DNA of 64,000 bases from a virus (IMGVR_UViG_3300040801_003393:46539-110538), one strand, 5' to 3'. Shown: positions 1 to 64,000, counted from the stretch's first letter. Numbers and translations: made by a program. The notes: generated by a model from the letters alone, not told the origin.

Positions 1-2496
1 CCAACAGTTGAGATGGATCGATCAAAGGAAGGAATTGAAGATAGCAAGTTTGTAGAAAGACCAAAGCCAGTGCATTCGGTGGTGGCAGCTCAGATGTGGC
101 AGGCCGGAACAATTACAGATAATACTCGCGGCCCAATAACATCGTCTGCTCAAAGAGAATCACCTAGTTATACATACGGAATATCTACTCCTGGAAGACC
201 AATATTACAATCAGGATTAACTGAAGCAACTATTAAATCTGCATTAGGCAATATTTCAACAAAAGACTTAGTTGTTCAAGGTCGACGTGGTGGCCATTCG
301 TTTATAATGGATGATGGCACCCTCGAAGGCAAAGATGTATTAATGCGGTTAAGAACATCAACTGGTCATCAAATTTTGCTAAGTGATGACGGTGCAGTAA
401 TACACATAATGCACGCCAATGGTCAGACCTGGATAGAGTTAGGTAATGAAGGAACAGTTGATGTTTATGCAGCAAACTCTATCAATTTACGTTCTCAAGG
501 CGAAGTAAACATTCATGCTGACAAAAATATTAATATGCACTCTGAGCAAGATATTAGATTCTATGCTAAGCGTGATATTAAAATGGAAAGCGATAGTGAA
601 TTTAGTATTATTGGAAAGCAAAAACTAACATCATATAGTGAAAAAGCAATTGAGGTAAAGAGTGACGGAACATTAAAGACACAGTCCGCGGCAAAAACTT
701 CAATTAAAGCTGGAGAAAATATTGTTCAAGAAGGTAAAGAAATAAGATTAAATTGCGAAGCAGCGGATGTTACCAAGAAGCCGGCGCTAATAGAAAAAAA
801 TAATTTCTTTGATACCGTTTTTGAATTGCCGACTGGATGGGTAGCAAAGCCTGTTATGTTAAAAACAATAACTAGTAGAGCCCCATCCCACGAGCCATAT
901 GCATATCATAATCAGGGTGTACCTGTTAAGGTAAAACTTGAAGGACCAACACCTCCCCCACCGGCCCCGCCAAAGACCGCGGCAAAAGTTGAAGCAGCGG
1001 CAGAAAAACCAGTGGTTAATCCAGTGACCACCGCAGAAGTGGTTAAACAAGGACAGGCATTAGGCGAGGTTAAAGAAATTGCCGGCATGGGGAAACAAGA
1101 AGTAGTGTCAATGATTGCTCAGCAAGCTAAGAATGTTAGTCAGCCTCTTGATGCAATAACTGATAAAGGTATAGGAAAGTTTGGCATTAAGGCCGAGACA
1201 TTAGAGTCGCTGGGGCTAATTAAACCCGGGTTAGCAGACTTGAAACAATTATCTGCGGCACAATTACAGTCATTTTTAGATGATGCGTCGGTGTTTACTG
1301 GCAAAGATGGAATTAATTCATTACAAGATATTTTAACAAGCGAAAAGTTACAAGGCACAATTGTACAAAATGGAATGGAATTTGCATTTAACGAATTAAA
1401 AGCAACCGGCATATTAACCGGCCTCGAAAAAGTACAAGACATGGCAGGTATATTAAATGGAGCAATGAATGCTAGCCCAGGCGATTTAGTGGATTGGGTT
1501 AAAGGTAAGGCCAGTGGTGCGATCAATGAAGTATTAGATGTTGCTGCAAATGCTGGTCAGTTTGCAGCAAACTTAGCAGAAAAAGCCGGAGACTTAATTA
1601 ACAATTCACTGTCGGGTGTACAGGCTATTGCGGCGTCGGCTTCTAAGTCAATACATGATCTAGTAGGAACCGTAGAGAGAGCAAACGTAGATGCGGCTGT
1701 TGACAACCTAATAAGCAATGCCAAGATTCCTTCCTTTGCAACAGTGTCTAAGACTATACAAAGTCAAATTAAGTTAGCATCGGGAGAAGTTATAGGTGCA
1801 ATTGACGCCGCAGGCAATTTAGTAGACGCGGCTGGTAATATTGCTGTATCTGCGCAAAATATAACAAACAACCTGACAGGAACATTAGAAAATCTAACAG
1901 GGAACTTAGCAGGTAGTCTTGATAATCTAACAGGGAACTTAATTGGAAATGTCACTGGCAACTTAACCGATATAACGAATAGTTTAACTGGGAGTCTAAC
2001 AGATTTAACTGGTAATCTAGGTAATATAACAGACCTAACCAGCAGTTTGTCTGGCGGCTTAACAGGTATTACTGGCAGTTTGTCTGGCGGCTTAACAGGT
2101 ATTACTGGATCTGCTGGGAATGTATTTGGTTCCTCTGAGGTGGGCAATTTACCAGTCGATTCGTCAAAGTTGCTTGGAACGACGGTTAGCGTGTCTGACG
2201 TCTATAGTCCAGGCGGCGAGTCCATCACACAATCGGAGCCTGCGGTGGCCTGGGCCGACCGATCAGCCCCTGCAGATGGTTGCTATTGCTCTAATAGAAA
2301 ATATTCAAATAAAGCCGAATGCAATGCCAACGGTCATACCTGGATATGCAATAATGGGCAAGATAAATATTACTATGATGGACAAACCTGGTTGGCTAGT
2401 CAAGGTTATAATAATACAACATTTAGAGACCCAAGCAAAAAACCATTAACTAAACCAAAGAATAGTAAAACATTTAGTTGGGCTTCAGAATTATGA
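1..2496 (+). CDS. Baseplate central spike/hub protein (T4 gp5/VgrG-like) with long C-terminal extension; 5'-partial
   Basis: Frame is open from base 1. Gp5-type segments (GHSFIMDDG, RLRTSTGHQILLSD, WIELGNEGTVDVY) and beta-helix-like repeats; directly followed by gp25/gp6-like genes. Confidence 0.8.
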   Translation, partial: PTVEMDRSKEGIEDSKFVERPKPVHSVVAAQMWQAGTITDNTRGPITSSAQRESPSYTYGISTPGRPILQSGLTEATIKSALGNISTKDLVVQGRRGGHSFIMDDGTLEGKDVLMRLRTSTGHQILLSDDGAVIHIMHANGQTWIELGNEGTVDVYAANSINLRSQGEVNIHADKNINMHSEQDIRFYAKRDIKMESDSEFSIIGKQKLTSYSEKAIEVKSDGTLKTQSAAKTSIKAGENIVQEGKEIRLNCEAADVTKKPALIEKNNFFDTVFELPTGWVAKPVMLKTITSRAPSHEPYAYHNQGVPVKVKLEGPTPPPPAPPKTAAKVEAAAEKPVVNPVTTAEVVKQGQALGEVKEIAGMGKQEVVSMIAQQAKNVSQPLDAITDKGIGKFGIKAETLESLGLIKPGLADLKQLSAAQLQSFLDDASVFTGKDGINSLQDILTSEKLQGTIVQNGMEFAFNELKATGILTGLEKVQDMAGILNGAMNASPGDLVDWVKGKASGAINEVLDVAANAGQFAANLAEKAGDLINNSLSGVQAIAASASKSIHDLVGTVERANVDAAVDNLISNAKIPSFATVSKTIQSQIKLASGEVIGAIDAAGNLVDAAGNIAVSAQNITNNLTGTLENLTGNLAGSLDNLTGNLIGNVTGNLTDITNSLTGSLTDLTGNLGNITDLTSSLSGGLTGITGSLSGGLTGITGSAGNVFGSSEVGNLPVDSSKLLGTTVSVSDVYSPGGESITQSEPAVAWADRSAPADGCYCSNRKYSNKAECNANGHTWICNNGQDKYYYDGQTWLASQGYNNTTFRDPSKKPLTKPKNSKTFSWASEL
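2042..2107 (+). repeat. 33-bp in-frame tandem duplication inside the LTGNL/LTGSL low-complexity region
   Basis: gcagtttgtctggcggcttaacaggtattactg occurs twice in tandem (SLSGGLTGITG x2). Confidence 0.9.
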
Positions 2497-2870
2497 CAAC
2501 ATTTAAAGGATTTAATACCATTGGTCAATTTAAAAAGTTTGGGTTAACTGACTTTGATCTAATTAAGCGTGATTTATTAAATGCATTCTTAATTCGTGAG
2601 GGCGAGGTTCCAGGACGGCCCGACCTTGGATCTAAAATTTGGAACTTTGTTTTTGAACCGCTTAATAGAGAAATACGCGATCAAATTGATAACGAAGTAA
2701 GACGTATCGTCGGGTCGGACCCACGTCTAGGTATTGATCGCTTAGATATATCAACTAACCATAATACAGTCGTTGTAGAAGTAGCCGTAACTGTCCGACC
2801 GGAAATGAGTGCAGAACGACTCATTTTAGTTTTTGATCAAAATGTAGAGTCATTAAATATCTACTCATAA
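2493..2870 (+). CDS. Baseplate wedge subunit, gp25-like
   Basis: LIKRDLLNAF..REGEVPGRPDLGSKIWNFVFEP..DPRL pattern; ATG at 2493 overlaps the upstream stop (ATGA). Confidence 0.85.
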   Translation: MTTFKGFNTIGQFKKFGLTDFDLIKRDLLNAFLIREGEVPGRPDLGSKIWNFVFEPLNREIRDQIDNEVRRIVGSDPRLGIDRLDISTNHNTVVVEVAVTVRPEMSAERLILVFDQNVESLNIYS

Positions 2871-2880
2871 ACTACCCAGT

Positions 2881-2918
2881 TAATTTATCTCCATAAATAA
2901 TGCAACAGAGGTAAATTA
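2881..2918 (+). promoter_or_regulatory. Late-type TAAATA promoter inside an RBS-sequestering hairpin
   Basis: taatttatctc (2881-2891) pairs with gaggtaaatta (2908-2918, contains SD GAGG); TAAATA lies in the loop. Confidence 0.6.
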
Positions 2919-5900
2919 TGGCTACTACGTCGAGGCAGACCAGTTTATTTGGTGTAGAAGATTGGAAAAGAATTTATAAGACCTATAAAGAAGCAGATTT
3001 CCAATCGTATAATTTTGAAACATTACGCAAAACATTCATTGATTATTTGCGTCAGCACCACCCAGAAAGTTTTAACGACTATACTGAGAGCTCAGAATTT
3101 ATTGCAATCTTAGATTTGATTGCATTTATGGGACAGTCGTTAAGTTTCCGTAATGATTTAAATACCAGGGAAAACTTCTTAGATACAGCAGAACGCCGTG
3201 ATTCTGTAACTCGTTTAGCGAAACTGGTAGGCTATACACCAAAACGCAATGAAGCAGCAAATGGCTTTTTGAAAGTCGCAGCCATTTCTACGACCGAAAA
3301 TATCGTAGACTATAACAGAAACCAGCTCGCAAATTCTGTCATACGTTGGAACGACAAGACCAACGAAGATTGGCAGGAACAGTTTGCCACAGTATTAAAC
3401 GCAGTATTAGTTAATAGCCAACGCATCGGTCAACCAGGCCGGTCGGCTACTATTGTTGGTGTCAAAACCGACGAATATCAGATAAGAATGGCCGAGGGCT
3501 TTTTACCAGTAATACCATTTAGCGCCACAGTTGATGGGGTTAGAATGGACTTTGAGGTAGTTAATGCTACATCAACTGGTAAAACATATTTGTATGAACC
3601 AGCACCGCGCACAAATGGTCCGTTGAACATTTTGTATCGAGACGACAAATTAGGTTTCAGTAGCCCCGACACAGGATTTTTCTTTCATTTTAAACAAGGA
3701 CTATTGCAACGTCAAGATTTTACTTTATCGGATCGAATTGCTAATAGATCAGTTGACGTTAACATTCCTGGTACAAACAACGAGGATGTTTGGCTGTATG
3801 AAATTGGTTCCGGCAGTAATACATTATGGACAGAAGTTGAAAGCATCTATTCGTCGCAGTCCTCTCAGACTGAAATTGATGATCGTAGATTTTATTCCAT
3901 TACCAGTCGAACAGATGATCAAATTACATTAAACTTTGGAGATGGTGTATTTTCAACCATACCGATCGGCACATTTAGATGTTATGCTAGATCATCCAAT
4001 GGTTTAGAATATATTATTAACACCAGCGAAATACAGAATGTAGATATCGAAGTTCGATACATTAGTAAACTTGGGAGAGCAGAAACCGCGACCTTTACTT
4101 TAGCATTAACCAACCCTGTCAGCAACGCGAAAAATAGAGAAAATTTAACCGATATTAAACGCCGAGCTCCTGCTAGATTCTATACACAGAATCGTATGGT
4201 AAATGGTGAGGATTATAACAATTTCCCATTCACAAACTATGGTAGTATTATTAAAAGCAAAGCAATTAACCGTGCAACCATTGGCACCAGCCGTTATCTT
4301 GACTTAATTGATCCAACTGGAAAATATTCAAGCATTAATACATTTGGTGCAGACGGTATGCTTTATCAGGACTTATCTGAATCGTCCTTTACATTTACCT
4401 TCAATGATCGTAATGATATACAGTCAGTAATTGTAAATCAGGTTGAGCCATTAATTAGTAAAAGAGGAACAATTCATTTTTACTATGATCAGTTCTCCCG
4501 GGTACCATTGGATACGTTAAGTATTTTCTGGAACCAGAGCACTACGTTTACAAACGAGACGACCGGATATTTTAAAAATTCAGTAGGCACGCCATTGCCG
4601 ATTGCTTCATTTGTCAACGATAACCGAAAGTATATTGTTAGTGGCGCGTTGGTTAAATTTGTACCGCCAACTGGTTCTCACTTTAATGTCAATAATCGAA
4701 TTGAACCCGGATTACCAGTGAAAGCAACGGATAAGTTGGAAATATGGGCAAGTGTTCTTGACATATATCTCGACGGAACAAACTTCGGTGTTGGTAACTT
4801 TGATGATGGGTCCGGCCCAATTAAACTTAATAACTTCGTACCGTCGGGTGCGGTTCCAATGGAAATTATTTTGCCTTATAAGACCGATTTACCAGCTTCG
4901 TTAGAACAAGATATGTTGGTAGAAATTGAGCTATATCGTAATTTGGGACTGGGGTACGATCATATTAATAATGAATGGTACTTGATCACTCACGATAATA
5001 TTGACCTTGATGGTGAGTTTAGTATAGTCAATGCTCGTGCAACAAACAATTTAAATAACGATGCAAGTTGGCTAATTAAGTTTGAGTCAACCATTACAGG
5101 ATATGTAGTAACTTCTAGAACACTTAACTACTATTTTGCTAGTGTATTAGAAACTAGATTTTTCTTCGAGGGTAATCGTAAAATTTACGATCCCAAGACA
5201 GGAAAAATAGTTAATGATTTTATTAAAATACTAAAAACAAATGCTGCGCCAGACGATAACCGATCATTGAGTTCTGACATTGTATTAGATATAATTGATC
5301 AGAGTGTCGAGTCAGATGGATATATCAATGACTTCAACGTTGAGGTAAGTTTTACTGATAATGATAGTGACGGCTTAGCAGATGATCCAGATTTCTTTAA
5401 GAAATTTGTAAACCCCGACGTTAATATAAATGACAAAAAAGTATTCTTCCAGTCAACAGTTGACTTTGATAATCTCGAACGTTGGTTACCGGTGGCTCCA
5501 GGATCTATTAATTCAGAATACCCAACCGGCACAATTATAGGACAAGTAAAGACAGAGTATCCAGCTGGAACAGTGTTCTATGCATTTGAAGAAGATAAGT
5601 TTTATAGTTTAGATGTCAATGGAATTGCGCGAGAGGTTAACGAACGCTCGGACTATATTGCTCGGGTTGGCCGAGGGGACATACAGTTCCAGTATAGGCA
5701 CAATGCGCCAGACTCAAGACGTATAAACCCTGGGGTTTCAAACATCATCGATGTATATGTTGTAACTTCCGCATATTATGAGGCTTATAGAAGATATATT
5801 CAGGATACAACAAATAGAGTTCAACAACCGGCAGCCCCAACAACTGATCAGCTAACAGTCGAGTTTGATGGGTTACAAGATTATCGTATGATCAGTGATA

Positions 5901-6298
5901 ATATGATCTTAAATAGTGTTAAGTTTAAACCATTGTTTGGTGATAAGGCAGAACCTGCATTGCAGGCATTCATTAAAGTGGTAAAGTTACCTAACACGGT
6001 AATAAGCAACTCTGAGATAAAGAGTCAAATAATTTCGCATATGAATGACTATTTTGATATTAATATTTGGGACTTTGGCGATACGTTTTATTTCTCCGAA
6101 TTGTCAGCATACCTTCATAGCAAAATGGGTGACGCAATTGGGTCTGTTGTAATCATACCAAAAGATAGAACTCAACGATTTGGTAATTTATATGAAATAA
6201 AATCAGCACCCTATGAGATTTTTACTAATGCAGCAACAGTCAATGATGTTGAAATTATTGATGCATTAACCGCAAGCAAACTACAAATTGGTAATTAA
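2918..6298 (+). CDS. Baseplate wedge protein, gp6-like
   Basis: ENFLDTAERRDSVTRLAKLVGYTPKR, FGDGVFSTIP and QNRMVNGEDY motifs; follows the gp25-like gene. Confidence 0.85.
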   Translation: MATTSRQTSLFGVEDWKRIYKTYKEADFQSYNFETLRKTFIDYLRQHHPESFNDYTESSEFIAILDLIAFMGQSLSFRNDLNTRENFLDTAERRDSVTRLAKLVGYTPKRNEAANGFLKVAAISTTENIVDYNRNQLANSVIRWNDKTNEDWQEQFATVLNAVLVNSQRIGQPGRSATIVGVKTDEYQIRMAEGFLPVIPFSATVDGVRMDFEVVNATSTGKTYLYEPAPRTNGPLNILYRDDKLGFSSPDTGFFFHFKQGLLQRQDFTLSDRIANRSVDVNIPGTNNEDVWLYEIGSGSNTLWTEVESIYSSQSSQTEIDDRRFYSITSRTDDQITLNFGDGVFSTIPIGTFRCYARSSNGLEYIINTSEIQNVDIEVRYISKLGRAETATFTLALTNPVSNAKNRENLTDIKRRAPARFYTQNRMVNGEDYNNFPFTNYGSIIKSKAINRATIGTSRYLDLIDPTGKYSSINTFGADGMLYQDLSESSFTFTFNDRNDIQSVIVNQVEPLISKRGTIHFYYDQFSRVPLDTLSIFWNQSTTFTNETTGYFKNSVGTPLPIASFVNDNRKYIVSGALVKFVPPTGSHFNVNNRIEPGLPVKATDKLEIWASVLDIYLDGTNFGVGNFDDGSGPIKLNNFVPSGAVPMEIILPYKTDLPASLEQDMLVEIELYRNLGLGYDHINNEWYLITHDNIDLDGEFSIVNARATNNLNNDASWLIKFESTITGYVVTSRTLNYYFASVLETRFFFEGNRKIYDPKTGKIVNDFIKILKTNAAPDDNRSLSSDIVLDIIDQSVESDGYINDFNVEVSFTDNDSDGLADDPDFFKKFVNPDVNINDKKVFFQSTVDFDNLERWLPVAPGSINSEYPTGTIIGQVKTEYPAGTVFYAFEEDKFYSLDVNGIAREVNERSDYIARVGRGDIQFQYRHNAPDSRRINPGVSNIIDVYVVTSAYYEAYRRYIQDTTNRVQQPAAPTTDQLTVEFDGLQDYRMISDNMILNSVKFKPLFGDKAEPALQAFIKVVKLPNTVISNSEIKSQIISHMNDYFDINIWDFGDTFYFSELSAYLHSKMGDAIGSVVIIPKDRTQRFGNLYEIKSAPYEIFTNAATVNDVEIIDALTASKLQIGN

Positions 6299-6303
6299 CG
6301 ACT

Positions 6304-9300
6304 ATGGCAAGAATTCGAAGTGTAGATTTTCTACCAGAGATTTTTAAAACTACAACTAACAAAAAGTTTTTAGGTTCTACTCTTGATCAGTTAATACAAG
6401 AACCAAAACTAAAGGTAACACAAGGTTATATTGGCCGCAGGTCAGGCGCTGGGGTAGGGGTCAATGACACATATCTCATTGAGCCTACAGTCAGTCGGGA
6501 AAATTATCAGTTAGAGCCAGGTATTATTTTTAATGATAAGAATGGTGTTGCAGTTGATGCATTAACTTATCCTGGGTTAGTTGACGGGTTGAACGTGCGT
6601 GGAGCATTAGTTAATAACCACAATAGATTATTCGAAGCAGAGACCTATTCGTGGGACCCGCTGTTTAACTTTGATAAATTTGTAAATTATAGTCAATATT
6701 ATTGGCTACCGGAAGGTCCGTCGTCGGTTAACGTTCAAGCTGAAGAAGTATTGCTTGAAGATGAGTTCGATGTCTCTCGGAATGATGGTGATAGTTCATA
6801 CACCTTTTCCGGTAAAGCTGGTCAAAACCCAATTTTAACTTTAGTTCGTGGTGGAACGTATACATTTAATGTAGGACAAACTGGCCATCCATTCTGGATA
6901 CAAACTGAACCCGGATTGACGGGACATGTAAGTTGGGCGGAAAATATTTCTAGTAGAGAAATACTCGGGGTAGTAAACAACGGTGATGATAATGGTACTA
7001 TAACATTTAATGTTCCATTGAGCAACGGACAAGATTTCTACGACACACTACTTGACCTAGGTCCTGTCGACTTAGCAACAATGGTTAAATTTAATGAAAT
7101 TAACCGTAAGCCACTGGACGAAATCGTTTCAATTAACGAGATCGAAAACCTCGAAAATAAAACTATTGTATTTGTTAACCCAACGGTCGGCGATGCAACT
7201 ACCTTGGGTTGGGTAATCGAGGCATTACCAAATTATGCCGACTATAGTAATAGCGGAGATTTCAGCACCACAACCGTATTGACGTCGTTGTCAGAAAGAT
7301 ATCAGATTTTTAAAATTTTTATTGTATATGACAACTGGGGCGAAAACCCAATTATTAATTTGGTCCCTATTCAAACTGTAAATCAGTTTGAGAAGTTTAC
7401 TATTCAATATGGACCAGTGTATAGTAATATCGGCTTTTATAAAAATTCCTCCGGTGTATTTGAACAAATTCCGAGAATAACTGCACCACTTGACCAACTA
7501 TTCTACCAAGACGGCAACAATGAAGATATCTTTGGTGTTATTAACTTAGTTGACGCAAACGAATCAGCTACTTTGTTTATTTCAGATATCATTGGAAATG
7601 ATTCTTATACTAGCCCAAATGGCGTCGAGTTTACTAACGGTCTTAAAGTAAAATTTAGAGGCGATGTAGTTCCAGCAGAATATACCAACGAAGAGTATTA
7701 TGTAGAAGGTGTAGGCACATCTATTAAGCTATTACCGGTAAGAGATTTTATTACGCCTGAGCCATATACTAAAAATGCATCAGATCCATTTGACTCGTTG
7801 CCATACGATTCCATTGCATATGATGGTAGTTTAAACTCACCGCTTGAAGAAGATTACTTAACGATTAATAGAGCCAGTCAGGATCTGAACGCTTGGACTA
7901 GATCAAATCGTTGGTTCCATATTGATGTATTGCAAAAGTCGGCAGACTATAACAATGTAACATTGGTTGTAGATCAGACTAGTAGAGCAAAGCGACCAAT
8001 AATTGAATTCGAATCAAACTTGCAACTTTTTAACTTCGGCGCGGTTGCAAAAACACCCGTTAATGTAATAGATACAAAAGAAGTAGATGCATTAAGTAAC
8101 GTTCATGGTAGTCTGGGTTATGCAGTCGACGGATTTATTTTGTCCGAGGGCTCACGTATAATCTTTGCAGCCGATACTGACCCGAATGTAAAAAATAAAA
8201 TTTTTAATGTATCGTTTGAGGACCTGGACAATAGCGGAACAGAAACGTTAGTTTTAACGTTGGCCGAAGATGGCAACGTAGTTGAAGACGACGTAGTATT
8301 GGTTACCAGTGGATTAACGCAGCAAGGAAAAACATACCACTTTAGTAACAATCAGTGGGTATTAGCACAGCAAAAGAATAGTGTAAACCAGCCACCGTTA
8401 TTTGATATTTTTGACAACGACAATATTAGTTTCTCTGATATTTCAAAATACCAAGCATCAACATTTAAAGGAAGCAAACTTTTTAGTTATGCAATTGGTA
8501 ACGGTTCAAACGATATTGTATTAGGGTTCCCACTACAGTATCTAAACATTGGCAACCTTGGCGATATTGTTTTTGAAAATAACTTGTATATAGATACATT
8601 TTTGTATGTTGAAAATTCAGTCAGCCAGGAACTTCCAATTAGCAGTGGATTTGTTAAGCAGTTCTCATCAGCAACAGAGTACAATTGGCGCATTGGTTGG
8701 ACTAGATCTGCAGAAAGAATGTATGTCCCTCAAGTGTTTAACTTTACATATACCGGAGCACCATTACAATTAGATGTAACACCAAGAACAGATTTAGAAG
8801 TCCCGTCTATTAAAATATTTGTTAACAACTCTTTTGTTCCGTCAACAGATTATGCAGTAACGACGCATGACAGGGGAACGACGATTGCATTTAATGAAAT
8901 TGTTGCTACAGATTCAAAAGTAGAGGTGCTAATTTACTCTGACGAGGTTAGCGACATCGGTTACTATGAAGTGCCACGAAACCTGTCACAGAATATTTTT
9001 AATGAAAATACAGATAGGTTGACATTAGGAACAATTAGAAATCACTATAATAGCCTAGCACAAAATATTTTAAACCTAGTAGGAAATATCAACGGTGCTA
9101 ATAACATTAGAGACCTAGGCAATGTTTCGAGTTACGGCGATATTATAATACAGCATGCCGCACCGTTAGCATTGGCTGCTAAGTTTATTCGCACACGAGA
9201 GTACGACCTGTTTGAGGCAATTAAATTCAATGGTCGGTATTACGAAAAGTACAAGAATCAATTATTAGATTGGGTGCAAAAAAACGATATTGCAGATCTT

Positions 9301-12300
9301 TCAATTGACGAAATTTTAGAACATGCAGTAGCAAATATTACGGCTGGTAAAACCCTCGACCATGCATTTTATAATTCAGATATGTTACCAGCCGGCAATG
9401 ATTACGACGTTGTAACCCATCAAATTACAGCGATCAGTACAGATACATTCGATATCATTAATGTATATGATTTTACAAAGGCCAACTCGAAAGCCATATT
9501 AGTATATCTTAACGATACGCTGTTGGTTAAAGATCATGACTATATTGTAGCTGACGACGGCCCAAGGATAACACTATTAATCGACTCAAACATTGACGAT
9601 ATTTTGACAATAAAAGAGTACAGGGACACAGCTGGGTCAATGTTGCCTGCCACCCCAACCAAGTTGGGTTTGTATCCAAAGTATCTGCCAGAAAAGTTTG
9701 TAGACAATACATTCATTACACCAACTGAAGTTATTAGGGGTCACGACGGATCTATAACCGTTGCATTCGGTGACCTTAGAGATGACGTTTTGTTAGAATT
9801 TGAACGTCGCATATACAATAACATCAAGGTCAATGATAATATTCCGTTGTTATCTGATGATGTTATACCAGGACAGTATCGTAATACTGGTTATTCAGAT
9901 ATTGAAATAACAGAAATTCTGTCACCGTCATTCTTATCTTGGGTTGGTTGGAACCGACTTGATTATAGGGAGCAAGACTATAGAGCAAATGATAGTCGCA
10001 CCTGGAACTATAGCTCTTCGAGTAGCGTAATAGATGATTCTCTCTTAAAAGGTCATTGGCGTGGAGTATTCAAATATTTCTATGATACAGACGCTCCACA
10101 TACACGACCATGGGAAATGTTAGGTTTAACTGAAGAGCCATCCTGGTGGGAAAATCAGTACGGTCCTGCACCATATACATCAGGCAACTTAGTTCTATGG
10201 GATGATCTAGAAGCTGGTATAATCCGGGACCCAAATGGAGAGTATATTGACGAAAGATATATTCGTCCAGGACTAACAGATATAATTCCTGTCGACGGCG
10301 AAGGTAATTTACTAACGCCAATGGAAACGGTTGTTAAGACCTATTCGTCATACAACTTTAAAAAATCCTGGAGAATCGGCGATTTGGCACCAGTTGAGGC
10401 TGCCTGGAGACGTTCTTCATTATGGCCGTTCGCAGTACAACGATTGTTGGCCCTAACTAAGCCAGCACAATATTTTGCACTAATGGCTGACAGAGATCGT
10501 TACACATATAACGAGGAACTTCAGCAGTACCTATTAGATGGAAGATACCGTCTTGATTCTCGAGCAATCGAAGTATTAACATCGGATACTCCAAAACACA
10601 GTTACATTAACTGGATTATTGAATACAATAAACATTATGGTTATAACTCGGCTGACGAATTAGTTGAGAGTTTAAGTAACCTTGATGTTAACCTTTGCTA
10701 TAGAATGGGCTCATTCACTGATAAGAATAGACTGAAGATTTTTACAGATAAGAGCTCGCCAGATTCTACTAACAATAGTTTACTCCTACCAGATGAAAGC
10801 TATAACTTGTTACTGTATAGAAACCAACCATTTGACGAAATTATATATTCATCGGTTATTGTACAAAGAGTTGAAGACGGATATTCAGTATTTGGTAACT
10901 CAACAACTGACCCGTATTTTAAAATAATGCAGAGCATTCCAAATGGAAACTTTAAAACTTTCCAAATTGGTCGAACAACAAAGTCAGCAACAACTATTAG
11001 AGTTCCGCAGGACTTTAGAGATTCTGTAGTTTACATTCCATACGGATACGTCTTCTCCAATAAGCACCAGGTAGTAGATTTCTTAGTAAGTTACGGTGAA
11101 TACTTGTCTCGTGTTGGTGTCAAATTTAACAACAGTCAAGATACAGTAGATCTCGATTGGACACAAATGGCCAAGGAGTTTATATACTGGGTTGATCAGG
11201 GTTGGAGTATTGGAAGTGTTATTAACCTAAACCCAACAGCAGAATCATTGGAGTTTGAGCGAGAGTTAGCAATTGTTGATAGTTTACTTAATTTAGCAGT
11301 TAATGAGCAACCTCTCGATCAAAACAATATACCATTGGCGCCTGCTGATTATGTAATCGATCGACTTGAGAATAACTTTAAGTTGACGACACTCAATGAT
11401 CGCATTTTAAGTTACCTAAATCTCCAGTTAACCAGCTTCGAACACTTGTTAATATTAGATAACACAAGTATTTTCAATGATGTAATTTATTCGCCAGTGA
11501 CCGGAGTCAGGCAGAACCGAGTTAAACTTGTTGGCTATACAGTTAACGAGTGGAACGGTCAACTTGATGCGCAAGGATTTTTATTTAGTGACAATAAAAT
11601 TGATGAATGGGTCTACACAAAATCCTATAGTAAAGGAAGCATTGTTAAGTTTAAGAATTCATATTGGACTGCAATAAAACCAATAAACCCATCGGAGATG
11701 TTTGATTACGACGCATGGGTTAAGATCGAGCCTAGCGATATATCAACTGGATTGTTATCTAACCTAGCTACAAAGTCTGATCAAATGTTGCAATTCTATA
11801 ACAATAAAACTGCAAACCTTGAATCAGATGCAGATTTGTTGGCATTAGGTTTAACTGGTTTTAGACCTCGTGAGTATATGTCATCATTGGATCTAGACGA
11901 CATCTCGCAGGTAAACATCTATAGTGACTTAATAAAACAAAAAGGAACTTTAGACAGTTTAGGAATGTTTAAGAACATAACACTAAACGGAAACAAAACT
12001 GAATATAAGATTTTCGAAAACTGGGCAATACGTCGGGCACAATATGGTGCAACTGCGTCGCGAGCTTATTTTGAATTGCAACTAGACGAAGCGCAGCATA
12101 ACGCAAATCCAACGTCAATTGCTATAGTAAATGGCCCAACTGAAGTAACAGATGCTGACCAGAAAGTTACTCTGAATCAGATTTACAAACAAAGTGTAAA
12201 GCATACCTCAAAAGATATTTTACCTTTGTTAACTGAAAAAGTTACAGACGTAAGTCTACCATATGCTGGATTTGTTGACTTTGAAGATGTAGATTTCTAT

Positions 12301-15300
12301 ACCTTCTCGTTAGATACGTTTGAAACCATTGACGCAAATTTAAGTGATATAATTGATAGTACACTAATTTGGGTCGCTAAAGATACAGATTATGACTGGA
12401 ACGTATATCGTGTTACCGCTATAAGTCCGCCTGTTGTTCGAGTGCAAGATAACTTAAATGGAACTTTAACAATTGAGTTTGCAGCACCACACCAGCTAAC
12501 AGCAAATACAGTTATTATTATCAAGTATTTTGATAGTCAGATAGATGGAACATATCGAGTTAATGGAATTGTTAACGAAAAGAAGGTACAAGTCAATGGA
12601 TCATTGTTAGAAGATCAAACAGTAATTGAAGATGAAGTTGGCTCGGCGTTTAAGTTAGTGTCAGTTAGGGTTGATTACCCATCATCAATTGTAGACTCGC
12701 CATTTGACAAGCAATTATTTGCTGATGATCGTATTTGGGTTAACAATGACGGTGGATTAGCGAGAGTATATGAGAAAGAACGTGCGTTTACTTCAGTTGG
12801 ATCACTCGAGTCAACTGTATCTTCGAGCGAGTCTGATTTTGGATCAGCAATTGCGCAAGGAAGAAACAATACCGGGGCAATAGTTGGCGACGTGCTTAAT
12901 AATGGTAGCAAAGGTATACTTTATTGCTATAATAAGGCTACAGCATCAGAATATATTTTACATAGCTTATTAGACTTATCGCATTTACCAGTTAACCATT
13001 TAGGAAAAACGCTAGCAATGGCAACCAATGTTGCTGCGGTAGCGGCTGATGGCATGGTAGCAATTATTAATCGTAATGTTGCTAAGGACGTATTTGAGTT
13101 TACACAAATATTACCAGAATACCCAAGTGGGTTTGGTCAGGCAATTACAATAAGTGCCGATGAACGTTGGTTGTTTATTACCGAGTACGAGCAATTTTCC
13201 GATGACCCATATCTGACTCTTGATACGCAACGGTTGCACATTTACCAGCAAATTAAATATCAGGACCAGGAAGTCACCTATACTGCCACCGGAACACAAA
13301 CACAGTTTGAATTAGAAGGATATGTTGTAATAGGTACAACAGCGTCGGCAAATAATCAGGTAACTGTTACAGTTAATGGAAATAAAGTAACAAATTATGT
13401 TGTAAATGGGCCAACTATACAATTTACATCTGCACCACCAGCTGGCGCCATTGTAAATATTCGTCGTAACGATATACAAACATTTGAAAGTGACGGTTCA
13501 ACTACTACATTTACAGTTAATGGACTGCATGCTATTAACGGCATTGAGTCTATTTCTGTATATGTTGAGAATAAGATTTTACGTCCGAACGAGGACTATA
13601 CCTTTAGTGGCATAGATTTAGAATTGTTAGTTGCACCACCAGCAGGAGATGCAATAACCGTAAGAACGGGCAACTATTATGTCGAAGTGTCGGAGATAGA
13701 TTTTAACGTTGATGATGCACAATATGGTTTATCCATTGATGTTGGCGAAGATGCCCAACAAATAGTTGTTGGCGCACCTGGACTTTCTGAACATGGGCCA
13801 AGTAGTACAACCGTTAATAATGTTGGGCGAGTTATACTTTACAATAGAGCAGTTGAACGGTTTGTTGCTACAATAGATGGGCAAGCCGGCGTTACAACTT
13901 TACGCACACCTAAGGCAACATCTCAAGTTTGGGTGAATGGTGTACCTCTAGAGCCTGCACAGTTTAATAAAAACCCACAGTATACAATAAGTGGAAATAT
14001 TATAACCTTAACTGGTGTTGAAATTAAGGCAGGTGATTTTATTGATGTTGACATTAATGATTTCATAGACTATCAAACATTAGATATAAACGTCCCACGT
14101 GAAGATGCTCTTTTTGGTAGCGCAGTTAGCCTATGTCGTTCGGAGTGTGCATTGTATGTAGGTGCACCTGGCGACATAATCTCAGGGAAGAAAGATGCAG
14201 GTTCAGTGACACGATTTGTTAATATGTCAAGAATGACTGGGGTACTAGTTGGTACAAATCAAAATCCAACAGTCACAGTTGGCGATTCAATTAGAGTTAA
14301 CAACGTTGAGGTTATTTTTACCAACACGAATGTTGAACAAGTAGCTACCGACATTAATAATACGTTAATACCTAACGTACGAGCATATGTAAGTGATGGA
14401 TACTTGGTTATTGAACTTAAAAATAAAGAAGTAGCATCTTTAGCTAATAGGTTGAAAGTTACACCTGGGCGGTCAGCAATCAATAACGACATTGAGGCGT
14501 TTAATAACTTAGGTTTAGCTCCATATCAGTATACTCAAACAATTACCGCTCCAGATCCAGAGAGTTTTGGTCGATTCGGAAATGCTGTACAAATTGATTA
14601 TAACATGAATCAGTTGTATGTTGCAGCCGAGAACATGAGTGCGAAAAAGATTGCTATATTTGATAATAGAGAGACAACGTTTGACGGAAGAACTTTACGA
14701 TTTGTTGATATATACGATCGATCTGGTGTAGTTTATACATATGATGTTCTACGTGACGAGACTAGATTTACTCCAGGTAAACTAGCATATGGTGAACAAG
14801 TATACGACTTTAAATTGCAAAATTCAAATGGATTTGGCCAACGCATTAGTGTAGTTGATGGACTAATGATGGTGGGTTCACCAGGATATGACGAGCCAAC
14901 TGTTGATGCTGGTAGGGTTGCATTGTTCTATAACTTCAAGCGTAAGCTGACCTGGACTGACATTAAAGTTGAACAGCCTAGAACAGACGTAACGTTAATT
15001 AATAGCGCATTTATCTACGACTACACAACAAGTCAAGTAAAACAATACCTTGACTATATCGATCCATTGAATGGAAAAATACTAGGCCCAGCAGCACAAA
15101 ACCTAGATTACATTCGCGGCGACGATCCAGCACAATACATGGCCTCTACCGAAGGCCCATTATGGGGCGAAGCACAAGTTGGCCAAATGTGGTGGGATAC
15201 ATCTACGGTACGATTCCTAGACTATTTCCAGGATGATATTAAGCGCGGTTTGAAACGATGGGGTAAAACTTTCCCAGGTAGTTCCATTGATGTTTACGAA

Positions 15301-18300
15301 TGGGTAGAGTCAAGTCTTCCACCAGCACGTTATACTGGCGAAGGCGAAGTGTATGACTTAAACAAATATGTTTCTGTAACATTAGTCAATGAGCAACGTA
15401 TCATTGAGAGCAAACATTACTTCTGGGTTAAGGGTATATCGCAGGTAAACAAAAATGCATATAAGACACTCGGCGCCGAAGCAGTTGCTACATACATCGA
15501 AACACCAAGTGCGTCGGGTCTGCCGTATCTGGCATTAATAAATGCAAGTACAATCGGAATGTTTAATATGACATCCGAGATTGATGTTAAAAATGTTATC
15601 TTGCATGTTGAATATGATAAGGTACGCAATGATAGCAAAGTATTTGTAGAGTTTGATCTATTGCGTGAAGGAGACGAAAGAGATACACTATCTCCTAGCG
15701 TATATAAAAAGATGCTAGATAGTTTCTGCGGAGTTGACTCGTTAGGAAACGCGGTTCCAGATATTAATCTAACCATTACTGATAGATACGGAATTGACTT
15801 TAGACCACGCAAGTCTATGTTTGTAGATAGGTTTGCAGCATTGTCAATGTATATACAAAAAGTCAATGGCATAATTGCACAGTATCCGGTTGCTGAATCT
15901 AAGGTATATCCTTTACTGAATAGTAAAGAAGAACCGCCTGCTGCTAACACAGGAGCATGGGATCTTCGCGTTGCAGACAATGCAGAATTATCGTATCAGA
16001 ACTTTAATATTGTTCCTGCAGGATACAAGTATTTGGTAGAAATTGATAGCAACAACAATGGCCTGTGGTCAATATATGAAGTTCAAGCAAATAAAACGTT
16101 ACAGTTGATTGTAGTACAAAGTTATGATACAAGACAGTTTTGGAACTATATTAACTGGTACGCAGATGACTTTAATCCATTGACTAAACCAGATATTGTT
16201 GTTGACACTTATGCGCAACTATTGACTATCGTTAAAGAAGAAGGTCGTGTTGCTAGAGTAAACTTGAACGCAAATGGTAACTGGGAAATATATCGTTGCC
16301 AAAACAATATTTGGGAACGTGTAGGTCTACAAAACGGAACCATTGCCTTCTCGACGCAGTTGTACGATTATTCTCTCGGTAGGTTTGGCTTTGATAACGA
16401 AGTTTTTGATGCGCAATATTTTGATCAGGAACCAGTAATCGAACTGCGTAATATTTTACGTTCAATCAATGAGGAAATATTAGTAGGCGACTTAGCTCTT
16501 GAACGCAACAATGTTCTAATAGCGGTGTTCAAGTATATTCTGTCAGAACAACAAAACGTAGATTGGTTATATAAAACATCATTGATTGATGTTTCGCATA
16601 AAGTTAGAACATTAGATTCATTTTCAGTCTATCAGAAAGAAAATCAGAATTATGTTATCGACTATATCAACGAAGCTAAACCATATCATACAAAAATTAA
16701 AGAATTCCGACTCGGCTACGACGGGTTTGACCAGTATAACGGTTTGGTAACTGACTTTGATTGTCCATCATACTATGATTCAGAGTTCGATCAATTTATT
16801 AGTCCAATTCTTGACGATGGTGCAATTTTAGTAACAGACCCAAGTAATAAAGCACCAACTGATCCAATTTGGGGAGAATTCCCATGGAGTTCCTGGTACT
16901 CAAATTATAAATTGCAAATCAGTGTAATCGAGGTACTAGACGGTGGCGCTGGATACACTATTCCACCACAGGTTAAGATTGTTGGTGATTGCGAAGAACC
17001 TGCTATTTTAGAAGCCCGTGTTAGTGGTAGCGGACAAATTACAGAGGTTCGTGTAATAACGCCAGGGTGTGGTTATTTGGATACTCCAGTTATAACATTC
17101 ATAGGTGGTAACGGCAGTGGCGCTTCAGCAAAAGCAGTTATGCGTAATGATCTAGTTAGATCATTTACTTTAACCATAAAATATGACCGTTACGAATATA
17201 CATCCTCGGTCTTAAACTGGGAAGATACAGTTACACGAAATATTGATGATTTAATAAGATTCAACAATACCGTATACCGGGTCAAAGAATCAAATAACGA
17301 TTTAACTTTTGTGTCGAGCAAATACGAAGAAGTTAATATCGAAGAATTGTCGGGTATTGATCGTACTGTCGGGTATTATGTACCGGATGTTAATAAACCA
17401 GGATTAGATTTATCGTTACTTGTTGACGGTATTGTGTTCCCGGGAGTACAGGTTGATGGCCCTGGATTTAATTTAAGTTCTGGATTTGATGTTCAGTTTT
17501 GGGATACAGATCTGTTTGATAGTATTGTATATGGTCCAGAAGGATACCCAACGTATCCTGCAAGTGCAATAGATACAATATACGAAAGTTCATTCCTAGA
17601 CGGATATCTAGGAACACGGGCAACAGATATAAATGTAGACGGTGGAGAATTTATTGATGTTTATCATTCCCACGCCCCAGAGGAGCTAGTTCCTGGCTCA
17701 ATGTTTGATACATTAAGCATTAGTGTTTACTCTCGCCCAGGTGCTGATTGGTTAAATGATGGTCATAGTTATGCATATCTAGCAGAAACATTTAATGTAA
17801 CTACAGTTCCGGCAATGGTGAGTTTTGCAAATATTGCAGAATACCCAATTACTGTATTTGTAGTAAACGCAACAACAAAACGTACCCTATACGAAACTAT
17901 AGATTTTACCGTTGATTGGATTAATCAGACAGTGTTAATAACTGATGATATAGCAATTAACGATAACGTTAAGGTTTTTATTAGTGAAATTGGCGGTGGT
18001 GATCAACTTCACCGAGAAATTATATTTGGTAACGAAGTAGTCAATGATCGTTACGAAATTCCAGTTAATGCGTCTGAAATTAAAGAAGTTATTGTTTTTG
18101 CTAACGGAGTAAGATTGCAGAACATAACAGTTGAGGCGATTGATAGCTATAGTTCAAATGTGGTGTTCTCAGACACATTAACAGCGAATGAGTTTGTAAC
18201 AATAACAGTATTTGGTATTAGCTCCCCATACGATGAGAATTATTTGCAGACATTTACGTTTGTTGCTGGGGCCGAGAACATTTCAGTTTATAATAATGCA

Positions 18301-19854
18301 TTCTTCAACGAAGACTTCTTCTCGGGCGGTAGTACACAATTACTCAACGACTATATTCTCCCACCAGGACAGTTATCTGGGATGAATAAAATGAATGCTG
18401 TAGTTGAGCTCAATGGATTCCGTTTACGTCCGCCAGAGGCATTACGACACTATGCAGCGAGCACACAGACAGTCTTTACATTGCCAGTTACTGGTGATAT
18501 ACCTCAGATGTCTATAGCTAACAATGAAGTGCATGTTTTTGTTAATGATGAGTTGCAGACCGAAGGGATAGATTATACCTTGTCTGCAACTACAGATTTA
18601 GCGGTGTATAATAGTGCGTTCTTTAACAATGCATTCTTCTCGTCGCCTGACTCAACACCGGCCAGGTTTGTAACATTCTTTGTACCACCAGGCGCTGATA
18701 CAAAAGTTGATGTATATGTAACTACGGCCGCCGAATATTCCTGGCTCGGAGACGAAGTAATAATTCATGTACCTACGGCAATTGATGATATAGTTGGCGT
18801 TACAGTTTATGGTGATACTAGAGAACTAGATCTACTAACTGAAGTGTTTGTTGGCCCGACGGTGCTTGAAGAAGAAGAAATTGATTTGTTTGGTGATCGT
18901 TTTGACTATGTACCGTTCGATTATGAGACCGGTATTAATATTGCCTACAACGTATTTAATTTAAGCAAACAAGGGGTCACAAACCCAGAGAGACTCTGGG
19001 TTACATTAAATGGACAACGGCTAGCAGCAAACGATGATTATATCATTGATGTTAGCGGAAACTTAATTTTAACAATGCCACTATTAGCAGATACAGACGT
19101 ATTGGCAATTACATCAATGACTGACAGCGTTGTAACAAATGGAGTTGCATTCCGAATCTTTAAAGATATGCGTGATAATTACGCTGCATATAGTTTAAGT
19201 GAATCACATGTTACATATTTGACGCAGCCACTGGCAGTAGATGATGATGTTATATATGTACACGATGCAAGTGTTATTGCAGCGCCAAACCTAACACAGA
19301 ACAGATTTGGTATTGTAATAATTGATGGCGAACGTATTACGTTTAGAGTAAGAGATTTAGGTACTAATACGCTTAGTGGGTTGCGTCGTGGAACCGCCGG
19401 CACTGGTGCAGCCGCGCACGACATTGGCGCAGATGTTAGTGATGCTTCATCAAAAGCAATCATTCCAGGTACATTTAGTTCCGGCCGAGCATATACATAT
19501 CTAACACAAGATTGGAATACCAGTGATGACGTTATATATGTCCACGACGCAACTGAAGCAGGATTGAATGTATATGATGTTGTAGGGTTTGGCACAGTTA
19601 CAATTGATGGACTTGATGGATATCATGTACGCTTTACAAGCCGCGATCCAATTACTAACACAATTAGTGGCTTAACAATTGTTGCAAATGATGCCGGGAT
19701 CACACCAGCAATTCCAGCAACTATTGGTAAGAGCGCCAAAGTTTATGACGTGGGCCGCGAAAAAGTATGGTACGCACAGGGAGCGGTAACTGCAAGTAAT
19801 GGGATTCCGTTGCAGGAGCAAAATACTCCGGCCGCACAATTTATTAGAAATTAA
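6304..19854 (+). CDS. Giant (4516 aa) virion structural protein, baseplate/tail-associated
   Basis: 13.5-kb uninterrupted ORF in the baseplate operon; beta-rich and acidic, with FG-GAP-like repeats and a DGGAGYT..P..GGNGSGA segment seen in tail proteins. Confidence 0.75.
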   Translation: MARIRSVDFLPEIFKTTTNKKFLGSTLDQLIQEPKLKVTQGYIGRRSGAGVGVNDTYLIEPTVSRENYQLEPGIIFNDKNGVAVDALTYPGLVDGLNVRGALVNNHNRLFEAETYSWDPLFNFDKFVNYSQYYWLPEGPSSVNVQAEEVLLEDEFDVSRNDGDSSYTFSGKAGQNPILTLVRGGTYTFNVGQTGHPFWIQTEPGLTGHVSWAENISSREILGVVNNGDDNGTITFNVPLSNGQDFYDTLLDLGPVDLATMVKFNEINRKPLDEIVSINEIENLENKTIVFVNPTVGDATTLGWVIEALPNYADYSNSGDFSTTTVLTSLSERYQIFKIFIVYDNWGENPIINLVPIQTVNQFEKFTIQYGPVYSNIGFYKNSSGVFEQIPRITAPLDQLFYQDGNNEDIFGVINLVDANESATLFISDIIGNDSYTSPNGVEFTNGLKVKFRGDVVPAEYTNEEYYVEGVGTSIKLLPVRDFITPEPYTKNASDPFDSLPYDSIAYDGSLNSPLEEDYLTINRASQDLNAWTRSNRWFHIDVLQKSADYNNVTLVVDQTSRAKRPIIEFESNLQLFNFGAVAKTPVNVIDTKEVDALSNVHGSLGYAVDGFILSEGSRIIFAADTDPNVKNKIFNVSFEDLDNSGTETLVLTLAEDGNVVEDDVVLVTSGLTQQGKTYHFSNNQWVLAQQKNSVNQPPLFDIFDNDNISFSDISKYQASTFKGSKLFSYAIGNGSNDIVLGFPLQYLNIGNLGDIVFENNLYIDTFLYVENSVSQELPISSGFVKQFSSATEYNWRIGWTRSAERMYVPQVFNFTYTGAPLQLDVTPRTDLEVPSIKIFVNNSFVPSTDYAVTTHDRGTTIAFNEIVATDSKVEVLIYSDEVSDIGYYEVPRNLSQNIFNENTDRLTLGTIRNHYNSLAQNILNLVGNINGANNIRDLGNVSSYGDIIIQHAAPLALAAKFIRTREYDLFEAIKFNGRYYEKYKNQLLDWVQKNDIADLSIDEILEHAVANITAGKTLDHAFYNSDMLPAGNDYDVVTHQITAISTDTFDIINVYDFTKANSKAILVYLNDTLLVKDHDYIVADDGPRITLLIDSNIDDILTIKEYRDTAGSMLPATPTKLGLYPKYLPEKFVDNTFITPTEVIRGHDGSITVAFGDLRDDVLLEFERRIYNNIKVNDNIPLLSDDVIPGQYRNTGYSDIEITEILSPSFLSWVGWNRLDYREQDYRANDSRTWNYSSSSSVIDDSLLKGHWRGVFKYFYDTDAPHTRPWEMLGLTEEPSWWENQYGPAPYTSGNLVLWDDLEAGIIRDPNGEYIDERYIRPGLTDIIPVDGEGNLLTPMETVVKTYSSYNFKKSWRIGDLAPVEAAWRRSSLWPFAVQRLLALTKPAQYFALMADRDRYTYNEELQQYLLDGRYRLDSRAIEVLTSDTPKHSYINWIIEYNKHYGYNSADELVESLSNLDVNLCYRMGSFTDKNRLKIFTDKSSPDSTNNSLLLPDESYNLLLYRNQPFDEIIYSSVIVQRVEDGYSVFGNSTTDPYFKIMQSIPNGNFKTFQIGRTTKSATTIRVPQDFRDSVVYIPYGYVFSNKHQVVDFLVSYGEYLSRVGVKFNNSQDTVDLDWTQMAKEFIYWVDQGWSIGSVINLNPTAESLEFERELAIVDSLLNLAVNEQPLDQNNIPLAPADYVIDRLENNFKLTTLNDRILSYLNLQLTSFEHLLILDNTSIFNDVIYSPVTGVRQNRVKLVGYTVNEWNGQLDAQGFLFSDNKIDEWVYTKSYSKGSIVKFKNSYWTAIKPINPSEMFDYDAWVKIEPSDISTGLLSNLATKSDQMLQFYNNKTANLESDADLLALGLTGFRPREYMSSLDLDDISQVNIYSDLIKQKGTLDSLGMFKNITLNGNKTEYKIFENWAIRRAQYGATASRAYFELQLDEAQHNANPTSIAIVNGPTEVTDADQKVTLNQIYKQSVKHTSKDILPLLTEKVTDVSLPYAGFVDFEDVDFYTFSLDTFETIDANLSDIIDSTLIWVAKDTDYDWNVYRVTAISPPVVRVQDNLNGTLTIEFAAPHQLTANTVIIIKYFDSQIDGTYRVNGIVNEKKVQVNGSLLEDQTVIEDEVGSAFKLVSVRVDYPSSIVDSPFDKQLFADDRIWVNNDGGLARVYEKERAFTSVGSLESTVSSSESDFGSAIAQGRNNTGAIVGDVLNNGSKGILYCYNKATASEYILHSLLDLSHLPVNHLGKTLAMATNVAAVAADGMVAIINRNVAKDVFEFTQILPEYPSGFGQAITISADERWLFITEYEQFSDDPYLTLDTQRLHIYQQIKYQDQEVTYTATGTQTQFELEGYVVIGTTASANNQVTVTVNGNKVTNYVVNGPTIQFTSAPPAGAIVNIRRNDIQTFESDGSTTTFTVNGLHAINGIESISVYVENKILRPNEDYTFSGIDLELLVAPPAGDAITVRTGNYYVEVSEIDFNVDDAQYGLSIDVGEDAQQIVVGAPGLSEHGPSSTTVNNVGRVILYNRAVERFVATIDGQAGVTTLRTPKATSQVWVNGVPLEPAQFNKNPQYTISGNIITLTGVEIKAGDFIDVDINDFIDYQTLDINVPREDALFGSAVSLCRSECALYVGAPGDIISGKKDAGSVTRFVNMSRMTGVLVGTNQNPTVTVGDSIRVNNVEVIFTNTNVEQVATDINNTLIPNVRAYVSDGYLVIELKNKEVASLANRLKVTPGRSAINNDIEAFNNLGLAPYQYTQTITAPDPESFGRFGNAVQIDYNMNQLYVAAENMSAKKIAIFDNRETTFDGRTLRFVDIYDRSGVVYTYDVLRDETRFTPGKLAYGEQVYDFKLQNSNGFGQRISVVDGLMMVGSPGYDEPTVDAGRVALFYNFKRKLTWTDIKVEQPRTDVTLINSAFIYDYTTSQVKQYLDYIDPLNGKILGPAAQNLDYIRGDDPAQYMASTEGPLWGEAQVGQMWWDTSTVRFLDYFQDDIKRGLKRWGKTFPGSSIDVYEWVESSLPPARYTGEGEVYDLNKYVSVTLVNEQRIIESKHYFWVKGISQVNKNAYKTLGAEAVATYIETPSASGLPYLALINASTIGMFNMTSEIDVKNVILHVEYDKVRNDSKVFVEFDLLREGDERDTLSPSVYKKMLDSFCGVDSLGNAVPDINLTITDRYGIDFRPRKSMFVDRFAALSMYIQKVNGIIAQYPVAESKVYPLLNSKEEPPAANTGAWDLRVADNAELSYQNFNIVPAGYKYLVEIDSNNNGLWSIYEVQANKTLQLIVVQSYDTRQFWNYINWYADDFNPLTKPDIVVDTYAQLLTIVKEEGRVARVNLNANGNWEIYRCQNNIWERVGLQNGTIAFSTQLYDYSLGRFGFDNEVFDAQYFDQEPVIELRNILRSINEEILVGDLALERNNVLIAVFKYILSEQQNVDWLYKTSLIDVSHKVRTLDSFSVYQKENQNYVIDYINEAKPYHTKIKEFRLGYDGFDQYNGLVTDFDCPSYYDSEFDQFISPILDDGAILVTDPSNKAPTDPIWGEFPWSSWYSNYKLQISVIEVLDGGAGYTIPPQVKIVGDCEEPAILEARVSGSGQITEVRVITPGCGYLDTPVITFIGGNGSGASAKAVMRNDLVRSFTLTIKYDRYEYTSSVLNWEDTVTRNIDDLIRFNNTVYRVKESNNDLTFVSSKYEEVNIEELSGIDRTVGYYVPDVNKPGLDLSLLVDGIVFPGVQVDGPGFNLSSGFDVQFWDTDLFDSIVYGPEGYPTYPASAIDTIYESSFLDGYLGTRATDINVDGGEFIDVYHSHAPEELVPGSMFDTLSISVYSRPGADWLNDGHSYAYLAETFNVTTVPAMVSFANIAEYPITVFVVNATTKRTLYETIDFTVDWINQTVLITDDIAINDNVKVFISEIGGGDQLHREIIFGNEVVNDRYEIPVNASEIKEVIVFANGVRLQNITVEAIDSYSSNVVFSDTLTANEFVTITVFGISSPYDENYLQTFTFVAGAENISVYNNAFFNEDFFSGGSTQLLNDYILPPGQLSGMNKMNAVVELNGFRLRPPEALRHYAASTQTVFTLPVTGDIPQMSIANNEVHVFVNDELQTEGIDYTLSATTDLAVYNSAFFNNAFFSSPDSTPARFVTFFVPPGADTKVDVYVTTAAEYSWLGDEVIIHVPTAIDDIVGVTVYGDTRELDLLTEVFVGPTVLEEEEIDLFGDRFDYVPFDYETGINIAYNVFNLSKQGVTNPERLWVTLNGQRLAANDDYIIDVSGNLILTMPLLADTDVLAITSMTDSVVTNGVAFRIFKDMRDNYAAYSLSESHVTYLTQPLAVDDDVIYVHDASVIAAPNLTQNRFGIVIIDGERITFRVRDLGTNTLSGLRRGTAGTGAAAHDIGADVSDASSKAIIPGTFSSGRAYTYLTQDWNTSDDVIYVHDATEAGLNVYDVVGFGTVTIDGLDGYHVRFTSRDPITNTISGLTIVANDAGITPAIPATIGKSAKVYDVGREKVWYAQGAVTASNGIPLQEQNTPAAQFIRN

Positions 19855-19881
19855 CGATATTTTAGAGGATAAATAACGTAC

Positions 19882-20031
19882 ATGGATAATAAAGATAACA
19901 AAAGCCAAGTCCCTCAGCAGGAACCAAAAAAGAAACCTGATGAGCTTAGCGGTATACAAGTTGACGAGTTTGTTAAGATTTTTGACCCAAACTCAAGTGA
20001 GGTTTTTGTTGCTAAACGAGGTGAATCTTAA
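19882..20031 (+). CDS. Small 49-aa protein absent from the ORF track (MDNKDNKSQVPQQEPKKKPDELSGIQVDEFVKIFDPNSSEVFVAKRGES)
   Basis: TAAATA a few nt upstream; stop overlaps the next ATG; resembles the N-terminus of the next protein. Confidence 0.7.
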   Translation: MDNKDNKSQVPQQEPKKKPDELSGIQVDEFVKIFDPNSSEVFVAKRGES

Positions 20032-20639
20032 TGTTCGACCGTAGTGTATTAAAGATAGATGGGTTTTTGAAAATATACGACCCAAATAATAACGAAATTT
20101 TTGTAGACCAGCATAATGCTATTCATTATGAAAACTTCTCTGAATCGTTAGCATACTCTTTAGCAAACAAGAATTTAGGGTATATCTATCAAATGAGTTT
20201 TGGTAACGGCGGCACTAGTGTTGACCCCACTGGGTTAATAACTTACCTTCCGCCAAATGTTACAGGACAGAATGCAGATTTATATAACCAAACCTACTCA
20301 AAAGTAGTAGATGATAATTCAACTGCTAATACCGATACTTCTCGAAATAATTTAACGGTGCTGCATACACCTGGAAAGGTATACACTGACATTTTGGTAA
20401 GTTGTTTGTTAGATTATGGTGAACCAATTGGGCAGCAGGCATTTGATAATAGCACGCAACTCGACGGTCAATTTGTATTTGATGAATTGGGATTGAAAAG
20501 TTGGTACGGGTCAGCATCAGATTTGCGATTAATTACTCATGTAGTTTTTCACCCGGTTCAAAAGGCCTTGAATAGACAGATCCAAATCGACTACACAGTT
20601 CGTATACAAACACTAACGAACTTAACAACGGCTGCATAA
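20031..20639 (+). CDS. Virion structural protein (tail/baseplate-associated)
   Basis: Lies in the structural module; FDELGL..LITHVVFHPVQKALNRQIQIDYTVRI C-terminus resembles tail-collar/baseplate proteins. Confidence 0.65.
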   Translation: MFDRSVLKIDGFLKIYDPNNNEIFVDQHNAIHYENFSESLAYSLANKNLGYIYQMSFGNGGTSVDPTGLITYLPPNVTGQNADLYNQTYSKVVDDNSTANTDTSRNNLTVLHTPGKVYTDILVSCLLDYGEPIGQQAFDNSTQLDGQFVFDELGLKSWYGSASDLRLITHVVFHPVQKALNRQIQIDYTVRIQTLTNLTTAA

Positions 20640-20692
20640 TAACGGAATATTATAATGCAGATAAATAAAGGTAATTACGGAGTTTATTAAAA

Positions 20693-22189
20693 ATGGCGTA
20701 TACGATTAACTTAACAGATGGTACAATCCTAACCACAGTGGCAGATGGTACTATTAATACCGATACTAGTATGGTTATTATCGGAAAAAACTATGCTGGT
20801 TACGGAGAATTTTTGGGCGAAAACTTTGTACGTTTGCTCGAAAATAGCGCAAATGCAACAGCACCTGCAAACCCATTGCGCGGTCAACTTTGGTTTGACA
20901 CTAGTGATGGCGTTTTAAAGGTGTACAATGGATCTACTTTTAAGAATTTAGGTTCAGCAGCAACATCTGCAACAGCACCGGCTACAGGCGTAGTTGGTGA
21001 TTTATGGTTTGATCCGGTTAATTCCCAGTTAAACGTATATGATGGTGCGAACTGGATTTTAGTAGGACCAAGTTTTACAGCAGGAACAGGGACTACAGGA
21101 GCAATACCTGATATTATTGCTGATACTATTGCTGTTGATCATATCGTTGTAAAGTTTTATGTCGAAGACGATATTGTTGGGATTTTGAGCAAAGATGCTG
21201 CATTTACTCCAGGTACGCCAATTCCAGGATTTACTCAAATTTTCCCAGGATTTAACTTAGCAACTAGCATTGGTGGCGAAACATTAGAATTTGTTGGCAC
21301 AGCCACCGATTCTAATGCATTAGGCGGCCTAGCTAGCTCGCAGTATTTGCGCTCAGATGCAAATGATACCACATCCGGTACGCTTAAGATTTTAAATGAT
21401 GTTGGTTTATATGTTGGTGCTGATGACGACGGTCGACTTTATGTTGATACCGTCGATTTGTATTTGCAAAACCAGACTAACAACGGAGACATCCATTTCC
21501 GTGTCAATGACGGTGGCGTCAATAAGACAGTATTGACCATTGACGGACCGTCAGGCAAGGCGTTATTATATGGTGATCCTACTGTAAACTTAGGCGTTGC
21601 AACAAAACAGTATGTTGATAACTCAATTACAACAGCAATTGGCGGTGGCATTACCGGTGTATTAAAAGCAGACGGATCAGTTGATATTGCTGGTATTTTG
21701 CGTCCAGATGCAAATAACACAAGAGATTTAGGAACATCGGTGCGTAAGTTTGCAACGGTATATGCAACTACGTTTAACGGAACCTCAACAACCGCACAAT
21801 ACGCTGACTTAGCAGAACGTTTTGCGTCAGACGAAGCATACGCACCCGGAACAGTAGTTGAATTGGGTGGCGAAGCAGAAATCACAAAAGCGGTCAATGA
21901 ATTAAGTGATCGTGTTTTCGGTGTTATTAGTTCTCAGGCAGCATATTTAATGAACGCCGCCGCTGGCGACGATGTGACGCACCCGGCAGTAGCAATGAAC
22001 GGACGTGTTCCGGTTAGAGTGATCGGCAAAGTTCGAAAAGGTGATAGATTGGTATCTGCTGGTGCAGGGCTAGCTCGTGCTGTGAAGGAAGATGAAGCAG
22101 TTACTTCGTTTCACGTAATTGGTCGTTCGCTAGAAGATAAAACGACATCCGGCGAAGGCGTGGTCGAAGCGGTAGTTCGAATTAACTAA
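20693..22189 (+). CDS. Tail fibre-like protein with C-terminal intramolecular-chaperone/autocleavage-like domain
   Basis: GKNYAGYGEFLGENFVRLLEN head, repeated GQLWFD/GDLWFD, ATKQYVD, and C-terminal AQYADLAERF..GRVPVRVIGKVRKGDRLVS; SD GGAG and upstream TAAATA. Confidence 0.75.
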   Translation: MAYTINLTDGTILTTVADGTINTDTSMVIIGKNYAGYGEFLGENFVRLLENSANATAPANPLRGQLWFDTSDGVLKVYNGSTFKNLGSAATSATAPATGVVGDLWFDPVNSQLNVYDGANWILVGPSFTAGTGTTGAIPDIIADTIAVDHIVVKFYVEDDIVGILSKDAAFTPGTPIPGFTQIFPGFNLATSIGGETLEFVGTATDSNALGGLASSQYLRSDANDTTSGTLKILNDVGLYVGADDDGRLYVDTVDLYLQNQTNNGDIHFRVNDGGVNKTVLTIDGPSGKALLYGDPTVNLGVATKQYVDNSITTAIGGGITGVLKADGSVDIAGILRPDANNTRDLGTSVRKFATVYATTFNGTSTTAQYADLAERFASDEAYAPGTVVELGGEAEITKAVNELSDRVFGVISSQAAYLMNAAAGDDVTHPAVAMNGRVPVRVIGKVRKGDRLVSAGAGLARAVKEDEAVTSFHVIGRSLEDKTTSGEGVVEAVVRIN

Positions 22190-22283
22190 TGACATATATA
22201 AACGGCAACAGAACTAGATTAATAAAATTATCTGCGTTGCTGTATGAACGATATATATTAAAAAATAGCAGGAAATATAAAAT

Positions 22284-23897
22284 ATGACTTACGTGACTGG
22301 TGGAACCATCGACGATGGCGACTATAATTTATTTATTTCAGGGACAACCACTGGAGCAGCAAACCATTCGGTCCAGAACCTTAATTCACTTTGGTCCGCT
22401 GGCACAGGTGATAGGGGTTATGGTCAAGGTGGTTCGATAGCAGCGGTTTCTGCAGGTACAACCATTACTGCAACACAGTGGGCGAATTTGTTTAACAGGA
22501 TTAACACAATTGCGTCACATCAAGGGTCAACAGTTACAAGTCACCCTGCCCCATCTACCGGCGATGATATTGTTGCATACAATACATTGAACGGAGCAAT
22601 TACTACAATTTGGAATAACCGATTAAATTGTGCAGCGTCAGGTACTACAATTACAGCGGGCGGATCGGTTAATAGAACAACAGCGTGGGCATCGACACTA
22701 ACGTTTGTTATGTCGGTACAATTTGCTAGCGTATCGCAACGTCGCTATTTCTTTAACACTGGTGGAAGGGTTAATATTTCACTATCCCGATCTGGTGGTG
22801 ATGCAACTACTAAAAATTCGTCCTGGACAAGTTTATTGAGTGCATGCGGAACATTAGTGTTAACTGCTGCCTCTGGTGCAAACCAAGCTAACATTGCTGG
22901 TACAAACTATTTTGGTTTTAACAAGATTGGTGGGTCAGGCACAGAAGTTACATTAGCAACCAATATTGGCTTTCACAACTTAACTTCCACTTATCAAACA
23001 GTATTTTTAAAAAGCAGCACAACCGCACTCTATACAGAAAACCAAGTGCGTGTTCGCGCTCGCACAAATGGCAACAATGTTGAATTTGAAGTTCAATTAA
23101 CAGATAACGACGATGACCAAGGCCCAGATGATGTTGTAAATGGAACAACAAATTGTACGTTAACTGCTATACCAGCAGCAACAACTCACATTGGTAACAG
23201 TTGGGGCACCGTTACTTTATCTGGGACTCAGTCTGGACCTGACATTCCGGTATTTACCGACCCGGGGATTTTTTATGTTGGCGAAGAATTTACCAGCACA
23301 GGTGCATCTGCAATTAACTTACCACCAGACATCGAAGAAGGCGATGTTGTGTTATTCTTGCAGGTAGAGAATGACGGTGCTATTGCGCCACCAACCGGTT
23401 CAACGGCATTAGTTAGCAACAGCTTTATTATGATGTCGAGAGTCTCTCGGTATGTTGTTCCGGCGTCACCACCTGCCACATTACCAGGTTTCACCTCATC
23501 AGGCGGAGGTGTGATAGCTATTGCTTTTAGAGGAGTTGATCCTACTAACCCGATTGATGTAGTATCTACGGCATTAGGTGGACAGCCATTTGGCGCATCT
23601 TGGAGCTCACCGGATGTTACTACAACTGTGGCAGATGCAATGGTAGTTCGATTTGTGGCTACCATGCACCAGCTCCCAACTTTTATGCAATACGTAACTA
23701 GTATATCAATACCGGGTCAAGAGGGCCAGGCCTGGGTTGAGCTTAAGAATGACCCGCTTGTAAATATGGTTCGTGCTGATGCGGCATGGTACAAGCAAGC
23801 ATCTGCAGGCCCAACTGGCACAGCATTGTGGACAGAAACGCCGAACCAAAATAGATACTGGTTCTCATATACGGTTGCTTTAAAACCTGCACCATAA
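22284..23897 (+). CDS. Virion structural/fibre protein, two-part architecture
   Basis: G/T/S/N-rich N-terminal ~320 aa (RYFFNTGGRVNIS) plus a distinct Pro-rich beta-type C-terminal region; last gene before a terminator. Confidence 0.65.
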   Translation: MTYVTGGTIDDGDYNLFISGTTTGAANHSVQNLNSLWSAGTGDRGYGQGGSIAAVSAGTTITATQWANLFNRINTIASHQGSTVTSHPAPSTGDDIVAYNTLNGAITTIWNNRLNCAASGTTITAGGSVNRTTAWASTLTFVMSVQFASVSQRRYFFNTGGRVNISLSRSGGDATTKNSSWTSLLSACGTLVLTAASGANQANIAGTNYFGFNKIGGSGTEVTLATNIGFHNLTSTYQTVFLKSSTTALYTENQVRVRARTNGNNVEFEVQLTDNDDDQGPDDVVNGTTNCTLTAIPAATTHIGNSWGTVTLSGTQSGPDIPVFTDPGIFYVGEEFTSTGASAINLPPDIEEGDVVLFLQVENDGAIAPPTGSTALVSNSFIMMSRVSRYVVPASPPATLPGFTSSGGGVIAIAFRGVDPTNPIDVVSTALGGQPFGASWSSPDVTTTVADAMVVRFVATMHQLPTFMQYVTSISIPGQEGQAWVELKNDPLVNMVRADAAWYKQASAGPTGTALWTETPNQNRYWFSYTVALKPAP

Positions 23898-23913
23898 TTT
23901 TTTACCAAATTGA

Positions 23914-23952
23914 ATAATGTAAAGGGTAATTTGCCCTTTACATTATCTTTTT
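23914..23952 (+). terminator. Rho-independent terminator ending the structural module
   Basis: ataatgtaaagggt-aattt-gccctttacattat stem-loop followed by cttttt. Confidence 0.7.
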
Positions 23953-23965
23953 AATATGTTATACT
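23937..23965 (+). promoter_or_regulatory. Sigma70-like promoter for the glycosylation/radical-SAM locus
   Basis: TTTACA-17 nt-TATACT, overlapping the 3' arm of the terminator. Confidence 0.55.
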
Positions 23966-23985
23966 TTAATGTAACGAGGTATAAC

Positions 23986-24303
23986 ATGTCTAACCAAGAT
24001 TCCTTAGTTGCTCAAATCAAATATCGGTTTGATCACGAAGCAGCCAAAAAAACACTTAAAGAAAAATATGAAGCCAAAATGCTTTTTGCAGCGTTTGGCG
24101 GAATGTGGCGAGCCGGCCCAAATCTACTGTCAACACTGAACTTATTACACAGTGGCGTATCCGATGAAGCCGTGTTAGTCGACGAATATGGAAATCCCTG
24201 TAAAGTAAATGTTTTGTTGCTTAAAACTGAAGCAATGTCCCGTTGGCAGGAACAAATGAATGCCTGGTTGATAGAATTTGAAGAATTGCAAAGGCAACGA
24301 TGA
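23986..24303 (+). CDS. Hypothetical protein, first gene of the modification locus
   Basis: SD GAGGT before ATG 23986; overlaps the next gene by 4 nt. Confidence 0.7.
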   Translation: MSNQDSLVAQIKYRFDHEAAKKTLKEKYEAKMLFAAFGGMWRAGPNLLSTLNLLHSGVSDEAVLVDEYGNPCKVNVLLLKTEAMSRWQEQMNAWLIEFEELQRQR

Positions 24304-25127
24304 GCCAGGGATTCTTAATATTTGCGTTCAATAATGGAACATTTGATTATGTGAAGCAAGCATTTTGGCTTGCTGATCGTATATCACATTTCCTAAACAA
24401 ACCAGTAACTATAGTATCTGACGAAGAAAGCATCAAAGGTAAACATACCAATCATAATATAATACTAACCGTTACGGATTCGTATAGTAATAGAAGTTTT
24501 CAACAAGCAGATAATAAGAATGTATCCCGTTGGTTCAATGGTAATCGATATCAAGCCTATGAGTTAAGTCCATACGATGAGACAATAATCGTCGATAGTG
24601 ATTATGTAATTTGTTCCGATCAGTTAAATCTGTTATTTGATCAGGGCAATGATTTTTTAACACATAGATTTGTATTAGACGCTGCTTTTAAAAAAAGTTT
24701 TGATGCATTTGAAACATTCGGGCAATTACAAATGCCACACTATTGGGCAACAGTTTTGTTCTTTAGGAAATCTCAATATGCAAAAAATATTTTTGATTTA
24801 GTTTCAATGATTCGAAACAATTACAAATACTATAGTGAATTGTATAAATTCCCATCTACACCTTATCGCAATGATCATGCAGTTAGTATTGCACAAATTA
24901 TTGCAAATGGGCATAGAATAGAGTCGGTGCCAACAATAGCCTGGAGTCTTTTGACATTACCGTATGATGCAACAGTAACCCCCATAAATGATGTAACATT
25001 TGATATTTCGTATGAAAAATGGAACAGAAACAGAATGATGCCGTTGCGCAATAGAATTTCTGGAGTTGATTTTCATTGTATGAATAAGTTCGTTCTTGAG
25101 GAAATTATTGATGCCGATAAAAGATGA
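24300..25127 (+). CDS. GT-A fold glycosyltransferase-like protein (GT8-like)
   Basis: SPYDETIIVDSD (DxD) and RNDHAVSIA motifs. Confidence 0.65.
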   Translation: MSQGFLIFAFNNGTFDYVKQAFWLADRISHFLNKPVTIVSDEESIKGKHTNHNIILTVTDSYSNRSFQQADNKNVSRWFNGNRYQAYELSPYDETIIVDSDYVICSDQLNLLFDQGNDFLTHRFVLDAAFKKSFDAFETFGQLQMPHYWATVLFFRKSQYAKNIFDLVSMIRNNYKYYSELYKFPSTPYRNDHAVSIAQIIANGHRIESVPTIAWSLLTLPYDATVTPINDVTFDISYEKWNRNRMMPLRNRISGVDFHCMNKFVLEEIIDADKR

Positions 25128-25926
25128 GCGAGGATACCTAATTGTCGCCTATAATACAGGGTCGGTAGACTATGTTTCATGTGCAGAAGCTTGTGCAAAA
25201 AGTATTCGACTACATACGCCAAATGCAAAAATAGCGATACTTGGAAACGATAACATTATAACAGAAGCATCTGATGTGTTTGATTTTAAAATACCAGCCC
25301 CATATCCAGTAGGAGAAAATGGTTTCGAAGTAGATTGGCAAATTGCATGGGCAAGTCCGTTCCGCCAAACAATTAAAATCGAAGCAGATATGATAATACC
25401 TCATAGTATAGATCATTGGTGGACAATGTTAGAAAAAAAAGATGTTGTATTAACCATTGGTGCTAGAGACGTTTACGGCAACGCTTCTGATGTTAGATAT
25501 TATAGAAAAGTATTTGATGAAAACAACTTGCCTGATGTTTATAACGCAATTACATATTGGAGGTATAGTAAAACGGCAATTGACTTTTTTACATTAGTTA
25601 GAAATATTTTCCAAAATTGGAAAGAGATTCAACCAAGCATTAAGTTGGGTTTAAGTGATGTAGGCACGACTGACCTGGTATATGCAATTGCTGCTAAAAT
25701 GTTTGGAGTAGAAGAAGTTACATTGCCAAATACGTCATATCCAACACTGGTTCATATGCGTGGAAAGATTAATAATTTGATACAAGAAGATTGGACAAAA
25801 GAGTTAACATGGGAACTGGATAAATCACATATAAGAATTAACACAATCGACCAAATATATCCATTCCATTATATAGTTAAGGGGTTTAGTAAAGAATTAA
25901 ATGAGCACTACAAACAATTTTTTTGA
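25111..25926 (+). CDS. GT-A fold glycosyltransferase-like protein, paralog of the upstream gene
   Basis: GYLIVAYN..DYVSCA and SPFRQTIKIEAD (ExD) motifs. Confidence 0.6.
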   Translation: MPIKDERGYLIVAYNTGSVDYVSCAEACAKSIRLHTPNAKIAILGNDNIITEASDVFDFKIPAPYPVGENGFEVDWQIAWASPFRQTIKIEADMIIPHSIDHWWTMLEKKDVVLTIGARDVYGNASDVRYYRKVFDENNLPDVYNAITYWRYSKTAIDFFTLVRNIFQNWKEIQPSIKLGLSDVGTTDLVYAIAAKMFGVEEVTLPNTSYPTLVHMRGKINNLIQEDWTKELTWELDKSHIRINTIDQIYPFHYIVKGFSKELNEHYKQFF

Positions 25927-26245
25927 GGCGTTAAAGTTAATAGAACAACCAAAAAAGGTTGATATATTCTTTCGTTTATATTATAATGAAATTACCGGAC
26001 TTCCACTTTATTATTCAATGGAAGATCTTGAAGGACCTTACATAGAAATTTCTAAAGAAGAGTTTGCGTTAGCAGACTTCAACGTGTTTATTAAAGATGG
26101 AAAGATTAAGAAAAAGAAAATGCTTTCTATAGGGAAGTTGGTTCCAAGTAATGTGGGATATCAAGTCCATAAAGATGATATATCTATAATAGACAATACT
26201 TCAAATAGATTTTGGAATAATAAGACCTATGACGCAGACGATTGA
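25901..26245 (+). CDS. Hypothetical protein
   Basis: ORF overlapping both neighbours. Confidence 0.6.
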   Translation: MSTTNNFFEALKLIEQPKKVDIFFRLYYNEITGLPLYYSMEDLEGPYIEISKEEFALADFNVFIKDGKIKKKKMLSIGKLVPSNVGYQVHKDDISIIDNTSNRFWNNKTYDADD

Positions 26246-27170
26246 TATTGCAGACCTAGATGTTGTATTTCTGACCTATGATGAACCATTAAAGGAAGAG
26301 TTCTGGGTTAAAATTAAAAACATGGTGCCGTGGGCAGTTCGAGTCGATGGTGTTAAGGGAAGTGATGCTGCCCACAAAGCAGCGGCAGATGCAGCACAAA
26401 CAGATCGATTTATACTAATTGATGGAGATAATTTACCAGATCCAGAATTCTTTAATTTGGTATTAGAATTCCCAAATAATGAGTATAATAATGCGGTATT
26501 TCGATGGCGAGCACGGAATCATATTAACGGACTAATGTACGGCAACGGTGGAATTTCGTGCTGGACAAAAGAGTTCGTATATAATATGAAAACACACGAA
26601 GCATCTGTGGGTAACGATGAAACTGATATTGAGTTTTGCTTTGACCCGTTATATTGGCCGATGCATGATTGCTATTCCACCACCCACCCAAATCAATCTG
26701 CAATGCATGCATGGCGCGCAGGGTTTCGCGAAGGAGTAAAGATGTGCCTTAATAAAGGAGCATTGCCTACCATTGGTGAGTTTAAAGATGCAGTTCACAA
26801 GCGCAATATGGACCATTTAAGTATTTGGCATAATGTTGGCCTTGACGTTGATAATGGCGCCTGGGCAATTCTTGGAGCAAGGCAAGGTACTCGGTTAACT
26901 ATGTTTAAAGAATGGAATTATAAACAAGTACACGACTTTGATCACTTAAATACTTTGTTCATTGAGTTAACCAGTGCATTTGAACCCAATTGTGTTTTGG
27001 ATGAAATCGAACGACTAGGTGAAGAATTAGCATCGCAGTTAGATTTACCAATGTGCGTATTAACACCCAATCAAAGCAAATTCTTCAAACATCATTATCG
27101 GAGTAACTGGCGCAATCGTGGTCCAATGGTTAGAGAGATTGATGTTATTCGCGAGGAAGAAGGCTGGTGA
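26229..27170 (+). CDS. Glycosyltransferase-like protein (GT-A/GT2-like, DxD)
   Basis: LDVVFLTYDEP, FILIDGDN and AWRAGFREGVKM motifs. Confidence 0.6.
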   Translation: MTQTIDIADLDVVFLTYDEPLKEEFWVKIKNMVPWAVRVDGVKGSDAAHKAAADAAQTDRFILIDGDNLPDPEFFNLVLEFPNNEYNNAVFRWRARNHINGLMYGNGGISCWTKEFVYNMKTHEASVGNDETDIEFCFDPLYWPMHDCYSTTHPNQSAMHAWRAGFREGVKMCLNKGALPTIGEFKDAVHKRNMDHLSIWHNVGLDVDNGAWAILGARQGTRLTMFKEWNYKQVHDFDHLNTLFIELTSAFEPNCVLDEIERLGEELASQLDLPMCVLTPNQSKFFKHHYRSNWRNRGPMVREIDVIREEEGW

Positions 27171-28540
27171 ATAAATCAAAATTTTTAACTGACGCTGAGT
27201 CGATGAGGAAGAAGTTAGATAATATAAGCCCTTCTCTATGCTTAGCGAAATGGAAGCAAGTAAGTTTACATTTACCAACCGGTCTGAATAACTCGTGCTA
27301 CCACCCACCATTGCATAAAATTCCAGTAGATGAAATTCGACGCAATCCAGCTGCATTACATAACACGCCACACAAAAAAGAAATGCGCAGGCAAATGATG
27401 AATGGAGAAAGACCTGCTGAATGTTCCTATTGCTGGAATATGGAAGACAATAGAAAGTTAAGTGATCGGCATTATCGTTCAGGCGAACCGTGGGCAGCTA
27501 AGGACTTTGACGCGATTGTTGCAAACCCAGACGCAGATGTCGTTCCTTCGTATGTAGAAGTGAACTTTAACCATGCGTGCAACTTGGCGTGTTCTTACTG
27601 CTCACCTCAATTTTCATCAACTTGGATGCAACAAGCAAAATCTTTAGGAGCTTATCCAACAACTACACCTCATAATGATCCTCAGTATTTCACTGGTGAT
27701 CGTCGGCCTATTCCAAATCGTGAGGATAATCCGTATGTGGAAGCGTTTTGGAAATGGTGGCCAGATCTCTACAAAGATTTAATACATTTCCGTATGACCG
27801 GTGGTGAGCCACTTATGGATAAAAACACTTACAAGGTGTTTGACTATGTATTGGAGAACCCAAAAAAAGATTTACATTTAAATGTAACTTCTAACTTTTC
27901 TGTTGATCATGAACTGTGGTGCAAGTATTATGACTACGTCAAACACTTGTGCAACGGACAGATTGAACATTTTATGCAATATGTTTCTTTGGATTGCTTT
28001 GGCAAGCAAGCAGAGTATTTACGTGCCGGAATGGATTTTGGAACAGTTTGGCAACGAGTGCATCAATTTTTAGCAGGCATACCCGAATATAGTAGCATCA
28101 CATTTATTATTACGATGAATAATTTGTCTATCCACTCGTTTAGACAGTTGCTCGAAGGGATTTTGCAATTACGGCAATCATATAGCAGAACGTATCAACG
28201 TGTATGGTTTGACACACCTGTATTACGAACTCCCGCTTGGCAGAGTTTACAAGTATTGCCCGATCATTATGCTGATCAGTTGCAAGAAATACACGATTGG
28301 ATGTTAGAGAATCTCGAAACACCAGATAACCCTTTTAAAGGATTTAAGGATTACGAGGCACATAGACTAGACCGAGACATTGCCTGGATGCGTAATGGCA
28401 CAGATAACTTAGTGCAAAAGAAAGCAGATTTTTATCGATTTTTCTCCGAATACGATAAGCGCCATAACTATAACTTTGAAAAAACTTTTCCAGAACTTCA
28501 ACCCTTTTGGGAAGAATGTAAGTATTACGCTACCGTTTAG
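27167..28540 (+). CDS. Radical SAM protein with N-terminal Twitch/SPASM-like domain (1 of 5)
   Basis: CNLACSYC, TGGEPL; N-terminal CLAKW..SCYHP..CSYCW. Confidence 0.9.
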   Translation: MNKSKFLTDAESMRKKLDNISPSLCLAKWKQVSLHLPTGLNNSCYHPPLHKIPVDEIRRNPAALHNTPHKKEMRRQMMNGERPAECSYCWNMEDNRKLSDRHYRSGEPWAAKDFDAIVANPDADVVPSYVEVNFNHACNLACSYCSPQFSSTWMQQAKSLGAYPTTTPHNDPQYFTGDRRPIPNREDNPYVEAFWKWWPDLYKDLIHFRMTGGEPLMDKNTYKVFDYVLENPKKDLHLNVTSNFSVDHELWCKYYDYVKHLCNGQIEHFMQYVSLDCFGKQAEYLRAGMDFGTVWQRVHQFLAGIPEYSSITFIITMNNLSIHSFRQLLEGILQLRQSYSRTYQRVWFDTPVLRTPAWQSLQVLPDHYADQLQEIHDWMLENLETPDNPFKGFKDYEAHRLDRDIAWMRNGTDNLVQKKADFYRFFSEYDKRHNYNFEKTFPELQPFWEECKYYATV

Positions 28541-28577
28541 TAAATACAAAAACCACATAAAATAAAGGGAGAAAACA

Positions 28578-28838
28578 ATGGTAGATGTAGTGACGTCCGC
28601 GAACGAAGAATTGTACCGCCGAGCATTTGCAATTATGCAAAATCACACAATGGAATGTATTGAAGAAACAGTTACAGATATGGCACAATTACTGGCAAAA
28701 GTTTGCTGTGCATTTGGTGTACCGCAAGACGAAATACTAAATCAAATTACTATAGAACAATTCGACTATCATTTAAGAAAAATACTTGACAGCAAGGATT
28801 GTATGTGCAATAATAATTCGCATGACTCTAAGAAATAA
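28578..28838 (+). CDS. Hypothetical protein inserted in the radical SAM array
   Basis: Has its own TAAATA (~28541) and SD GGGAG. Confidence 0.6.
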   Translation: MVDVVTSANEELYRRAFAIMQNHTMECIEETVTDMAQLLAKVCCAFGVPQDEILNQITIEQFDYHLRKILDSKDCMCNNNSHDSKK

Positions 28839-30180
28839 AACTCGAGAAACTGATTTACAAATAAAACAACACCTGGATAGTTTTAGCCCGTCACTGTGCC
28901 TGGCAAAATGGTATAACGCCACTATATGGCTCGGTAGCGGACAAACCACTTCATGCCATCACCCACCCGCACACCAAATTAGTGTTAGCGACATTGGGCG
29001 CAATCCAAAAGCAATACATAATACCAAAGAGAAGAAAGAGCAGCGGTCCCAAATGTTGCGTGGTGAAAGGCCAGCCGGATGTGATTATTGTTGGAAGATA
29101 GAAGACATCGACTCGGAAAAGATTTCAGACCGTGTTTATAAGTCAGTCATTTATAACGACGATGATTTAGAATTTGCGGTGGGACAGAATCCAAACAATG
29201 ACTTTGACCTTAAAACCCTAGAAATTGCCTTTGACCGAACTTGTAATTTTGCATGTTCATATTGTAATCCTGCTTTTTCGTCTGAATGGGTTAAAGATAT
29301 AAAGAATAATGGGCCCTATTCCAATTTGAAATCCGATGGGAGAAATCACTTTACTCACGCACATGATTCGGCCCAGCCGTTTAAATTAGATGAAGAGAAT
29401 CCTTATGTTGAGGCATTCTTTAAATGGTGGGAAAGTGATTTGCATAAAACTCTATTTGAGTTAAGATTAACTGGTGGCGAGCCTTTGATGTCTCCATATA
29501 CATGGAGATTATTTGATTGGTTTATACAACATAAGTCAAAAATGCGGTTTGCAATCAATAGCAACCTAGGAGCAAAAGATTCCTTAATTGATAAGTTGAT
29601 AGAAACATCACACGCTATTGAGGACTTCCATCTTTATACTTCAAACGAGAGTATGTATGAACATGCAGAGTATATTCGTGACGGGTTAATTTGGGATCAA
29701 TGGGATAAAAACGTTAATAGGATAATAGAAGAAGGCAACATTAAAGGGTTCCATATGATGTGTACCATTAACGCATTATGTTTAGAATCGTTGCCAGACT
29801 TCCTAGATTATCTATTAGACCTTAAACGAAAGTATGGAAAAGATTTCCCAACGTTTACGTTAAATATTTTACGATTCCCTAGTTTCCAGAGTCCATTGGT
29901 ACTTCCGTTGGAGTTGCGTGGGTTTTTTCGTAAAAGATTGTACGATTGGTTAGTGGCTAATCAAAATAATGATCTACTTCATCAAATGGAAATTAATCAA
30001 GTTAATAGACTAATAGACTATTTAGATGTTGTAAAAACACCGCACAACAATGTATTCGATATAGAATCATTATTGCATAATGACTTTTATCATTTCTATA
30101 AGCAATATGATGAGCGCCGCCGCAAGAATTTTACAGAAACATTCTCTCAAATAGCATCCTGGTACCGGAGTTTAAAATGA
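28822..30180 (+). CDS. Radical SAM protein with N-terminal Twitch/SPASM-like domain (2 of 5)
   Basis: CNFACSYC, TGGEPL; CLAKW..SCHHP..CDYCW. Confidence 0.9.
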   Translation: MTLRNKTRETDLQIKQHLDSFSPSLCLAKWYNATIWLGSGQTTSCHHPPAHQISVSDIGRNPKAIHNTKEKKEQRSQMLRGERPAGCDYCWKIEDIDSEKISDRVYKSVIYNDDDLEFAVGQNPNNDFDLKTLEIAFDRTCNFACSYCNPAFSSEWVKDIKNNGPYSNLKSDGRNHFTHAHDSAQPFKLDEENPYVEAFFKWWESDLHKTLFELRLTGGEPLMSPYTWRLFDWFIQHKSKMRFAINSNLGAKDSLIDKLIETSHAIEDFHLYTSNESMYEHAEYIRDGLIWDQWDKNVNRIIEEGNIKGFHMMCTINALCLESLPDFLDYLLDLKRKYGKDFPTFTLNILRFPSFQSPLVLPLELRGFFRKRLYDWLVANQNNDLLHQMEINQVNRLIDYLDVVKTPHNNVFDIESLLHNDFYHFYKQYDERRRKNFTETFSQIASWYRSLK

Positions 30181-31841
30181 ATTTAAAAGAAATTCTATCT
30201 AAGATAGAAACAGAATACGATGTGATTACAATTATTGAACTAAATCAATGGCGCGAGTTGCCTTTTTATAAACGAGAATCCTGGTTAAAGAAAGCGTTAT
30301 ACCAAGCAAGGAAAGATGTTTATCAAAATAAAGAAAGAATTGTGCTGACGTTAACGGTTGATTACCAGGCAGATTTAATTTTAGAAATTGTAGAGCGTCT
30401 TATATTTGAAATTGATATTAGTGATTTTTTTGTTACATTCATTACTAATCTTAATCTATCCAGCGACCGAATTTCAATAATTAGGTGTGATAACCCAGTT
30501 ATAACTGTCGTTGATGGCGATGATGTAGAAATGAAATTGATTAAAAAACTTTCCCCGGGATATATTTCCATCGCACCAGAAAAAAGAGATATATCTACAT
30601 TGACTAATTCACAGGCAAATTTACTTTTAGAAAGTGAGACATTTTGTATGTATCCTTGGATACATTTACATGCATACCCAACAGGCGAAGCCTGGCCATG
30701 TTGTCATGCTGAGAGATCTCCAGGAGAACTTGGTTCCTGTCGGGAACAATCACTTCAGGAATTGTGGAATAGTCCGAAACAAAAGCAGCTAAGAAAAGAC
30801 ATGTTAGCCGGGGTCCCAAATAGTTATTGTATTCGTTGTTATGAACGGGAAAAAAGTGGATTTTTTTCTGGCAGGCAATGTGCCAATAAACACCACGGTC
30901 ACCATATAAATCGAGTTGATCATACAAAAGAGGACGGGCATTTAGATCAATTCGAAATGACATATTGGGATATTCGTTTTTCTAATTTGTGTAATCTTAA
31001 ATGTCGCTCATGCGGACATATATTTTCATCTACTTGGTATCAAGATCAAGTTGCATTGGCCGGACCGGATTGGGGCAAGAAAAATAAACCGTTACAAATT
31101 GCTGGACGTTACGAAGGAGATTTATTCCAGCAACTATTAGAACATGTTGATCGTGTTGAACAAATATATTTTGCAGGTGGTGAACCATTGATGATGGAAG
31201 AGCATTACGCTATATTAGATGAACTTGAAAAGCGTAATATGTTCCATGTTCGGTTAATTTACAATACAAATTTTACAAAAACAAAATTTAAGGATAGAGA
31301 GGTTTTTGATTATTGGCGTAAGTTTAAGTCAGTGTCGGTCGGCGCAAGTTTAGACGCAATGGGTCCGAGAGCAGAGTACATACGATCTGGAACTAAGTGG
31401 GAAACAATAGAATCCAATCGCAAGCGAATGATGGAAATTTGCCCTGAGGTAGACTTCTATGTTAGTGCTACTCTTAGTATCATGAACGCATTGCATTTGC
31501 CCGATTTCCATCGCGAATGGGTAGATAAAGGTTTTATTAGAGGACAAGACTTTAATGTTAATATTCTTCAGGATCCGGCATTTTATCGAATCGATATTGC
31601 GCCTCAAGAAATGAAGAAAGAAATCGAACACCGATATATAGAACACCTACTTTGGCTCAAGGGGCAAGATCACATTGAGCGTGCAACCAATGGATTTGAA
31701 AGTGCTATTAGATATATGAATGCAACAGATAACTCATACCTAATAGGTAAATTTTGGGAGAGAACTCTGCAATTAGATGAACTGCGCAATGAATGTATAT
31801 ATGATTATATTCCTGAGTTGAAGAGGTTACACAATGACTGA
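30177..31841 (+). CDS. Radical SAM protein with extra N-terminal domain plus Twitch/SPASM-like domain (3 of 5)
   Basis: CNLKCRSC, AGGEPL, YNTN; CMYPW..PCC..CIRC. Confidence 0.9.
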   Translation: MNLKEILSKIETEYDVITIIELNQWRELPFYKRESWLKKALYQARKDVYQNKERIVLTLTVDYQADLILEIVERLIFEIDISDFFVTFITNLNLSSDRISIIRCDNPVITVVDGDDVEMKLIKKLSPGYISIAPEKRDISTLTNSQANLLLESETFCMYPWIHLHAYPTGEAWPCCHAERSPGELGSCREQSLQELWNSPKQKQLRKDMLAGVPNSYCIRCYEREKSGFFSGRQCANKHHGHHINRVDHTKEDGHLDQFEMTYWDIRFSNLCNLKCRSCGHIFSSTWYQDQVALAGPDWGKKNKPLQIAGRYEGDLFQQLLEHVDRVEQIYFAGGEPLMMEEHYAILDELEKRNMFHVRLIYNTNFTKTKFKDREVFDYWRKFKSVSVGASLDAMGPRAEYIRSGTKWETIESNRKRMMEICPEVDFYVSATLSIMNALHLPDFHREWVDKGFIRGQDFNVNILQDPAFYRIDIAPQEMKKEIEHRYIEHLLWLKGQDHIERATNGFESAIRYMNATDNSYLIGKFWERTLQLDELRNECIYDYIPELKRLHND

Positions 31842-33411
31842 GTATCGACGATTAGCCACAATAAATGCCAATGAATTTAGGTCAAAGTTCGAACTTATTA
31901 AAGAACTAAAAAAATATTATAAAGAAGAATATCAAAATGACGAAAGAATAGTTGTTAACATCAATGAAACATTTAATAATAGCATCTACGGTGACCATCT
32001 TTCGATGTTACAACTTGCATTGAATGATATTGATATATCAAACTTTTTTATTCTAGTTAATAGTAATGATAACAATATTAAAGAACATGTTAAGTGGGTT
32101 ACTGATAACCTGAGTTACGATACAGTTTCTGTGCAAATTTCAGAAACCAACAATGATAGATACCAGGCAACAAGATCCCAATTAAAAACCAGATATCCTC
32201 AATTAAATATCCCAACTGAGTCTTTTTGTGTGTTGCCATGGATTAGTCTTGAAGCCGGGCCAATTGGCACGGTTCGTCCTTGTTGCTTAACAGACGACGA
32301 AATAAAAGACGAGTACGACCAACCTTATACGTTAACAGAAAATTCACTGAGCGAAATACATAATTCAGAGTGGATGCAAATTTTACGTTCAGAATTTCTT
32401 CAGGGTAAGAAGCCAACGACTTGTCGAAAGTGCTGGGACACAGAAGCCGCAGGTATTAAAAGCAAGAGACAACATATGCAAGACCGGTTAAAGGAGATCC
32501 TGGCTACGGAAATAAAATGGACAGAAGATGCAAAATCACTAATGTTTCTTGATTTAAAACTTGGAAATATCTGCAACTTAAAGTGCCGTATTTGCGGAAG
32601 TTGGTCTAGTTCAACTTTTGCTACAGAAGAATTAGAACAAGTTAAAAGTAAGAAAGATAGTTGGCATTATGTAATGCTATCGCAAGGACGCTGGCCGCGT
32701 ACATCGCCACACTTTTGGGAAGACCTATATAAGATGAGTTCAGACTTGCGGTATATTGAATTTACCGGTGGTGAACCATTTATGATTAAAGAGCACTTTG
32801 CATATTTGCAATACCTAGTCGACCAGGGTTTTGCACAAAACATCGAAATACATTATAACACAAATGGAACACAGTGGCCAGAAGAGCATATACACTTATG
32901 GAAACATTTTAAGTTAGTTGAAATTGCTTTCTCAATTGACAATATTGGAATTCGATTCGAATACGAAAGAACAAATGCTACGTGGCCGGAGGTTGTTTAT
33001 AACCTAAAACATTTCTTTGAACTGCGTAACAAAAACAAAAATATTCAGTTGCAATTATGTACAACCATTAATATTTATAATGTTTTGTACTTAGAAAGCA
33101 TCTGCCATTGGGAATTTTTTGATAAGTTTGATTTTGTTTATTGGAATATGTTACATAATAGCCCAGAAAATTGCATTCAAGCGTTGCCGCCTTCAGTGAA
33201 GTCCGCTGTGGCTGCAACACTACGTCGCGCGAAGGTTGACGAAAAAACTCGTCAAGAGTTTGATAAAGTCATTGAATTCATGAATAGATCAAACGGTGTG
33301 TTTCCTAAAGCAGTTACAGATCGAATCGACGAATTAGATGAGAGAAGAGACCATAGTTTGCGTTCTACTCATCCCGAATTATATAGGCTCTTATATGAAG
33401 AGGCCAACTAA
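31834..33411 (+). CDS. Radical SAM protein with extra N-terminal domain plus Twitch/SPASM-like domain (4 of 5)
   Basis: CNLKCRIC, TGGEPF, YNTNG; CVLPW..PCC..CRKC. Confidence 0.9.
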   Translation: MTEYRRLATINANEFRSKFELIKELKKYYKEEYQNDERIVVNINETFNNSIYGDHLSMLQLALNDIDISNFFILVNSNDNNIKEHVKWVTDNLSYDTVSVQISETNNDRYQATRSQLKTRYPQLNIPTESFCVLPWISLEAGPIGTVRPCCLTDDEIKDEYDQPYTLTENSLSEIHNSEWMQILRSEFLQGKKPTTCRKCWDTEAAGIKSKRQHMQDRLKEILATEIKWTEDAKSLMFLDLKLGNICNLKCRICGSWSSSTFATEELEQVKSKKDSWHYVMLSQGRWPRTSPHFWEDLYKMSSDLRYIEFTGGEPFMIKEHFAYLQYLVDQGFAQNIEIHYNTNGTQWPEEHIHLWKHFKLVEIAFSIDNIGIRFEYERTNATWPEVVYNLKHFFELRNKNKNIQLQLCTTINIYNVLYLESICHWEFFDKFDFVYWNMLHNSPENCIQALPPSVKSAVAATLRRAKVDEKTRQEFDKVIEFMNRSNGVFPKAVTDRIDELDERRDHSLRSTHPELYRLLYEEAN

Positions 33412-34723
33412 TAAACCAGATAATTTGTGTATGGCTCCTTGGACCCATACATATCTTTCTCCGCAAACAGAACGACGAATGTGTTGTGCAAGTAGAGAAC
33501 CAGCACAGAACTTTGAGCAGTACATTGATACTGCCGCAGGGTCTGGCCAGTATGAACCATTAACTCTTGAAGAGCACTGGAATGGTGATCATATGCGTTC
33601 AGTACGTCGACGTATGATGTACGGAGAAATATTGCCAGAGTGTGAGGTATGCAATCATAAGTTATTAAACACTGATGTTTACCGTGATTACTTCTGGCAT
33701 CTATTTAAACACAAGTATGATGACATATGGGACTTAACCGACGAGTCGGGCTATACAGAGATGGAACCGATTAGTTGGGACTATAGATTTTCAAACTTGT
33801 GTAACTTTGCATGTATGCAATGTGGTGATATGCTAAGTTCGCAATGGGAAGCGGAAGAGCGCAAACATGATATGATTAACTGGCACGATTCTAAAAATAA
33901 TTGGATGAAGCCAGAGATACGTTCTCAAATTAAAGACTTTCAAGTAACACAAATCAACGAAGAATTTTCCAAAGCAGTTGAAGAACATCGAGTAGAAGAA
34001 ATATACTGGGTTGGTGGTGAGCCGTTGATGATGGAAGAACACTGGCGGTATATGAAACGTATTGTTGACTTAAATGACGGCGGAAGAGTTTATGCAAGAT
34101 ACAATACAAACTTGTCGAGAGTAGAGTACAAAGGAGTACATTTGTATCGAGATATATTACCATATATTCGTGACTGGCAAATATGTGCAAGCATTGATGG
34201 GTTAGGCGAAATAGGCGAGTATATACGTTACGGGTTAAGCGAATCGGTATTTTTAGACAATTACTATGCAGGACTGGAGATTGCAAAGAACCCTCGCAAC
34301 ATGCGGTTGGATTTTACTTTAACCCTGCCAGGATTATTTTGCATGAAGGATATGTTTAATTTAAGTAAAGAAACAAATACAACCTTATTGTCAAAAGTAA
34401 CATTTGCGTTTAGCCCAGACATTATGATGTCACCACTTATGTTACCACGTACAATACTAGAACGAATAGTTAAAGAGTTCTTAACATGGGCAGATAATGA
34501 GGGCTGGGATAATAATCAACGCCCATTAATTGATGTATTGCAAAACTTATTAAATCGTCCTACGTTTGAGGAACGGTGGCCAGAACAATTTAGAGAAGGC
34601 CAAGTTAAAGGTAAAAATCGTACTAAACGGATCGAGTCGATTAGGTTGCAATCTTGCACCTTAGAAGATATACTTAGAACAGAGGACACGGAAGCATATG
34701 AATGGTACAAAAGTATTGCTTGA
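33395..34723 (+). CDS. Radical SAM protein with N-terminal Twitch/SPASM-like domain (5 of 5)
   Basis: CNFACMQC, VGGEPL, YNTN; CMAPW..MCC..CEVC. Confidence 0.9.
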   Translation: MKRPTNKPDNLCMAPWTHTYLSPQTERRMCCASREPAQNFEQYIDTAAGSGQYEPLTLEEHWNGDHMRSVRRRMMYGEILPECEVCNHKLLNTDVYRDYFWHLFKHKYDDIWDLTDESGYTEMEPISWDYRFSNLCNFACMQCGDMLSSQWEAEERKHDMINWHDSKNNWMKPEIRSQIKDFQVTQINEEFSKAVEEHRVEEIYWVGGEPLMMEEHWRYMKRIVDLNDGGRVYARYNTNLSRVEYKGVHLYRDILPYIRDWQICASIDGLGEIGEYIRYGLSESVFLDNYYAGLEIAKNPRNMRLDFTLTLPGLFCMKDMFNLSKETNTTLLSKVTFAFSPDIMMSPLMLPRTILERIVKEFLTWADNEGWDNNQRPLIDVLQNLLNRPTFEERWPEQFREGQVKGKNRTKRIESIRLQSCTLEDILRTEDTEAYEWYKSIA

Positions 34724-35801
34724 TGAGATTGAAATTCAATTAAGAAACATCGATACTGGGCACTTACATACAATTTACATTGATGTATTTGATACCTCGC
34801 TATCGAGAAAATGGTATGCAGCATTAAACGGGTTATTAGAAAATAAGAATCACCTGGAAAAGAATTATTGCTTCATGGGTTTTGCTGATTATGCTCGCAA
34901 TGGCGAGTATATACTAAACAAAGTTAACGAGTCTATTGCTGCTATTAATGAGGCAGACTTAGGATACGTCATAAACGATAACTTTACAATGGACAATTCG
35001 CTTGAAAGCGGAGAAGTCGGGCCTAACCTCCCAGGACGAAAAATTATACACGACAAGTTTAATTGGCTCCATCGATACTTTGAAGACCTTCAAGGAACGT
35101 TTGGCCACGGCGGTAGCGGTTCATCATTTTATAACCGTGCTGATCCCAAAACAAAATGGCATATACGTCAACTTAATTTGCTTTGTCACGAATTTGAAAG
35201 TTGGGCACTATCGTATAGAAAAGTAATTGAAGCGCCCGAGTGGCAACGTCCATCGACATTAATGTGTTGGATAAATGCTCCGCGCTTTGAATTAACAGAA
35301 GAAGATTATGAAAGTTTTGGAATTGAAACATTAAATCGTCCGTATGGTGGTGTACACGTTGGTGTAAATAAAGCAGTCGGAAAGCACCACTGGGAGGTTT
35401 TTGTTGACGAGGGCGATGCATATGATCGATCCAAGGATGAAACCGTAACCTCAGTATTACGACCGCAATCACAAGCCGCTGGAGACTTTGATATTGAGTG
35501 GGGAAAAGGTGTTGCTGAATTTAGTTTCCATAAAGAAAAAATAGAAAAGTTTCAGCAATGGCTTATTAAAAACGGATGGGATCCAGAAGATAAAAGTTTA
35601 ACAATTGGACATCCACAAGTAGGACAAGTTAATTTGATTAAATCGTTTGGTACCAGTGATCCTGCTACCGGCTGGGAAATTTTAAATAATCACCTAGATG
35701 TTTACTCGGTTCATACTAGTGAAGCAAGAGCGGAGTATCCATACCATTGGTCCGATAAGGATTATATGGAGCAACAAGTAAAGGCATTAGGAGGCAGGTA
35801 A
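34698..35801 (+). CDS. Hypothetical protein (367 aa) in the modification locus
   Basis: Long ORF overlapping both neighbours; FNWLHRYFE and LNLLCHEFE helices. Confidence 0.75.
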   Translation: MNGTKVLLDEIEIQLRNIDTGHLHTIYIDVFDTSLSRKWYAALNGLLENKNHLEKNYCFMGFADYARNGEYILNKVNESIAAINEADLGYVINDNFTMDNSLESGEVGPNLPGRKIIHDKFNWLHRYFEDLQGTFGHGGSGSSFYNRADPKTKWHIRQLNLLCHEFESWALSYRKVIEAPEWQRPSTLMCWINAPRFELTEEDYESFGIETLNRPYGGVHVGVNKAVGKHHWEVFVDEGDAYDRSKDETVTSVLRPQSQAAGDFDIEWGKGVAEFSFHKEKIEKFQQWLIKNGWDPEDKSLTIGHPQVGQVNLIKSFGTSDPATGWEILNNHLDVYSVHTSEARAEYPYHWSDKDYMEQQVKALGGR

Positions 35802-35905
35802 TGTTTAATTGGATAAAAAGAATAATTAATAAAATTAAACTAGAAGTTCGTTATCGAAAAAAGATGAAAGAACTAAAAAAGAAAGACCCGTTTATCTATA
35901 AATGA
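35801..35905 (+). CDS. 34-aa basic peptide absent from the ORF track (MFNWIKRIINKIKLEVRYRKKMKELKKKDPFIYK)
   Basis: SD AGGAGG; start overlaps the upstream stop and its stop overlaps the carbamoyltransferase ATG. Confidence 0.65.
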   Translation: MFNWIKRIINKIKLEVRYRKKMKELKKKDPFIYK

Positions 35906-37419
35906 AAAATATATTAGGAATATCGGCTGGATTCCATGACGCAGGGCTTTCAGTAATAAGTCCGGCCGGCGACATTTTGTTTGCAAGTCACGCCGAGAGA
36001 TTTTCAAAGAAAAAACATGACGCTGAAATGTGTACGCATATGGTAAATTATGCAATGCAGTTTGGCGAAGTTGATACGATTGCATATTATGAAAGGCCAT
36101 GGTTAAAAAACTTAAGAATGGTCAGGTCAGGCCAAGGGGCTGATTCGCCATGGCAATTAAAAAATGTATTAAATAAACATTTGTTTTTTCATCCAAAGTT
36201 AGTCAACAATGCAAATTTAAAGGCATTCGGTCATCATCTATCACACGCAGCAGCAGGCTTTCAAACCTCGCCGTTTGATGATGCCACTGTGCTTGTTATT
36301 GATGCAATTGGTGAGTTTGATACAGTTAGTGTTTGGAATGCATGGTACGATAAAAAAGGTAATGCACAATACAAACTGCGGTGGAGGATGAAGTACCCAG
36401 ATTCTATTGGTATGTTTTATTCGGCTATGACTAAGTTCGTGGGATTACGCCCAATGGACGAAGAGTACATTTTAATGGGTATGGCTGCATACGGAAAAAA
36501 TATCGAAGTAGTTGGAAAGATGGCTGATCGCTTTTTAGCAGTACCAGACCCATCACATGAGCCATTCACTTTTAAGGATAATTTACATATCGGAGTTGAC
36601 ACCGACTGGATACAAAAAGAACATATCTCTGATTTTGATATTGCTATGGCCACCCAAGAAATATTAGAATGGCAATTACATCGAATCATGCTGAAGAGTA
36701 TGCAATATCGGAACTCTGGAAATTTAGTTTATATGGGTGGTGTAGCATTAAACTGTTTAGCAAATAGAGCCCTCGGACGATACTATAAAGATGTCTGGAT
36801 TATGCCAAACCCAGGCGATGCTGGTTCAAGTTTAGGTGCAGCAGCCCTAGCCTATAAAAAGAAACTTAACTGGAAAGATGCATATCTCGGTTATAACATC
36901 GAGGGCGAGTATCCAGTTAAACCTATAATTGATGAATTGATAGTTAATAAGATTGTTGGTGTAGCAAATGGTCGAGCCGAGTTTGGGCCAAGAGCATTAG
37001 GCAATAGATCTTTACTGGCAGATCCACGCGGCCACGATATTAAAGACAAAGTTAATGAAATTAAACGCAGGCAACAATTCCGCCCATTTGCTCCAGTCAT
37101 ACTTGAAGAACATGTGCGTGAATATTTCAATATGCCAACCGGGTTTAATACATCACCGTATATGCAAGTCGTTGCCAAGTGTAAGCGCCCAGATGAGTTT
37201 CCAGCGATCATACATGCCGACGGTACTAGTCGAGTACAAACGGTTGCTAATGATGGTTCCGGCATAAGAAAATTATTAGAAGCCTGGAAAGTTTATACCG
37301 GCTGTCCTATGCTACTAAACACATCACTGAACATTCGTGGCGAACCAATGGTTAATGATGTTAGTGACGCAAAACGATTTGAAGATTTGTATAAAGTAAA
37401 GGTTTTTACAAGTGTTTGA
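35902..37419 (+). CDS. Carbamoyltransferase, NodU/CmcH family
   Basis: ILGISAGFHD, HHLSHAA, GGVALN, GDAGSSLGA, EFGPRALGNRSLL, RPFAP and LNTSLN motifs. Confidence 0.95.
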   Translation: MKNILGISAGFHDAGLSVISPAGDILFASHAERFSKKKHDAEMCTHMVNYAMQFGEVDTIAYYERPWLKNLRMVRSGQGADSPWQLKNVLNKHLFFHPKLVNNANLKAFGHHLSHAAAGFQTSPFDDATVLVIDAIGEFDTVSVWNAWYDKKGNAQYKLRWRMKYPDSIGMFYSAMTKFVGLRPMDEEYILMGMAAYGKNIEVVGKMADRFLAVPDPSHEPFTFKDNLHIGVDTDWIQKEHISDFDIAMATQEILEWQLHRIMLKSMQYRNSGNLVYMGGVALNCLANRALGRYYKDVWIMPNPGDAGSSLGAAALAYKKKLNWKDAYLGYNIEGEYPVKPIIDELIVNKIVGVANGRAEFGPRALGNRSLLADPRGHDIKDKVNEIKRRQQFRPFAPVILEEHVREYFNMPTGFNTSPYMQVVAKCKRPDEFPAIIHADGTSRVQTVANDGSGIRKLLEAWKVYTGCPMLLNTSLNIRGEPMVNDVSDAKRFEDLYKVKVFTSV

Positions 37420-39040
37420 CATTTTTTACATCCACAATCCACCACACGGAAGACTTGCTAGCATTGCTAAGCAGGTAGAAACAATAGCAGATGCCCGATC
37501 AGCGGCAAAAACCCGTTACTGTTGGGTTGTGGATGGCTTTAATAATTACGATGATTTTGATTTTCTATGGGAACCAAAACCCTGGGAAGCCAATCGAGAT
37601 CACGTATGGCCGTCACAGCATCAACAGCATGGCGGAACAATGTTGCTAACAAAAGATTGGGGAGGGGATACAAACTATAACCATCCTGTTGTTCCCCGCG
37701 TAACTGCACCCAACATCATTTATTTAGACATAGGCAATTCTGAATCAGACGAACAATACGACATACTTCAAAAGCAGTTTAACATAGTTAAGACGCGGTT
37801 TATAGCAGATTACCACGGTACGCTAAAACGTGTTATTAGTAAGATTGAAGAACCATATGTTTGGGTTATTGGTTCTGTTTGTGACTACGAAGAGTTTGAT
37901 TTTACTTGGCACCCAAGCGAATGGCAAAGAGATATGTTGCATGTATTTCCGTCGAGCGAACAAAAGTTTGGAGATACGTTTTATATCCCAGTACAAAAAT
38001 TCAAAGAAAACCCAGGAGAACTATTAGAATGGTTTGACACAATCTGTTTCCAAGATCAAACCGTACCTCGATTTGCCCCGCCTATTGTTTACAAGTCAAA
38101 GACCGATACAATTGCTGAGTTAGCTAAGTCAGCAAAGTTCAATGGACCAATTGGTGTATTAACAACTGATCCAACTCTGCAAATGTATCCTGAAGTAGTC
38201 CCGGCAATTAATCTTTGGAGGAAAGAAACAAGAACGATCGTTCCAATAACAAAGAGTCATTCTATTGCAGTATTTCCTCGTGATGCTTTAGCAGATGTTA
38301 AACATGAAGTCTATGATTACCCCTACATTGATAAATCGCTAGAAAACAAATACGGTGAGCCACCGCTTGATGTAGTATTTTTAAGCAACGGCGAAACAAA
38401 TGCCGAAGAAAATTTAGCATACCTCAAAGAACATTTGCCAGAGAAAATGACATTACATGAAGTGTCTGGTATCAATGGTCGTGTTGCAGCATATCAAGCA
38501 TGTGCTGAGGCGGCCAACACTGACTGGTTGTTTATTGTTTGGGGTAAGTTAAAGATCAATAAACATTTTGATTGGTCTTGGCAGCCAGATCGGTTCCAGC
38601 AAGCAAAGCATTATATCTTCTATGCTCGCAACCCAGTAACTAATTTAGTTTATGGACACATGGGAATGGCTGCGTACAATAAACGATTAACATTAAAGAA
38701 CGATGGTAGCGGCTTAGATTTTATCATGTCCCAACCGCATGAGGTTGTACCGTTATTGTCTGGTACAGCCGAGTATGCCCATAATCCGTGGATGGCCTGG
38801 CGCACCTCATTTCGAGAGGTGTTGAAGTTAAAAAGTTTTGAGAAAACCGATGCCAAAGCAGCCACTCGACTTAACAGTTGGATGACCGTTGGCGATGGAG
38901 AATTTGGACAGTGGTCTTTGTTGGGCGCTAAAGACGGAATTGATTATTACAAGTCAGTTAATGGTAACTTTGAAAGTCTGAAATTGAGTTATGAGTGGGC
39001 CTGGCTTCGCGAACGATTTGACAAACTTTATCCTGGATAA
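37412..39040 (+). CDS. Multi-repeat glycosyltransferase-like protein
   Basis: C-terminal domain parallels 26229..27170 (LDVVFLS.., AWRTSFREVLKL); three related internal repeats. Confidence 0.6.
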   Translation: MFDIFYIHNPPHGRLASIAKQVETIADARSAAKTRYCWVVDGFNNYDDFDFLWEPKPWEANRDHVWPSQHQQHGGTMLLTKDWGGDTNYNHPVVPRVTAPNIIYLDIGNSESDEQYDILQKQFNIVKTRFIADYHGTLKRVISKIEEPYVWVIGSVCDYEEFDFTWHPSEWQRDMLHVFPSSEQKFGDTFYIPVQKFKENPGELLEWFDTICFQDQTVPRFAPPIVYKSKTDTIAELAKSAKFNGPIGVLTTDPTLQMYPEVVPAINLWRKETRTIVPITKSHSIAVFPRDALADVKHEVYDYPYIDKSLENKYGEPPLDVVFLSNGETNAEENLAYLKEHLPEKMTLHEVSGINGRVAAYQACAEAANTDWLFIVWGKLKINKHFDWSWQPDRFQQAKHYIFYARNPVTNLVYGHMGMAAYNKRLTLKNDGSGLDFIMSQPHEVVPLLSGTAEYAHNPWMAWRTSFREVLKLKSFEKTDAKAATRLNSWMTVGDGEFGQWSLLGAKDGIDYYKSVNGNFESLKLSYEWAWLRERFDKLYPG

Positions 39041-40055
39041 ACTCAACTTCCTCGAGCGTAAGTTCAGGATAAAACGGCAATGAGATACTACACTTAGATA
39101 GTCGTGTACTAGTATCGCCGCCATAGTAGGGTAGCGCAGCAAATAACCCAACGGTATGTAACGGATTGGAGTAATGAACTCTGGCTTCAATGCCGTTGCG
39201 ATACAATTCGTTTAATACATAATCACGATTATCAACTTGTATAACAAATTTATGCAATGCATGCTTGTTGATGTTATCTAGAGTAATCATTGTCTTAATG
39301 TTATTTGCATTAAATGCATCTATCCATTTTAATGCAATTTGTTTTCTAGCCGCTTGCCACTGGTCAAGGTATTTTGTTTTTACCATGAGCATAGCACAAT
39401 CCATTTCGTTCATACGCGAGTTTGACCCAGGCATTAAATGCACATATCTCTTCCCGTGCGCTCGGTAATTTAGTGCATACTCGTATAGTTCATCGTCGTT
39501 AGTAACAATAGCACCACCGTTGCCGTAGTTTGGAAGGTTCTTAGTCGGATCAAAACTTATAGCGGTAGTAGTTGACATGCGATGACAGTTGTTGCTAAGC
39601 CAATGCTGAGCACCATCTTCAACCAAACATCCTTGATTTAATCGGTCAGGCAATGCAATACCGTGCAAGCCAACACCAACTATAATGTCAAAAGCATGTT
39701 GCTCGGGAGGTAGAATAACACCATCCTCATCGCAATCGGCCAAACAAATATCCCAACCAGCAGTGACAAAGGCATTGATAGTAGCAGGGAATGTATAAGA
39801 TGGCAATAGAGCATACTTGCCATTCTCTTTATAGTAACGAGCAATAATTTCTAGAGCATTTGTACCGCTGCCGCAAGTAACAGCATACGGCATTTGATTT
39901 TTTATAGCCAACCAATCTTCAAACTGCTCAGTATACGGACCATCAAGCAGTCGTCCAGTTTCGGCTACTGTGGCATACGCAGTCATTAGTTCTTCTTTGT
40001 GTAAAAGAAACTGCCGACTAAGGTTGTTAAATGGAATTTGTTTTGAGCCAGTCAT
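38958..40055 (-). CDS. DegT/DnrJ/EryC1/StrS PLP-dependent NDP-sugar aminotransferase
   Basis: SGTNAL, TFPAT, VEDGAQ, SFDPTKNL..GNGGAIVT and NSRM motifs. Confidence 0.92.
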   Translation of the reverse strand: MTGSKQIPFNNLSRQFLLHKEELMTAYATVAETGRLLDGPYTEQFEDWLAIKNQMPYAVTCGSGTNALEIIARYYKENGKYALLPSYTFPATINAFVTAGWDICLADCDEDGVILPPEQHAFDIIVGVGLHGIALPDRLNQGCLVEDGAQHWLSNNCHRMSTTTAISFDPTKNLPNYGNGGAIVTNDDELYEYALNYRAHGKRYVHLMPGSNSRMNEMDCAMLMVKTKYLDQWQAARKQIALKWIDAFNANNIKTMITLDNINKHALHKFVIQVDNRDYVLNELYRNGIEARVHYSNPLHTVGLFAALPYYGGDTSTRLSKCSISLPFYPELTLEEVEFIQDKVCQIVREARPTHNSISDFQSYH

Positions 40056-40965
40056 AGTATAAAGTTAACCCTTTTTCTAGAGGGGTGCCGTCGGGCAACC
40101 CAAGATGTTCTTTAGCAGAAGCAATATTTAGACCACCACGCTTAGGGTAGGATGCATCGCGAGGATTGATTTTAATATGTCCTGCACCGACCAACTCAAT
40201 AATAGTTTCGGCTGCATGCAATAACGTTTGTGGATGCCCGCTTGTTACATTAAATGTTCCTGGAACTCTTCTGGTTGCAGCCTGAACGATGCCTTGAGTA
40301 ATATCGTCAATATAAGTGAAGTCTAGTGTTTCGCCAGCACCACAAACATTCAATTCTTTGTTTTCTATTGCTGACTTGAAGAAAAGACTTATTACCCGTT
40401 CAGTAACATCCATTGGGCCATACACTGCACTAGGACGAATAACCGTTACTGTACCACCAGAGGTCTCTGCCCAGAGTCTACATAACTGCTCTCCAGCCAG
40501 TTTATAGATACCATATGCGGAGGTAGGGTTGCACGGATCGTTTTCAGTCGGAGGCTCCGCAGGAAAGTCACCATACACCATTGAACTACTGATATAAACA
40601 AAGTGAGAAGCAATACCGCGACAAGCCGATAGTACATTATGCAACCCAACGGTCATTGTACTGATGCCCTGCTCGGGATATTGACTAACCAGTGCCGCTC
40701 TTGGATAGGCAGCTAAATGTATAACAACATCTGGTTTTATTCTTTTAATTGCTGCTGATACTTTGTCTCGATCGCTAATATGAATTGAGTAAACATTTTT
40801 CAAATCGTTGCCAAGTCGTAGCTGCAAAAGTTTTTGATATTTTGACGACGGCATGATATTGTAGCAATCGAAGTTATCAATGATGTTTACTTTATTATTG
40901 TGTTTTAACTGATTAAAAACATGGGAGCCAATAAACCCAGCACCGCCAACTAATAGGTATTTCAT
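40027..40965 (-). CDS. NAD-dependent NDP-sugar epimerase/dehydratase (extended SDR)
   Basis: GGAGFIGSH, SSSMVYG, YGIYK (YxxxK) and DFTYIDD motifs. Confidence 0.92.
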   Translation of the reverse strand: MKYLLVGGAGFIGSHVFNQLKHNNKVNIIDNFDCYNIMPSSKYQKLLQLRLGNDLKNVYSIHISDRDKVSAAIKRIKPDVVIHLAAYPRAALVSQYPEQGISTMTVGLHNVLSACRGIASHFVYISSSMVYGDFPAEPPTENDPCNPTSAYGIYKLAGEQLCRLWAETSGGTVTVIRPSAVYGPMDVTERVISLFFKSAIENKELNVCGAGETLDFTYIDDITQGIVQAATRRVPGTFNVTSGHPQTLLHAAETIIELVGAGHIKINPRDASYPKRGGLNIASAKEHLGLPDGTPLEKGLTLYYDWLKTNSI

Positions 40966-41258
40966 TATAAAAACCTTAATTTAAATTCAACAATTTTTTC
41001 TTCGTCAGTTGGATCGAGAATACCATATAACCGAACTATTTCTACTCCGCTTAGGTCCAGGCCAACTTTGTCACCAAATGGATTTTCAACTTCTTCAATT
41101 TCAAATTTAGCGCAGTTTTCTAATAGCCATTTGTTTCTTGGGTGATTGTTTTGCGCAATAGAAAACATAACGTCTAATAAATCTCGATCTTCTCGTTTGT
41201 ATTCCTCGACCACCCCGGGTAGATTATCTAGGTTTAAGGTAGCTAACAGAACACGCAT
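40965..41258 (-). CDS. Hypothetical protein
   Basis: Coupled ORF between thyA and the epimerase. Confidence 0.6.
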   Translation of the reverse strand: MRVLLATLNLDNLPGVVEEYKREDRDLLDVMFSIAQNNHPRNKWLLENCAKFEIEEVENPFGDKVGLDLSGVEIVRLYGILDPTDEEKIVEFKLRFL

Positions 41259-42148
41259 CAGACTGCCATTTTAGCAGAGATCGTTTCGTGATGTTTGTAG
41301 TTTTGTAGAACGATATCATTCATTGTAAACTGATTGATATCTTTGATATCTGGATTTAGCCATAGCGTTGGCAAAGGATATTCTTCCCTTGATAACTGTT
41401 CTTGAACTGCATCGAAATGGTTGTTATAGATATGTGCGTCACCAATCGTATGTATAAACTCACCAGGCTGTAATTCAGTAACCTGTGCTAGCATGTAAGT
41501 TAGAAGCGAATACGACGCGATATTAAACGGAACGCCAAGGAACATATCAGCTGAACGTTGATACATATGACAAGAGAGCTTATTGTCGTTTGATACATAA
41601 AACTGGGCTAGCAAATGACACGGCGGCAAAGCCATCTCAGGTAGCTCGCCTGGGTTCCATGCAGATAAAATATGACGACGGCTATACGGATTTTTCTTTA
41701 AATCGTTTATTAGATTCTGAATTTGATCAACGTGGTTGACTGCACAAACCACTACATCGTTTTCGTTTTCGGCTCTTGCATATGGAGAGAAGTGAGCCCA
41801 GCTTCGCCATTGTACTCCATATACTCGGCCCAAGTCCCCTGAGAACTTGCCCCCTTTCCAATATTCTGCGTTAGCATTATCAGTCCAGATGGTACGCTTG
41901 TTGAGGTCTCGAGTACCATGGAGTATTTCGGCGAGCCGGCGCTCATCCCCCGACCCTTCTAAGAACCAGAGCAGTTCGGAAACAACAGATTTCCATGCAA
42001 GTTTTTTAGTAGTGACTGCTGGAAAAGATTCTGTTAAGTCATAACGCATTTGCATTCCGAATATTCCACGAGTACCAACACCAGTTCGATCAGTGCGGTC
42101 TTCACCATCGTTTAATATACGTTCTAATGCGTCGTGATACTGCTTCAT
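41258..42148 (-). CDS. thyA: Thymidylate synthase
   Basis: DRTGVGT, ELLWFL, LGRVYGVQWR, MALPPCH, YQRSADMFLGVPFNIASY, GDAHIY. Confidence 0.97.
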   Translation of the reverse strand: MKQYHDALERILNDGEDRTDRTGVGTRGIFGMQMRYDLTESFPAVTTKKLAWKSVVSELLWFLEGSGDERRLAEILHGTRDLNKRTIWTDNANAEYWKGGKFSGDLGRVYGVQWRSWAHFSPYARAENENDVVVCAVNHVDQIQNLINDLKKNPYSRRHILSAWNPGELPEMALPPCHLLAQFYVSNDNKLSCHMYQRSADMFLGVPFNIASYSLLTYMLAQVTELQPGEFIHTIGDAHIYNNHFDAVQEQLSREEYPLPTLWLNPDIKDINQFTMNDIVLQNYKHHETISAKMAV

Positions 42149-42603
42149 TTCCTTTTCCAGATTTGATAATTGTGAGTTAGGCATAGTTGATCTCGCACTA
42201 ACTCAAACTCTTCAGTGATACGGGTTAAGTCAATTCCAGTATCACATACAAATGTATTTCTTATTTTCGATAAATGAATCTCGTCAATTTGATCAAACAA
42301 AGATTCAAATAATCTTGCACCGCCTATACACCAGTCAACGTTATACTGTTCCAAGTCTTTAATTGTTTTACATTGTATAACATTTTCCGGAAGAGGTAAA
42401 TCTGATTGGCTAATAACTATGTTCGTTCGATTTGGTAGCGGCTTTGGAATGCCTTTGCTCTCCCAAGTCCCCCTGCCCATAACAATAGTTTTTCCAGTTG
42501 TTAGTTCTTTAAACCTGAGTAGGTCCGTCTCTTGCTTTGGCCATGGCATTGCGCCATTAAAGCCGATACCACCTAAGCGGTCACATGCTAATATTGCTTT
42601 CAT
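42145..42603 (-). CDS. folA: Dihydrofolate reductase
   Basis: GIGFNGAMPW, D..RFKELT, VMGRGTWES, PLPNRTNIV, IGG; adjacent to thyA. Confidence 0.93.
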   Translation of the reverse strand: MKAILACDRLGGIGFNGAMPWPKQETDLLRFKELTTGKTIVMGRGTWESKGIPKPLPNRTNIVISQSDLPLPENVIQCKTIKDLEQYNVDWCIGGARLFESLFDQIDEIHLSKIRNTFVCDTGIDLTRITEEFELVRDQLCLTHNYQIWKRK

Positions 42604-42911
42604 TATAGTTTATGTAAAATTTTCTCGGTTTCTCGTTGTACTTCAATTGCCACGTTTTCAACGTCAACAAAAAAGTCCATGGCATACACCGAACTGTTAG
42701 ATTCGTGTATAATTTCAGAAAGGATTTCTTCAATTTCATCGTTGCTAAACCCATTCTGTCTAAATTCTAGAACGTTAACAGGCTTCGGATCAACAGACTG
42801 ATCTATAAAATGAATAATGATGCGGTTGATAAAATGCATAGGAATGTTTGTTTTATCAACCGCATCGATTAATTCCTCCCATTGCGCAAGATGTTTATTA
42901 TCTGCAAGCAT
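42603..42911 (-). CDS. Hypothetical protein
   Basis: Coupled ORF upstream of DHFR. Confidence 0.65.
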   Translation of the reverse strand: MLADNKHLAQWEELIDAVDKTNIPMHFINRIIIHFIDQSVDPKPVNVLEFRQNGFSNDEIEEILSEIIHESNSSVYAMDFFVDVENVAIEVQRETEKILHKL

Positions 42912-42922
42912 GAGAGCAGTTG

Positions 42923-43606
42923 TTATTTAGACGCCTCAACAGAGTCGCTTACTACCACTGGTGCATCAGTTGCTGATGCTTTTTTGGTGGTTGTTTTTTT
43001 GGCAGCTTTGGTACGTGCTGGTTTCTTAGGACGTGGAGAAGAGTCTAATTGATAGGCTTCTTCAAGTAGCCGTTTGCTTTCAGCAATCATTACATTTGCT
43101 TCAGCTTCCATTTGTGAAGCCTGCGCCAATCGTTGCTTAGCTAATGTAGCATCATCAAGTACAGGTTCATTAACTGGTGCTTCAGTTTTCTTCATGGGAT
43201 CAGCAAACCCAGCATTCTGATCGAGGTCGGCCATTTTTTGTGCCGCTTCCGATCCCGCTTCCATACCATTTAAAATGGTATTGAGTTCGTCTAACCTAAC
43301 GTGGCTTGAAACGTTTGGTGTAACAATTACTTGGTTGGTCGGAACCTTTTTAATCATACCTTCACGATGTAAGGTTTGTAAGATTGGACGACCGTCGGGT
43401 AGTAAGTTACGAAACAATGGTTCAGAAAGCTCTTTTGCTTCTTGACCGGGCGCCGATTCAATCACTTTCATGATGGTATCGTGGAATGCTTTTGGAAGTG
43501 TTTCGGGATACACAACCAGGCACATATGGTCTTCGCCCGGTACTTGCCTATAAATAATGGCGACCTTTCGATCGCCATGTTTCCCAATGTGCTTTATGAA
43601 TGCCAT
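42923..43606 (-). CDS. Hypothetical phage protein with basic K/A-rich tail
   Basis: Start re-assigned to MAFIKHIGKH (SD GGAGG upstream). Confidence 0.7.
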   Translation of the reverse strand: MAFIKHIGKHGDRKVAIIYRQVPGEDHMCLVVYPETLPKAFHDTIMKVIESAPGQEAKELSEPLFRNLLPDGRPILQTLHREGMIKKVPTNQVIVTPNVSSHVRLDELNTILNGMEAGSEAAQKMADLDQNAGFADPMKKTEAPVNEPVLDDATLAKQRLAQASQMEAEANVMIAESKRLLEEAYQLDSSPRPKKPARTKAAKKTTTKKASATDAPVVVSDSVEASK

Positions 43607-43607
43607 A

Positions 43608-43880
43608 TTAGGCCTCCGTGGTCTCTTCTGTTGTTTCTTCTGCTTCAGTGGCCTGCGGCTGCGGAGCAATCGATTGTAAGAATGAAGTTAGTCGGGTGTA
43701 GGTGTTTCCAACTACTGCCATCTCTTCAGCACGAAATGCACCACGACGTGCAACCACGTCAATGATTTGCTTTAAATTAGCAAGGTCGTTAAGAGTTAAG
43801 GAAACTGGAGCAGCCGCGGAAGTAACGGCCTCTTCGGAAGCGCCAGCATCAGTAACTTCGGTATTGGTATCTTCTAACAT
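43608..43880 (-). CDS. Small acidic hypothetical protein, late-controlled
   Basis: SD GAGG; TAAATA and anti-RBS hairpin upstream. Confidence 0.7.
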   Translation of the reverse strand: MLEDTNTEVTDAGASEEAVTSAAAPVSLTLNDLANLKQIIDVVARRGAFRAEEMAVVGNTYTRLTSFLQSIAPQPQATEAEETTEETTEA

Positions 43881-43960
43881 AAAAATCCTCTTGTGGTTAA
43901 ATTATATGCTATTATTTAACACAATAGCAACCCACGAAAGAATTTTTTGATGTTAGAAGA
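43870..43960 (-). promoter_or_regulatory. RBS/start-sequestering hairpin enclosing a late TAAATA promoter
   Basis: tcttctaacat/atgttagaaga arms plus a further ~15 bp of pairing across the SD; TAAATA at 43913-43918. Confidence 0.75.
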
Positions 43961-44231
43961 ACAGGGAGAAGAGTGTAGCCTCGGCCGGATTTTCGAAACC
44001 AATGAATCGATTTTGGATTATAAATCGGGTCCCGTTATCTTGTTGATCAACTAGTGCGATTCGTCCGTCGGTATTTTTAATGAGCCACTGTAGCAAGTCT
44101 GGGAAGTCAATCTCTGACTTTAACTCCATTTTGATAAAATGGTCTGGCATAACCTTTAGGAAACGAAGCCGATGCCAATCAATCGGCTTCGTTTCCTCAA
44201 GCATTGCTTCAAAGTCGATATCGCTGCTCAT
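43953..44231 (-). CDS. Hypothetical protein
   Basis: Start re-assigned to MSSDIDFE, 1 nt after the vWA gene stop. Confidence 0.6.
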   Translation of the reverse strand: MSSDIDFEAMLEETKPIDWHRLRFLKVMPDHFIKMELKSEIDFPDLLQWLIKNTDGRIALVDQQDNGTRFIIQNRFIGFENPAEATLFSLFF

Positions 44232-44232
44232 G

Positions 44233-45528
44233 TTATGCTGCATTCTTCTGGCGATGATCTTCATAGTAAGTGGTAGTACCAAACGGTGCTTCAATAGTGT
44301 TGCTACCGTGGATGATCCAAAGCGTATCGCAGAAGTCCGGATCACCCCAGCTACCAAACGGGTAACCGTCAGTGAACACAACCAACCGATCGAAGTCAAT
44401 TTCGGCCTCTTTCAGGTGGTTGAAGATTGGCTCAAAGTCGGTGCCACCAAAGCCACCAAGTTCATACTCAGCCATATCACCAATATCGTCGCTAGTGTAG
44501 TCAACCGGGTTATGGACTCGCGTGTCGAAGCAGAACACGTGGATCTTGTACGCAGTGAACGCCTCCATGCAGCCCTGTACTTCGCTTAGGAAGTCAACCA
44601 GCATCTTCTGGCTAATCGAACCGGAAGTATCGATAGCCACTGCGATGTTAACCTCTTCGCCCGGGTTCATACCAGGCATGATAGCGTCCATGTGCCAACC
44701 GCGACGTGACTGACGCATCCAAGTATAGTCGTCCTTGATTGCGCTAGTGAGCGACATGTTGAGCAGCTCACGCCAGTTCATCTGGGGCTCAGTCAGGTCC
44801 TTCAGCATCTTCTTGACGTTGCCAGGAATGTTGCCGGCGTTCGGTTCGTTGTTGGCCGCGTTGATCACAGCCTCCTTGAACTCGTCGCGGATAGCATCAC
44901 GCTCTGCTTTGGAGAGCTTCGGGCGATCGTTACCATCACCCTCGTCACCTTCGCCGTCGCCCTCGCCCTCGCCTTCGCCAAGATGGTCGTCAAGGAGTTT
45001 GTCAAGCAGATCGCTCAGGTTGATCTTTTCAGCTTTGTCGTACAGCTCGTCGTAAATCTCTTCCGACGACTTACCGTTGTACTGAGGATCGTGTAGGATC
45101 TCAATAGTCGTGATCTTGCGACCCACGTTATGTTTGATCAGGTCGGCGTTGACGCAGTAGTCGTTCGCGATGTTCCAAAGACCAGGATCGCGATCATTGC
45201 GGCGACCAAAGTGATCATAAACGCAGTGGAGGACCTCGTGACCAAACCCGAATTCCAGTTCTTTCTGGTCCAGCATGTTCACGAAGCGAGAATTGTAATA
45301 GAAGTGCCGCCCGTCAGTCGCAAGCGTCGGCAGCCACTCATCAGCGTTAACCAGTTTGAGCCGAGTAGCAAGGTTACCGAAGAACGCCTGCTTGAGCAGA
45401 AGTGCAACACGAGCACCAATCAGTTTCTCGCGAGCCTGGTTGTCGACCTTGGGGTCCATTGGACCAATCAGGTCCTTAAACTTGTCCATACGGTTCGAAG
45501 TCGTGCCGTTGTTGGCTTTAGCTGACAT
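44233..45528 (-). CDS. Putative metallopeptidase + vWA domain protein (DUF2201-like), partner of the AAA+ ATPase
   Basis: HEVLH (HExxH), acidic GEGEG linker, DTSGS MIDAS motif, GGTDF, FTDG. Confidence 0.85.
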   Translation of the reverse strand: MSAKANNGTTSNRMDKFKDLIGPMDPKVDNQAREKLIGARVALLLKQAFFGNLATRLKLVNADEWLPTLATDGRHFYYNSRFVNMLDQKELEFGFGHEVLHCVYDHFGRRNDRDPGLWNIANDYCVNADLIKHNVGRKITTIEILHDPQYNGKSSEEIYDELYDKAEKINLSDLLDKLLDDHLGEGEGEGDGEGDEGDGNDRPKLSKAERDAIRDEFKEAVINAANNEPNAGNIPGNVKKMLKDLTEPQMNWRELLNMSLTSAIKDDYTWMRQSRRGWHMDAIMPGMNPGEEVNIAVAIDTSGSISQKMLVDFLSEVQGCMEAFTAYKIHVFCFDTRVHNPVDYTSDDIGDMAEYELGGFGGTDFEPIFNHLKEAEIDFDRLVVFTDGYPFGSWGDPDFCDTLWIIHGSNTIEAPFGTTTYYEDHRQKNAA

Positions 45529-45552
45529 CACGTTCTCCTATTTAATATGCAT

Positions 45553-45581
45553 ATTATACTGGGTTGCCACCCAAAAGTCAA
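45553..45581 (-). promoter_or_regulatory. Sigma70-type early promoter
   Basis: TTGACT-17-TATAAT. Confidence 0.8.
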
Positions 45582-45617
45582 CGATTTTTAGTATTTAAAA
45601 GTATTAAGATGGTTGCG

Positions 45618-45893
45618 CTAAGTTATTGATTTTGCTTGCAGTTTTACCCAGAAAAATTCGCCCAAATCAACCGTTTTGTCCTCACCACTCCCACAGTTCT
45701 TAATGTACTGTACACCGTTATGATCTTCTTTCCAAACCCGCATGCTATATTGAATCAATACCCACTCAATAGAGGCACGGCTTCGATCCTTGTTGAAATT
45801 TCGGATATGGTACCTGTAAATACCAGGTTCAATCCTGTAAGTACCATACTGGGCCGGTACCAAAAGTTCATGGTAGAGCGTAGCCTCAGCCAT
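45618..45893 (-). CDS. Hypothetical protein
   Basis: SD GGAGG upstream; AT-richer than its flanks. Confidence 0.6.
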   Translation of the reverse strand: MAEATLYHELLVPAQYGTYRIEPGIYRYHIRNFNKDRSRASIEWVLIQYSMRVWKEDHNGVQYIKNCGSGEDKTVDLGEFFWVKLQAKSIT

Positions 45894-45907
45894 TCATATC
45901 CTCCATC

Positions 45908-45935
45908 AAAAAGGGAGGGGCATTGCACCCCTCCC
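45908..45935 (-). terminator. Rho-independent terminator after the AAA+ gene
   Basis: gggagggg-tgcaatg-cccctccc followed by a T-run on the minus strand. Confidence 0.75.
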
Positions 45936-45946
45936 AATTCGCCTTC

Positions 45947-47041
45947 TTATTCGGAGGCGTTGATGATGTACTTACCGTACCGCTTGTGGAACTCGTCGAA
46001 GTTCTTCAGCTTGGTCGGAAGGATCGGGAGGTTGTAAGTGGTCAGTGCAACCCGAGCACCCATAACCACGAGTTCAACCTCGAAGTTGTCCATCATGAAG
46101 CGGAAGAAGTTATCCGCCATCTTGTGGAAGTCGGCGTCCTTCATACCGTTCTTCAGTGCATCCTTCAGCTCGTAACACATCGAAACCACCAGCGAGTACA
46201 TCGCGCTGACTTCGTTGACTTCGAGCTTCTTCACCTTGCCCTCAAGGATGTCGACCGGGTTGGGCATCTTGCCAGCAACCTTACGGTGTGCAGCGAACTT
46301 GACAGCAAGCCCTTCGCCAACCGTACCAGCAACCAGGTCAACCATGGTGCGATCGTCCAGGTTGTCGTCTGCGATCAGGTCGGACACGAAGCTCCAGCTA
46401 CGCGGAGTAGCAAACGAGCGGCTCGAGCTCTTCGGATCGAAGTCGTACAGGTCGTTCTTCGCAAAGTTCAGGTAACCGACGACGTCTTTGTGTACGTCGT
46501 GCGTTACAGCCCACTCGAACCAGCTAGCGAAGTCTACGCGCATCTCCAGGTGGATGAAGCGGTTAGCCAGCGGAGTCGGCATACGGAAGGTAACACCCTT
46601 GTCCGACTCGCGGTTGCCAGCAGCAATGATCACGACGTTGTCGGGCAGTTTGTAACGGCCGATACCGCGGTTCAGGATCAGCTGGTAGGCCGCAGCCAAC
46701 ACGCTCGGGGGAGCCGAGTTCATCTCGTCCAGGAACAGGACGACCATCGGATACTGGCTAGCCAGTTCCTCGTCCGGCAGGTCGATCGGGGGAGCCCAAT
46801 CCATTTTGCCGAGGTCCTTGTTGTAGAACGGAATGCCTCGGATGTCAGTCGGTTCCATCTGACCCAGTCGCAGGTCGATCATAAAACCGTCATGGTCTTT
46901 GGCAATGCCTTCAACCAGTTCTGACTTGCCAATGCCCGGAGGACCCCAAAGGAAGATCGGGCGTTTCACCGCGAACGCACGCTCGATAGATTTGCGAGCT
47001 TCAACTGCGGTTACGGTACGGTTCTCGCTTACATGCGACAT
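45947..47041 (-). CDS. MoxR-like (AAA_5) AAA+ ATPase
   Basis: Walker A GPPGIGKS, Walker B LFLDE, AAGNR, PLANRF, TPRSW. Confidence 0.9.
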   Translation of the reverse strand: MSHVSENRTVTAVEARKSIERAFAVKRPIFLWGPPGIGKSELVEGIAKDHDGFMIDLRLGQMEPTDIRGIPFYNKDLGKMDWAPPIDLPDEELASQYPMVVLFLDEMNSAPPSVLAAAYQLILNRGIGRYKLPDNVVIIAAGNRESDKGVTFRMPTPLANRFIHLEMRVDFASWFEWAVTHDVHKDVVGYLNFAKNDLYDFDPKSSSRSFATPRSWSFVSDLIADDNLDDRTMVDLVAGTVGEGLAVKFAAHRKVAGKMPNPVDILEGKVKKLEVNEVSAMYSLVVSMCYELKDALKNGMKDADFHKMADNFFRFMMDNFEVELVVMGARVALTTYNLPILPTKLKNFDEFHKRYGKYIINASE

Positions 47042-47075
47042 GGATTGTTGCTCCTGTTTCGTTTAACGTGAGTGT

Positions 47076-47104
47076 ATTATAGTTGACCTGCGTTACAGTG
47101 TCAA
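47076..47104 (-). promoter_or_regulatory. Sigma70-type early promoter
   Basis: Perfect TTGACA-17-TATAAT. Confidence 0.85.
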
Positions 47105-47212
47105 CCAAAGAATGAAAGAAATTTCAGCTACCGCTACCCCAACTACGAGCAGAAAGCCCATGCGACGCGCACTAGCATCAGAAAGATTATCAAACCAAGT
47201 CCAACCAGACAT
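47093..47212 (-). CDS. 39-aa membrane peptide absent from the ORF track (MSGWTWFDNLSDASARRMGFLLVVGVAVAEISFILWLTL)
   Basis: SD AGGAG, own consensus promoter, one hydrophobic helix. Confidence 0.65.
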   Translation of the reverse strand: MSGWTWFDNLSDASARRMGFLLVVGVAVAEISFILWLTL

Positions 47213-47254
47213 TGCTTTCTCCTGTTCTGGGTTGTTTTTGCAGTTCATGTGCAT

Positions 47255-47283
47255 ATTATAGTGGTATTGACTGCAAGTGTCAA
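47255..47283 (-). promoter_or_regulatory. Sigma70-type early promoter
   Basis: Perfect TTGACA-17-TATAAT. Confidence 0.85.
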
Positions 47284-47369
47284 TGCCAAAATAGTAATTA
47301 AAAGTACGAATTTTTCTTTAATAAAATCAATGACTTAGCTAAGTTATTGAAAAATAAGAGGTTTTTTGC

Positions 47370-47786
47370 TTACTCTTGCCCTTCAAAAGGGTCATGCCGG
47401 ATGTCTAGGCCCTTATGCTGCCCTTGACTGTACTTGGCCCAGAATGCGTCAGAGTTAACGTTTCGGTTTTTTGGGTTGGATGATAGACCCTTTGCACCAT
47501 GTTGTTTCTTTGCAATATTAAGGGCTTTGGTGTACAGCATTTTCCCTAATCCCTGCCTACGAGCCTCGCGGGCTAAGAATACGTTTTCGATACTTGGATA
47601 TCCTTTTACTTCAAGTCCGATGTCGATAACTCCGATTTGGTTTGGATACTTGAATATGCGTTGATATGTTTCTGGCAAAGAATCGCGATCAATGTCAAGA
47701 TCGCTCAGAACATGAATGCGAAAACCATTCTGTCCGTATTGTTCTGTTTTGTATTCCACATTGTGGGCAAATTCGTATAATCGCAT
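47370..47786 (-). CDS. GNAT-fold acetyltransferase-like protein
   Basis: VFLAREARRQGLGKMLY matches the acetyl-CoA-binding R/QxxGxG motif; N..AFW; TAAATA 4 nt upstream of the ATG. Confidence 0.7.
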   Translation of the reverse strand: MRLYEFAHNVEYKTEQYGQNGFRIHVLSDLDIDRDSLPETYQRIFKYPNQIGVIDIGLEVKGYPSIENVFLAREARRQGLGKMLYTKALNIAKKQHGAKGLSSNPKNRNVNSDAFWAKYSQGQHKGLDIRHDPFEGQE

Positions 47787-47806
47787 ATTGTATTTATTTG
47801 ATCATA

Positions 47807-47830
47807 AAAAACCCCGCCGAAGCGGGGTTA
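47807..47830 (-). terminator. Rho-independent terminator after the porin gene
   Basis: aaccccgc-ttcg-gcggggtt followed by T-run on the minus strand. Confidence 0.85.
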
Positions 47831-47872
47831 AGACAGTCCATTGCGAGCCTTTAACTGTGGTTGGCTCAATTA

Positions 47873-48853
47873 TTAGAAGTCGTGACGCATACCAACATTG
47901 AATACGCCGACTTCGGTCCCAGATGCATCGTCCGTAATGTCCTGGTAATTTACATACACTTTGGTACGCTTACTGAAGTGATGCTGACCTTCAACAGTCC
48001 AGGTGGTCTGATCAAGGACGGTGCCCCAATCGTACTGCTGGTAGCCAACTAGTACGGTGTTGTTGCCAAAGTCAGCCGCACCACCAACTGCATACATCTG
48101 CCCGTCGTCCACGCCAGCGACGTTTACGTCAAGGTTTTCGTAACCGGCATTTACACGCCAGTTGTTTGCACCACCAAATTCATAAGCTGCACCAACAGTA
48201 ATAACTTCAACGTCGCGAAGCGCAGGGATGCTGGTGTCCTGTGCCAAGGTAGAACCAGTAACATAACCGATGCCAATGTAAGCATCGTAACCTTCATAAG
48301 TTACGCGATATTCCTGCAAGTCAACATTTTCTTCGTTTGCTACAACAGCATTGTCACCGTCCATAACGACGCTAACAGAACCTTGGAATCCAGCAAAAGT
48401 AGGAGTAACATAATTTACACCATTGCCATATACACCACTAAAGGTGAAATCGTTTGAACGTCCTTCAAACTGGTCGATGGTAGCATCACCAATGCCAGCG
48501 GCAAGTGTGTCGTACCGACCAAGGCGAACAGCACCGAATGTTTCGTTACTCAAGCCCATATACATCTGGTCAACTTCAAGTGCGGATCCGCTGGTATTGT
48601 AACCACGGATCCCAGGACCTTCTTCACCGTTGATGTCAAAGCTGAAGAAACCAAACGCAGTAGTACCGTTGCCCAGGTCTTCGCTTACTTCAATCCCAAC
48701 TTCAGAATCGCCAAATACGACGTCAGATCCTGAAGCATCACCGCTGTACATTTCAACAGCGCCTTCCATAGTACCGAAGAGTGTAACCTCGGCTGTTGCG
48801 GCAACCGGTGCCACTGCGACCGCGACCGCAGCCGCAATATATGATAGTTTCAT
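47873..48853 (-). CDS. Gram-negative trimeric general porin
   Basis: Signal peptide ending ATA-E, VTLFG start, SEDLGNGTTA, FGAVRLGR, HHFSKRTKVYVNY and C-terminal VGMRHDF with terminal Phe. Confidence 0.9.
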   Translation of the reverse strand: MKLSYIAAAVAVAVAPVAATAEVTLFGTMEGAVEMYSGDASGSDVVFGDSEVGIEVSEDLGNGTTAFGFFSFDINGEEGPGIRGYNTSGSALEVDQMYMGLSNETFGAVRLGRYDTLAAGIGDATIDQFEGRSNDFTFSGVYGNGVNYVTPTFAGFQGSVSVVMDGDNAVVANEENVDLQEYRVTYEGYDAYIGIGYVTGSTLAQDTSIPALRDVEVITVGAAYEFGGANNWRVNAGYENLDVNVAGVDDGQMYAVGGAADFGNNTVLVGYQQYDWGTVLDQTTWTVEGQHHFSKRTKVYVNYQDITDDASGTEVGVFNVGMRHDF

Positions 48854-48859
48854 TATTAA

Positions 48860-49357
48860 TTAATCTCCTAGTTTTTCAATTTTAATGTTAGCTTTTTGAA
48901 GAAACTCAATTCCGGCTGTGTTGCGATATAACTCTTGATAATACACTTCACTGATTCCGGCCTGGTGGATAAGTTTAGCGCATTCAATACAAGGCGAATG
49001 GGTGCAAAACATAACAGCACCCTGCCCCGAAATTGGACTTTTTGCTAACTTGGCAATTGCATTTGATTCGGCATGCAAAACTTCTGGCTTGGTTACAAGT
49101 TTGTAACGTCGACCGTTGTCATCCTGATATGGCCATTTCTCATCAATTGTTTCTGGGTCGAGCCAAGCACCAGCGTCTGGATCCATGTACTCAATATTTT
49201 CGCAAGCATTGTCCCATCCACTGGGAGTACCATTATAGCCAAATACTAAATTGTTGTCATTGACAATAACGGCGCCAACCTTCAGCCTCACTGCATGAGA
49301 GCAGTTAGCAAAAGAGTGAGCGTTTTCCATGTATGCTTTTTTGAGTTTGTCTTTCAT
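48860..49357 (-). CDS. dCMP deaminase
   Basis: KVGAVIV, GYNGTP, HAESNAI and SPCIEC zinc motifs. Confidence 0.93.
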   Translation of the reverse strand: MKDKLKKAYMENAHSFANCSHAVRLKVGAVIVNDNNLVFGYNGTPSGWDNACENIEYMDPDAGAWLDPETIDEKWPYQDDNGRRYKLVTKPEVLHAESNAIAKLAKSPISGQGAVMFCTHSPCIECAKLIHQAGISEVYYQELYRNTAGIEFLQKANIKIEKLGD

Positions 49358-49369
49358 AAGCTAATACTA

Positions 49370-49398
49370 ATTATACTAGTAATAACCAGGCCGTGCAA
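49370..49398 (-). promoter_or_regulatory. Sigma70-like promoter for dCMP deaminase and porin
   Basis: TTGCAC-17-TATAAT. Confidence 0.65.
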
Positions 49399-49460
49399 TT
49401 TCTTTGGCTATTTTGCTACACGGTGTTACATTTATACAACATGAAAAGGGAAATGGCGCA

Positions 49461-49535
49461 TTAAAAACTTTTTCCTTCCGCGTACCGTTTGCGTCGAGTG
49501 TGTCGACCGTTGCCCTTGTTTCTATTCTTATAAGA
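49461..49535 (-). pseudogene. Probable C-terminal remnant of an HNH endonuclease gene (SYKNRNKGNGRHTRRKRYAEGKSF*)
   Basis: Start-less 24-codon frame directly after the tRNA CCA; resembles, from recall, the tail of phage HNH proteins. Confidence 0.5.
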
Positions 49536-49611
49536 TGGAGCTGGCGGTCGGACTCGAACCGACTATCTCCTGATTACAAGTCAGGTGCATGACCTGTTAT
49601 GCTTCGCCAGC
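49536..49611 (-). tRNA. trnT: tRNA-Thr(UGU) with encoded CCA
   Basis: 76-nt cloverleaf: GCTGGCG/CGCCAGC acceptor, GCAT/ATGC D-stem, CCTGA-ctTGTaa-TCAGG anticodon arm, GTCGG-TTCGAGT-CCGAC T-arm. Confidence 0.93.
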
Positions 49612-49699
49612 GTAATAACGACAGCAAGATATTGACCGTCTTGCAGTTTGCGCGCCTCCCCTGCAACCTTTACAGGCATCATAAACTTATTTAGTTGAG

Positions 49700-50020
49700 C
49701 TATTGTCGTCGGTCAAAAGTTATTACTTTCTCTGGACTCATTACAGTATATGATCCTTGGTGCAAATTGTCTAGTAGGAAGTTAGCCAGATCAATTGCTT
49801 GATCCCAGTCTTCCTCCGGTGTACTTGGATACTTAGGATAATTAATCAGTTCAATTATAGCGCCAGATTGTTCGCCGTGCGTAAAAATATAATTAGTTGG
49901 TGTTACAGTAACGCACAGACCGTCGAGCACAAACTCGCGGCAACATTGTTCAATCAGTGGCACAGGACCAGCAATATAGATACGGACCCAATTGGTTATG
50001 CTGGTGTACGTCTGGGACAT
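49700..50020 (-). CDS. Hypothetical phage protein
   Basis: Start re-assigned to MSQTYTS, 1 nt after the upstream stop. Confidence 0.65.
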   Translation of the reverse strand: MSQTYTSITNWVRIYIAGPVPLIEQCCREFVLDGLCVTVTPTNYIFTHGEQSGAIIELINYPKYPSTPEEDWDQAIDLANFLLDNLHQGSYTVMSPEKVITFDRRQ

Positions 50021-50021
50021 G

Positions 50022-50594
50022 TTAGTCCCAAAGTCCTTGGTAATATTTGCCAAATAACCTTAGTCCATTCTGGATACGCTTGCCCTCTTCTCCGCTATAA
50101 TCATTCAAGTCGTCGGCTACCACACGCTCGTGGGCATAAATCATTTCGCCCAGCACCCAATACCAACGATCATGAAAAAACTCGTCAGTTGCAGCTCTAT
50201 TTTTTTCTTCTGGTGTTAACGGTCTTGCGCTAGTAGACTTGAGTTCTTCCGGTACATCTTCGTCCTCGACCCACGGGGAACCGTGTTTGGTTTCTTGCAG
50301 TTGTTTGAGCATTGGAAGAGCAATCATCGATAACGTATGGTCAAGGCTCCAGGTATCGTAACGATCAATGCGGATTTTGATCTTACGCTCTTTGCGATCA
50401 AGGTACTGGTTGATAGTGTAGTTTAGAAAGGTCTGCCACCAATCGCAGAATTTATTGATGATAAAGTCATCAAGTTTGCTGTATCGGTTTTCGTCGACAT
50501 TCCAATAATCGTCTTTAAATCTCTTTTCTAGATACCAACGCTCAAAGCGAATGGTAGTCCAACGATTAATATATGGCCCGATGTAAACCTTCAT
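50022..50594 (-). CDS. Hypothetical phage protein
   Basis: Start MKVYIGPY overlaps the upstream stop; ends NGLRLFGKYYQGLWD. Confidence 0.75.
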   Translation of the reverse strand: MKVYIGPYINRWTTIRFERWYLEKRFKDDYWNVDENRYSKLDDFIINKFCDWWQTFLNYTINQYLDRKERKIKIRIDRYDTWSLDHTLSMIALPMLKQLQETKHGSPWVEDEDVPEELKSTSARPLTPEEKNRAATDEFFHDRWYWVLGEMIYAHERVVADDLNDYSGEEGKRIQNGLRLFGKYYQGLWD

Positions 50595-50929
50595 TTGCTT
50601 TTCTTTAGCTCGTTGTGATAAAAGTCTTTTGTGTCCTGGTCGACGATAACAGCGGACAAACTTGGAAATCGATTTTGAAAATTCTTTTGTACTTCTTCGA
50701 TGGTCTTTCCTTGACAAAGGAAACGGTTATCCTCTGAGTAGCATAGAATGGTTTCGTGCTCTGGAATTTTTTCGAAAAATACAGCGATAGTACCGGGCGG
50801 CAATTCTTCTAATTTTTCTTCATTCTCAGCTTGGTCTAACTCTCGCAATTCCTTTAAGGCCTTGAGTAGATTATGGAGAGCATAAAACGTAAAACCCCAG
50901 ATTACGAGACCCATTAGTGTTTCCATCAT
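50591..50929 (-). CDS. Hypothetical protein with N-terminal membrane anchor
   Basis: Hydrophobic N-terminal helix. Confidence 0.6.
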   Translation of the reverse strand: MMETLMGLVIWGFTFYALHNLLKALKELRELDQAENEEKLEELPPGTIAVFFEKIPEHETILCYSEDNRFLCQGKTIEEVQKNFQNRFPSLSAVIVDQDTKDFYHNELKKSK

Positions 50930-50982
50930 AATATATCCGCCTGGTTGCTATTAGTTAACGTATTCTAACTGATTTTGATCAA

Positions 50983-51420
50983 TTAGTCAATCGTAATTTG
51001 TCCAGATTCGATTAACCGAATTCGGTTCTGTTGGTGGGCATCAGCAATTTGGTCCTTGTTCTGCCCTTCGTATGGTACAGCATAATGATTTTCGAGAAGG
51101 AATTCGTTTAGATTGAACGCTCCGTTTGCTGTTTCAATGACCACCGTTCCAAGTATTCGACCGAACTTATCGTGATCGGATAAATCTGTTTCGAGAAGTA
51201 TAGTCTTCCCGGCCGGCAAAAATGATTCAACAATTGCTTTTGTTAGCGTTCCAAATTTCTTTTCAATATCGTCGGTGGTTCGAAATTCTGGAGCGTCAAT
51301 GTTTTTAAGTCGAATATTTTGATTTTTCAAATTAATCCAAAACCCAAGATCGATATCAACAACAATCGAGTCACCATCGATTACTCGAACTACTTTTGCG
51401 TTATATTGAAATGGTTTCAT
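50983..51420 (-). CDS. Thermonuclease (SNase-like)
   Basis: RVIDGDS, IRLKNIDAPE and DKFGRILG motifs. Confidence 0.85.
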   Translation of the reverse strand: MKPFQYNAKVVRVIDGDSIVVDIDLGFWINLKNQNIRLKNIDAPEFRTTDDIEKKFGTLTKAIVESFLPAGKTILLETDLSDHDKFGRILGTVVIETANGAFNLNEFLLENHYAVPYEGQNKDQIADAHQQNRIRLIESGQITID

Positions 51421-51728
51421 AATTTGATTTTTACTCTGCAGTTATAAAAGCTATTCAAAATTGCAACAGTCACAATAGCTAAGTCAACGAGCACAAAGTA
51501 ACAAACTAATGCTATGGTATTTAAATCGAGACTAACTAGGGTTGCTGCATAGAATGCCTGTAATAGAAAATTTACACCCTGGTATAAAGTTAAAATAGCA
51601 CCAATTATGATTGTTTGAATTTTAAATTTATTAAAATGGCTTATCATCCAGGTCAAATTTAAAAAGACAAAAACAAACGAAACAATTCCGCCCAGTTGAA
51701 TTACATTTTCGGCTAACTCGGGACTCAT
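51417..51728 (-). CDS. Small three-TM membrane protein (holin-like candidate)
   Basis: Three hydrophobic segments; coupled to the upstream coiled-coil/TM gene. Confidence 0.55.
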   Translation of the reverse strand: MSPELAENVIQLGGIVSFVFVFLNLTWMISHFNKFKIQTIIIGAILTLYQGVNFLLQAFYAATLVSLDLNTIALVCYFVLVDLAIVTVAILNSFYNCRVKIKL

Positions 51729-52144
51729 TGTTTAATAAACTCCTGTACAATGTACAACAATATGGTCGTAACCAGGCCAATCATTGCCCATATAATTTTC
51801 TCATTGGTGTTAACTTTAACAACACTGCGATTTTGCACAGCATGCAAGTTTTGTATGCTTTCTGTTGTTTGAGATACGGCATCATTAATTAATCTCATTG
51901 AAGCTGAGATTTGATCAATGCTGTCGTTAATATCGCGACGTAACGTTTCTACTCGTTCCCGAATCGATTCTTTTTGGTCGTCGCTTTTTAATAAGAGATC
52001 GGATTTTAATTCCGTAACACGCCGGTGAAATTCATCTCGCAAAATTGTAACCTCAGAGCTAACCTTTGCCAATTCGCGATCAGCCTGGTTTAACCGCTCT
52101 TCAACGCGCTCAATTCTTCGTAAAAAATCTGGACTAAAATCCAC
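51725..52144 (-). CDS. Coiled-coil protein with C-terminal TM helix, late-controlled
   Basis: Heptad-rich body, C-terminal IIWAMIGLVTTILLYIV; GTG start with SD GGAG. Confidence 0.65.
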   Translation of the reverse strand: MDFSPDFLRRIERVEERLNQADRELAKVSSEVTILRDEFHRRVTELKSDLLLKSDDQKESIRERVETLRRDINDSIDQISASMRLINDAVSQTTESIQNLHAVQNRSVVKVNTNEKIIWAMIGLVTTILLYIVQEFIKQ

Positions 52145-52148
52145 TACT

Positions 52149-52189
52149 CAAATCTCCAATTCTTATATATTTATTAAATTGGAGATTTG
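52149..52189 (-). promoter_or_regulatory. RBS-sequestering hairpin enclosing a late TAAATA promoter
   Basis: Perfect 13-bp inverted repeat caaatctccaatt/aattggagatttg covering the SD; TAAATA at 52168-52173 in the loop. Confidence 0.8.
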
Positions 52190-52202
52190 TTAAGTGTTAG
52201 CA

Positions 52203-52526
52203 TTAAACTCCGAAGGAAGAGCCGCAACCGCACGTTGTTGTTGCGCTAGGATTGTTAATAGCGAACATATCGCCTTCGAGTCCGGTTTTATAATCGAGCG
52301 TGGCCTCGCTAAGATACATGGAACTCATTGGGTCAATTACAGCCTTCACTCCATTGCGTTCAATTATAAGATCATCCTCTGCTGGACCTTCCTCTTCAAA
52401 TTGAAAGCCATATTGGAACCCGGAGCATCCGCCACCGCGGACATAAATCCTTAAACAACGACTCTCAATATTTTCTTCATTGACGAGCCGTTCAATTCTG
52501 TCAAATGCTGCATCAGTAATGTTCAT
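52203..52526 (-). CDS. erpA: A-type Fe-S carrier protein (ErpA/IscA)
   Basis: LRIYVRGGGCSGFQYGF, IDPMSSMYL and NPSATTTCGCGSSF motifs. Confidence 0.9.
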   Translation of the reverse strand: MNITDAAFDRIERLVNEENIESRCLRIYVRGGGCSGFQYGFQFEEEGPAEDDLIIERNGVKAVIDPMSSMYLSEATLDYKTGLEGDMFAINNPSATTTCGCGSSFGV

Positions 52527-52570
52527 AATAATATTTAGTTCAACGAAATTGCACTATAAATATTCGCGTT

Positions 52571-53182
52571 ATGCTAGACTTATCATTGTTTCGAGAAATG
52601 TACGAAGACGATGGTGTTCATCTATACGGCCTTTATGATATTATTACAAGTAGGTTCGTTTATATTCACTCCAATCCGTTTTTCTTAAAATTACTAGCCG
52701 TGCTATTTTCAAGTAGATATCGTTTGTTTGTCTGCCAAATTGATTGTGCTGCAAACTATTATAAAAATATCATCGACAATACTGTTATGACAAATTGGGG
52801 CATAAAGTTTGATAAGTTTGAAGCAGCAAATATGTTAAGTAGATTTGACTTTTTATCACAAATTTATAAAGTACCAGAATTGATTGAATTGGGCACGTTA
52901 CCAGACAGCGAAATTATTGTAAAAGACATTGAATATTTTAAGTTTGTCGAAAAACTAGTACAAGAACTATTCTTGTTTCTTAACGATTATGTTGACGGAT
53001 ATAGTAACGATGTTGACGGACTTTATAAAGATGTAATCGGAGTACCGTTCCATCATAAAAAATTAGAATTTTTAACTAATTCTGTGTTTAAGGTTATCTA
53101 CCTTGAATTAAACTTAGAAACTGCTAAAAAAGAAATACTCGATGCTTTCGACGAATATAACACTAGATCAAATAATTCCTGA
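52571..53182 (+). CDS. Hypothetical protein
   Basis: 203-aa ORF downstream of TATAAATA. Confidence 0.7.
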   Translation: MLDLSLFREMYEDDGVHLYGLYDIITSRFVYIHSNPFFLKLLAVLFSSRYRLFVCQIDCAANYYKNIIDNTVMTNWGIKFDKFEAANMLSRFDFLSQIYKVPELIELGTLPDSEIIVKDIEYFKFVEKLVQELFLFLNDYVDGYSNDVDGLYKDVIGVPFHHKKLEFLTNSVFKVIYLELNLETAKKEILDAFDEYNTRSNNS

Positions 53183-54266
53183 TACAGTAGACGGTCGCCT
53201 CATATGGATAGACCAAGCAGTCGAACCATTGGATCTAACACCAGAAGTATCTCATTACATGGAAACATGTCGGAGGGTTATTTCCGGACCCGGTTGGTTT
53301 TGCCCAAAATATCCTGATCATTGGCCTAATCCTTTTAATATGAAAGTATGGTACGATAATACATTGACTAACGAACCATTAAATGATTTTACAGACAAAA
53401 CGTTTGACGAAATCACCGATGACAGAGCTGTTGATCTAATGGATTACTTTAAAGAAGATTTGCCAATTGTTATATCGTATTCGGGCGGAATCGATTCGGC
53501 CTTGATACTTTCGTCTTTTATTCGTACCTGGCCCAAAGAAATGATTGATCGTCTTGTTATTAAGATGAATAATTCAAGTTATTTTGAATCCCCCAAAATG
53601 TTTCACGACGTGATTGTTAAAAACAATATTAAGTACACCGACCAACCTATATACGACTGGGAAAATTCTTATTTGCTTGCAGGCGAACCAGGAGATGCTG
53701 TATGGATAACTAGTACATTGATTGAAATGTCGGTAGTATACGACAATCCGCATAAACTATCTGTTTATAAAAATGCTAAGAAGTTACTAGACTGGCTTTC
53801 TTTTTTATCGACTCCTGAAACAGCTCATTGGTTTTATCATACAAACATTGAAAATGCCAAATCACACGGGTTTGATATTTCTACCTATGAAGATTTCTTT
53901 TGGTGGGCAAAAACGAATTTAGCAATGGGTGCAAATCGATTAAATTTAATTAACCATATAGTAAATCCGTGGCATGAGGGAAGTTTTGATTTGTTTTTAA
54001 ACCGAGCTATTCCATTTTATCATACTCGGGAGTATCGAGCTTGGTCGAAAACAAACAGAAATAATGATGTAAAATTCAACGGAAAAGTCGAAAGTTACAA
54101 AATGCCGGCCAAGAAATATATTAATACGGTTTTAAAAGACCCGTACTACGAAAGGTATAAAACTAAGATTAATAGTGCATATAATAAATCAAAGCGCGTC
54201 ATTGCATTGTTCAATGACGGCACTTTGATTCTTGACAAGAATTACTGGACTCGTCAACGGCTTTAA
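53142..54266 (+). CDS. PP-loop (adenine nucleotide alpha-hydrolase-like) protein
   Basis: ISYSGGIDS PP-loop and AGEPGD (cf. asparagine synthetase SGEGAD). Confidence 0.6.
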   Translation: MLSTNITLDQIIPDTVDGRLIWIDQAVEPLDLTPEVSHYMETCRRVISGPGWFCPKYPDHWPNPFNMKVWYDNTLTNEPLNDFTDKTFDEITDDRAVDLMDYFKEDLPIVISYSGGIDSALILSSFIRTWPKEMIDRLVIKMNNSSYFESPKMFHDVIVKNNIKYTDQPIYDWENSYLLAGEPGDAVWITSTLIEMSVVYDNPHKLSVYKNAKKLLDWLSFLSTPETAHWFYHTNIENAKSHGFDISTYEDFFWWAKTNLAMGANRLNLINHIVNPWHEGSFDLFLNRAIPFYHTREYRAWSKTNRNNDVKFNGKVESYKMPAKKYINTVLKDPYYERYKTKINSAYNKSKRVIALFNDGTLILDKNYWTRQRL

Positions 54267-54309
54267 CGGCCGAAGAATAAATTCCATTCGTCATCAGTAT
54301 AAGGCCACA

Positions 54310-54537
54310 TTATTTTTTCTCTCCCTGACAAACAAACTTTTGATAAAAGTTTTCTGCCTGCGCGAGAAGTTCTTCGGGCGTATAAATGGTCATCATTTTC
54401 TGAATAGTTTCATGATTATAAGGACCAGCATTGATTAGACGTTGTGCGAGGTTATAGTTGGCCTCGTACTGCTTATCCATATAGTCTTTTGCGATTGCAA
54501 GAATCTCCGTTCGGAGTTCGTATGGTGATTTTGACAT
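54310..54537 (-). CDS. Hypothetical phage protein
   Basis: Start MSKSPYELR with SD AGGAG; TAAATA upstream. Confidence 0.7.
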   Translation of the reverse strand: MSKSPYELRTEILAIAKDYMDKQYEANYNLAQRLINAGPYNHETIQKMMTIYTPEELLAQAENFYQKFVCQGEKK

Positions 54538-54596
54538 GATATTCTCCTTGTGTGTATGTGTGTCAACATGCATTTAAACTCTGCATGTAAGAGTAT

Positions 54597-54725
54597 TTAT
54601 CGCGGTACGCAACCGCCATTATTAACTATTAAGAATAGTAATAAGAGTCCTGCCAGCAGCATAGGCAGATACAGATTTACGATGCTGCTTAATTTTGGTT
54701 TTTCAATCGGACTCTGTTCGTCCAT
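54597..54725 (-). CDS. 42-aa single-TM peptide absent from the ORF track (MDEQSPIEKPKLSSIVNLYLPMLLAGLLLLFLIVNNGGCVPR)
   Basis: SD AGGAG, TAAATA and anti-RBS hairpin upstream. Confidence 0.65.
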   Translation of the reverse strand: MDEQSPIEKPKLSSIVNLYLPMLLAGLLLLFLIVNNGGCVPR

Positions 54726-54778
54726 AAGATTCTCCTAACTGCATATCTTATTTATGCAGTATATTAGAAGAATCTTAT
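54724..54778 (-). promoter_or_regulatory. RBS/start-sequestering hairpin enclosing a late TAAATA promoter
   Basis: ataagattcttctaa/ttaggagaatcttat (15 bp, one G:U) plus inner ctgcata/tatgcag; TAAATA at 54749-54754. Confidence 0.8.
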
Positions 54779-54786
54779 AAAGTCAA

Positions 54787-55182
54787 TTATTCTGGCTCAC
54801 CTTGCCACAACAATTCGTAGCCAATTTCAAAAGTTTCGTCGCACATTGATTTAAGGGCATCGAACTTTTCTTTAAAGGTATGGTCAGCATGTGATGTTTC
54901 GTGCTGCTCAAAACTCTTCCAATAAGTGACGATTGCAATATGATTCTCGTCGAGGCATCCACCAACATCGCCGTCGCCGACTGTTCCTTCCTCCGAAACA
55001 AACCCAGCAGCTCTAAATACCTGCCCAGCGAGAAAACCGCCATCGTCACGGTAGGTGTTTTTAACGACATTACACATCTCGCCCATTGCAAGCTCGGCGT
55101 CTTCAATGGTGTATTCTGGCTTTAGCTTAACTACATTGAAAAGCATTTTTGCGTCGTATGGTACTTGAATTGGTGAAAACAT
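54787..55182 (-). CDS. Host-like small protein, probable dimeric alpha+beta barrel fold
   Basis: IVTYWKSFEQHETSH resembles the ABM-like W.S.E.H pattern; SD GAGGAG. Confidence 0.55.
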   Translation of the reverse strand: MFSPIQVPYDAKMLFNVVKLKPEYTIEDAELAMGEMCNVVKNTYRDDGGFLAGQVFRAAGFVSEEGTVGDGDVGGCLDENHIAIVTYWKSFEQHETSHADHTFKEKFDALKSMCDETFEIGYELLWQGEPE

Positions 55183-55183
55183 T

Positions 55184-55360
55184 TTACTTCTCCTCTTTTT
55201 TATTTCGCATTCCGAATTCTTCTTCTAGCCATTGTTCATATTCTTTGTCGGAATGCGGTTCTGTATAGTTTCGTGTTAGTATAACTTTAGCAATAAGATA
55301 CAATGCATATATGCCCAGAGCAATCGATATCAATAGCCAGGCGATCCCCCACCATCCCAT
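55184..55360 (-). CDS. 58-aa membrane protein absent from the ORF track
   Basis: MGWWGIAWLLISIALGIYALYLIAKVIL...; fills the gap between iscU and the next gene. Confidence 0.6.
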   Translation of the reverse strand: MGWWGIAWLLISIALGIYALYLIAKVILTRNYTEPHSDKEYEQWLEEEFGMRNKKEEK

Positions 55361-55361
55361 C

Positions 55362-55739
55362 TTACTTCTCCTTTGACTTTAGGTCAGCAATAGCTGCCTT
55401 GATTGCATCTTCTGCTAAAACAGAGCAATGTATTTTTACTGGCGGTAAAGCTAACTCTTCGGCTATCTCTGTGTTCTTAATTTGTTGCGCTTCTTCTAAG
55501 GTTCGTCCTTTGACCCACTCTGTAAGTAGGCTCGATGATGCAATAGCAGACCCACAACCATAAGTCTTGAATTTAGCGTCAGTAATAACGCCATCGTCTA
55601 CCTGAATTTGCAATCGCATAACATCGCCACATGCAGGTGCACCAACCATTCCTGTCCCAACGTTAGGCGCGTTCTTGTCTAGAACACCAACGTTGCGCGG
55701 GTTTTCGTAGTGGTCGATAACTTTGTCTGAGTAAGCCAT
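55362..55739 (-). CDS. iscU: Fe-S cluster scaffold IscU
   Basis: MAYSDKVIDHYENPRNVG, GAPACGDVM, FKTYGCGSAIASSS and LPPVKIHCS motifs. Confidence 0.97.
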   Translation of the reverse strand: MAYSDKVIDHYENPRNVGVLDKNAPNVGTGMVGAPACGDVMRLQIQVDDGVITDAKFKTYGCGSAIASSSLLTEWVKGRTLEEAQQIKNTEIAEELALPPVKIHCSVLAEDAIKAAIADLKSKEK

Positions 55740-55788
55740 ATTATTCTCCTATAAAATACCTGAGTATTTTGCTTGGTTATTTGTGTGT

Positions 55789-55818
55789 AAAAAAGCCGCA
55801 AGTATATTACGGCTTTTT
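55789..55818. terminator. Probable (bidirectional) terminator
   Basis: aaaaaagccg...cggcttttt stem-loop. Confidence 0.6.
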
Positions 55819-55827
55819 AATTAAGAA

Positions 55828-55962
55828 TCAGGAACCAGTTTTGCCAAACAAAGAGCCAAACCACCCAACGATCTTTTCTTGAGCGACTTTAGCCCATGAT
55901 GGTTGTGGGAAGTTCCAACCAATTGCTGCGCCAACAGCGATCCAAAATAGTGCTTCTAACAT
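55828..55962 (-). CDS. 44-aa membrane peptide absent from the ORF track (MLEALFWIAVGAAIGWNFPQPSWAKVAQEKIVGWFGSLFGKTGS)
   Basis: SD GGAG; hydrophobic N-terminus. Confidence 0.7.
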   Translation of the reverse strand: MLEALFWIAVGAAIGWNFPQPSWAKVAQEKIVGWFGSLFGKTGS

Positions 55963-55980
55963 AATATTCTCCAATATAAC

Positions 55981-56205
55981 TTATTTATTAGTCTTTTTGC
56001 TATCACTAATATTAACTACATTCGAATATCCGTCTTTATACCAGCCACCGCCTTTAAGCATAAACCTTGAAGGGTGTATTTTATCGACATAAGTCATCAC
56101 GCCACCGCAGTGCTGGCAGATAGCAGCTTCTCGTCTTCTTTCGTGAGATCGTAGTTTCTCTTCTACAATCTCACAATCTTTGCATTCATATTCAAATAAC
56201 GGCAT
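55981..56205 (-). CDS. FmdB-family zinc-ribbon protein
   Basis: MPLFEYECKDC..CQHCGG..FMLKGGGWYKDGY. Confidence 0.85.
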   Translation of the reverse strand: MPLFEYECKDCEIVEEKLRSHERRREAAICQHCGGVMTYVDKIHPSRFMLKGGGWYKDGYSNVVNISDSKKTNK

Positions 56206-56368
56206 TGTAGTTTAAAATTTTAAGGTACTCTTCTTTAAGGTATTTTTCATTTTCCTTTAAGTATTGACTAAAACTTAAAGGCTTCTCCCCGAAGATCCAA
56301 TGGTCTTCGCATTCTTCTTCCCAACGATCATATGCCCAATTCTCAAAATCTTGATCTTCTCTTTTCAT
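56192..56368 (-). CDS. 58-aa hypothetical protein absent from the ORF track
   Basis: MKREDQDFENWAYDRWEEEC...; ATGA overlap with the upstream gene, SD AGGAG. Confidence 0.55.
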   Translation of the reverse strand: MKREDQDFENWAYDRWEEECEDHWIFGEKPLSFSQYLKENEKYLKEEYLKILNYNAVI

Positions 56369-56694
56369 TCTCCTAACACTAAGTGGACGTAATACGCCGC
56401 CTGGATGTTGTGTCCTCCTATTGTAAATGTAATTTTATCACCAGGGCGCTTCACCGGGTTAATTCCTGTTTTCCAATCGTATATTGTTGCTACAATAAGA
56501 TCGGTTTCGTTAGGGTCCTCTTCTGCAGGAACTTCGAATTCAATGCGCCACTCAACATTTCCTTCGTTCTGGTCCATTGGCAATGGCTTACCAAACGTAT
56601 CAACTAAATGGTTATACGTGGTAGTTATCTCGCCGACCTTTTTCGTTCCCCTTACCCGGATATGAGAACCCGTTTCGAAATTAATATCAGACAT
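56365..56694 (-). CDS. Hypothetical phage protein
   Basis: LVDTFGKP..VEW..ATIYDWK..IGG. Confidence 0.7.
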   Translation of the reverse strand: MSDINFETGSHIRVRGTKKVGEITTTYNHLVDTFGKPLPMDQNEGNVEWRIEFEVPAEEDPNETDLIVATIYDWKTGINPVKRPGDKITFTIGGHNIQAAYYVHLVLGE

Positions 56695-56695
56695 A

Positions 56696-57730
56696 TCAGC
56701 TCATACCCAAAAACATTGCAATACCTGCAATTATTGCTACCGCACCAAGAACTATCCATGTTGGATTGATCTTTTTAATTTTGTTTATAATAACAGAAAC
56801 TTGCTCGCTTGTCGATGGTTTTGAGTCTTCAATTGCCTCAACTGCTTCTTCGACTAATTCCTCGCCAGGAACAGCCAAAAACGTTTCATTGAAATATCGC
56901 TCCGAGCCATTTAGTTCTGGACGTTGCGCGTATCCATATGCAACCATAAAGTCGTTCATCTTTTTAACTAAGTCACGATAGGTGATTTTATAGTTGTGTT
57001 TCTTGAGGGTATTTATTAAGGCATACGTGGCTGCTCCACAATACATATTGTCAATCCGAGCGTCTGCTGCGGTTTGTTGCGATTGACATCCAGATATCAT
57101 TAGTCCAACATTATCAATATCTCGACTTTGTACTGATCTTTTTGGTACGCCTATATCTAATCCTAAGCCGCGATTTAAAATATCTGCTGGCATCGGTAAT
57201 GCACGAGAACGGGCATGATCATCTTTATCATTGGTTAGTGTATAGTTGTATTCAGATTTTTCAGTTGGTGGCTGCCATTGGTTCATGTGGTCCATTCCAG
57301 AACCACTGTGGCAACAATCGAGTACAACCGTAAGTTGAACACCAGCTGGAACCTTATCGAATATTCTTTTTAAATCGTCATCTCGTATAACTTTTTCGCG
57401 CCAATCTAAATCAACCGGGCAAATGATCTCGTCGAGTTTATCTGGTTCTTTGTTTAAATCGTAATCGGTGTCGATAGTTTGAGATCCATGACCACTATAG
57501 TGGAAATATAAAGTATCGCCAGGTTCTGCGTCTTTAACTAACCACTCAAGACGTTCTAAAATATTTGCTGTAGTTGCGGATTCGTCAGTTAGCATTCTTT
57601 TGTCAGTTGATTTGAATCCGAAATGCGTGGTTAGCATATCACTAACCATCAATACGTCATTGACGCAACCGCGTAATGGGGCTGTTGGATAGGTGTTGAT
57701 TCCAACGAGCAATGCACGTTTCTTTGCCAT
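56696..57730 (-). CDS. Metacaspase (peptidase C14) with C-terminal TM anchor
   Basis: RALLVGINTY, LRGCVND, HYSGHG (His) and DCCHSG (Cys) catalytic motifs; hydrophobic C-terminal helix. Confidence 0.92.
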   Translation of the reverse strand: MAKKRALLVGINTYPTAPLRGCVNDVLMVSDMLTTHFGFKSTDKRMLTDESATTANILERLEWLVKDAEPGDTLYFHYSGHGSQTIDTDYDLNKEPDKLDEIICPVDLDWREKVIRDDDLKRIFDKVPAGVQLTVVLDCCHSGSGMDHMNQWQPPTEKSEYNYTLTNDKDDHARSRALPMPADILNRGLGLDIGVPKRSVQSRDIDNVGLMISGCQSQQTAADARIDNMYCGAATYALINTLKKHNYKITYRDLVKKMNDFMVAYGYAQRPELNGSERYFNETFLAVPGEELVEEAVEAIEDSKPSTSEQVSVIINKIKKINPTWIVLGAVAIIAGIAMFLGMS

Positions 57731-57791
57731 GTTCCTCTCCTAATAGGGTATTATTATACTATACCCGTATTTATTAAGAGTTATGGCAAAG
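57722..57791 (-). promoter_or_regulatory. RBS/start-sequestering hairpin with late TAAATA promoter upstream of the metacaspase
   Basis: ctttgccat/atggcaaag and ctcttaata/tattaggag pairings; TAAATA at 57768-57773. Confidence 0.75.
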
Positions 57792-58827
57792 TGACGTTGG
57801 CCCACCTAATGCTGATAGGAACTAGTGTATCAAGGAATATATGCGCAGTTTTCTCCCACGAATAGTTTTCCTGTACATAATCGTAAACTTTCCTACGATC
57901 TAATGTTAAACAGTTTGCAACGGCTGTATACAGGTCTTCGTCTAAGTAACCATTGACGCCATTGACTACAAAATCTTTTGGCCCAGTTACTGGATACGCT
58001 GCAACAGGACAGCCGCATGCATTGGCCTCGATCATTACAATGCCAAACGTGTCTGTTTTACTCGGAAATACAAAGCAATCAGATTTAGCGATTTCTCGAG
58101 CTAGGTCAGTACCAAACTTGTATCCTAAGAATCGAATGTTAGGATGTTGGTATTCTTCTTTTAAACGAGCTAAGTCTGGGCCATCACCAATCACTTGTTT
58201 AATAAAGCCTTCGTGGGGTAGGTTTAGAAATGCTTCTATGTTTTTTTCAACAGCCACCCGTCCTACATACGTTAATACAGGAATGTCGTTGTTAGGTAGG
58301 GCAGCTACTCTCCAATCAAAGGTATTATAGTCAACACCGCGTGTCCATACTTGCAAATTAGGATGCAATGACCAAGCGTCGAGCTCTTCTTTCATCGAAG
58401 GCGTTGTGACTAGGCAGGCGCGACTCCCTTTGTGGTGCCATCGCATAAAACGATATCCCCAAGACAAAGGAACCCACGGGAATCGTTCTTTAATATATTC
58501 GGGCGTTTTTGTATGGTACGATGTTGTAAACGGAATCTTTTTATGTCTACAAAACGTACCAGCAGCAACACCTAAAGTACCTTCGGTTGCGATATGTATT
58601 GCGTCGGGTTTAATGTTTTTAATAATGCTGCCAACTTTCCATACATTCCAAACGAGCCTGATTTCCTTGTATGTTGGTAGGCTAAATGATTTTAAGCCTG
58701 GCCAATCGTGACTTAAAACAACAACTTCGTGTCCTGCTTGTTTGGCTTGTTCAATAGTGGCTTCAAGAGTTCGAACTACACCGTTGACTTGTGGTCTCCA
58801 TGCATCAGTTACTATTAGTATCTTCAT
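57781..58827 (-). CDS. GT4 glycosyltransferase, Agt-like (candidate diacylglycerol glycosyltransferase)
   Basis: MKILIVTDAWRPQVNGVVRTL, IHIATEG, YVGRVAVEKN and FPSKTDTFGIVMIEANACG motifs. Confidence 0.85.
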   Translation of the reverse strand: MKILIVTDAWRPQVNGVVRTLEATIEQAKQAGHEVVVLSHDWPGLKSFSLPTYKEIRLVWNVWKVGSIIKNIKPDAIHIATEGTLGVAAGTFCRHKKIPFTTSYHTKTPEYIKERFPWVPLSWGYRFMRWHHKGSRACLVTTPSMKEELDAWSLHPNLQVWTRGVDYNTFDWRVAALPNNDIPVLTYVGRVAVEKNIEAFLNLPHEGFIKQVIGDGPDLARLKEEYQHPNIRFLGYKFGTDLAREIAKSDCFVFPSKTDTFGIVMIEANACGCPVAAYPVTGPKDFVVNGVNGYLDEDLYTAVANCLTLDRRKVYDYVQENYSWEKTAHIFLDTLVPISIRWANVTLP

Positions 58828-59593
58828 GATCGATTATGTGCCAATGTATAATTTCAATTCGTCCATCGTGGTGCTCTACAAGTGCAGTGCAGCTTTCGAC
58901 CCAATCGCCGTCGTTGTAATACGTGATGCCATTGATGTCTCGTATTTCTGCGTGATGTATATGCCCGCAGACGACGCCGTCGTGTTTGCGTTTTTTACAT
59001 TCGTGAGCAACGGTTGTTTCAAACGATGTAATAAACTCAACGGCACCTTTAACTTTGTGCTTTAGATAGGCACTTAACGACCAATACCCCATTCCAAACT
59101 TTGCTCGTACTTTATTAAATAGGGTGTTAATGGCAATCAGGCTGTTGTATGCAATATCACCAGCATGCGAAATCCATTTATGATATCGCGTAACACCATC
59201 GTATAGGTCACCATGAATGACCCAAAGCTCGCGGCCATCATGTGTGGTATGTACGAACTCGTTTGCAAATTCAATATTGCCAAAATCTCGATCTTCAAAA
59301 AAGTCAAGATATTTTCTTAGAAACTCGTCATGGTTTCCAATGACGTATTTGATTTGAGTTCCTTTTCTGGCTTTGTTTAGAAAGCGACGCAATATATTAA
59401 CGTGCTTCTGCGGAAAGTGGGTCATTCCGCGAGACATATTCCAGCCGTCGATAATATCTCCGACTAAGTAGATTGTTTCTGCTTTATTATTTTGCAAAAA
59501 GTCACTGAGATAGTCTGCCTTACAACCTCTAGTGCCGAGGTGTATGTCAGATATCCATATAGTGCGATATGAATTTTTTTCTTCAGATGCCAT
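58805..59593 (-). CDS. PlcP/LpxH2-like metallophosphoesterase (UDP-2,3-diacylglucosamine hydrolase family)
   Basis: RTIWISDIHLG, LVGDIIDGW, GNHDE, IHGD, CGHIH and NDGDWVESCTAL motifs. Confidence 0.85.
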   Translation of the reverse strand: MASEEKNSYRTIWISDIHLGTRGCKADYLSDFLQNNKAETIYLVGDIIDGWNMSRGMTHFPQKHVNILRRFLNKARKGTQIKYVIGNHDEFLRKYLDFFEDRDFGNIEFANEFVHTTHDGRELWVIHGDLYDGVTRYHKWISHAGDIAYNSLIAINTLFNKVRAKFGMGYWSLSAYLKHKVKGAVEFITSFETTVAHECKKRKHDGVVCGHIHHAEIRDINGITYYNDGDWVESCTALVEHHDGRIEIIHWHIIDHEDTNSN

Positions 59594-59777
59594 TATCTGG
59601 GGAGTTAATTTCTTTCTGTATTGCGTCTAAAGTGCGATTGGCATTTTCTCGTGCTTTTTCTGCTAACCATTCGCTTCTTCGTAAGCATCTTTTAATGTCA
59701 GAAACATAAGATTCGAGATCTTTAATGTTTTGATTCGTAGGATCTCGTGGCTTTTGTTTAGTGTTATGCTGCAACAT
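59583..59777 (-). CDS. Hypothetical protein
   Basis: TAAATA upstream; overlaps the next gene. Confidence 0.5.
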   Translation of the reverse strand: MLQHNTKQKPRDPTNQNIKDLESYVSDIKRCLRRSEWLAEKARENANRTLDAIQKEINSPDNGI

Positions 59778-59838
59778 AGGAACGTCCTTTTAGCGTTGTT
59801 GCGAGTATTTAGCCCTACATAATCAAATTATTATAAGA

Positions 59839-60117
59839 TTACTCGTTGTGGTATTCCCATAATATTGCATTGCAACGATTATGAACCGCGCCAATGGTCA
59901 TGCCGGTGTCGTGATCGTGGTGTAGATGCACCGGCCACCTGAAAAACCCAGCCGGGTATAAACTGGGCGTAATTTTTACTTTAGCCGCTTTCATGGCAGG
60001 AGGCCCGTTTAACGGCGCATTGCAGTAATAGCAGTTACCGCCCTGATGCCGTACATACTCTTCCCTGAGTATGCGGCGCTCTTTTGACGAGAGTTCGTTA
60101 TAGTTCTGCGGGGTCAT
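59839..60117 (-). CDS. Small endonuclease VII/HNH-like protein
   Basis: QGGNCYYC..HLHHDHDTGMTIGAVHNRCN. Confidence 0.7.
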   Translation of the reverse strand: MTPQNYNELSSKERRILREEYVRHQGGNCYYCNAPLNGPPAMKAAKVKITPSLYPAGFFRWPVHLHHDHDTGMTIGAVHNRCNAILWEYHNE

Positions 60118-60371
60118 TAGTGTTTAGTTTCTTTAGCAATCGATGATGTTTGCAGGGCCATCAATGCCCCTAGAAGGTCTTCTATTGCTGTAATTTGAGT
60201 TGACATGGCACCCATGTATTCAATAAATTGATCCTGAAAGTCCATCCACATTCCAGTCTCACTCAGACGTTCAGCTAAGTTAACGATTGCGGCGTTTCCT
60301 ACCGCTCCTTGCTGGGAAATAACGTTTACAGCCTTGACCAGAGCCCGATATTGTTCCTCAGAAATTTCCAT
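60117..60371 (-). CDS. Hypothetical protein
   Basis: Coupled ORF. Confidence 0.55.
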   Translation of the reverse strand: MEISEEQYRALVKAVNVISQQGAVGNAAIVNLAERLSETGMWMDFQDQFIEYMGAMSTQITAIEDLLGALMALQTSSIAKETKH

Positions 60372-61227
60372 AGTTAACCTGCATGCAAGTCAGCCCCAGA
60401 TGGCGCCAGAGATGCACTACCTGATCACGATCATCAAACACGCCGCGGACATTGAACCATCCTTCGATGTGATTACGGTAGATCTCTTCCTTGATGACAT
60501 AGTCCTTGCGAGAATCGCCGGCTGTTCGAATGAAGAAATGATCGTACGGCATACCGTGCTCGTCCATCCACTTACGAGTTAGCCGTTCAGCAGAACCATC
60601 GCGCCCGCTGCAAACAATGATCAATGCCCCAGAAGATTTCAGTGCCTTAGCAACATTGATGATATCTGTGTTGGGCAGGTCATCCATAACCTTGCTCCAA
60701 TCAAACGGTGACCGCCCATCCATTTTTGCAATGGTGCCGTCGACGTCGAAAATGTAAGCATTCGGGTGTCCTTCGAGTTCTTCCGGAGCAGGCCACCAAA
60801 CGTCGCGGTAGCGGTTGAACATGCCCTCAATCACCCGCTGGCCAACCGGAAACTCGCGCATGCGATCGCGCTCAATGCAGACACCATACGGAACGTCCGT
60901 AAAGTTCTTCTCGTAATAGGTGACACCGCAACTCTGCGCCAGCTTGAGCCAGTTGACGTTGCGATTCGGATCCAAGTTGGTGTCACTGATGACAACCGAT
61001 TTTCCTGCTTTCAGTGCATCCTCAGCAGCCCGCATCATCATGTCCGTAACCAGGTCTTCACGGAACTTCGTGAACTTTGCGTAACGATCACGCCCTTGCA
61101 GCATGATCCGCAGATCGTCACGGTTCAGGTTAATCAGGTCCGGATCTTTTTTGAGCTGCTCGACCGCCCAGGTTGTTTTTCCCGAAGCCGGAAGCCCAAT
61201 GGTCAAAGTCAGGTGTTGGGTCATCAT
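60358..61227 (-). CDS. pseT: Polynucleotide 5'-kinase/3'-phosphatase (T4 PNK-like)
   Basis: GLPASGKTT, NRDDLR, HAD motif FDVDGT, SGR and FDDRDQVV..WR..GL.C.QV. Confidence 0.93.
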   Translation of the reverse strand: MMTQHLTLTIGLPASGKTTWAVEQLKKDPDLINLNRDDLRIMLQGRDRYAKFTKFREDLVTDMMMRAAEDALKAGKSVVISDTNLDPNRNVNWLKLAQSCGVTYYEKNFTDVPYGVCIERDRMREFPVGQRVIEGMFNRYRDVWWPAPEELEGHPNAYIFDVDGTIAKMDGRSPFDWSKVMDDLPNTDIINVAKALKSSGALIIVCSGRDGSAERLTRKWMDEHGMPYDHFFIRTAGDSRKDYVIKEEIYRNHIEGWFNVRGVFDDRDQVVHLWRHLGLTCMQVNYGNF

Positions 61228-61252
61228 GCGCCCTCTCTGTTAATGTCTGCAT

Positions 61253-61281
61253 ATTATACCTGAATCGGAGTGGGCTGTCAA
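61253..61281 (-). promoter_or_regulatory. Sigma70-type early promoter
   Basis: Perfect TTGACA-17-TATAAT. Confidence 0.85.
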
Positions 61282-61306
61282 CCAAATTTTAGTAATTAAA
61301 GTAGTA

Positions 61307-61789
61307 TTATGAGTTATACTGTGGCCAAATTACCTGGTAAACCTGCTTTCCTTCCGTTTCTGCTGCGTTAGATGTTGCTCGAACCAATTTAACCCATGAC
61401 CAAAATGCATTGAGTTCATCTAGCTCGGCTTGTTCTTCCACCGTGTATTCACGATCATTTGCTAGATTGACTAACTCGATAGAACGAGCTAACATGTTTC
61501 TTTGCTTCCAGTCTGGTGCAACAGAATTGATGATTTCGCCGGCTTTAGCTTTAATCGCAGCAATACGACGCTCGTTTAGTGTTATGTCAACGAGATTGCT
61601 ATAATCGAGTCTGAGCTGAATGATGTTAACTGAGCGTCCGTCATCGTCCTCAGACCGGATCATACGTGGCTTTCCGTTAATAATTTCAGTTAAGTAATCT
61701 GAGGTAATTTCCATAACATCGCCCGGTTCGTCACCTTGCCAAGCAGCGTCAATTCCTTGTAGAGATAATGCTTTTTGAATTATGTTCAT
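61307..61789 (-). CDS. Tail-fibre assembly/chaperone-like protein
   Basis: PDWKQRN..W.WVKLVR..SN..E..IWP tail; follows a fibre-like gene. Confidence 0.55.
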   Translation of the reverse strand: MNIIQKALSLQGIDAAWQGDEPGDVMEITSDYLTEIINGKPRMIRSEDDDGRSVNIIQLRLDYSNLVDITLNERRIAAIKAKAGEIINSVAPDWKQRNMLARSIELVNLANDREYTVEEQAELDELNAFWSWVKLVRATSNAAETEGKQVYQVIWPQYNS

Positions 61790-61798
61790 TTTTGTTCC

Positions 61799-62749
61799 TT
61801 AGTAACCCGGCTCCTCGCCTGGAGGTAGCAACGGACCACCACCATCACCTGGGTCAATATACCTTTCTTCAAAAACAATTAACGTTGCAAACCAGGCGAT
61901 ACCGGTGGTTCCTTGTTCTCTTAATCGTATAGAAACTTCGTGTGTTGATTCACCGTCGAGTTGAGGGGTCGAATCATTTAAACTAATAGTTTGGTAGATG
62001 GCAGAGCTAGGCGCAGTTAACGTGCTAACAACATACGATTCGTCGGACGTAGCTGGGTTTAGAATGTTCCCATCTAGATATAGTCTCGCAAATACTGTTC
62101 CGGCAGTTACATCTGCACTAGCAGTAACCGTCGCAAAAATATGCAACCTAGAACTTTCCTCTACTTCAATATCGGTGATGCTTAAATAGTCAGCAAATGC
62201 GCCCGACAGATTTTGACTAGCTCCCATTTGCTGGAATAATACTTGGCGGATTACTCCAGCCGAACCAACGGCTGCATCAACGTATTCTTTAATGCTTCTC
62301 TGGGTTGCTAAAATCGAATCGGAATCGTCGCCTAATGTTCCGTCATCTAAAATAGCTGTAATTGGATACCCGCCCGGCAGCGAAAGTTGATTAATGGTGG
62401 CAGTTTCGACGTGCAAGTCTCGGAACCGCTCGGTGCTGGTTCCTAGGTCAACGGTATTGTTAACCGCCGGCACTAAAATACCATCACGTAGGTACAATTG
62501 TGTTTCGGCTGCTCCAGCAACATCAACCGCAAATTGAATTTCGTTTAAATTGCCGTTAGCAAAAACGAAGTTAAAATTATCCGGAGAGGCAATTCTGGGA
62601 ACTAGCGCCCCGTTGCTAGCAGTGCCATCATGACTGTGCCCAGTTGATGCGCTAAATGCTGCTTCTACGCTATCATATTCATCATTGAAATCCTCGGCAT
62701 CAATTCTGTCTCCGGGGATTTTAGCAAAAACTCGTGTATAACCTGCCAT
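61799..62749 (-). CDS. Tail-fibre-like virion protein outside the main tail module
   Basis: MAGYTR..FNDEY..TGHSHDGT, DLGTSTERFRDLH and LATQRSIKEYVD motifs; late promoter upstream. Confidence 0.65.
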   Translation of the reverse strand: MAGYTRVFAKIPGDRIDAEDFNDEYDSVEAAFSASTGHSHDGTASNGALVPRIASPDNFNFVFANGNLNEIQFAVDVAGAAETQLYLRDGILVPAVNNTVDLGTSTERFRDLHVETATINQLSLPGGYPITAILDDGTLGDDSDSILATQRSIKEYVDAAVGSAGVIRQVLFQQMGASQNLSGAFADYLSITDIEVEESSRLHIFATVTASADVTAGTVFARLYLDGNILNPATSDESYVVSTLTAPSSAIYQTISLNDSTPQLDGESTHEVSIRLREQGTTGIAWFATLIVFEERYIDPGDGGGPLLPPGEEPGY

Positions 62750-62800
62750 GCTGGCTCCTATATGTGCAATACATATATTTAGCCAGATTGGCAGGTTATA
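62737..62800 (-). promoter_or_regulatory. RBS/start-sequestering hairpin with late TAAATA promoter
   Basis: tataacctgcca/tggcaggttata, ctggct/agccag and tatatgt/acatata stems; TAAATA at 62776-62781. Confidence 0.8.
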
Positions 62801-63554
62801 TTTCTAGGATGAAATCCGAAACGTAGCCGGTATTTTCAAACCAATTTGGCGCACGGCGATAACCGTGTTGATTGCTAGCAACCAACGTGCCATTGAGGTC
62901 TTCCACCACTGAATGGTGAGTGTGTCCAAATAGCCAAAGTTTAACAGAACTGTCCAGAATTTGATTGTCCAGACCGCTATTGTAGAAATAGTACGAGATC
63001 TCATCTACTGAAAATCGAGGATTGGAAATTAAAACTGGTGGAAAATGCGTAACAATTACGTCTGCATCCCAGTTGATTTTGTCACGGGTGCGACGGTTAA
63101 TCTCAACCATTTGGTGAGTGCTAAAATTTCGCACGCCATGCTTGATAGCATGGAAGTCGTTGATGTTGTCCGCTACCCGCTTATTTACGAACCAGTCATT
63201 ACCGCGGAGATCGCTCCAGAGAGTGGAGCCCCAGAACTTAACACCGTCGATCTCGAGGTTATCGGTGCCAATGGCTTCGTCGAGCAGATGTACGCCGCAT
63301 TTCTTTGCAATACGATAGGCCTCGGACAGAGTTTCCTCATACTGCATACCGTAAAATTCATGGTTGCCGAGGACCCAGATTACATGCTCAGCAAGATCCT
63401 TGCGCTCTTCAAAAAACGCTTCAAGTTTGGTTTGCTGGTCAATTGTCTGCAGACTGCCAATATCGCCTGCCAGAACGCAGACGTCAGATGCAACAGTTGA
63501 TTGGTTGGGTATGCCCTTTTCGAGGTGGGCATCGCTTTGTAGATGAATTCTCAT
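62796..63554 (-). CDS. Calcineurin-like metallophosphoesterase
   Basis: SDAHLE, LAGDIG, GNHEFY, VTHFPP and FGHTH motifs. Confidence 0.88.
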   Translation of the reverse strand: MRIHLQSDAHLEKGIPNQSTVASDVCVLAGDIGSLQTIDQQTKLEAFFEERKDLAEHVIWVLGNHEFYGMQYEETLSEAYRIAKKCGVHLLDEAIGTDNLEIDGVKFWGSTLWSDLRGNDWFVNKRVADNINDFHAIKHGVRNFSTHQMVEINRRTRDKINWDADVIVTHFPPVLISNPRFSVDEISYYFYNSGLDNQILDSSVKLWLFGHTHHSVVEDLNGTLVASNQHGYRRAPNWFENTGYVSDFILEI

Positions 63555-63919
63555 GTTTTTAACCTAGACCACATTTTTTCTTTAAGGACCTTGTCCCTAA
63601 ATTCAATCCTTTCTTCACTCTCTGGGTCACACCAGGCCCGTATGCGCTCTTTACTTCCCCACGACAATGCCGGAGCGTATTTTAATACCCACCGGGTGAT
63701 TTCCCAAAGTCGCTGACTGTTAACAGAATCCGCGTTTGAAACTGCACGGAACAAATTGTTAGTCAGCACCGCTTCAACAAACCCGCCTGGCGGCAGTCCA
63801 TCGAGCAAGTAATTCTCAAGAGTTTTCTGCGTATGTTCAGGAACACCGCTGTCGTCAAATACAAAGCTACTATCAGACTGAACGTCAATCTGAACGTCAA
63901 ATGGAACGAATTGGCTCAT
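63551..63919 (-). CDS. Hypothetical phage protein
   Basis: PPGGFVEAVLTNNLFRAV..AD..APALSWGS. Confidence 0.7.
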   Translation of the reverse strand: MSQFVPFDVQIDVQSDSSFVFDDSGVPEHTQKTLENYLLDGLPPGGFVEAVLTNNLFRAVSNADSVNSQRLWEITRWVLKYAPALSWGSKERIRAWCDPESEERIEFRDKVLKEKMWSRLKT

Positions 63920-64000
63920 TGCTGTTCGTTTTTAATTTTGCGAAAGTGTTTCTCGACGTAGTCCTGGACCACCTTTCGTGCGCCCTCGTAGTCCCGCGCA
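63916..64000 (-). CDS. 3' end of a gene entering from beyond the window
   Basis: Open frame ..ARDYEGARKVVQDYVEKHFRKIKNEQQ* whose stop overlaps the next ATG. Confidence 0.45.
   Translation of the reverse strand, partial: ARDYEGARKVVQDYVEKHFRKIKNEQQ

Follow-up and report, generated by a model that had tools for sequence, protein, structure and literature searches.

Several genes of the phage studied here stand behind hairpins that mask the RBS and enclose a predicted T4-type late promoter, and these hairpins can be formed only by long read-through transcripts. Six such sites lie in the window, the stretch of 64,000 nucleotides that was analyzed, and we consider it likely that they are T4-type promoter-dependent translational switches. 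The source of the DNA is a large uncultured phage related to the Rak2/T4 group; its baseplate wedge protein is 34% identical to the counterpart from Atu_ph07, and its clade is that of a distant Rak2-like or uncultured jumbo myovirus. The hairpins are real, and the proposed mechanism, which copies a trick already long established in phage T4, is not novel in kind.

The hairpin mechanism has been documented for the T4 genes e, soc, 49, I-TevI/II/III, and segB, and for mobE of phage Aeh1 (PMC3014915, PMC2988022). In T4, a TATAAATA-type late promoter lies inside or beside the 5′ arm, and the hairpin sequesters the SD, the AUG, or both. Translation is poor from long early or middle transcripts, which fold, and the late transcripts are without the 5′ arm (PMC3014915, PMC2988022).

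In the present phage, mRNA reading through from upstream would carry both arms and would fold into a stable hairpin over the SD, the start codon, or both. On this long mRNA, binding of the 30S subunit would be blocked. RNA polymerase with a gp55-type late sigma factor would start between the arms, approximately 6 nt downstream of the (A)TAAATA core, and the RBS of the resulting late transcript would be open since that transcript lacks the 5′ arm. Within an early unit driven by sigma70 (sites 2 and 5, probably also sites 4 and 6), the outcome would be late-only protein synthesis. At sites 1 and 3, which follow late transcription from upstream, translation would merely be tied to the gene's own promoter.

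Hairpins and the genes behind them

The preliminary description of this DNA had listed six inverted repeats in which the downstream arm covers the RBS and TAAATA lies between the arms, and all six are present where it had placed them (Table 1). The SD, the AUG, or both are covered by the 3′ arm at every site, and TAAATA is found between the arms in six of six. The arm sequences of different sites are unrelated, as had also been claimed, with the exception of the anti-SD core. Site 1 is located in a late structural operon.

Table 1. RBS-masking hairpins in the window, with arm positions taken from ViennaRNA folds; long RNA is given as kcal/mol, z, and number of 200 shuffles as stable, and opening energy of the RBS in kcal/mol, long to short RNA
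Site	Strand	Arms	TAAATA	Hairpin	Masked	Gene	Long RNA	Opening energy
1	+	2881-2891 / 2908-2918	2894-2899, in 16-nt loop	11-bp stem, one G-U pair	SD GAGG and A of ATG	2918-6298, baseplate wedge (phrog_10646)	-12.9; -1.16; 24	10.0 to 2.6
2	-	43960..43870: outer 43960..43950 / 43880..43870, second 43947..43937 / 43891..43881	43918..43913	nested stems	ATG and following 8 nt (outer stem); SD (second stem)	43608-43880, 90 aa	-36.2; -7.18; 0	19.9 to 4.2
3	-	52189..52176 / 52162..52149, within 52142..52196	52173..52168, in loop	14-bp stem	SD GGAG; GTG by 4-bp outer helix	51725-52144, 139 aa, GTG start	-21.1; -4.35; 0	22.1 to 6.8
4	-	54778..54765 / 54737..54724	54754..54749, on inner 8-bp hairpin	14-bp outer stem	SD and AU of ATG (outer stem)	54597-54725, 42-aa ORF	-30.5; -7.47; 0	21.5 to 7.9
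5	-	57791..57783 / 57730..57722, plus inner stems	57773..57768	nested, 9-bp outer stem	ATG (outer stem); SD by pair CUCUU/GGAGA	56696-57730, caspase domain (Peptidase_C14, E 5.6e-33)	-34; -4.92; 0	16.8 to 4.2
6	-	62800..62789 / 62748..62737, plus inner stems	62781..62776	three-tier, 12-bp outer stem, inner 7-bp stem beyond SD-flank pair	UG of ATG and next codons (outer stem); SD flank by pair CUGGCU/AGCCAG	61799-62749, 316 aa, N-terminal domain common to tail-fibre-like proteins	-36.1; -5.52; 0	25.5 to 5.7

Some of the hairpins extend into the upstream gene. The stop codon of the preceding gene falls within the 5′ arm at site 2 (gene 43953-44231) and at site 6, and at site 5 the GT4 gene upstream has its stop codon at the end of the 5′ arm; the next stem at these three sites begins 2 to 10 nt further on. 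Given this overlap, a ribosome that terminates there could unfold the hairpin of the long mRNA, and the arrangement might be one of translational coupling, in which the downstream RBS stays closed until translation of the upstream gene is completed and the ribosome melts the 5′ arm. The output of the downstream gene on a polycistronic mRNA would then be proportional to that of the upstream gene, not silenced, and the internal promoter would be an independent extra entry. The RNA-phage coat/replicase and lysis genes are coupled in this way through RBS-occluding structures, and sites 2, 5, and 6 resemble them in having the RBS of the downstream gene shut off by a hairpin whose 5′ arm falls where the upstream ORF ends. 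The orthologue of site 6 in the relative G006 also retains the stop-in-arm arrangement, GTATAAC, and at site 4, a borderline case, the arm starts about 5 nt past the stop. However, the distance from the stop to the 5′ arm is 11 to 26 nt at sites 1 and 3, as it is at two more of the contig's sites, and this puts the arm beyond the reach of the ribosome. Coupling also leaves unexplained the TAAATA enclosed by seven of eight hairpins on the contig, and the known coupling systems differ from the present one, which has an internal promoter between the arms and, at half of its sites, arms that a terminating ribosome would not reach. Moreover, the gap between T4 gene e and the ORF before it is similarly short, and long transcripts that form the e hairpin nevertheless yield approximately 100-fold less lysozyme than those without the structure (PMC3014915). 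We regard coupling as an unlikely account of the six sites.

Folding, RBS opening, and excess over chance

Long RNA was taken as the read-through RNA and short RNA as that starting 6 nt past TAAATA, and each site was compared with 200 dinucleotide shuffles. The long transcript has a stable structure pairing the RBS, which is strong at sites 2 to 6 and weak at site 1. For the long RNAs of sites 2 to 6, folding energies range from -21 to -36 kcal/mol and z from -4.4 to -7.5, with none of the 200 shuffles as stable, and the corresponding short RNAs are unstructured, with z around 0 (-0.4 at site 2 and +1.4 at site 6). The folding difference anticipated between long and short transcripts thus held at sites 2 to 6 but was weak at site 1, whose long RNA is within the range of its shuffles. 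The energy needed to open the RBS at sites 2 to 6 falls from 16.8 to 25.5 kcal/mol in the long RNA to 4.2 to 7.9 kcal/mol in the short one, and the opening-energy drops are the six largest differences among 112 genes. T4 controls run through the same metric gave 15.7 to 1.6 kcal/mol for e, 15.6 to 3.3 kcal/mol for 49, and 16.5 to 5.7 kcal/mol for segB. The long-RNA values for these validated T4 genes (15.6 to 16.5 kcal/mol) are of the same size as those at sites 2 to 6, which agrees with the T4 logic invoked in the preliminary description.

Enrichment was scanned across the 110-kb contig for perfect RBS-masking stems of at least 9 bp whose partner lies upstream, with stems having a downstream partner as the mirror control. 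Masking stems were observed at eight gene starts, against 1.15 to 1.5 expected at random positions (Poisson p 1.6e-4), and the mirror control on the same contig gave none. The hairpins are thus more frequent than chance would make them. TAAATA lies between the arms of seven of the eight stems, whereas among the 38 other genes that have a gap of at least 40 nt it occurs in 7 (Fisher p 4e-4). Among the relatives, masking stems were not enriched in G001 and G003 and only mildly so in G006. Phage T4 has about 10 such cases in 169 kb. The density in the present phage is approximately that of T4 and no higher, with such cases rarer in G001, G003, and G006, and the earlier view of a systematic use of the device was overstated.

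Inverted repeats might also act at the level of DNA, as a cruciform or an operator for use of the late promoter, or they might be functionless quasi-palindromes arising by chance or mutation in AT-rich spacers. The arms are perfect Watson-Crick complements across 9 to 13 bp, which would suit either possibility, as would the position of site 1 inside its shuffle range and the finding that at sites 1, 5, and 6 the sense RNA is no stabler than the antisense, which folds equally well or better. At sites 2, 3, and 4, the sense RNA is the stabler of the two by virtue of G-U pairs, and this result, the z values at sites 2 to 6, and the finding of eight stems where about 1.5 were expected and the mirror control gave none all argue against these possibilities. 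The arms differ between sites, and so they offer no common protein operator. About 18 of the 25 TAAATA promoters in the present phage lack a flanking repeat, as do more than 75 of the 86 in G006. With most promoters of this type missing it, the repeat is dispensable for promoter use. Orthologues, described below, keep the layout despite changed arm sequences. An origin in DNA-level function or in chance is, in our estimation, very improbable.

The enclosed motif and transcription from upstream

Within 40 nt of gene starts, TAAATA occurs in 29 sense and 8 antisense copies, and in the complete relative G006 the counts are 86 and 16, respectively. The motif is conserved before the baseplate wedge gene of site 1 in 35 relatives and before the 90-aa gene of site 2 in approximately 30, the orthologues of the latter nearly always carrying it. 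There is a sharp TAAATA-N5-ATG peak of 37 cases, which fits a +1 position at the sixth nucleotide after the motif. The phage encodes a sigma factor of the gp55 family in the ORF at contig 40114-41028(-), which matches phrog_12791, "sigma factor for late transcription" (E 6.7e-75), and T4 gp55 itself (E 4e-6). In silico evidence thus supports TAAATA behaving as a T4-type late promoter, though it is shorter than the 8-mer of T4. Matching passages of a paper on Rak2-like phages predict an ATAAATA late promoter and a gp55 for that group (PMC5259590). A late start at the six sites is predicted from their geometry, that is, from TAAATA between the arms, short RNAs with z around 0, and the TAAATA-N5-ATG peak. 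Where exactly transcription starts, whether it is early or late, and how translation responds are inferred.

A strong upstream sigma70 promoter without an intervening terminator is present at sites 2 and 5 only. At site 2 it matches at 11 of 12 positions (45581..45553), and at site 5 at 12 of 12 (61281..61253), with no minus-strand terminator between it and the hairpin. Site 3 is preceded by a gene with a late-type promoter only, and sites 1 and 3 are both downstream of late-type transcription. The proposal that the device silences genes inside early-transcribed regions would fit sites 2 and 5 and is not supported at sites 1 and 3. Sigma70-like sequences matching at 10 of 12 positions also occur within the hairpin at site 2 (43930..43901) and, as TTGACT-17-TATACT, overlapping the 5′ arm at site 4 (54786..54758), such that the internal promoter at these two sites need not be late.

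The six hairpins do not look like intrinsic (Rho-independent) terminators, which have a G+C-rich stem with a short loop and then a U-tract. A terminator scan made no call coinciding with sites 2 to 6 (site 1 being outside the scanned range), and no U-run follows the hairpin at any of the six sites, where loops or inner structures span 13 to 70 nt.

Relatives and known systems

At sites 2, 3, and 6, orthologues with 32 to 54% identity keep the order of 5′ arm, TAAATA, and masked SD or AUG with arm sequences that differ. The site 3 orthologues in G006, G007, and G008 have TAAATA and an SD-masking stem made from different arms, and at site 6 the layout survives in the orthologues from G006 (z -5.83) and G008 (z -2.54), whose inner arms have changed. 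In other relatives, the gene of site 2 has either a nonhomologous mask in that place (13 bp in L087 and 10 bp in L110) or a terminator, and in some of them a terminator plus a leaderless late promoter replace the hairpin. A change of arms in relatives is thus seen at sites 2, 3, and 6; at site 1, the hairpin is weakly conserved or absent in 35 relatives although TAAATA is kept. An orthologue of site 4 was not found in G006.

These replacements bear on a further explanation, in which the hairpins serve RNA processing or stability, for example as RNase III-type sites or 5′ or 3′ protective stems, or act as leaky terminators. They would then overlap the RBS simply because promoter and start codon are so close together. 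TAAATA lies 18 to 37 nt before the start codon at the six sites, and any 3′ arm would necessarily fall on the RBS region. The composite stems at sites 2, 4, 5, and 6 are 23 to 35 bp, sufficient for double-strand-specific nucleases, and a seventh hairpin, which lies at contig 17637-18203, beyond the window, has a U-run behind it in the manner of a terminator, its stem being kept in G006 without TAAATA. The terminator scan of sites 2 to 6 and the missing U-tracts speak against this explanation at the sites themselves, as does an Rfam search of the window, which found only a tRNA (49539-49611) above the gathering score and no match to a hairpin. Processing alone would also leave unexplained the association with TAAATA, the masking from upstream only (eight stems against none downstream), and the exchange of the hairpin for a terminator and leaderless late promoter at the gene of site 2. 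We consider it improbable that processing, stability, or termination accounts for the six hairpins.

As proposed promoter-dependent switches, the six sites resemble those of T4 in having a late core, TATAAATA-like, directly upstream of the gene and in the presence of an encoded gp55-family sigma factor. They differ in the shorter promoter core, (A)TAAATA, and in several hairpins that are longer and multi-tiered. In these longer hairpins, the 5′ arm lies 20 to 45 nt upstream of the promoter and runs into the last codons of the upstream gene, whereas in T4 e, 49, and segB it abuts or includes the promoter. The genes concerned also differ: among their products are a caspase-like protease, a protein resembling those of tail fibres, and small proteins of unknown function. 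The PeSL (promoter-early stem-loop) cassettes of T4-type phages are likewise intergenic modules of promoter and stem-loop in variable regions, but those cassettes are repeated, mutually homologous, and carry early promoters, in contrast to the unrelated arms and enclosed late motif found here. The Rak2-like phages CBB and GAP32, to which the present phage is only distantly related, have the same motif before structural genes and a gp55-like sigma factor according to the matching passages of PMC5259590, and those passages, located by term search, mention neither RBS-masking hairpins nor leaderless spacing.

A related case of a different promoter class was observed at 23956..23990 (+), where a 9-bp stem masks the RBS of a 105-aa gene (23986-24303). 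This hairpin encloses a sigma70-like TTTACA-N17-TATACT in place of TAAATA. Its opening energy falls from 13.1 to 5.5, and it is conserved in the G006 orthologue (ddG 9.3).

Hairpins over the ribosome binding sites

The preliminary description had reported six genes in which a TAAATA motif lies within a hairpin that buries the ribosome binding site (RBS), and all six inverted repeats were found where it had placed them. Two RNAs per site were folded with ViennaRNA, a long RNA representing the read-through transcript with both arms (starting roughly 10 nt ahead of the 5' arm and ending at +25) and a short RNA representing the predicted late transcript (from the 6th nucleotide after TAAATA). The long RNAs of sites 2 to 6 were stable, with z scores between -4.4 and -7.5 and with both the Shine-Dalgarno sequence (SD) and the start codon paired, and none of 200 dinucleotide shuffles matched the fold at any of these five sites, whereas the short RNAs stayed near zero (z from -0.8 to +1.4 over all sites). 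The six-site claim was thus borne out for sites 2 to 6, and site 1 is a marginal member of the set. No Rfam family overlaps any of the six hairpins.

Coordinates of the features discussed (window positions unless contig G000:C1, the whole record, or another genome is named)
Feature	Position	Strand	Remarks
Site 1	2881-2918; gene 2918-6298	+	long RNA -12.9 kcal/mol, z -1.16; 24/200 shuffles equally good
Site 2	43870-43960; gene 43608-43880	-	long RNA -36.2 kcal/mol, z -7.2
Site 3	52149-52189; gene 51725-52144	-	long RNA -21.1 kcal/mol, z -4.4
Site 4	54724-54778; gene 54597-54725	-	long RNA -30.5 kcal/mol, z -7.5
Site 5	57722-57791; gene 56696-57730	-	long RNA -34.0 kcal/mol, z -4.9
Site 6	62737-62800; gene 61799-62749	-	long RNA -36.1 kcal/mol, z -5.5
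Tail and baseplate genes, modification island	1-39 kb	+
Small, mostly unknown genes with consensus sigma70 promoters and intrinsic terminators	40-64 kb	-
Sigma70 promoters, 12/12	61281..61253; 47283..47255; 47104..47076	-
Sigma70 promoters, 11/12	45581..45553; 49260..49232	-
First gene of modification island	23986-24303; with stem 23956-24303	+	G006 counterpart 311924-312241
TAAATA-N5-ATG examples	47370-47786; 52203-52526	-
Likely paralogue of 47370-47786	contig 19812-20360	+
gp55-family late sigma gene	contig 40114-41028	-	phrog_12791, E 6.7e-75
Hairpin with 188-aa gene	contig 17637-18260; gene 17637-18203	-
4516-aa single ORF	6304-19854	+	directly 3' of baseplate-wedge gene
tRNA gene	49539-49611	-	Rfam RF00005, 64 bits
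T4 regB; nrdC.8; denV; gene 1 (locus L036)	12279-12740; 3358-3885; 14939-15355; 24649-25374	-

For each of the 112 genes called on the contig, perfect Watson-Crick stems were sought that had a 3' arm overlapping positions -14 to +12 of the start and a partner at most 90 nt upstream, and the longest was taken. Stems of at least 9 bp were present at eight genes, against 1.15 to 1.5 expected for randomly chosen genome positions (Poisson p 1.6e-4), and stems of at least 11 bp at four, against 0.17 to 0.31; a mirror control, in which the RBS was paired with a downstream partner, gave no stem of at least 9 bp on the contig. Together with the shuffles at sites 2 to 6, these counts speak against chance hairpins. 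The stems are also linked to the motif. Seven of the eight enclose TAAATA, and when only the 46 genes preceded by a gap of at least 40 nt are counted, the motif is found at 7 of 8 masked genes and 7 of 38 others (Fisher p 4e-4). The six-site observation is real and nonrandom.

Since the perfect-stem test (at least 9 bp) misses gene e of T4, we added an energy metric, the free energy needed to unpair positions -14 to +4 in the RNA from -90 to +30, minus the same quantity for the RNA from the predicted late transcription start. The first pairing metric, RBS pairing probability with pre-start sequence versus shuffled upstream sequence, had been dropped because its null was too high in AU-rich leaders, and the stem-length and opening-energy statistics were used instead. 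The six top energy differences among the 112 genes, 12.6 to 19.9 kcal/mol, fell at sites 6, 2, and 3, the 188-aa gene outside the window, and sites 4 and 5; site 1 reached 7.4 kcal/mol. Differences above 10 kcal/mol were seen at 6 of 14 genes with TAAATA and at 0 of 32 without it (upstream gap of at least 40 nt).

On a 50-kb segment of T4 DNA, used as a positive control, gene e ranked second among genes on this metric. Opening energies of the published cases e, 49, and segB (PMC3014915, PMC2988022) fell from 15.7 to 1.6, 15.6 to 3.3, and 16.5 to 5.7 kcal/mol from long to short RNA; sites 2 to 6, at 16.8 to 25.5 falling to 4.2 to 7.9 kcal/mol, are at least as strong. The density of cases is likewise similar, with six strong ones in the 110 kb of the contig and about 10 published ones in the 169 kb of T4 (PMC3014915, PMC2988022). 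The T4-type mechanism is probably the best explanation for sites 2 to 6. The mechanism itself is textbook T4 biology and not new; the lineage is distant.

On the same metric, T4 regB, nrdC.8, denV, and gene 1 showed strong upstream masking of the RBS without a TAAATA motif, and the masking device, or autoregulatory structures, may be commoner in T4 than the late-promoter cases alone.

Translational coupling could offer another account of sites 2, 5, and 6, where the upstream stop codon falls within the outer 5' arm and a terminating ribosome could therefore open the structure; it is inapplicable to sites 1 and 3 and to two masked sites outside the window, and it leaves the association with TAAATA unexplained. 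A role of the palindromes at the DNA level is unlikely, given that the majority of TAAATA promoters have no flanking repeat and that G-U pairs favor the sense RNA at sites 2, 3, and 4, while sense versus antisense stability over the six sites is mixed and does not decide between the two levels. Several known elements were rejected. A terminator scan covering sites 2 to 6 made no call at any of these sites, and a U-tract follows none of the six; the arms, being unrelated between sites, rule out PeSL-type repeats and a common operator; and the stem and loop sizes are wrong for N4-type hairpin promoters.

The 12-bp hairpin outside the window carries TAAATA in a 10-nt loop and masks the SD of the 188-aa gene; a U-run comes after it. 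Its counterpart in the relative G006 is a 10-bp hairpin with altered arms and a loop lacking TAAATA, and the contig hairpin may therefore be a terminator or attenuator.

TAAATA as a probable late promoter and the context of each site

The IMG/VR record is 110,538 bp long, with an estimated completeness of 31% (CheckV), and the window is its final 64 kb. No match at the nucleotide level was found in the phage collection; the baseplate-wedge protein of site 1 shares 34 to 35% identity with its counterparts in Agrobacterium phage Atu_ph07, GAP32, CBB, and other Rak2-like jumbo myoviruses. In passages of the CBB paper, ATAAATA is the predicted late promoter for Rak2-like phages, and a gp55-like sigma factor is noted (PMC5259590). 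A gene for a gp55-family late sigma lies on the contig 5.5 kb ahead of the window and has a near-consensus sigma70 promoter in front of it. Within 40 nt upstream of starts, TAAATA occurs 29 times in sense and 8 times in antisense on the contig, and 29 versus 7, 24 versus 3, and 86 versus 16 times in three relatives, the last being G006, a complete genome of 344 kb. Of 35 relatives (41 to 64% protein identity), almost all keep the motif ahead of the baseplate-wedge gene, and about 30 relatives keep it ahead of the site 2 gene.

The spacing between TAAATA and ATG peaks sharply at exactly 5 nt, with 37 cases in the contig, G006, and the relatives G003 and G001, 25 of them in G006. In T4 late promoters, +1 is the 6th nucleotide after TATAAATA, placed at -13 to -6. 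The peak and this placement support the start assumed for the short RNAs and indicate that a large class of late mRNAs would be leaderless, starting on the A of ATG. The few passages and abstracts consulted on Rak2-like phages make no mention of this leaderless spacing. One of the two examples in the window, 47370-47786, shares the opening ATGCGATTAYACGAA with a gene on the contig; TAAATA precedes ATG by 4 nt in both, and the two genes are likely paralogues sharing a leaderless-type promoter.

The preliminary description had also proposed that late genes are kept silent inside early-transcribed regions, which accords with part of the set. Sites 2 and 5 fit a late gene inside an early unit, as they lie downstream of the sigma70 promoters at 45581 and 61281, respectively, with no minus-strand terminator predicted between. 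The upstream promoter of site 6 lies past the contig end. Sigma70-like 10/12 sites overlap the 5' arm of site 4 and fall inside the site 2 hairpin, matches of a quality no commoner than in shuffles (49 versus 41.9 ± 7). The proposal does not extend to sites 1 and 3. Site 1 is within a late structural operon, and site 3 follows an ErpA-like gene whose sole visible promoter is TAAATA-N5-ATG; with late transcription upstream, the device is no temporal switch there and would only make translation depend on the gene's own promoter.

At the head of the modification island, the first gene carries an RBS-masking stem of 9 bp around a sigma70-like TTTACA-N17-TATACT in place of TAAATA, and a strong terminator lies just upstream. 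The arrangement is conserved in G006.

Conserved layout and changed arms in relatives

Closer relatives, G006, G007, and G008, were found through a neighboring 431-aa gene (74 to 76% identity for its protein); 69 contig proteins have a G006 match, with a median identity of 53.5%. In the G006 orthologue of site 6, TAAATA stands 27 nt ahead of ATG and the outer stem matches that of the window (GUAUAAC/GUUAUAC, including the upstream stop codon); the SD-flanking stem is altered on both sides (CUGAACU.../...AGUUCAG versus CUGGCU/AGCCAG in the window). Its long RNA folds at -27.7 kcal/mol (z -5.8) and its short RNA gives z +1.7. In G008, the site 6 orthologue has UCCUGC-TAAATA...GCAGGA over the SD (z -2.5). 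In all three relatives the site 3 orthologue retains TAAATA together with a stem that masks the SD, and the arm sequences are unrelated; in G007, the 5' arm borders directly on the promoter, an arrangement also seen in T4 gene 49. RNAalifold on the orthologues of sites 6 and 3 gave consensus energies near zero, with double changes at 4 and 7 pairs, and is uninformative because the arms cannot be aligned. These hairpins appear nonhomologous within the branch, with a layout that would be kept by selection and not by sequence descent.

The site 2 gene, which is conserved and encodes 90 aa, has in G006 an 11-bp stem over +5 to +15, its arms flanking TAAATA. In about 30 relatives further removed, the usual arrangement is an intrinsic terminator followed by TAAATA-N5-ATG, and a few of these loci bear nonhomologous masks (13 bp over ATG in L087, 10 bp in L110). 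The same gene thus carries either a terminator or a mask, alternative ways to insulate a late-promoter gene from upstream transcription. This interchange and the leaderless spacing class are the more original by-products of the analysis.

Elsewhere the pattern thins. The site 1 hairpin is not conserved, or only faintly so, and G006 has no orthologue of the site 4 or site 5 gene, the latter having no homologue in G007 or G008 either. No excess of long masking stems was found in G001 (152 kb) or G003 (113 kb), where only one or two genes are strong outliers on the energy metric, each of them with TAAATA. In G006 the excess is mild, at seven stems of at least 10 bp (2.8 expected, none in the mirror control); strong TAAATA cases number about four over its 344 kb, and several of its masking stems enclose sigma70-type promoters instead. 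Systematic use of the device, as had been claimed, is an overstatement, since its density on the contig is close to that of T4 and lower in these relatives.

A broader reading is possible, though we hold it tentatively: in this uncultured jumbo myovirus clade, a promoter inside an RBS-masking hairpin, of gp55 type or sigma70 type, would be a general, fast-evolving insulation module that swaps with a terminator plus leaderless TAAATA-N5-ATG, with leaderless late mRNAs as a prominent group (25 genes in a single complete genome). If true, late expression would be wired here in a way that has not been reported for T4.

Genes at the hairpin sites

The site 5 product is a Peptidase_C14 (caspase) domain protein (E 5.6e-33), and sites 2, 3, and 4 encode small proteins without assigned function. 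The site 6 protein is 75% identical to P0002, a protein encoded on a 77.7-kb contig, and its first ~160 residues (MAGYTR...) are common to hundreds of uncultured-phage proteins, some of which carry the tail-fiber chaperone domain PF13884, making a structural, late role plausible. Single-protein searches of IMG/VR with the site 5 and site 6 proteins gave no match. A profile search with the site 6 N-terminal domain yielded 68 distinct upstream regions, none with TAAATA or a masking hairpin; their gene context looks podovirus-like, and they are usable as a negative control only.

The hairpins would extend the T4 paradigm of late-only translation to very distant, uncultured jumbo phages using gp55, and they provide a sequence-only rule for flagging genes predicted to be untranslated from read-through mRNA, here a caspase-like protease, a tail-fiber-like protein, and several small proteins. 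The TAAATA-N5-ATG peak calibrates the late transcription start and aids annotation of metagenomic jumbo phages.

Two further features of the window are a tRNA gene in the early-like region and the 4516-aa ORF, which has orthologues of 4321 and 4638 aa in G001 and G003.

Follow-up and report, generated by a model that had tools for sequence, protein, structure and literature searches.

Glycosyltransferases, esterase-like enzymes and O-carbamoyltransferases (NodU/NolO, TobZ) together make up the customary toolkit for decorating polysaccharides. Radical SAM enzymes with SPASM or twitch domains act on peptide substrates as often as on sugars, and to our knowledge the reaction is known for no member of the NF033640 family (N_Twi_rSAM). 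In pelagimyophages, islands linked to fibre genes and containing GT8 and radical SAM cassettes have been described, and O-chain modification was proposed for them by the authors (PMC7029224). A phage NodU-type carbamoyltransferase makes 5-carbamoyloxymethylcytosine, and carbamoyltransferases flanked by glycosyltransferases occur on unmodified contigs (PMC8670742); SxtI-type carbamoyltransferases are accompanied by small ORFs (PMC2885083). We found that the cultured Pelagibacter phage Mosig carries, beside VrlC, an analogous island that includes genes for DegT, a carbamoyltransferase, an epimerase and MoaA-like radical SAM enzymes. For the combination of enzymes reported here, no characterised phage pathway was found in the literature, in agreement with a preliminary description of this DNA.

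The window, the whole stretch of 64,000 nucleotides that was analysed, is a fragment of an uncultured giant phage and contains a 17-kb block of soluble enzymes; environmental phages of a very common group share this block in conserved form. Its 15 coupled genes come after a terminator and a sigma70-like promoter. The co-oriented genes, overlapping their neighbours by 1-26 nt, run from 23986 to 39040 and are met tail to tail by two minus-strand genes. The features, in window coordinates, are as follows.

23914..23946, plus strand: terminator-like hairpin, 15-bp stem and T-run, end of the fibre-gene unit
23937..23965, plus strand: sigma70-like promoter, TTTACA-17-(TG)TATACT
23986..24303, plus strand: o115, conserved protein, first operon gene, about 105 aa from the ATG at 23986
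24300..25127, plus strand: o275, predicted GT-A fold glycosyltransferase, closest to retaining GT8/GT6/GT24 enzymes
25096..25926, plus strand: o276, o275 paralogue
25901..26245, plus strand: o114, small protein, subclade-only (33 loci)
26229..27170, plus strand: o313, weakly GT2-like around an invariant DGD
27167..28540, plus strand: rS1, N-twitch radical SAM, NF033640 321 bits, CxxxCxxC at residue 138
28578..28838, plus strand: variable rS1/rS2 gap
28822..30180, plus strand: rS2, N-twitch radical SAM, 310 bits
30177..31841, plus strand: rS3, N-twitch radical SAM, 405 bits
31834..33411, plus strand: rS4, N-twitch radical SAM, 332 bits
33338..34723, plus strand: rS5, N-twitch radical SAM, 271 bits
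34698..35801, plus strand: o367, phage-only, cyclophilin-like barrel with inserted helical bundle (weak fold lead)
35801..35905, plus strand: p34, basic 34-aa micropeptide, overlaps both adjoining genes
35902..37419, plus strand: NodU/CmcH/TobZ-family O-carbamoyltransferase
37412..39040, plus strand: o542, three degenerate repeats marked FDFxWxP
38958..40055, minus strand: DegT/DnrJ/EryC1 sugar aminotransferase
40027..40965, minus strand: extended SDR, NDP-sugar epimerase/oxidoreductase type

Coordinates and Pfam matches agree with the overlapping gene run met head-on by an SDR and DegT pair that had been described, and baseplate and fibre genes immediately adjoin the cassette upstream, as expected of a locus placed directly behind the tail genes. 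The earlier gene inventory held for the run and the families but had missed the p34 gene and the terminator and promoter. Downstream of the promoter lie a GAGG ribosome-binding site and then the ATG start codon, and the hairpin-then-promoter arrangement is common to relatives too. Promoter matches of at least 10/12 were present upstream of 17 of 48 orthologous starts; the corresponding share was 10% for o367 and 0-5% for most internal genes. We read the cassette as an operon with its own early-like promoter, its timing being judged solely from promoter motifs. Orthologues of o115 occur in 51 loci, and no Pfam or PHROG match was obtained for this protein. In the rS1/rS2 gap, the 86-aa ORF is not conserved; a promoter-like TTGACA-17-AATAAT lies within this region (28786-28814), and some relatives have an additional radical SAM gene at this site. 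No cassette protein has membrane segments, and the cassette lacks a nucleotidyltransferase, an acceptor-priming enzyme and a flippase.

Five twitch-first radical SAM proteins had been noted in this run, and all five (271-405 bits) exceeded the curated NF033640 cut-off of 170 bits, each with a single CxxxCxxC motif. A sixth copy (250 bits) lies upstream of the cassette. All six share four invariant cysteines upstream of CxxxCxxC, with the spacing C-x18-C-x41-C-x2-C (twitch domain), and GGEP, a GGE-type SAM-binding motif, is invariant among the radical SAM copies. Pfam SPASM was placed N-terminal to Radical_SAM in rS3, rS4 and rS5, and an N-terminal extension of about 150 aa is common to rS3, rS4 and the sixth copy. 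Orthologues within the five lineages are 45-70% identical and paralogues 20-35% identical among themselves, indicating that the radical SAM enzymes are distinct and non-redundant. The N-twitch family is almost entirely phage-borne; Ralstonia phage RsoM2USA, for instance, has an rS2 orthologue with 54% identity. Members of the rS1/rS2 subfamily were found in bacterial MAGs as well, and cellular homologues lie on chromosome-sized MAG contigs.

The expectation that the genes co-occur in related phages was borne out. About 139 viral contigs or loci keep the cassette order, down to the convergent DegT and SDR pair, at 30-70% identity, which excludes chance. Complete relatives (337-357 kb) have 6-11 N-twitch copies each, and the position beside fibre genes is kept across the clade. 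Vibrio phage K566 carries four N-twitch copies with two Pfam-significant GT8 genes and one GT4-like gene, and on a 3.3-Mb Bdellovibrionaceae MAG contig an N-twitch radical SAM adjoins a GT2-like giant protein, so that the association of radical SAM enzymes with glycosyltransferases recurs independently. RsoM2USA and a 2.6-Mb gammaproteobacterial MAG contig also carry the set of radical SAM, p34 and carbamoyltransferase genes, together with SGNH-like DUF6071 proteins, and DUF6071-like genes are found inside the cassettes of many relatives. In RsoM2USA and L057, the radical SAM/carbamoyltransferase module has a DNA ligase rather than tail genes as its neighbour. The radical SAM arrays of divergent phages had no detectable relative of the cassette glycosyltransferase-like proteins within 10 kb, and two Bdellovibrionia copies have housekeeping-gene surroundings with no sugar enzymes nearby.

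Of the four proteins first called GT-A-like, o275 (by predicted fold) and o276 (as its paralogue) retain that assignment, but o313 shows sub-threshold GT2 similarity only and o542 has no DGD. The AlphaFold2 model of o275 (pLDDT 92) is predicted to be a GT-A glycosyltransferase fold. A structure search of the PDB with this model (Foldseek) gave 379 matches at E <= 0.001, and every top match listed was a GT-A transferase (among them GlyE, UGGT, ABO transferases, glycogenin and LgtC; E about 1e-6). Its DxD motif (D99-x-D101) is invariant in the family alignment. The GT-A assignment of o276 follows solely from its paralogy to o275 (BLASTP E 1e-6), and it has a conserved E97-x-D99 instead of DxD. 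The most conserved cassette protein is o313 (mean column identity 70%), with at least 8000 metagenomic relatives, none of which has an assigned name. Its Pfam GT2 scores (16.6-17.5 bits) are under the cut-offs, with weak matches in 11 of 25 family members; a PDB profile search gave no match, and profile similarity to o275 was absent. In o542, the C-terminal domain shows homology to o313 (hhalign 99.5%) but has no DxD, so that o542 is probably a degenerate, non-catalytic relative of o313.

Both carbamoyltransferase domains scored above their Pfam cut-offs (Carbam_trans_N 131 bits, Carbam_trans_C 172 bits; PHROG 1601) and the catalytic-region motifs are conserved, confirming the NodU/CmcH identification at the level of family membership only, as the NodU equivalog was missed (131 bits against a cut-off of 1000). 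The adjacent p34 ends in an invariant DPFIY(K). It was found in 102 of 106 carbamoyltransferase-bearing loci as 87 variants, is better conserved than the enzymes, and is also present in RsoM2USA, L057, L021 and the gammaproteobacterial MAG contig (L160). No p34 was found at carbamoyltransferase loci without N-twitch radical SAMs, such as P-RSM4 and Mosig, or at radical SAM arrays without a carbamoyltransferase (K566, L024 and Bdellovibrionota loci); the latter indicates that p34 tracks the carbamoyltransferase and not the radical SAMs. The neighbouring o367 gave a model with a pLDDT of 87 (VIA Z 9.7 to cyclophilins) and no match in a Foldseek search of the PDB; its ten viral look-alikes, one from Atu_ph07, are all uncharacterised.

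SPASM/twitch radical SAM enzymes commonly act on peptides, and mycofactocin maturation finishes with a GT2 enzyme. The pathway could be centred on a peptide, with p34 as substrate or scaffold in the style of a RiPP, mycofactocin or carrier peptide; the twitch enzymes would act on its DPFIY(K) end, with glycosylation and carbamoylation of the product to follow. The strong conservation of p34 and its C-terminal motif, its company with the carbamoyltransferase/N-twitch combination in distant phages and a bacterial MAG contig, its absence from P-RSM4 and Mosig, and the extra N-terminal domain of rS3 and rS4, which could bind a peptide, all agree with this. We nevertheless regard it as unlikely, as p34 follows the carbamoyltransferase and is missing from the K566, L024 and Bdellovibrionota arrays, and no peptidase or leader-recognition domain was identified in the cassette. 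The small ORFs beside SxtI-type carbamoyltransferases (PMC2885083) suggest instead that p34 is an accessory subunit.

The DegT protein was assigned by Pfam (188.8 bits, E 2e-55) and has a conserved SFxPxK lysine motif (PLP-binding); no equivalog cut-off was reached. The SDR (Pfam E 3e-41) has the motifs GxxGxxG, SSSMVYG and YxxxK. In RmlB-type NDP-hexose 4,6-dehydratases, an acidic pair (Asp-Glu) comes after the catalytic Ser/Thr. We rejected the SDR as such an enzyme (120 bits against a cut-off of 365; SSSMVYG without the Asp-Glu pair). Hence both families of the proposed epimerase/dehydratase and aminotransferase pair stand, but the SDR motifs are not those of an RmlB-type dehydratase.

Phage DNA had been named as an alternative target, and the carbamoyltransferase and glycosyltransferases might decorate hydroxymethyl-pyrimidines in it. 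This would fit the precedent of 5hmC carbamoylation by a phage NodU-type enzyme (PMC8670742), the early-type promoter, a ThyA gene 4 kb from the cassette, and the ligase adjoining the module in RsoM2USA and L057. However, this ThyA is canonical: it is above the equivalog cut-off, DHFR-paired, and keeps PCH (His147) and the Asn of PFNIAS, where an Asp at E. coli position 177 was sought. It is the sole thymidylate-synthase family member in the 110-kb contig, and among neighbouring loci ThyA occurs in just 10 of 59; of the 5 complete relatives, 3 are without any thymidylate-synthase homologue. A Tet/JBP match was found in none of the 5 complete relatives, in a search whose control was silent too. 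Glycosyltransferase-flanked carbamoyltransferases also occur on unmodified contigs (PMC8670742). The lack of a thymidylate-synthase-family hydroxymethylase accompanying the cassette argues against carbamoylated 5hmC DNA, and we consider DNA hypermodification very improbable.

On balance, we lean slightly towards an operon with a promoter of its own, whose soluble cytoplasmic enzymes build and chemically edit a sugar-containing decoration. The family and fold assignments, distinct radical SAM lineages, conserved order and recurring sub-modules point to this sugar-tailoring reading, as do the analogous islands of Mosig and the pelagimyophages (PMC7029224). The analysis establishes the family memberships, the predicted GT-A fold of o275, the synteny, the recurrence of sub-modules in unrelated contexts and the lack of membrane segments; every reaction, the reaction order and the target are our inference. 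The SDR and DegT aminotransferase would convert a host NDP-sugar to an NDP-amino sugar, and o275, o276 and probably o313 would transfer sugars to an acceptor. Sugar carbons would then be radically edited by the five non-redundant N-twitch enzymes, each bearing one auxiliary cluster with four cysteines besides its SAM cluster; BtrN-type enzymes suggest by analogy that the editing could consist of oxidation, epimerisation, dehydration or C-C chemistry. Finally, the carbamoyltransferase, working with the 34-aa peptide, would O-carbamoylate a hydroxyl. More tentatively, the N-twitch family may perform new radical chemistry on a glycoconjugate, with the DPFIY(K) micropeptide as dedicated partner or scaffold of the carbamoyltransferase step. 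If so, one of the most abundant aquatic jumbo phage groups would make glycans or glycopeptides of a new class, carbamoylated and edited by radical chemistry.

Several points count against sugar tailoring. SPASM/twitch enzymes can act on peptides and no NF033640 reaction is known to us; an SDR without dehydratase residues leaves the keto-sugar supply for DegT unexplained; there is no nucleotidyltransferase, priming enzyme or flippase, and the o313 and o542 assignments are weak; and radical SAM loci free of sugar enzymes exist in divergent phages and the two Bdellovibrionia copies. The proposal of a self-contained sugar pathway survives in part: the soluble enzyme set fits and the genes co-occur, but the SDR is by its motifs not of the RmlB type.

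Phage fibre or virion proteins are possible acceptors, though we hold this with considerable doubt; a host envelope glycan seems rather improbable and another acceptor quite unlikely. The virion target proposed earlier is weakened, as adjacency was its sole basis: a terminator and a separate early-type promoter lie between the fibre genes and the cassette, and in RsoM2USA and L057 the module is beside DNA ligase. The same promoter and terminator would suit early soluble enzymes that alter inner-leaflet LPS core or a capsule precursor, with virions not the target; this could block superinfection or keep progeny from sticking to debris. The likeness of the o275 fold to GT8-type enzymes, including the LPS-core transferase LgtC, the O-chain proposal for pelagimyophage islands (PMC7029224) and the cellular homologues on chromosome-sized contigs are consistent with such host-surface editing. 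It is nonetheless rather improbable in our view, given the clade-wide adjacency to fibre genes and a cassette with no membrane-spanning protein, flippase, polymerase or undecaprenyl-phosphate transferase.

Compared with known systems, rS1-rS5 and the sixth copy fall within NF033640, scoring above the cut-off over the full model length with the twitch before the core, but here five ancient paralogues share one operon, with 6-11 copies per genome, and rS3 and rS4 add the N-terminal extension. Their cysteine spacing presumably resembles that of BtrN. They share one fully cysteine-ligated auxiliary cluster with BtrN-type aminoglycoside enzymes, and aminoglycoside pathways likewise co-locate a DegT aminotransferase with a TobZ/NodU-type carbamoyltransferase. 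In contrast to BtrN, the domain order is inverted, with the twitch first, and BtrN-type models gave no significant sequence match to the cassette radical SAMs; unlike in aminoglycoside pathways, the glycosyltransferases are GT-A and not GT-B, the genes are phage-borne and aminocyclitol genes are absent. The phage 5hmC carbamoyltransferase (PMC8670742) is phage-encoded and of the identical Pfam two-domain family, but is accompanied by an Asp177-type thymidylate-synthase homologue and MazG-like and deaminase genes, whereas the present carbamoyltransferase has glycosyltransferases and radical SAM enzymes as neighbours, and ThyA is either canonical or missing.

The mimivirus fibril cluster, chlorovirus capsid glycans and mycobacteriophage virion glycosylation also involve virus-encoded soluble glycosyltransferases and an SDR and DegT amino-sugar pair adjoining structural genes. 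They are without the radical SAM enzymes, carbamoyltransferase and micropeptide present here, and they are virion glycosylation systems, whereas this cassette is known from its genes alone and has its own early-type promoter. The pelagimyophage/cyanomyophage host recognition cluster (PMC7029224) and the Mosig island are similarly fibre-linked, lie beside a giant structural protein and contain GT8-type transferases, radical SAM cassettes, aminotransferase, epimerase and carbamoyltransferase. The Mosig radical SAMs, however, had no match to N-twitch profiles, and p34 was not found there. The pelagimyophage and cyanomyophage islands are hypervariable, whereas the cassette described here is strictly syntenic across its clade.

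The cassette was found on a 110.5-kb IMG/VR contig, the last 64 kb of which make up the window and which was estimated by CheckV to be ~31% complete. The baseplate wedge protein shares 34-35% identity with its counterparts in Rak2-like jumbo myophages such as Atu_ph07, GAP32 and CBB, and a nucleotide search with the cassette against isolated phages gave no match. Three fibre-like proteins are encoded upstream of the cassette, one ending in an intramolecular-chaperone (Peptidase_G2) domain, and one of the three has a Ser+Thr content of 23%. The 4516-aa ORF that precedes the fibre genes, in which cysteine is nearly absent and Ser+Thr is even at ~15%, probably represents the clade's VrlC-like giant structural protein.

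Features in and around the cassette (window coordinates)
Upstream of the cassette: baseplate hub and wedge genes
6304-19854, plus strand: single ORF of 4516 aa, between the baseplate wedge and fibre genes
23914-23946: hairpin with a 15-bp stem and a T-run, 3' of the last fibre gene
Overlapped by the hairpin: sigma70-like promoter TTTACA-17-(TG)TATACT, ahead of a GAGG site and then the ATG (23986)
28786-28814, plus strand: strong promoter-like TTGACA-17-AATAAT with upstream TG, 8 nt 5' of the probable start of rS2
35801-35905: 34-aa ORF (p34), overlapping the o367 stop codon and the carbamoyltransferase start codon
41258-42603, minus strand: canonical ThyA and DHFR pair, between the SDR gene and conserved downstream genes
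44233-47283, minus strand: MoxR-like AAA+ and vWA genes, each behind a near-consensus TTGAC(T/A)-17-TATAAT

From 23986 to 39040 each gene abuts or overlaps the next, except at one point where 280 nt separate rS1 from rS2, in the order o115, o275, o276, o114, o313, rS1, rS2, rS3, rS4, rS5, o367, p34, carbamoyltransferase and o542, and this run and the minus-strand DegT and SDR genes converge tail to tail. No protein of the block contains a hydrophobic 19-residue stretch above 1.4 (Kyte-Doolittle), and all are therefore predicted to be soluble. The start at 23986 that had been given in the preliminary description is the ATG behind the sigma70-like promoter and GAGG site. This promoter is of the same type as those of the MoxR and vWA genes, and the T4 late-promoter motif TATAAATA was not found upstream of the cassette; the structural genes of the window, unlike the MoxR and vWA genes with their sigma70-type promoters, carry ATAAATAA-like motifs. 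Relatives repeat the hairpin-plus-promoter layout 5' of the first gene, and sigma70 matches of at least 10/12 were present in 17 of 48 regions upstream of it; the same matches occurred in 0-5% for most internal genes and in 10% upstream of o367. The cassette is thus a unit of its own with an early-type promoter, and not the fibre operon continued; we infer its early timing from motifs only. The G+C content is 0.49 in the MoxR/vWA region and 0.35-0.40 in the cassette. The promoter-like site at 28786-28814 falls in the operon's only gap between genes, a position at which an extra radical SAM gene is present in some relatives.

The five radical SAM enzymes (rS1-rS5) proved to be Twitch-first, as had been proposed: each has one CxxxCxxC motif, all scored above the cut-off of NF033640 (N_Twi_rSAM) across the whole model, and Pfam placed a SPASM-type domain N-terminal of the Radical_SAM domain. 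Invariant residues comprise four cysteines that precede the core (C-x18-C-x41-C-x2-C), GGEP and a few others. Judged from sequence, the cysteine pattern fits one fully ligated auxiliary cluster, i.e. a twitch domain, with a spacing that we take to be similar to that of BtrN. The paralogues are old and distinct, since they are 20-35% identical to one another while the orthologues of each in relatives are 45-70% identical; an alignment of all of them together was too divergent for use. An additional N-terminal extension of ~150 aa is common to rS3, rS4 and a sixth copy upstream. Outside the window (G000:C1:33244-41067; locus L147), the contig carries three more radical SAM genes, interleaved with PDDEXK nuclease and SbcCD-like genes; these encode a classical rSAM-SPASM protein, a 300-aa rSAM protein and the sixth N-twitch copy with the rS3/rS4-type extension.

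Five relatives that are complete or nearly so (337-357 kb) contain 6-11 copies per genome above the NF033640 cut-off, which no protein passed in any of 14 control cellular genomes, and the ESM Atlas neighbours of the radical SAM enzymes were 88-100% viral. A scan of genome contigs with rS3 as the sole query returned nothing. An 86-aa Cys-rich ORF in the rS1/rS2 gap was considered as a precursor peptide and rejected, being conserved in 0 of 139 loci. NF033640 is a family name without an assigned function, and a literature search on N-terminal twitch enzymes or on jumbo phages with radical SAM and carbamoyltransferase genes found no functional or biochemical study.

Four cassette proteins had been described as GT-A-like, and this held best for two of them. 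The predicted model of o275 (pLDDT 92) had GT-A proteins as every top match in the PDB (GlyE, UGGT, ABO transferases, glycogenin and LgtC), and its DxD is invariant; o276 is paralogous to o275 and conserves ExD. The description was weaker for o313, the most conserved protein of the block, where GT2 matches around an invariant DGD were sub-threshold, and for o542, whose C-terminal domain, preceded by degenerate FDFxWxP repeats, is a homologue of o313 (hhalign 99.5%) in which the DGD has been lost. Neither single-sequence nor profile searches of PDB sequences with o275, o313, o367 and o542 yielded a credible match, and hhalign detected no relation between o313 and o275, or between o275 or o367 and the DUF6071 proteins of phage RsoM2USA. 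Only unnamed or generically named viral clusters were returned by the ESM Atlas, and cluster look-up added no names. The model of o367 was confident (pLDDT 87) and had no Foldseek match in the PDB; with VIA the only match was a marginal, cyclophilin-like one (Z 9.7), and with BFVD only uncharacterised phage proteins were obtained, with ten look-alikes, one of them in Atu_ph07.

Both Pfam domains were present in the carbamoyltransferase, in keeping with the NodU/CmcH type assigned to it earlier, and the lysine motif of DegT is kept. The SDR protein has the motifs GxxGxxG, SSSMVYG and YxxxK; it scored far under the dTDP-glucose dehydratase cut-off and the acidic pair of the dehydratases is absent. 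Of the epimerase/dehydratase assignment made previously, the second half was thus not upheld, and the enzyme looks more epimerase- or oxidoreductase-like. Carbamoylation of 5hmC is the published function of a phage enzyme in the carbamoyltransferase family (PMC8670742), which would be compatible with the DNA modification raised as an alternative in the preliminary description. However, the sole thymidylate-synthase homologue here is the canonical ThyA, and such a homologue is absent in three of five complete relatives; DNA modification is therefore disfavoured. The ThyA-DHFR pair was present in only ~10 of 59 related loci, and is therefore a variable insert and not part of the cassette.

The micropeptide p34 occurs in 102 of 106 carbamoyltransferase-bearing loci, and across its 87 sequence variants the C-terminal DPFIY(K) is invariant. 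It is also found, unannotated, in RsoM2USA, in the comparison loci L057 and L021, and beside the carbamoyltransferase on a gammaproteobacterial MAG contig.

L006:13014-13136 (RsoM2USA, MG752970): unannotated p34 homologue ending DPFIYK, between two DUF6071 genes

No p34 was found in radical SAM arrays without a carbamoyltransferase, or in the cyanophage and pelagiphage carbamoyltransferase loci examined. It had no Pfam match and could not be linked to SxtK/DUF5989. Its conservation makes a peptide-centred pathway possible, but p34 tracks the carbamoyltransferase and not the radical SAM enzymes.

Relatives of rS2 were present in more than 595 viral contigs and those of o542 in 59. The expected co-occurrence was borne out in the 139 loci fetched, where the order from fibre genes through the cassette, DegT and SDR to the downstream MoxR gene is kept. 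Many relatives have one to three DUF6071-like (SGNH-like) genes inserted between o367 and p34; there are none on this contig. Outside the synteny of the clade, RsoM2USA encodes an rS2 orthologue (54%), three DUF6071 genes, p34 and the carbamoyltransferase (46%), adjoined by a DNA ligase gene, and in Vibrio phage K566 four family members are interspersed with a GT4-like gene and two GT8 genes, the latter significant in Pfam. Other viral contigs contain arrays of six or seven radical SAM copies, one with an Asp/Asn hydroxylase nearby and another with a carbamoyltransferase and DNA ligase nearby.

In cellular assemblies, the N-twitch radical SAM family was found mainly in Bdellovibrionota MAGs. 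Two of the loci are plainly mis-binned phage contigs. L150 and L163, from MAGs labelled Haliscomenobacter and Neomarinimicrobiota, contain the complete cassette along with the fibre genes, ordered as in the phages, and are apparently contigs of jumbo phages that were assigned to bacterial MAGs. Three loci sit on contigs of 0.9-3.3 Mb. One is a pair of radical SAM copies among murB, folD, gcvH and purT-like genes, another is three copies beside a 1059-aa GT2-like protein, and the third, on the gammaproteobacterial MAG contig, combines a radical SAM gene and a GT-B-like gene with the carbamoyltransferase, p34 and a DUF6071 homologue, flanked by integrase-like ORFs. L155 and L167, two contigs from Bdellovibrionota MAGs (0.9 and 3.3 Mb), place this mostly viral family in chromosomes of predatory bacteria, in one case among housekeeping genes.

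Since the radical SAM enzymes are found repeatedly with glycosyltransferases, esterase-like proteins and the O-carbamoyltransferase, in addition to the amino-sugar pair, the best-supported reading is that the cassette builds and tailors a glycan. Adjacency to the fibre genes favours virion proteins as the acceptor, as had been suggested in the preliminary description. Against this target stand the early-type promoter separate from the fibre genes and the occurrence of the module without tail-gene linkage in other phages; both, along with the GT8/LPS precedent, keep alive the editing of the host surface in place of virion decoration.

Single cassette proteins have thousands of metagenomic relatives, so that jumbo phages common in the environment invest heavily in this uncharacterised cassette. 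At least five candidate radical SAM reactions come with it, all from a family that is catalogued but unstudied, as well as a conserved micropeptide linked to the carbamoyltransferase, and it may be a new means by which phages decorate their hosts or their own particles. Sub-modules are carried by the cultured Ralstonia phage RsoM2USA and Vibrio phages K566 and K567, and an analogous island by the cultured Pelagibacter phage Mosig, which opens the question to direct testing. GT8 and radical SAM cassettes in the 'host recognition clusters' of pelagimyophages have been mentioned in passing (PMC7029224). In Mosig (L172, MT647606), a cultured SAR11 phage, the analogous island (60-74 kb) lies beside VrlC and encodes three MoaA-like radical SAM proteins, an ArnB-like aminotransferase, a carbamoyltransferase and a methyltransferase, together with an epimerase, nitroreductase-like proteins and an Asp/Arg hydroxylase.
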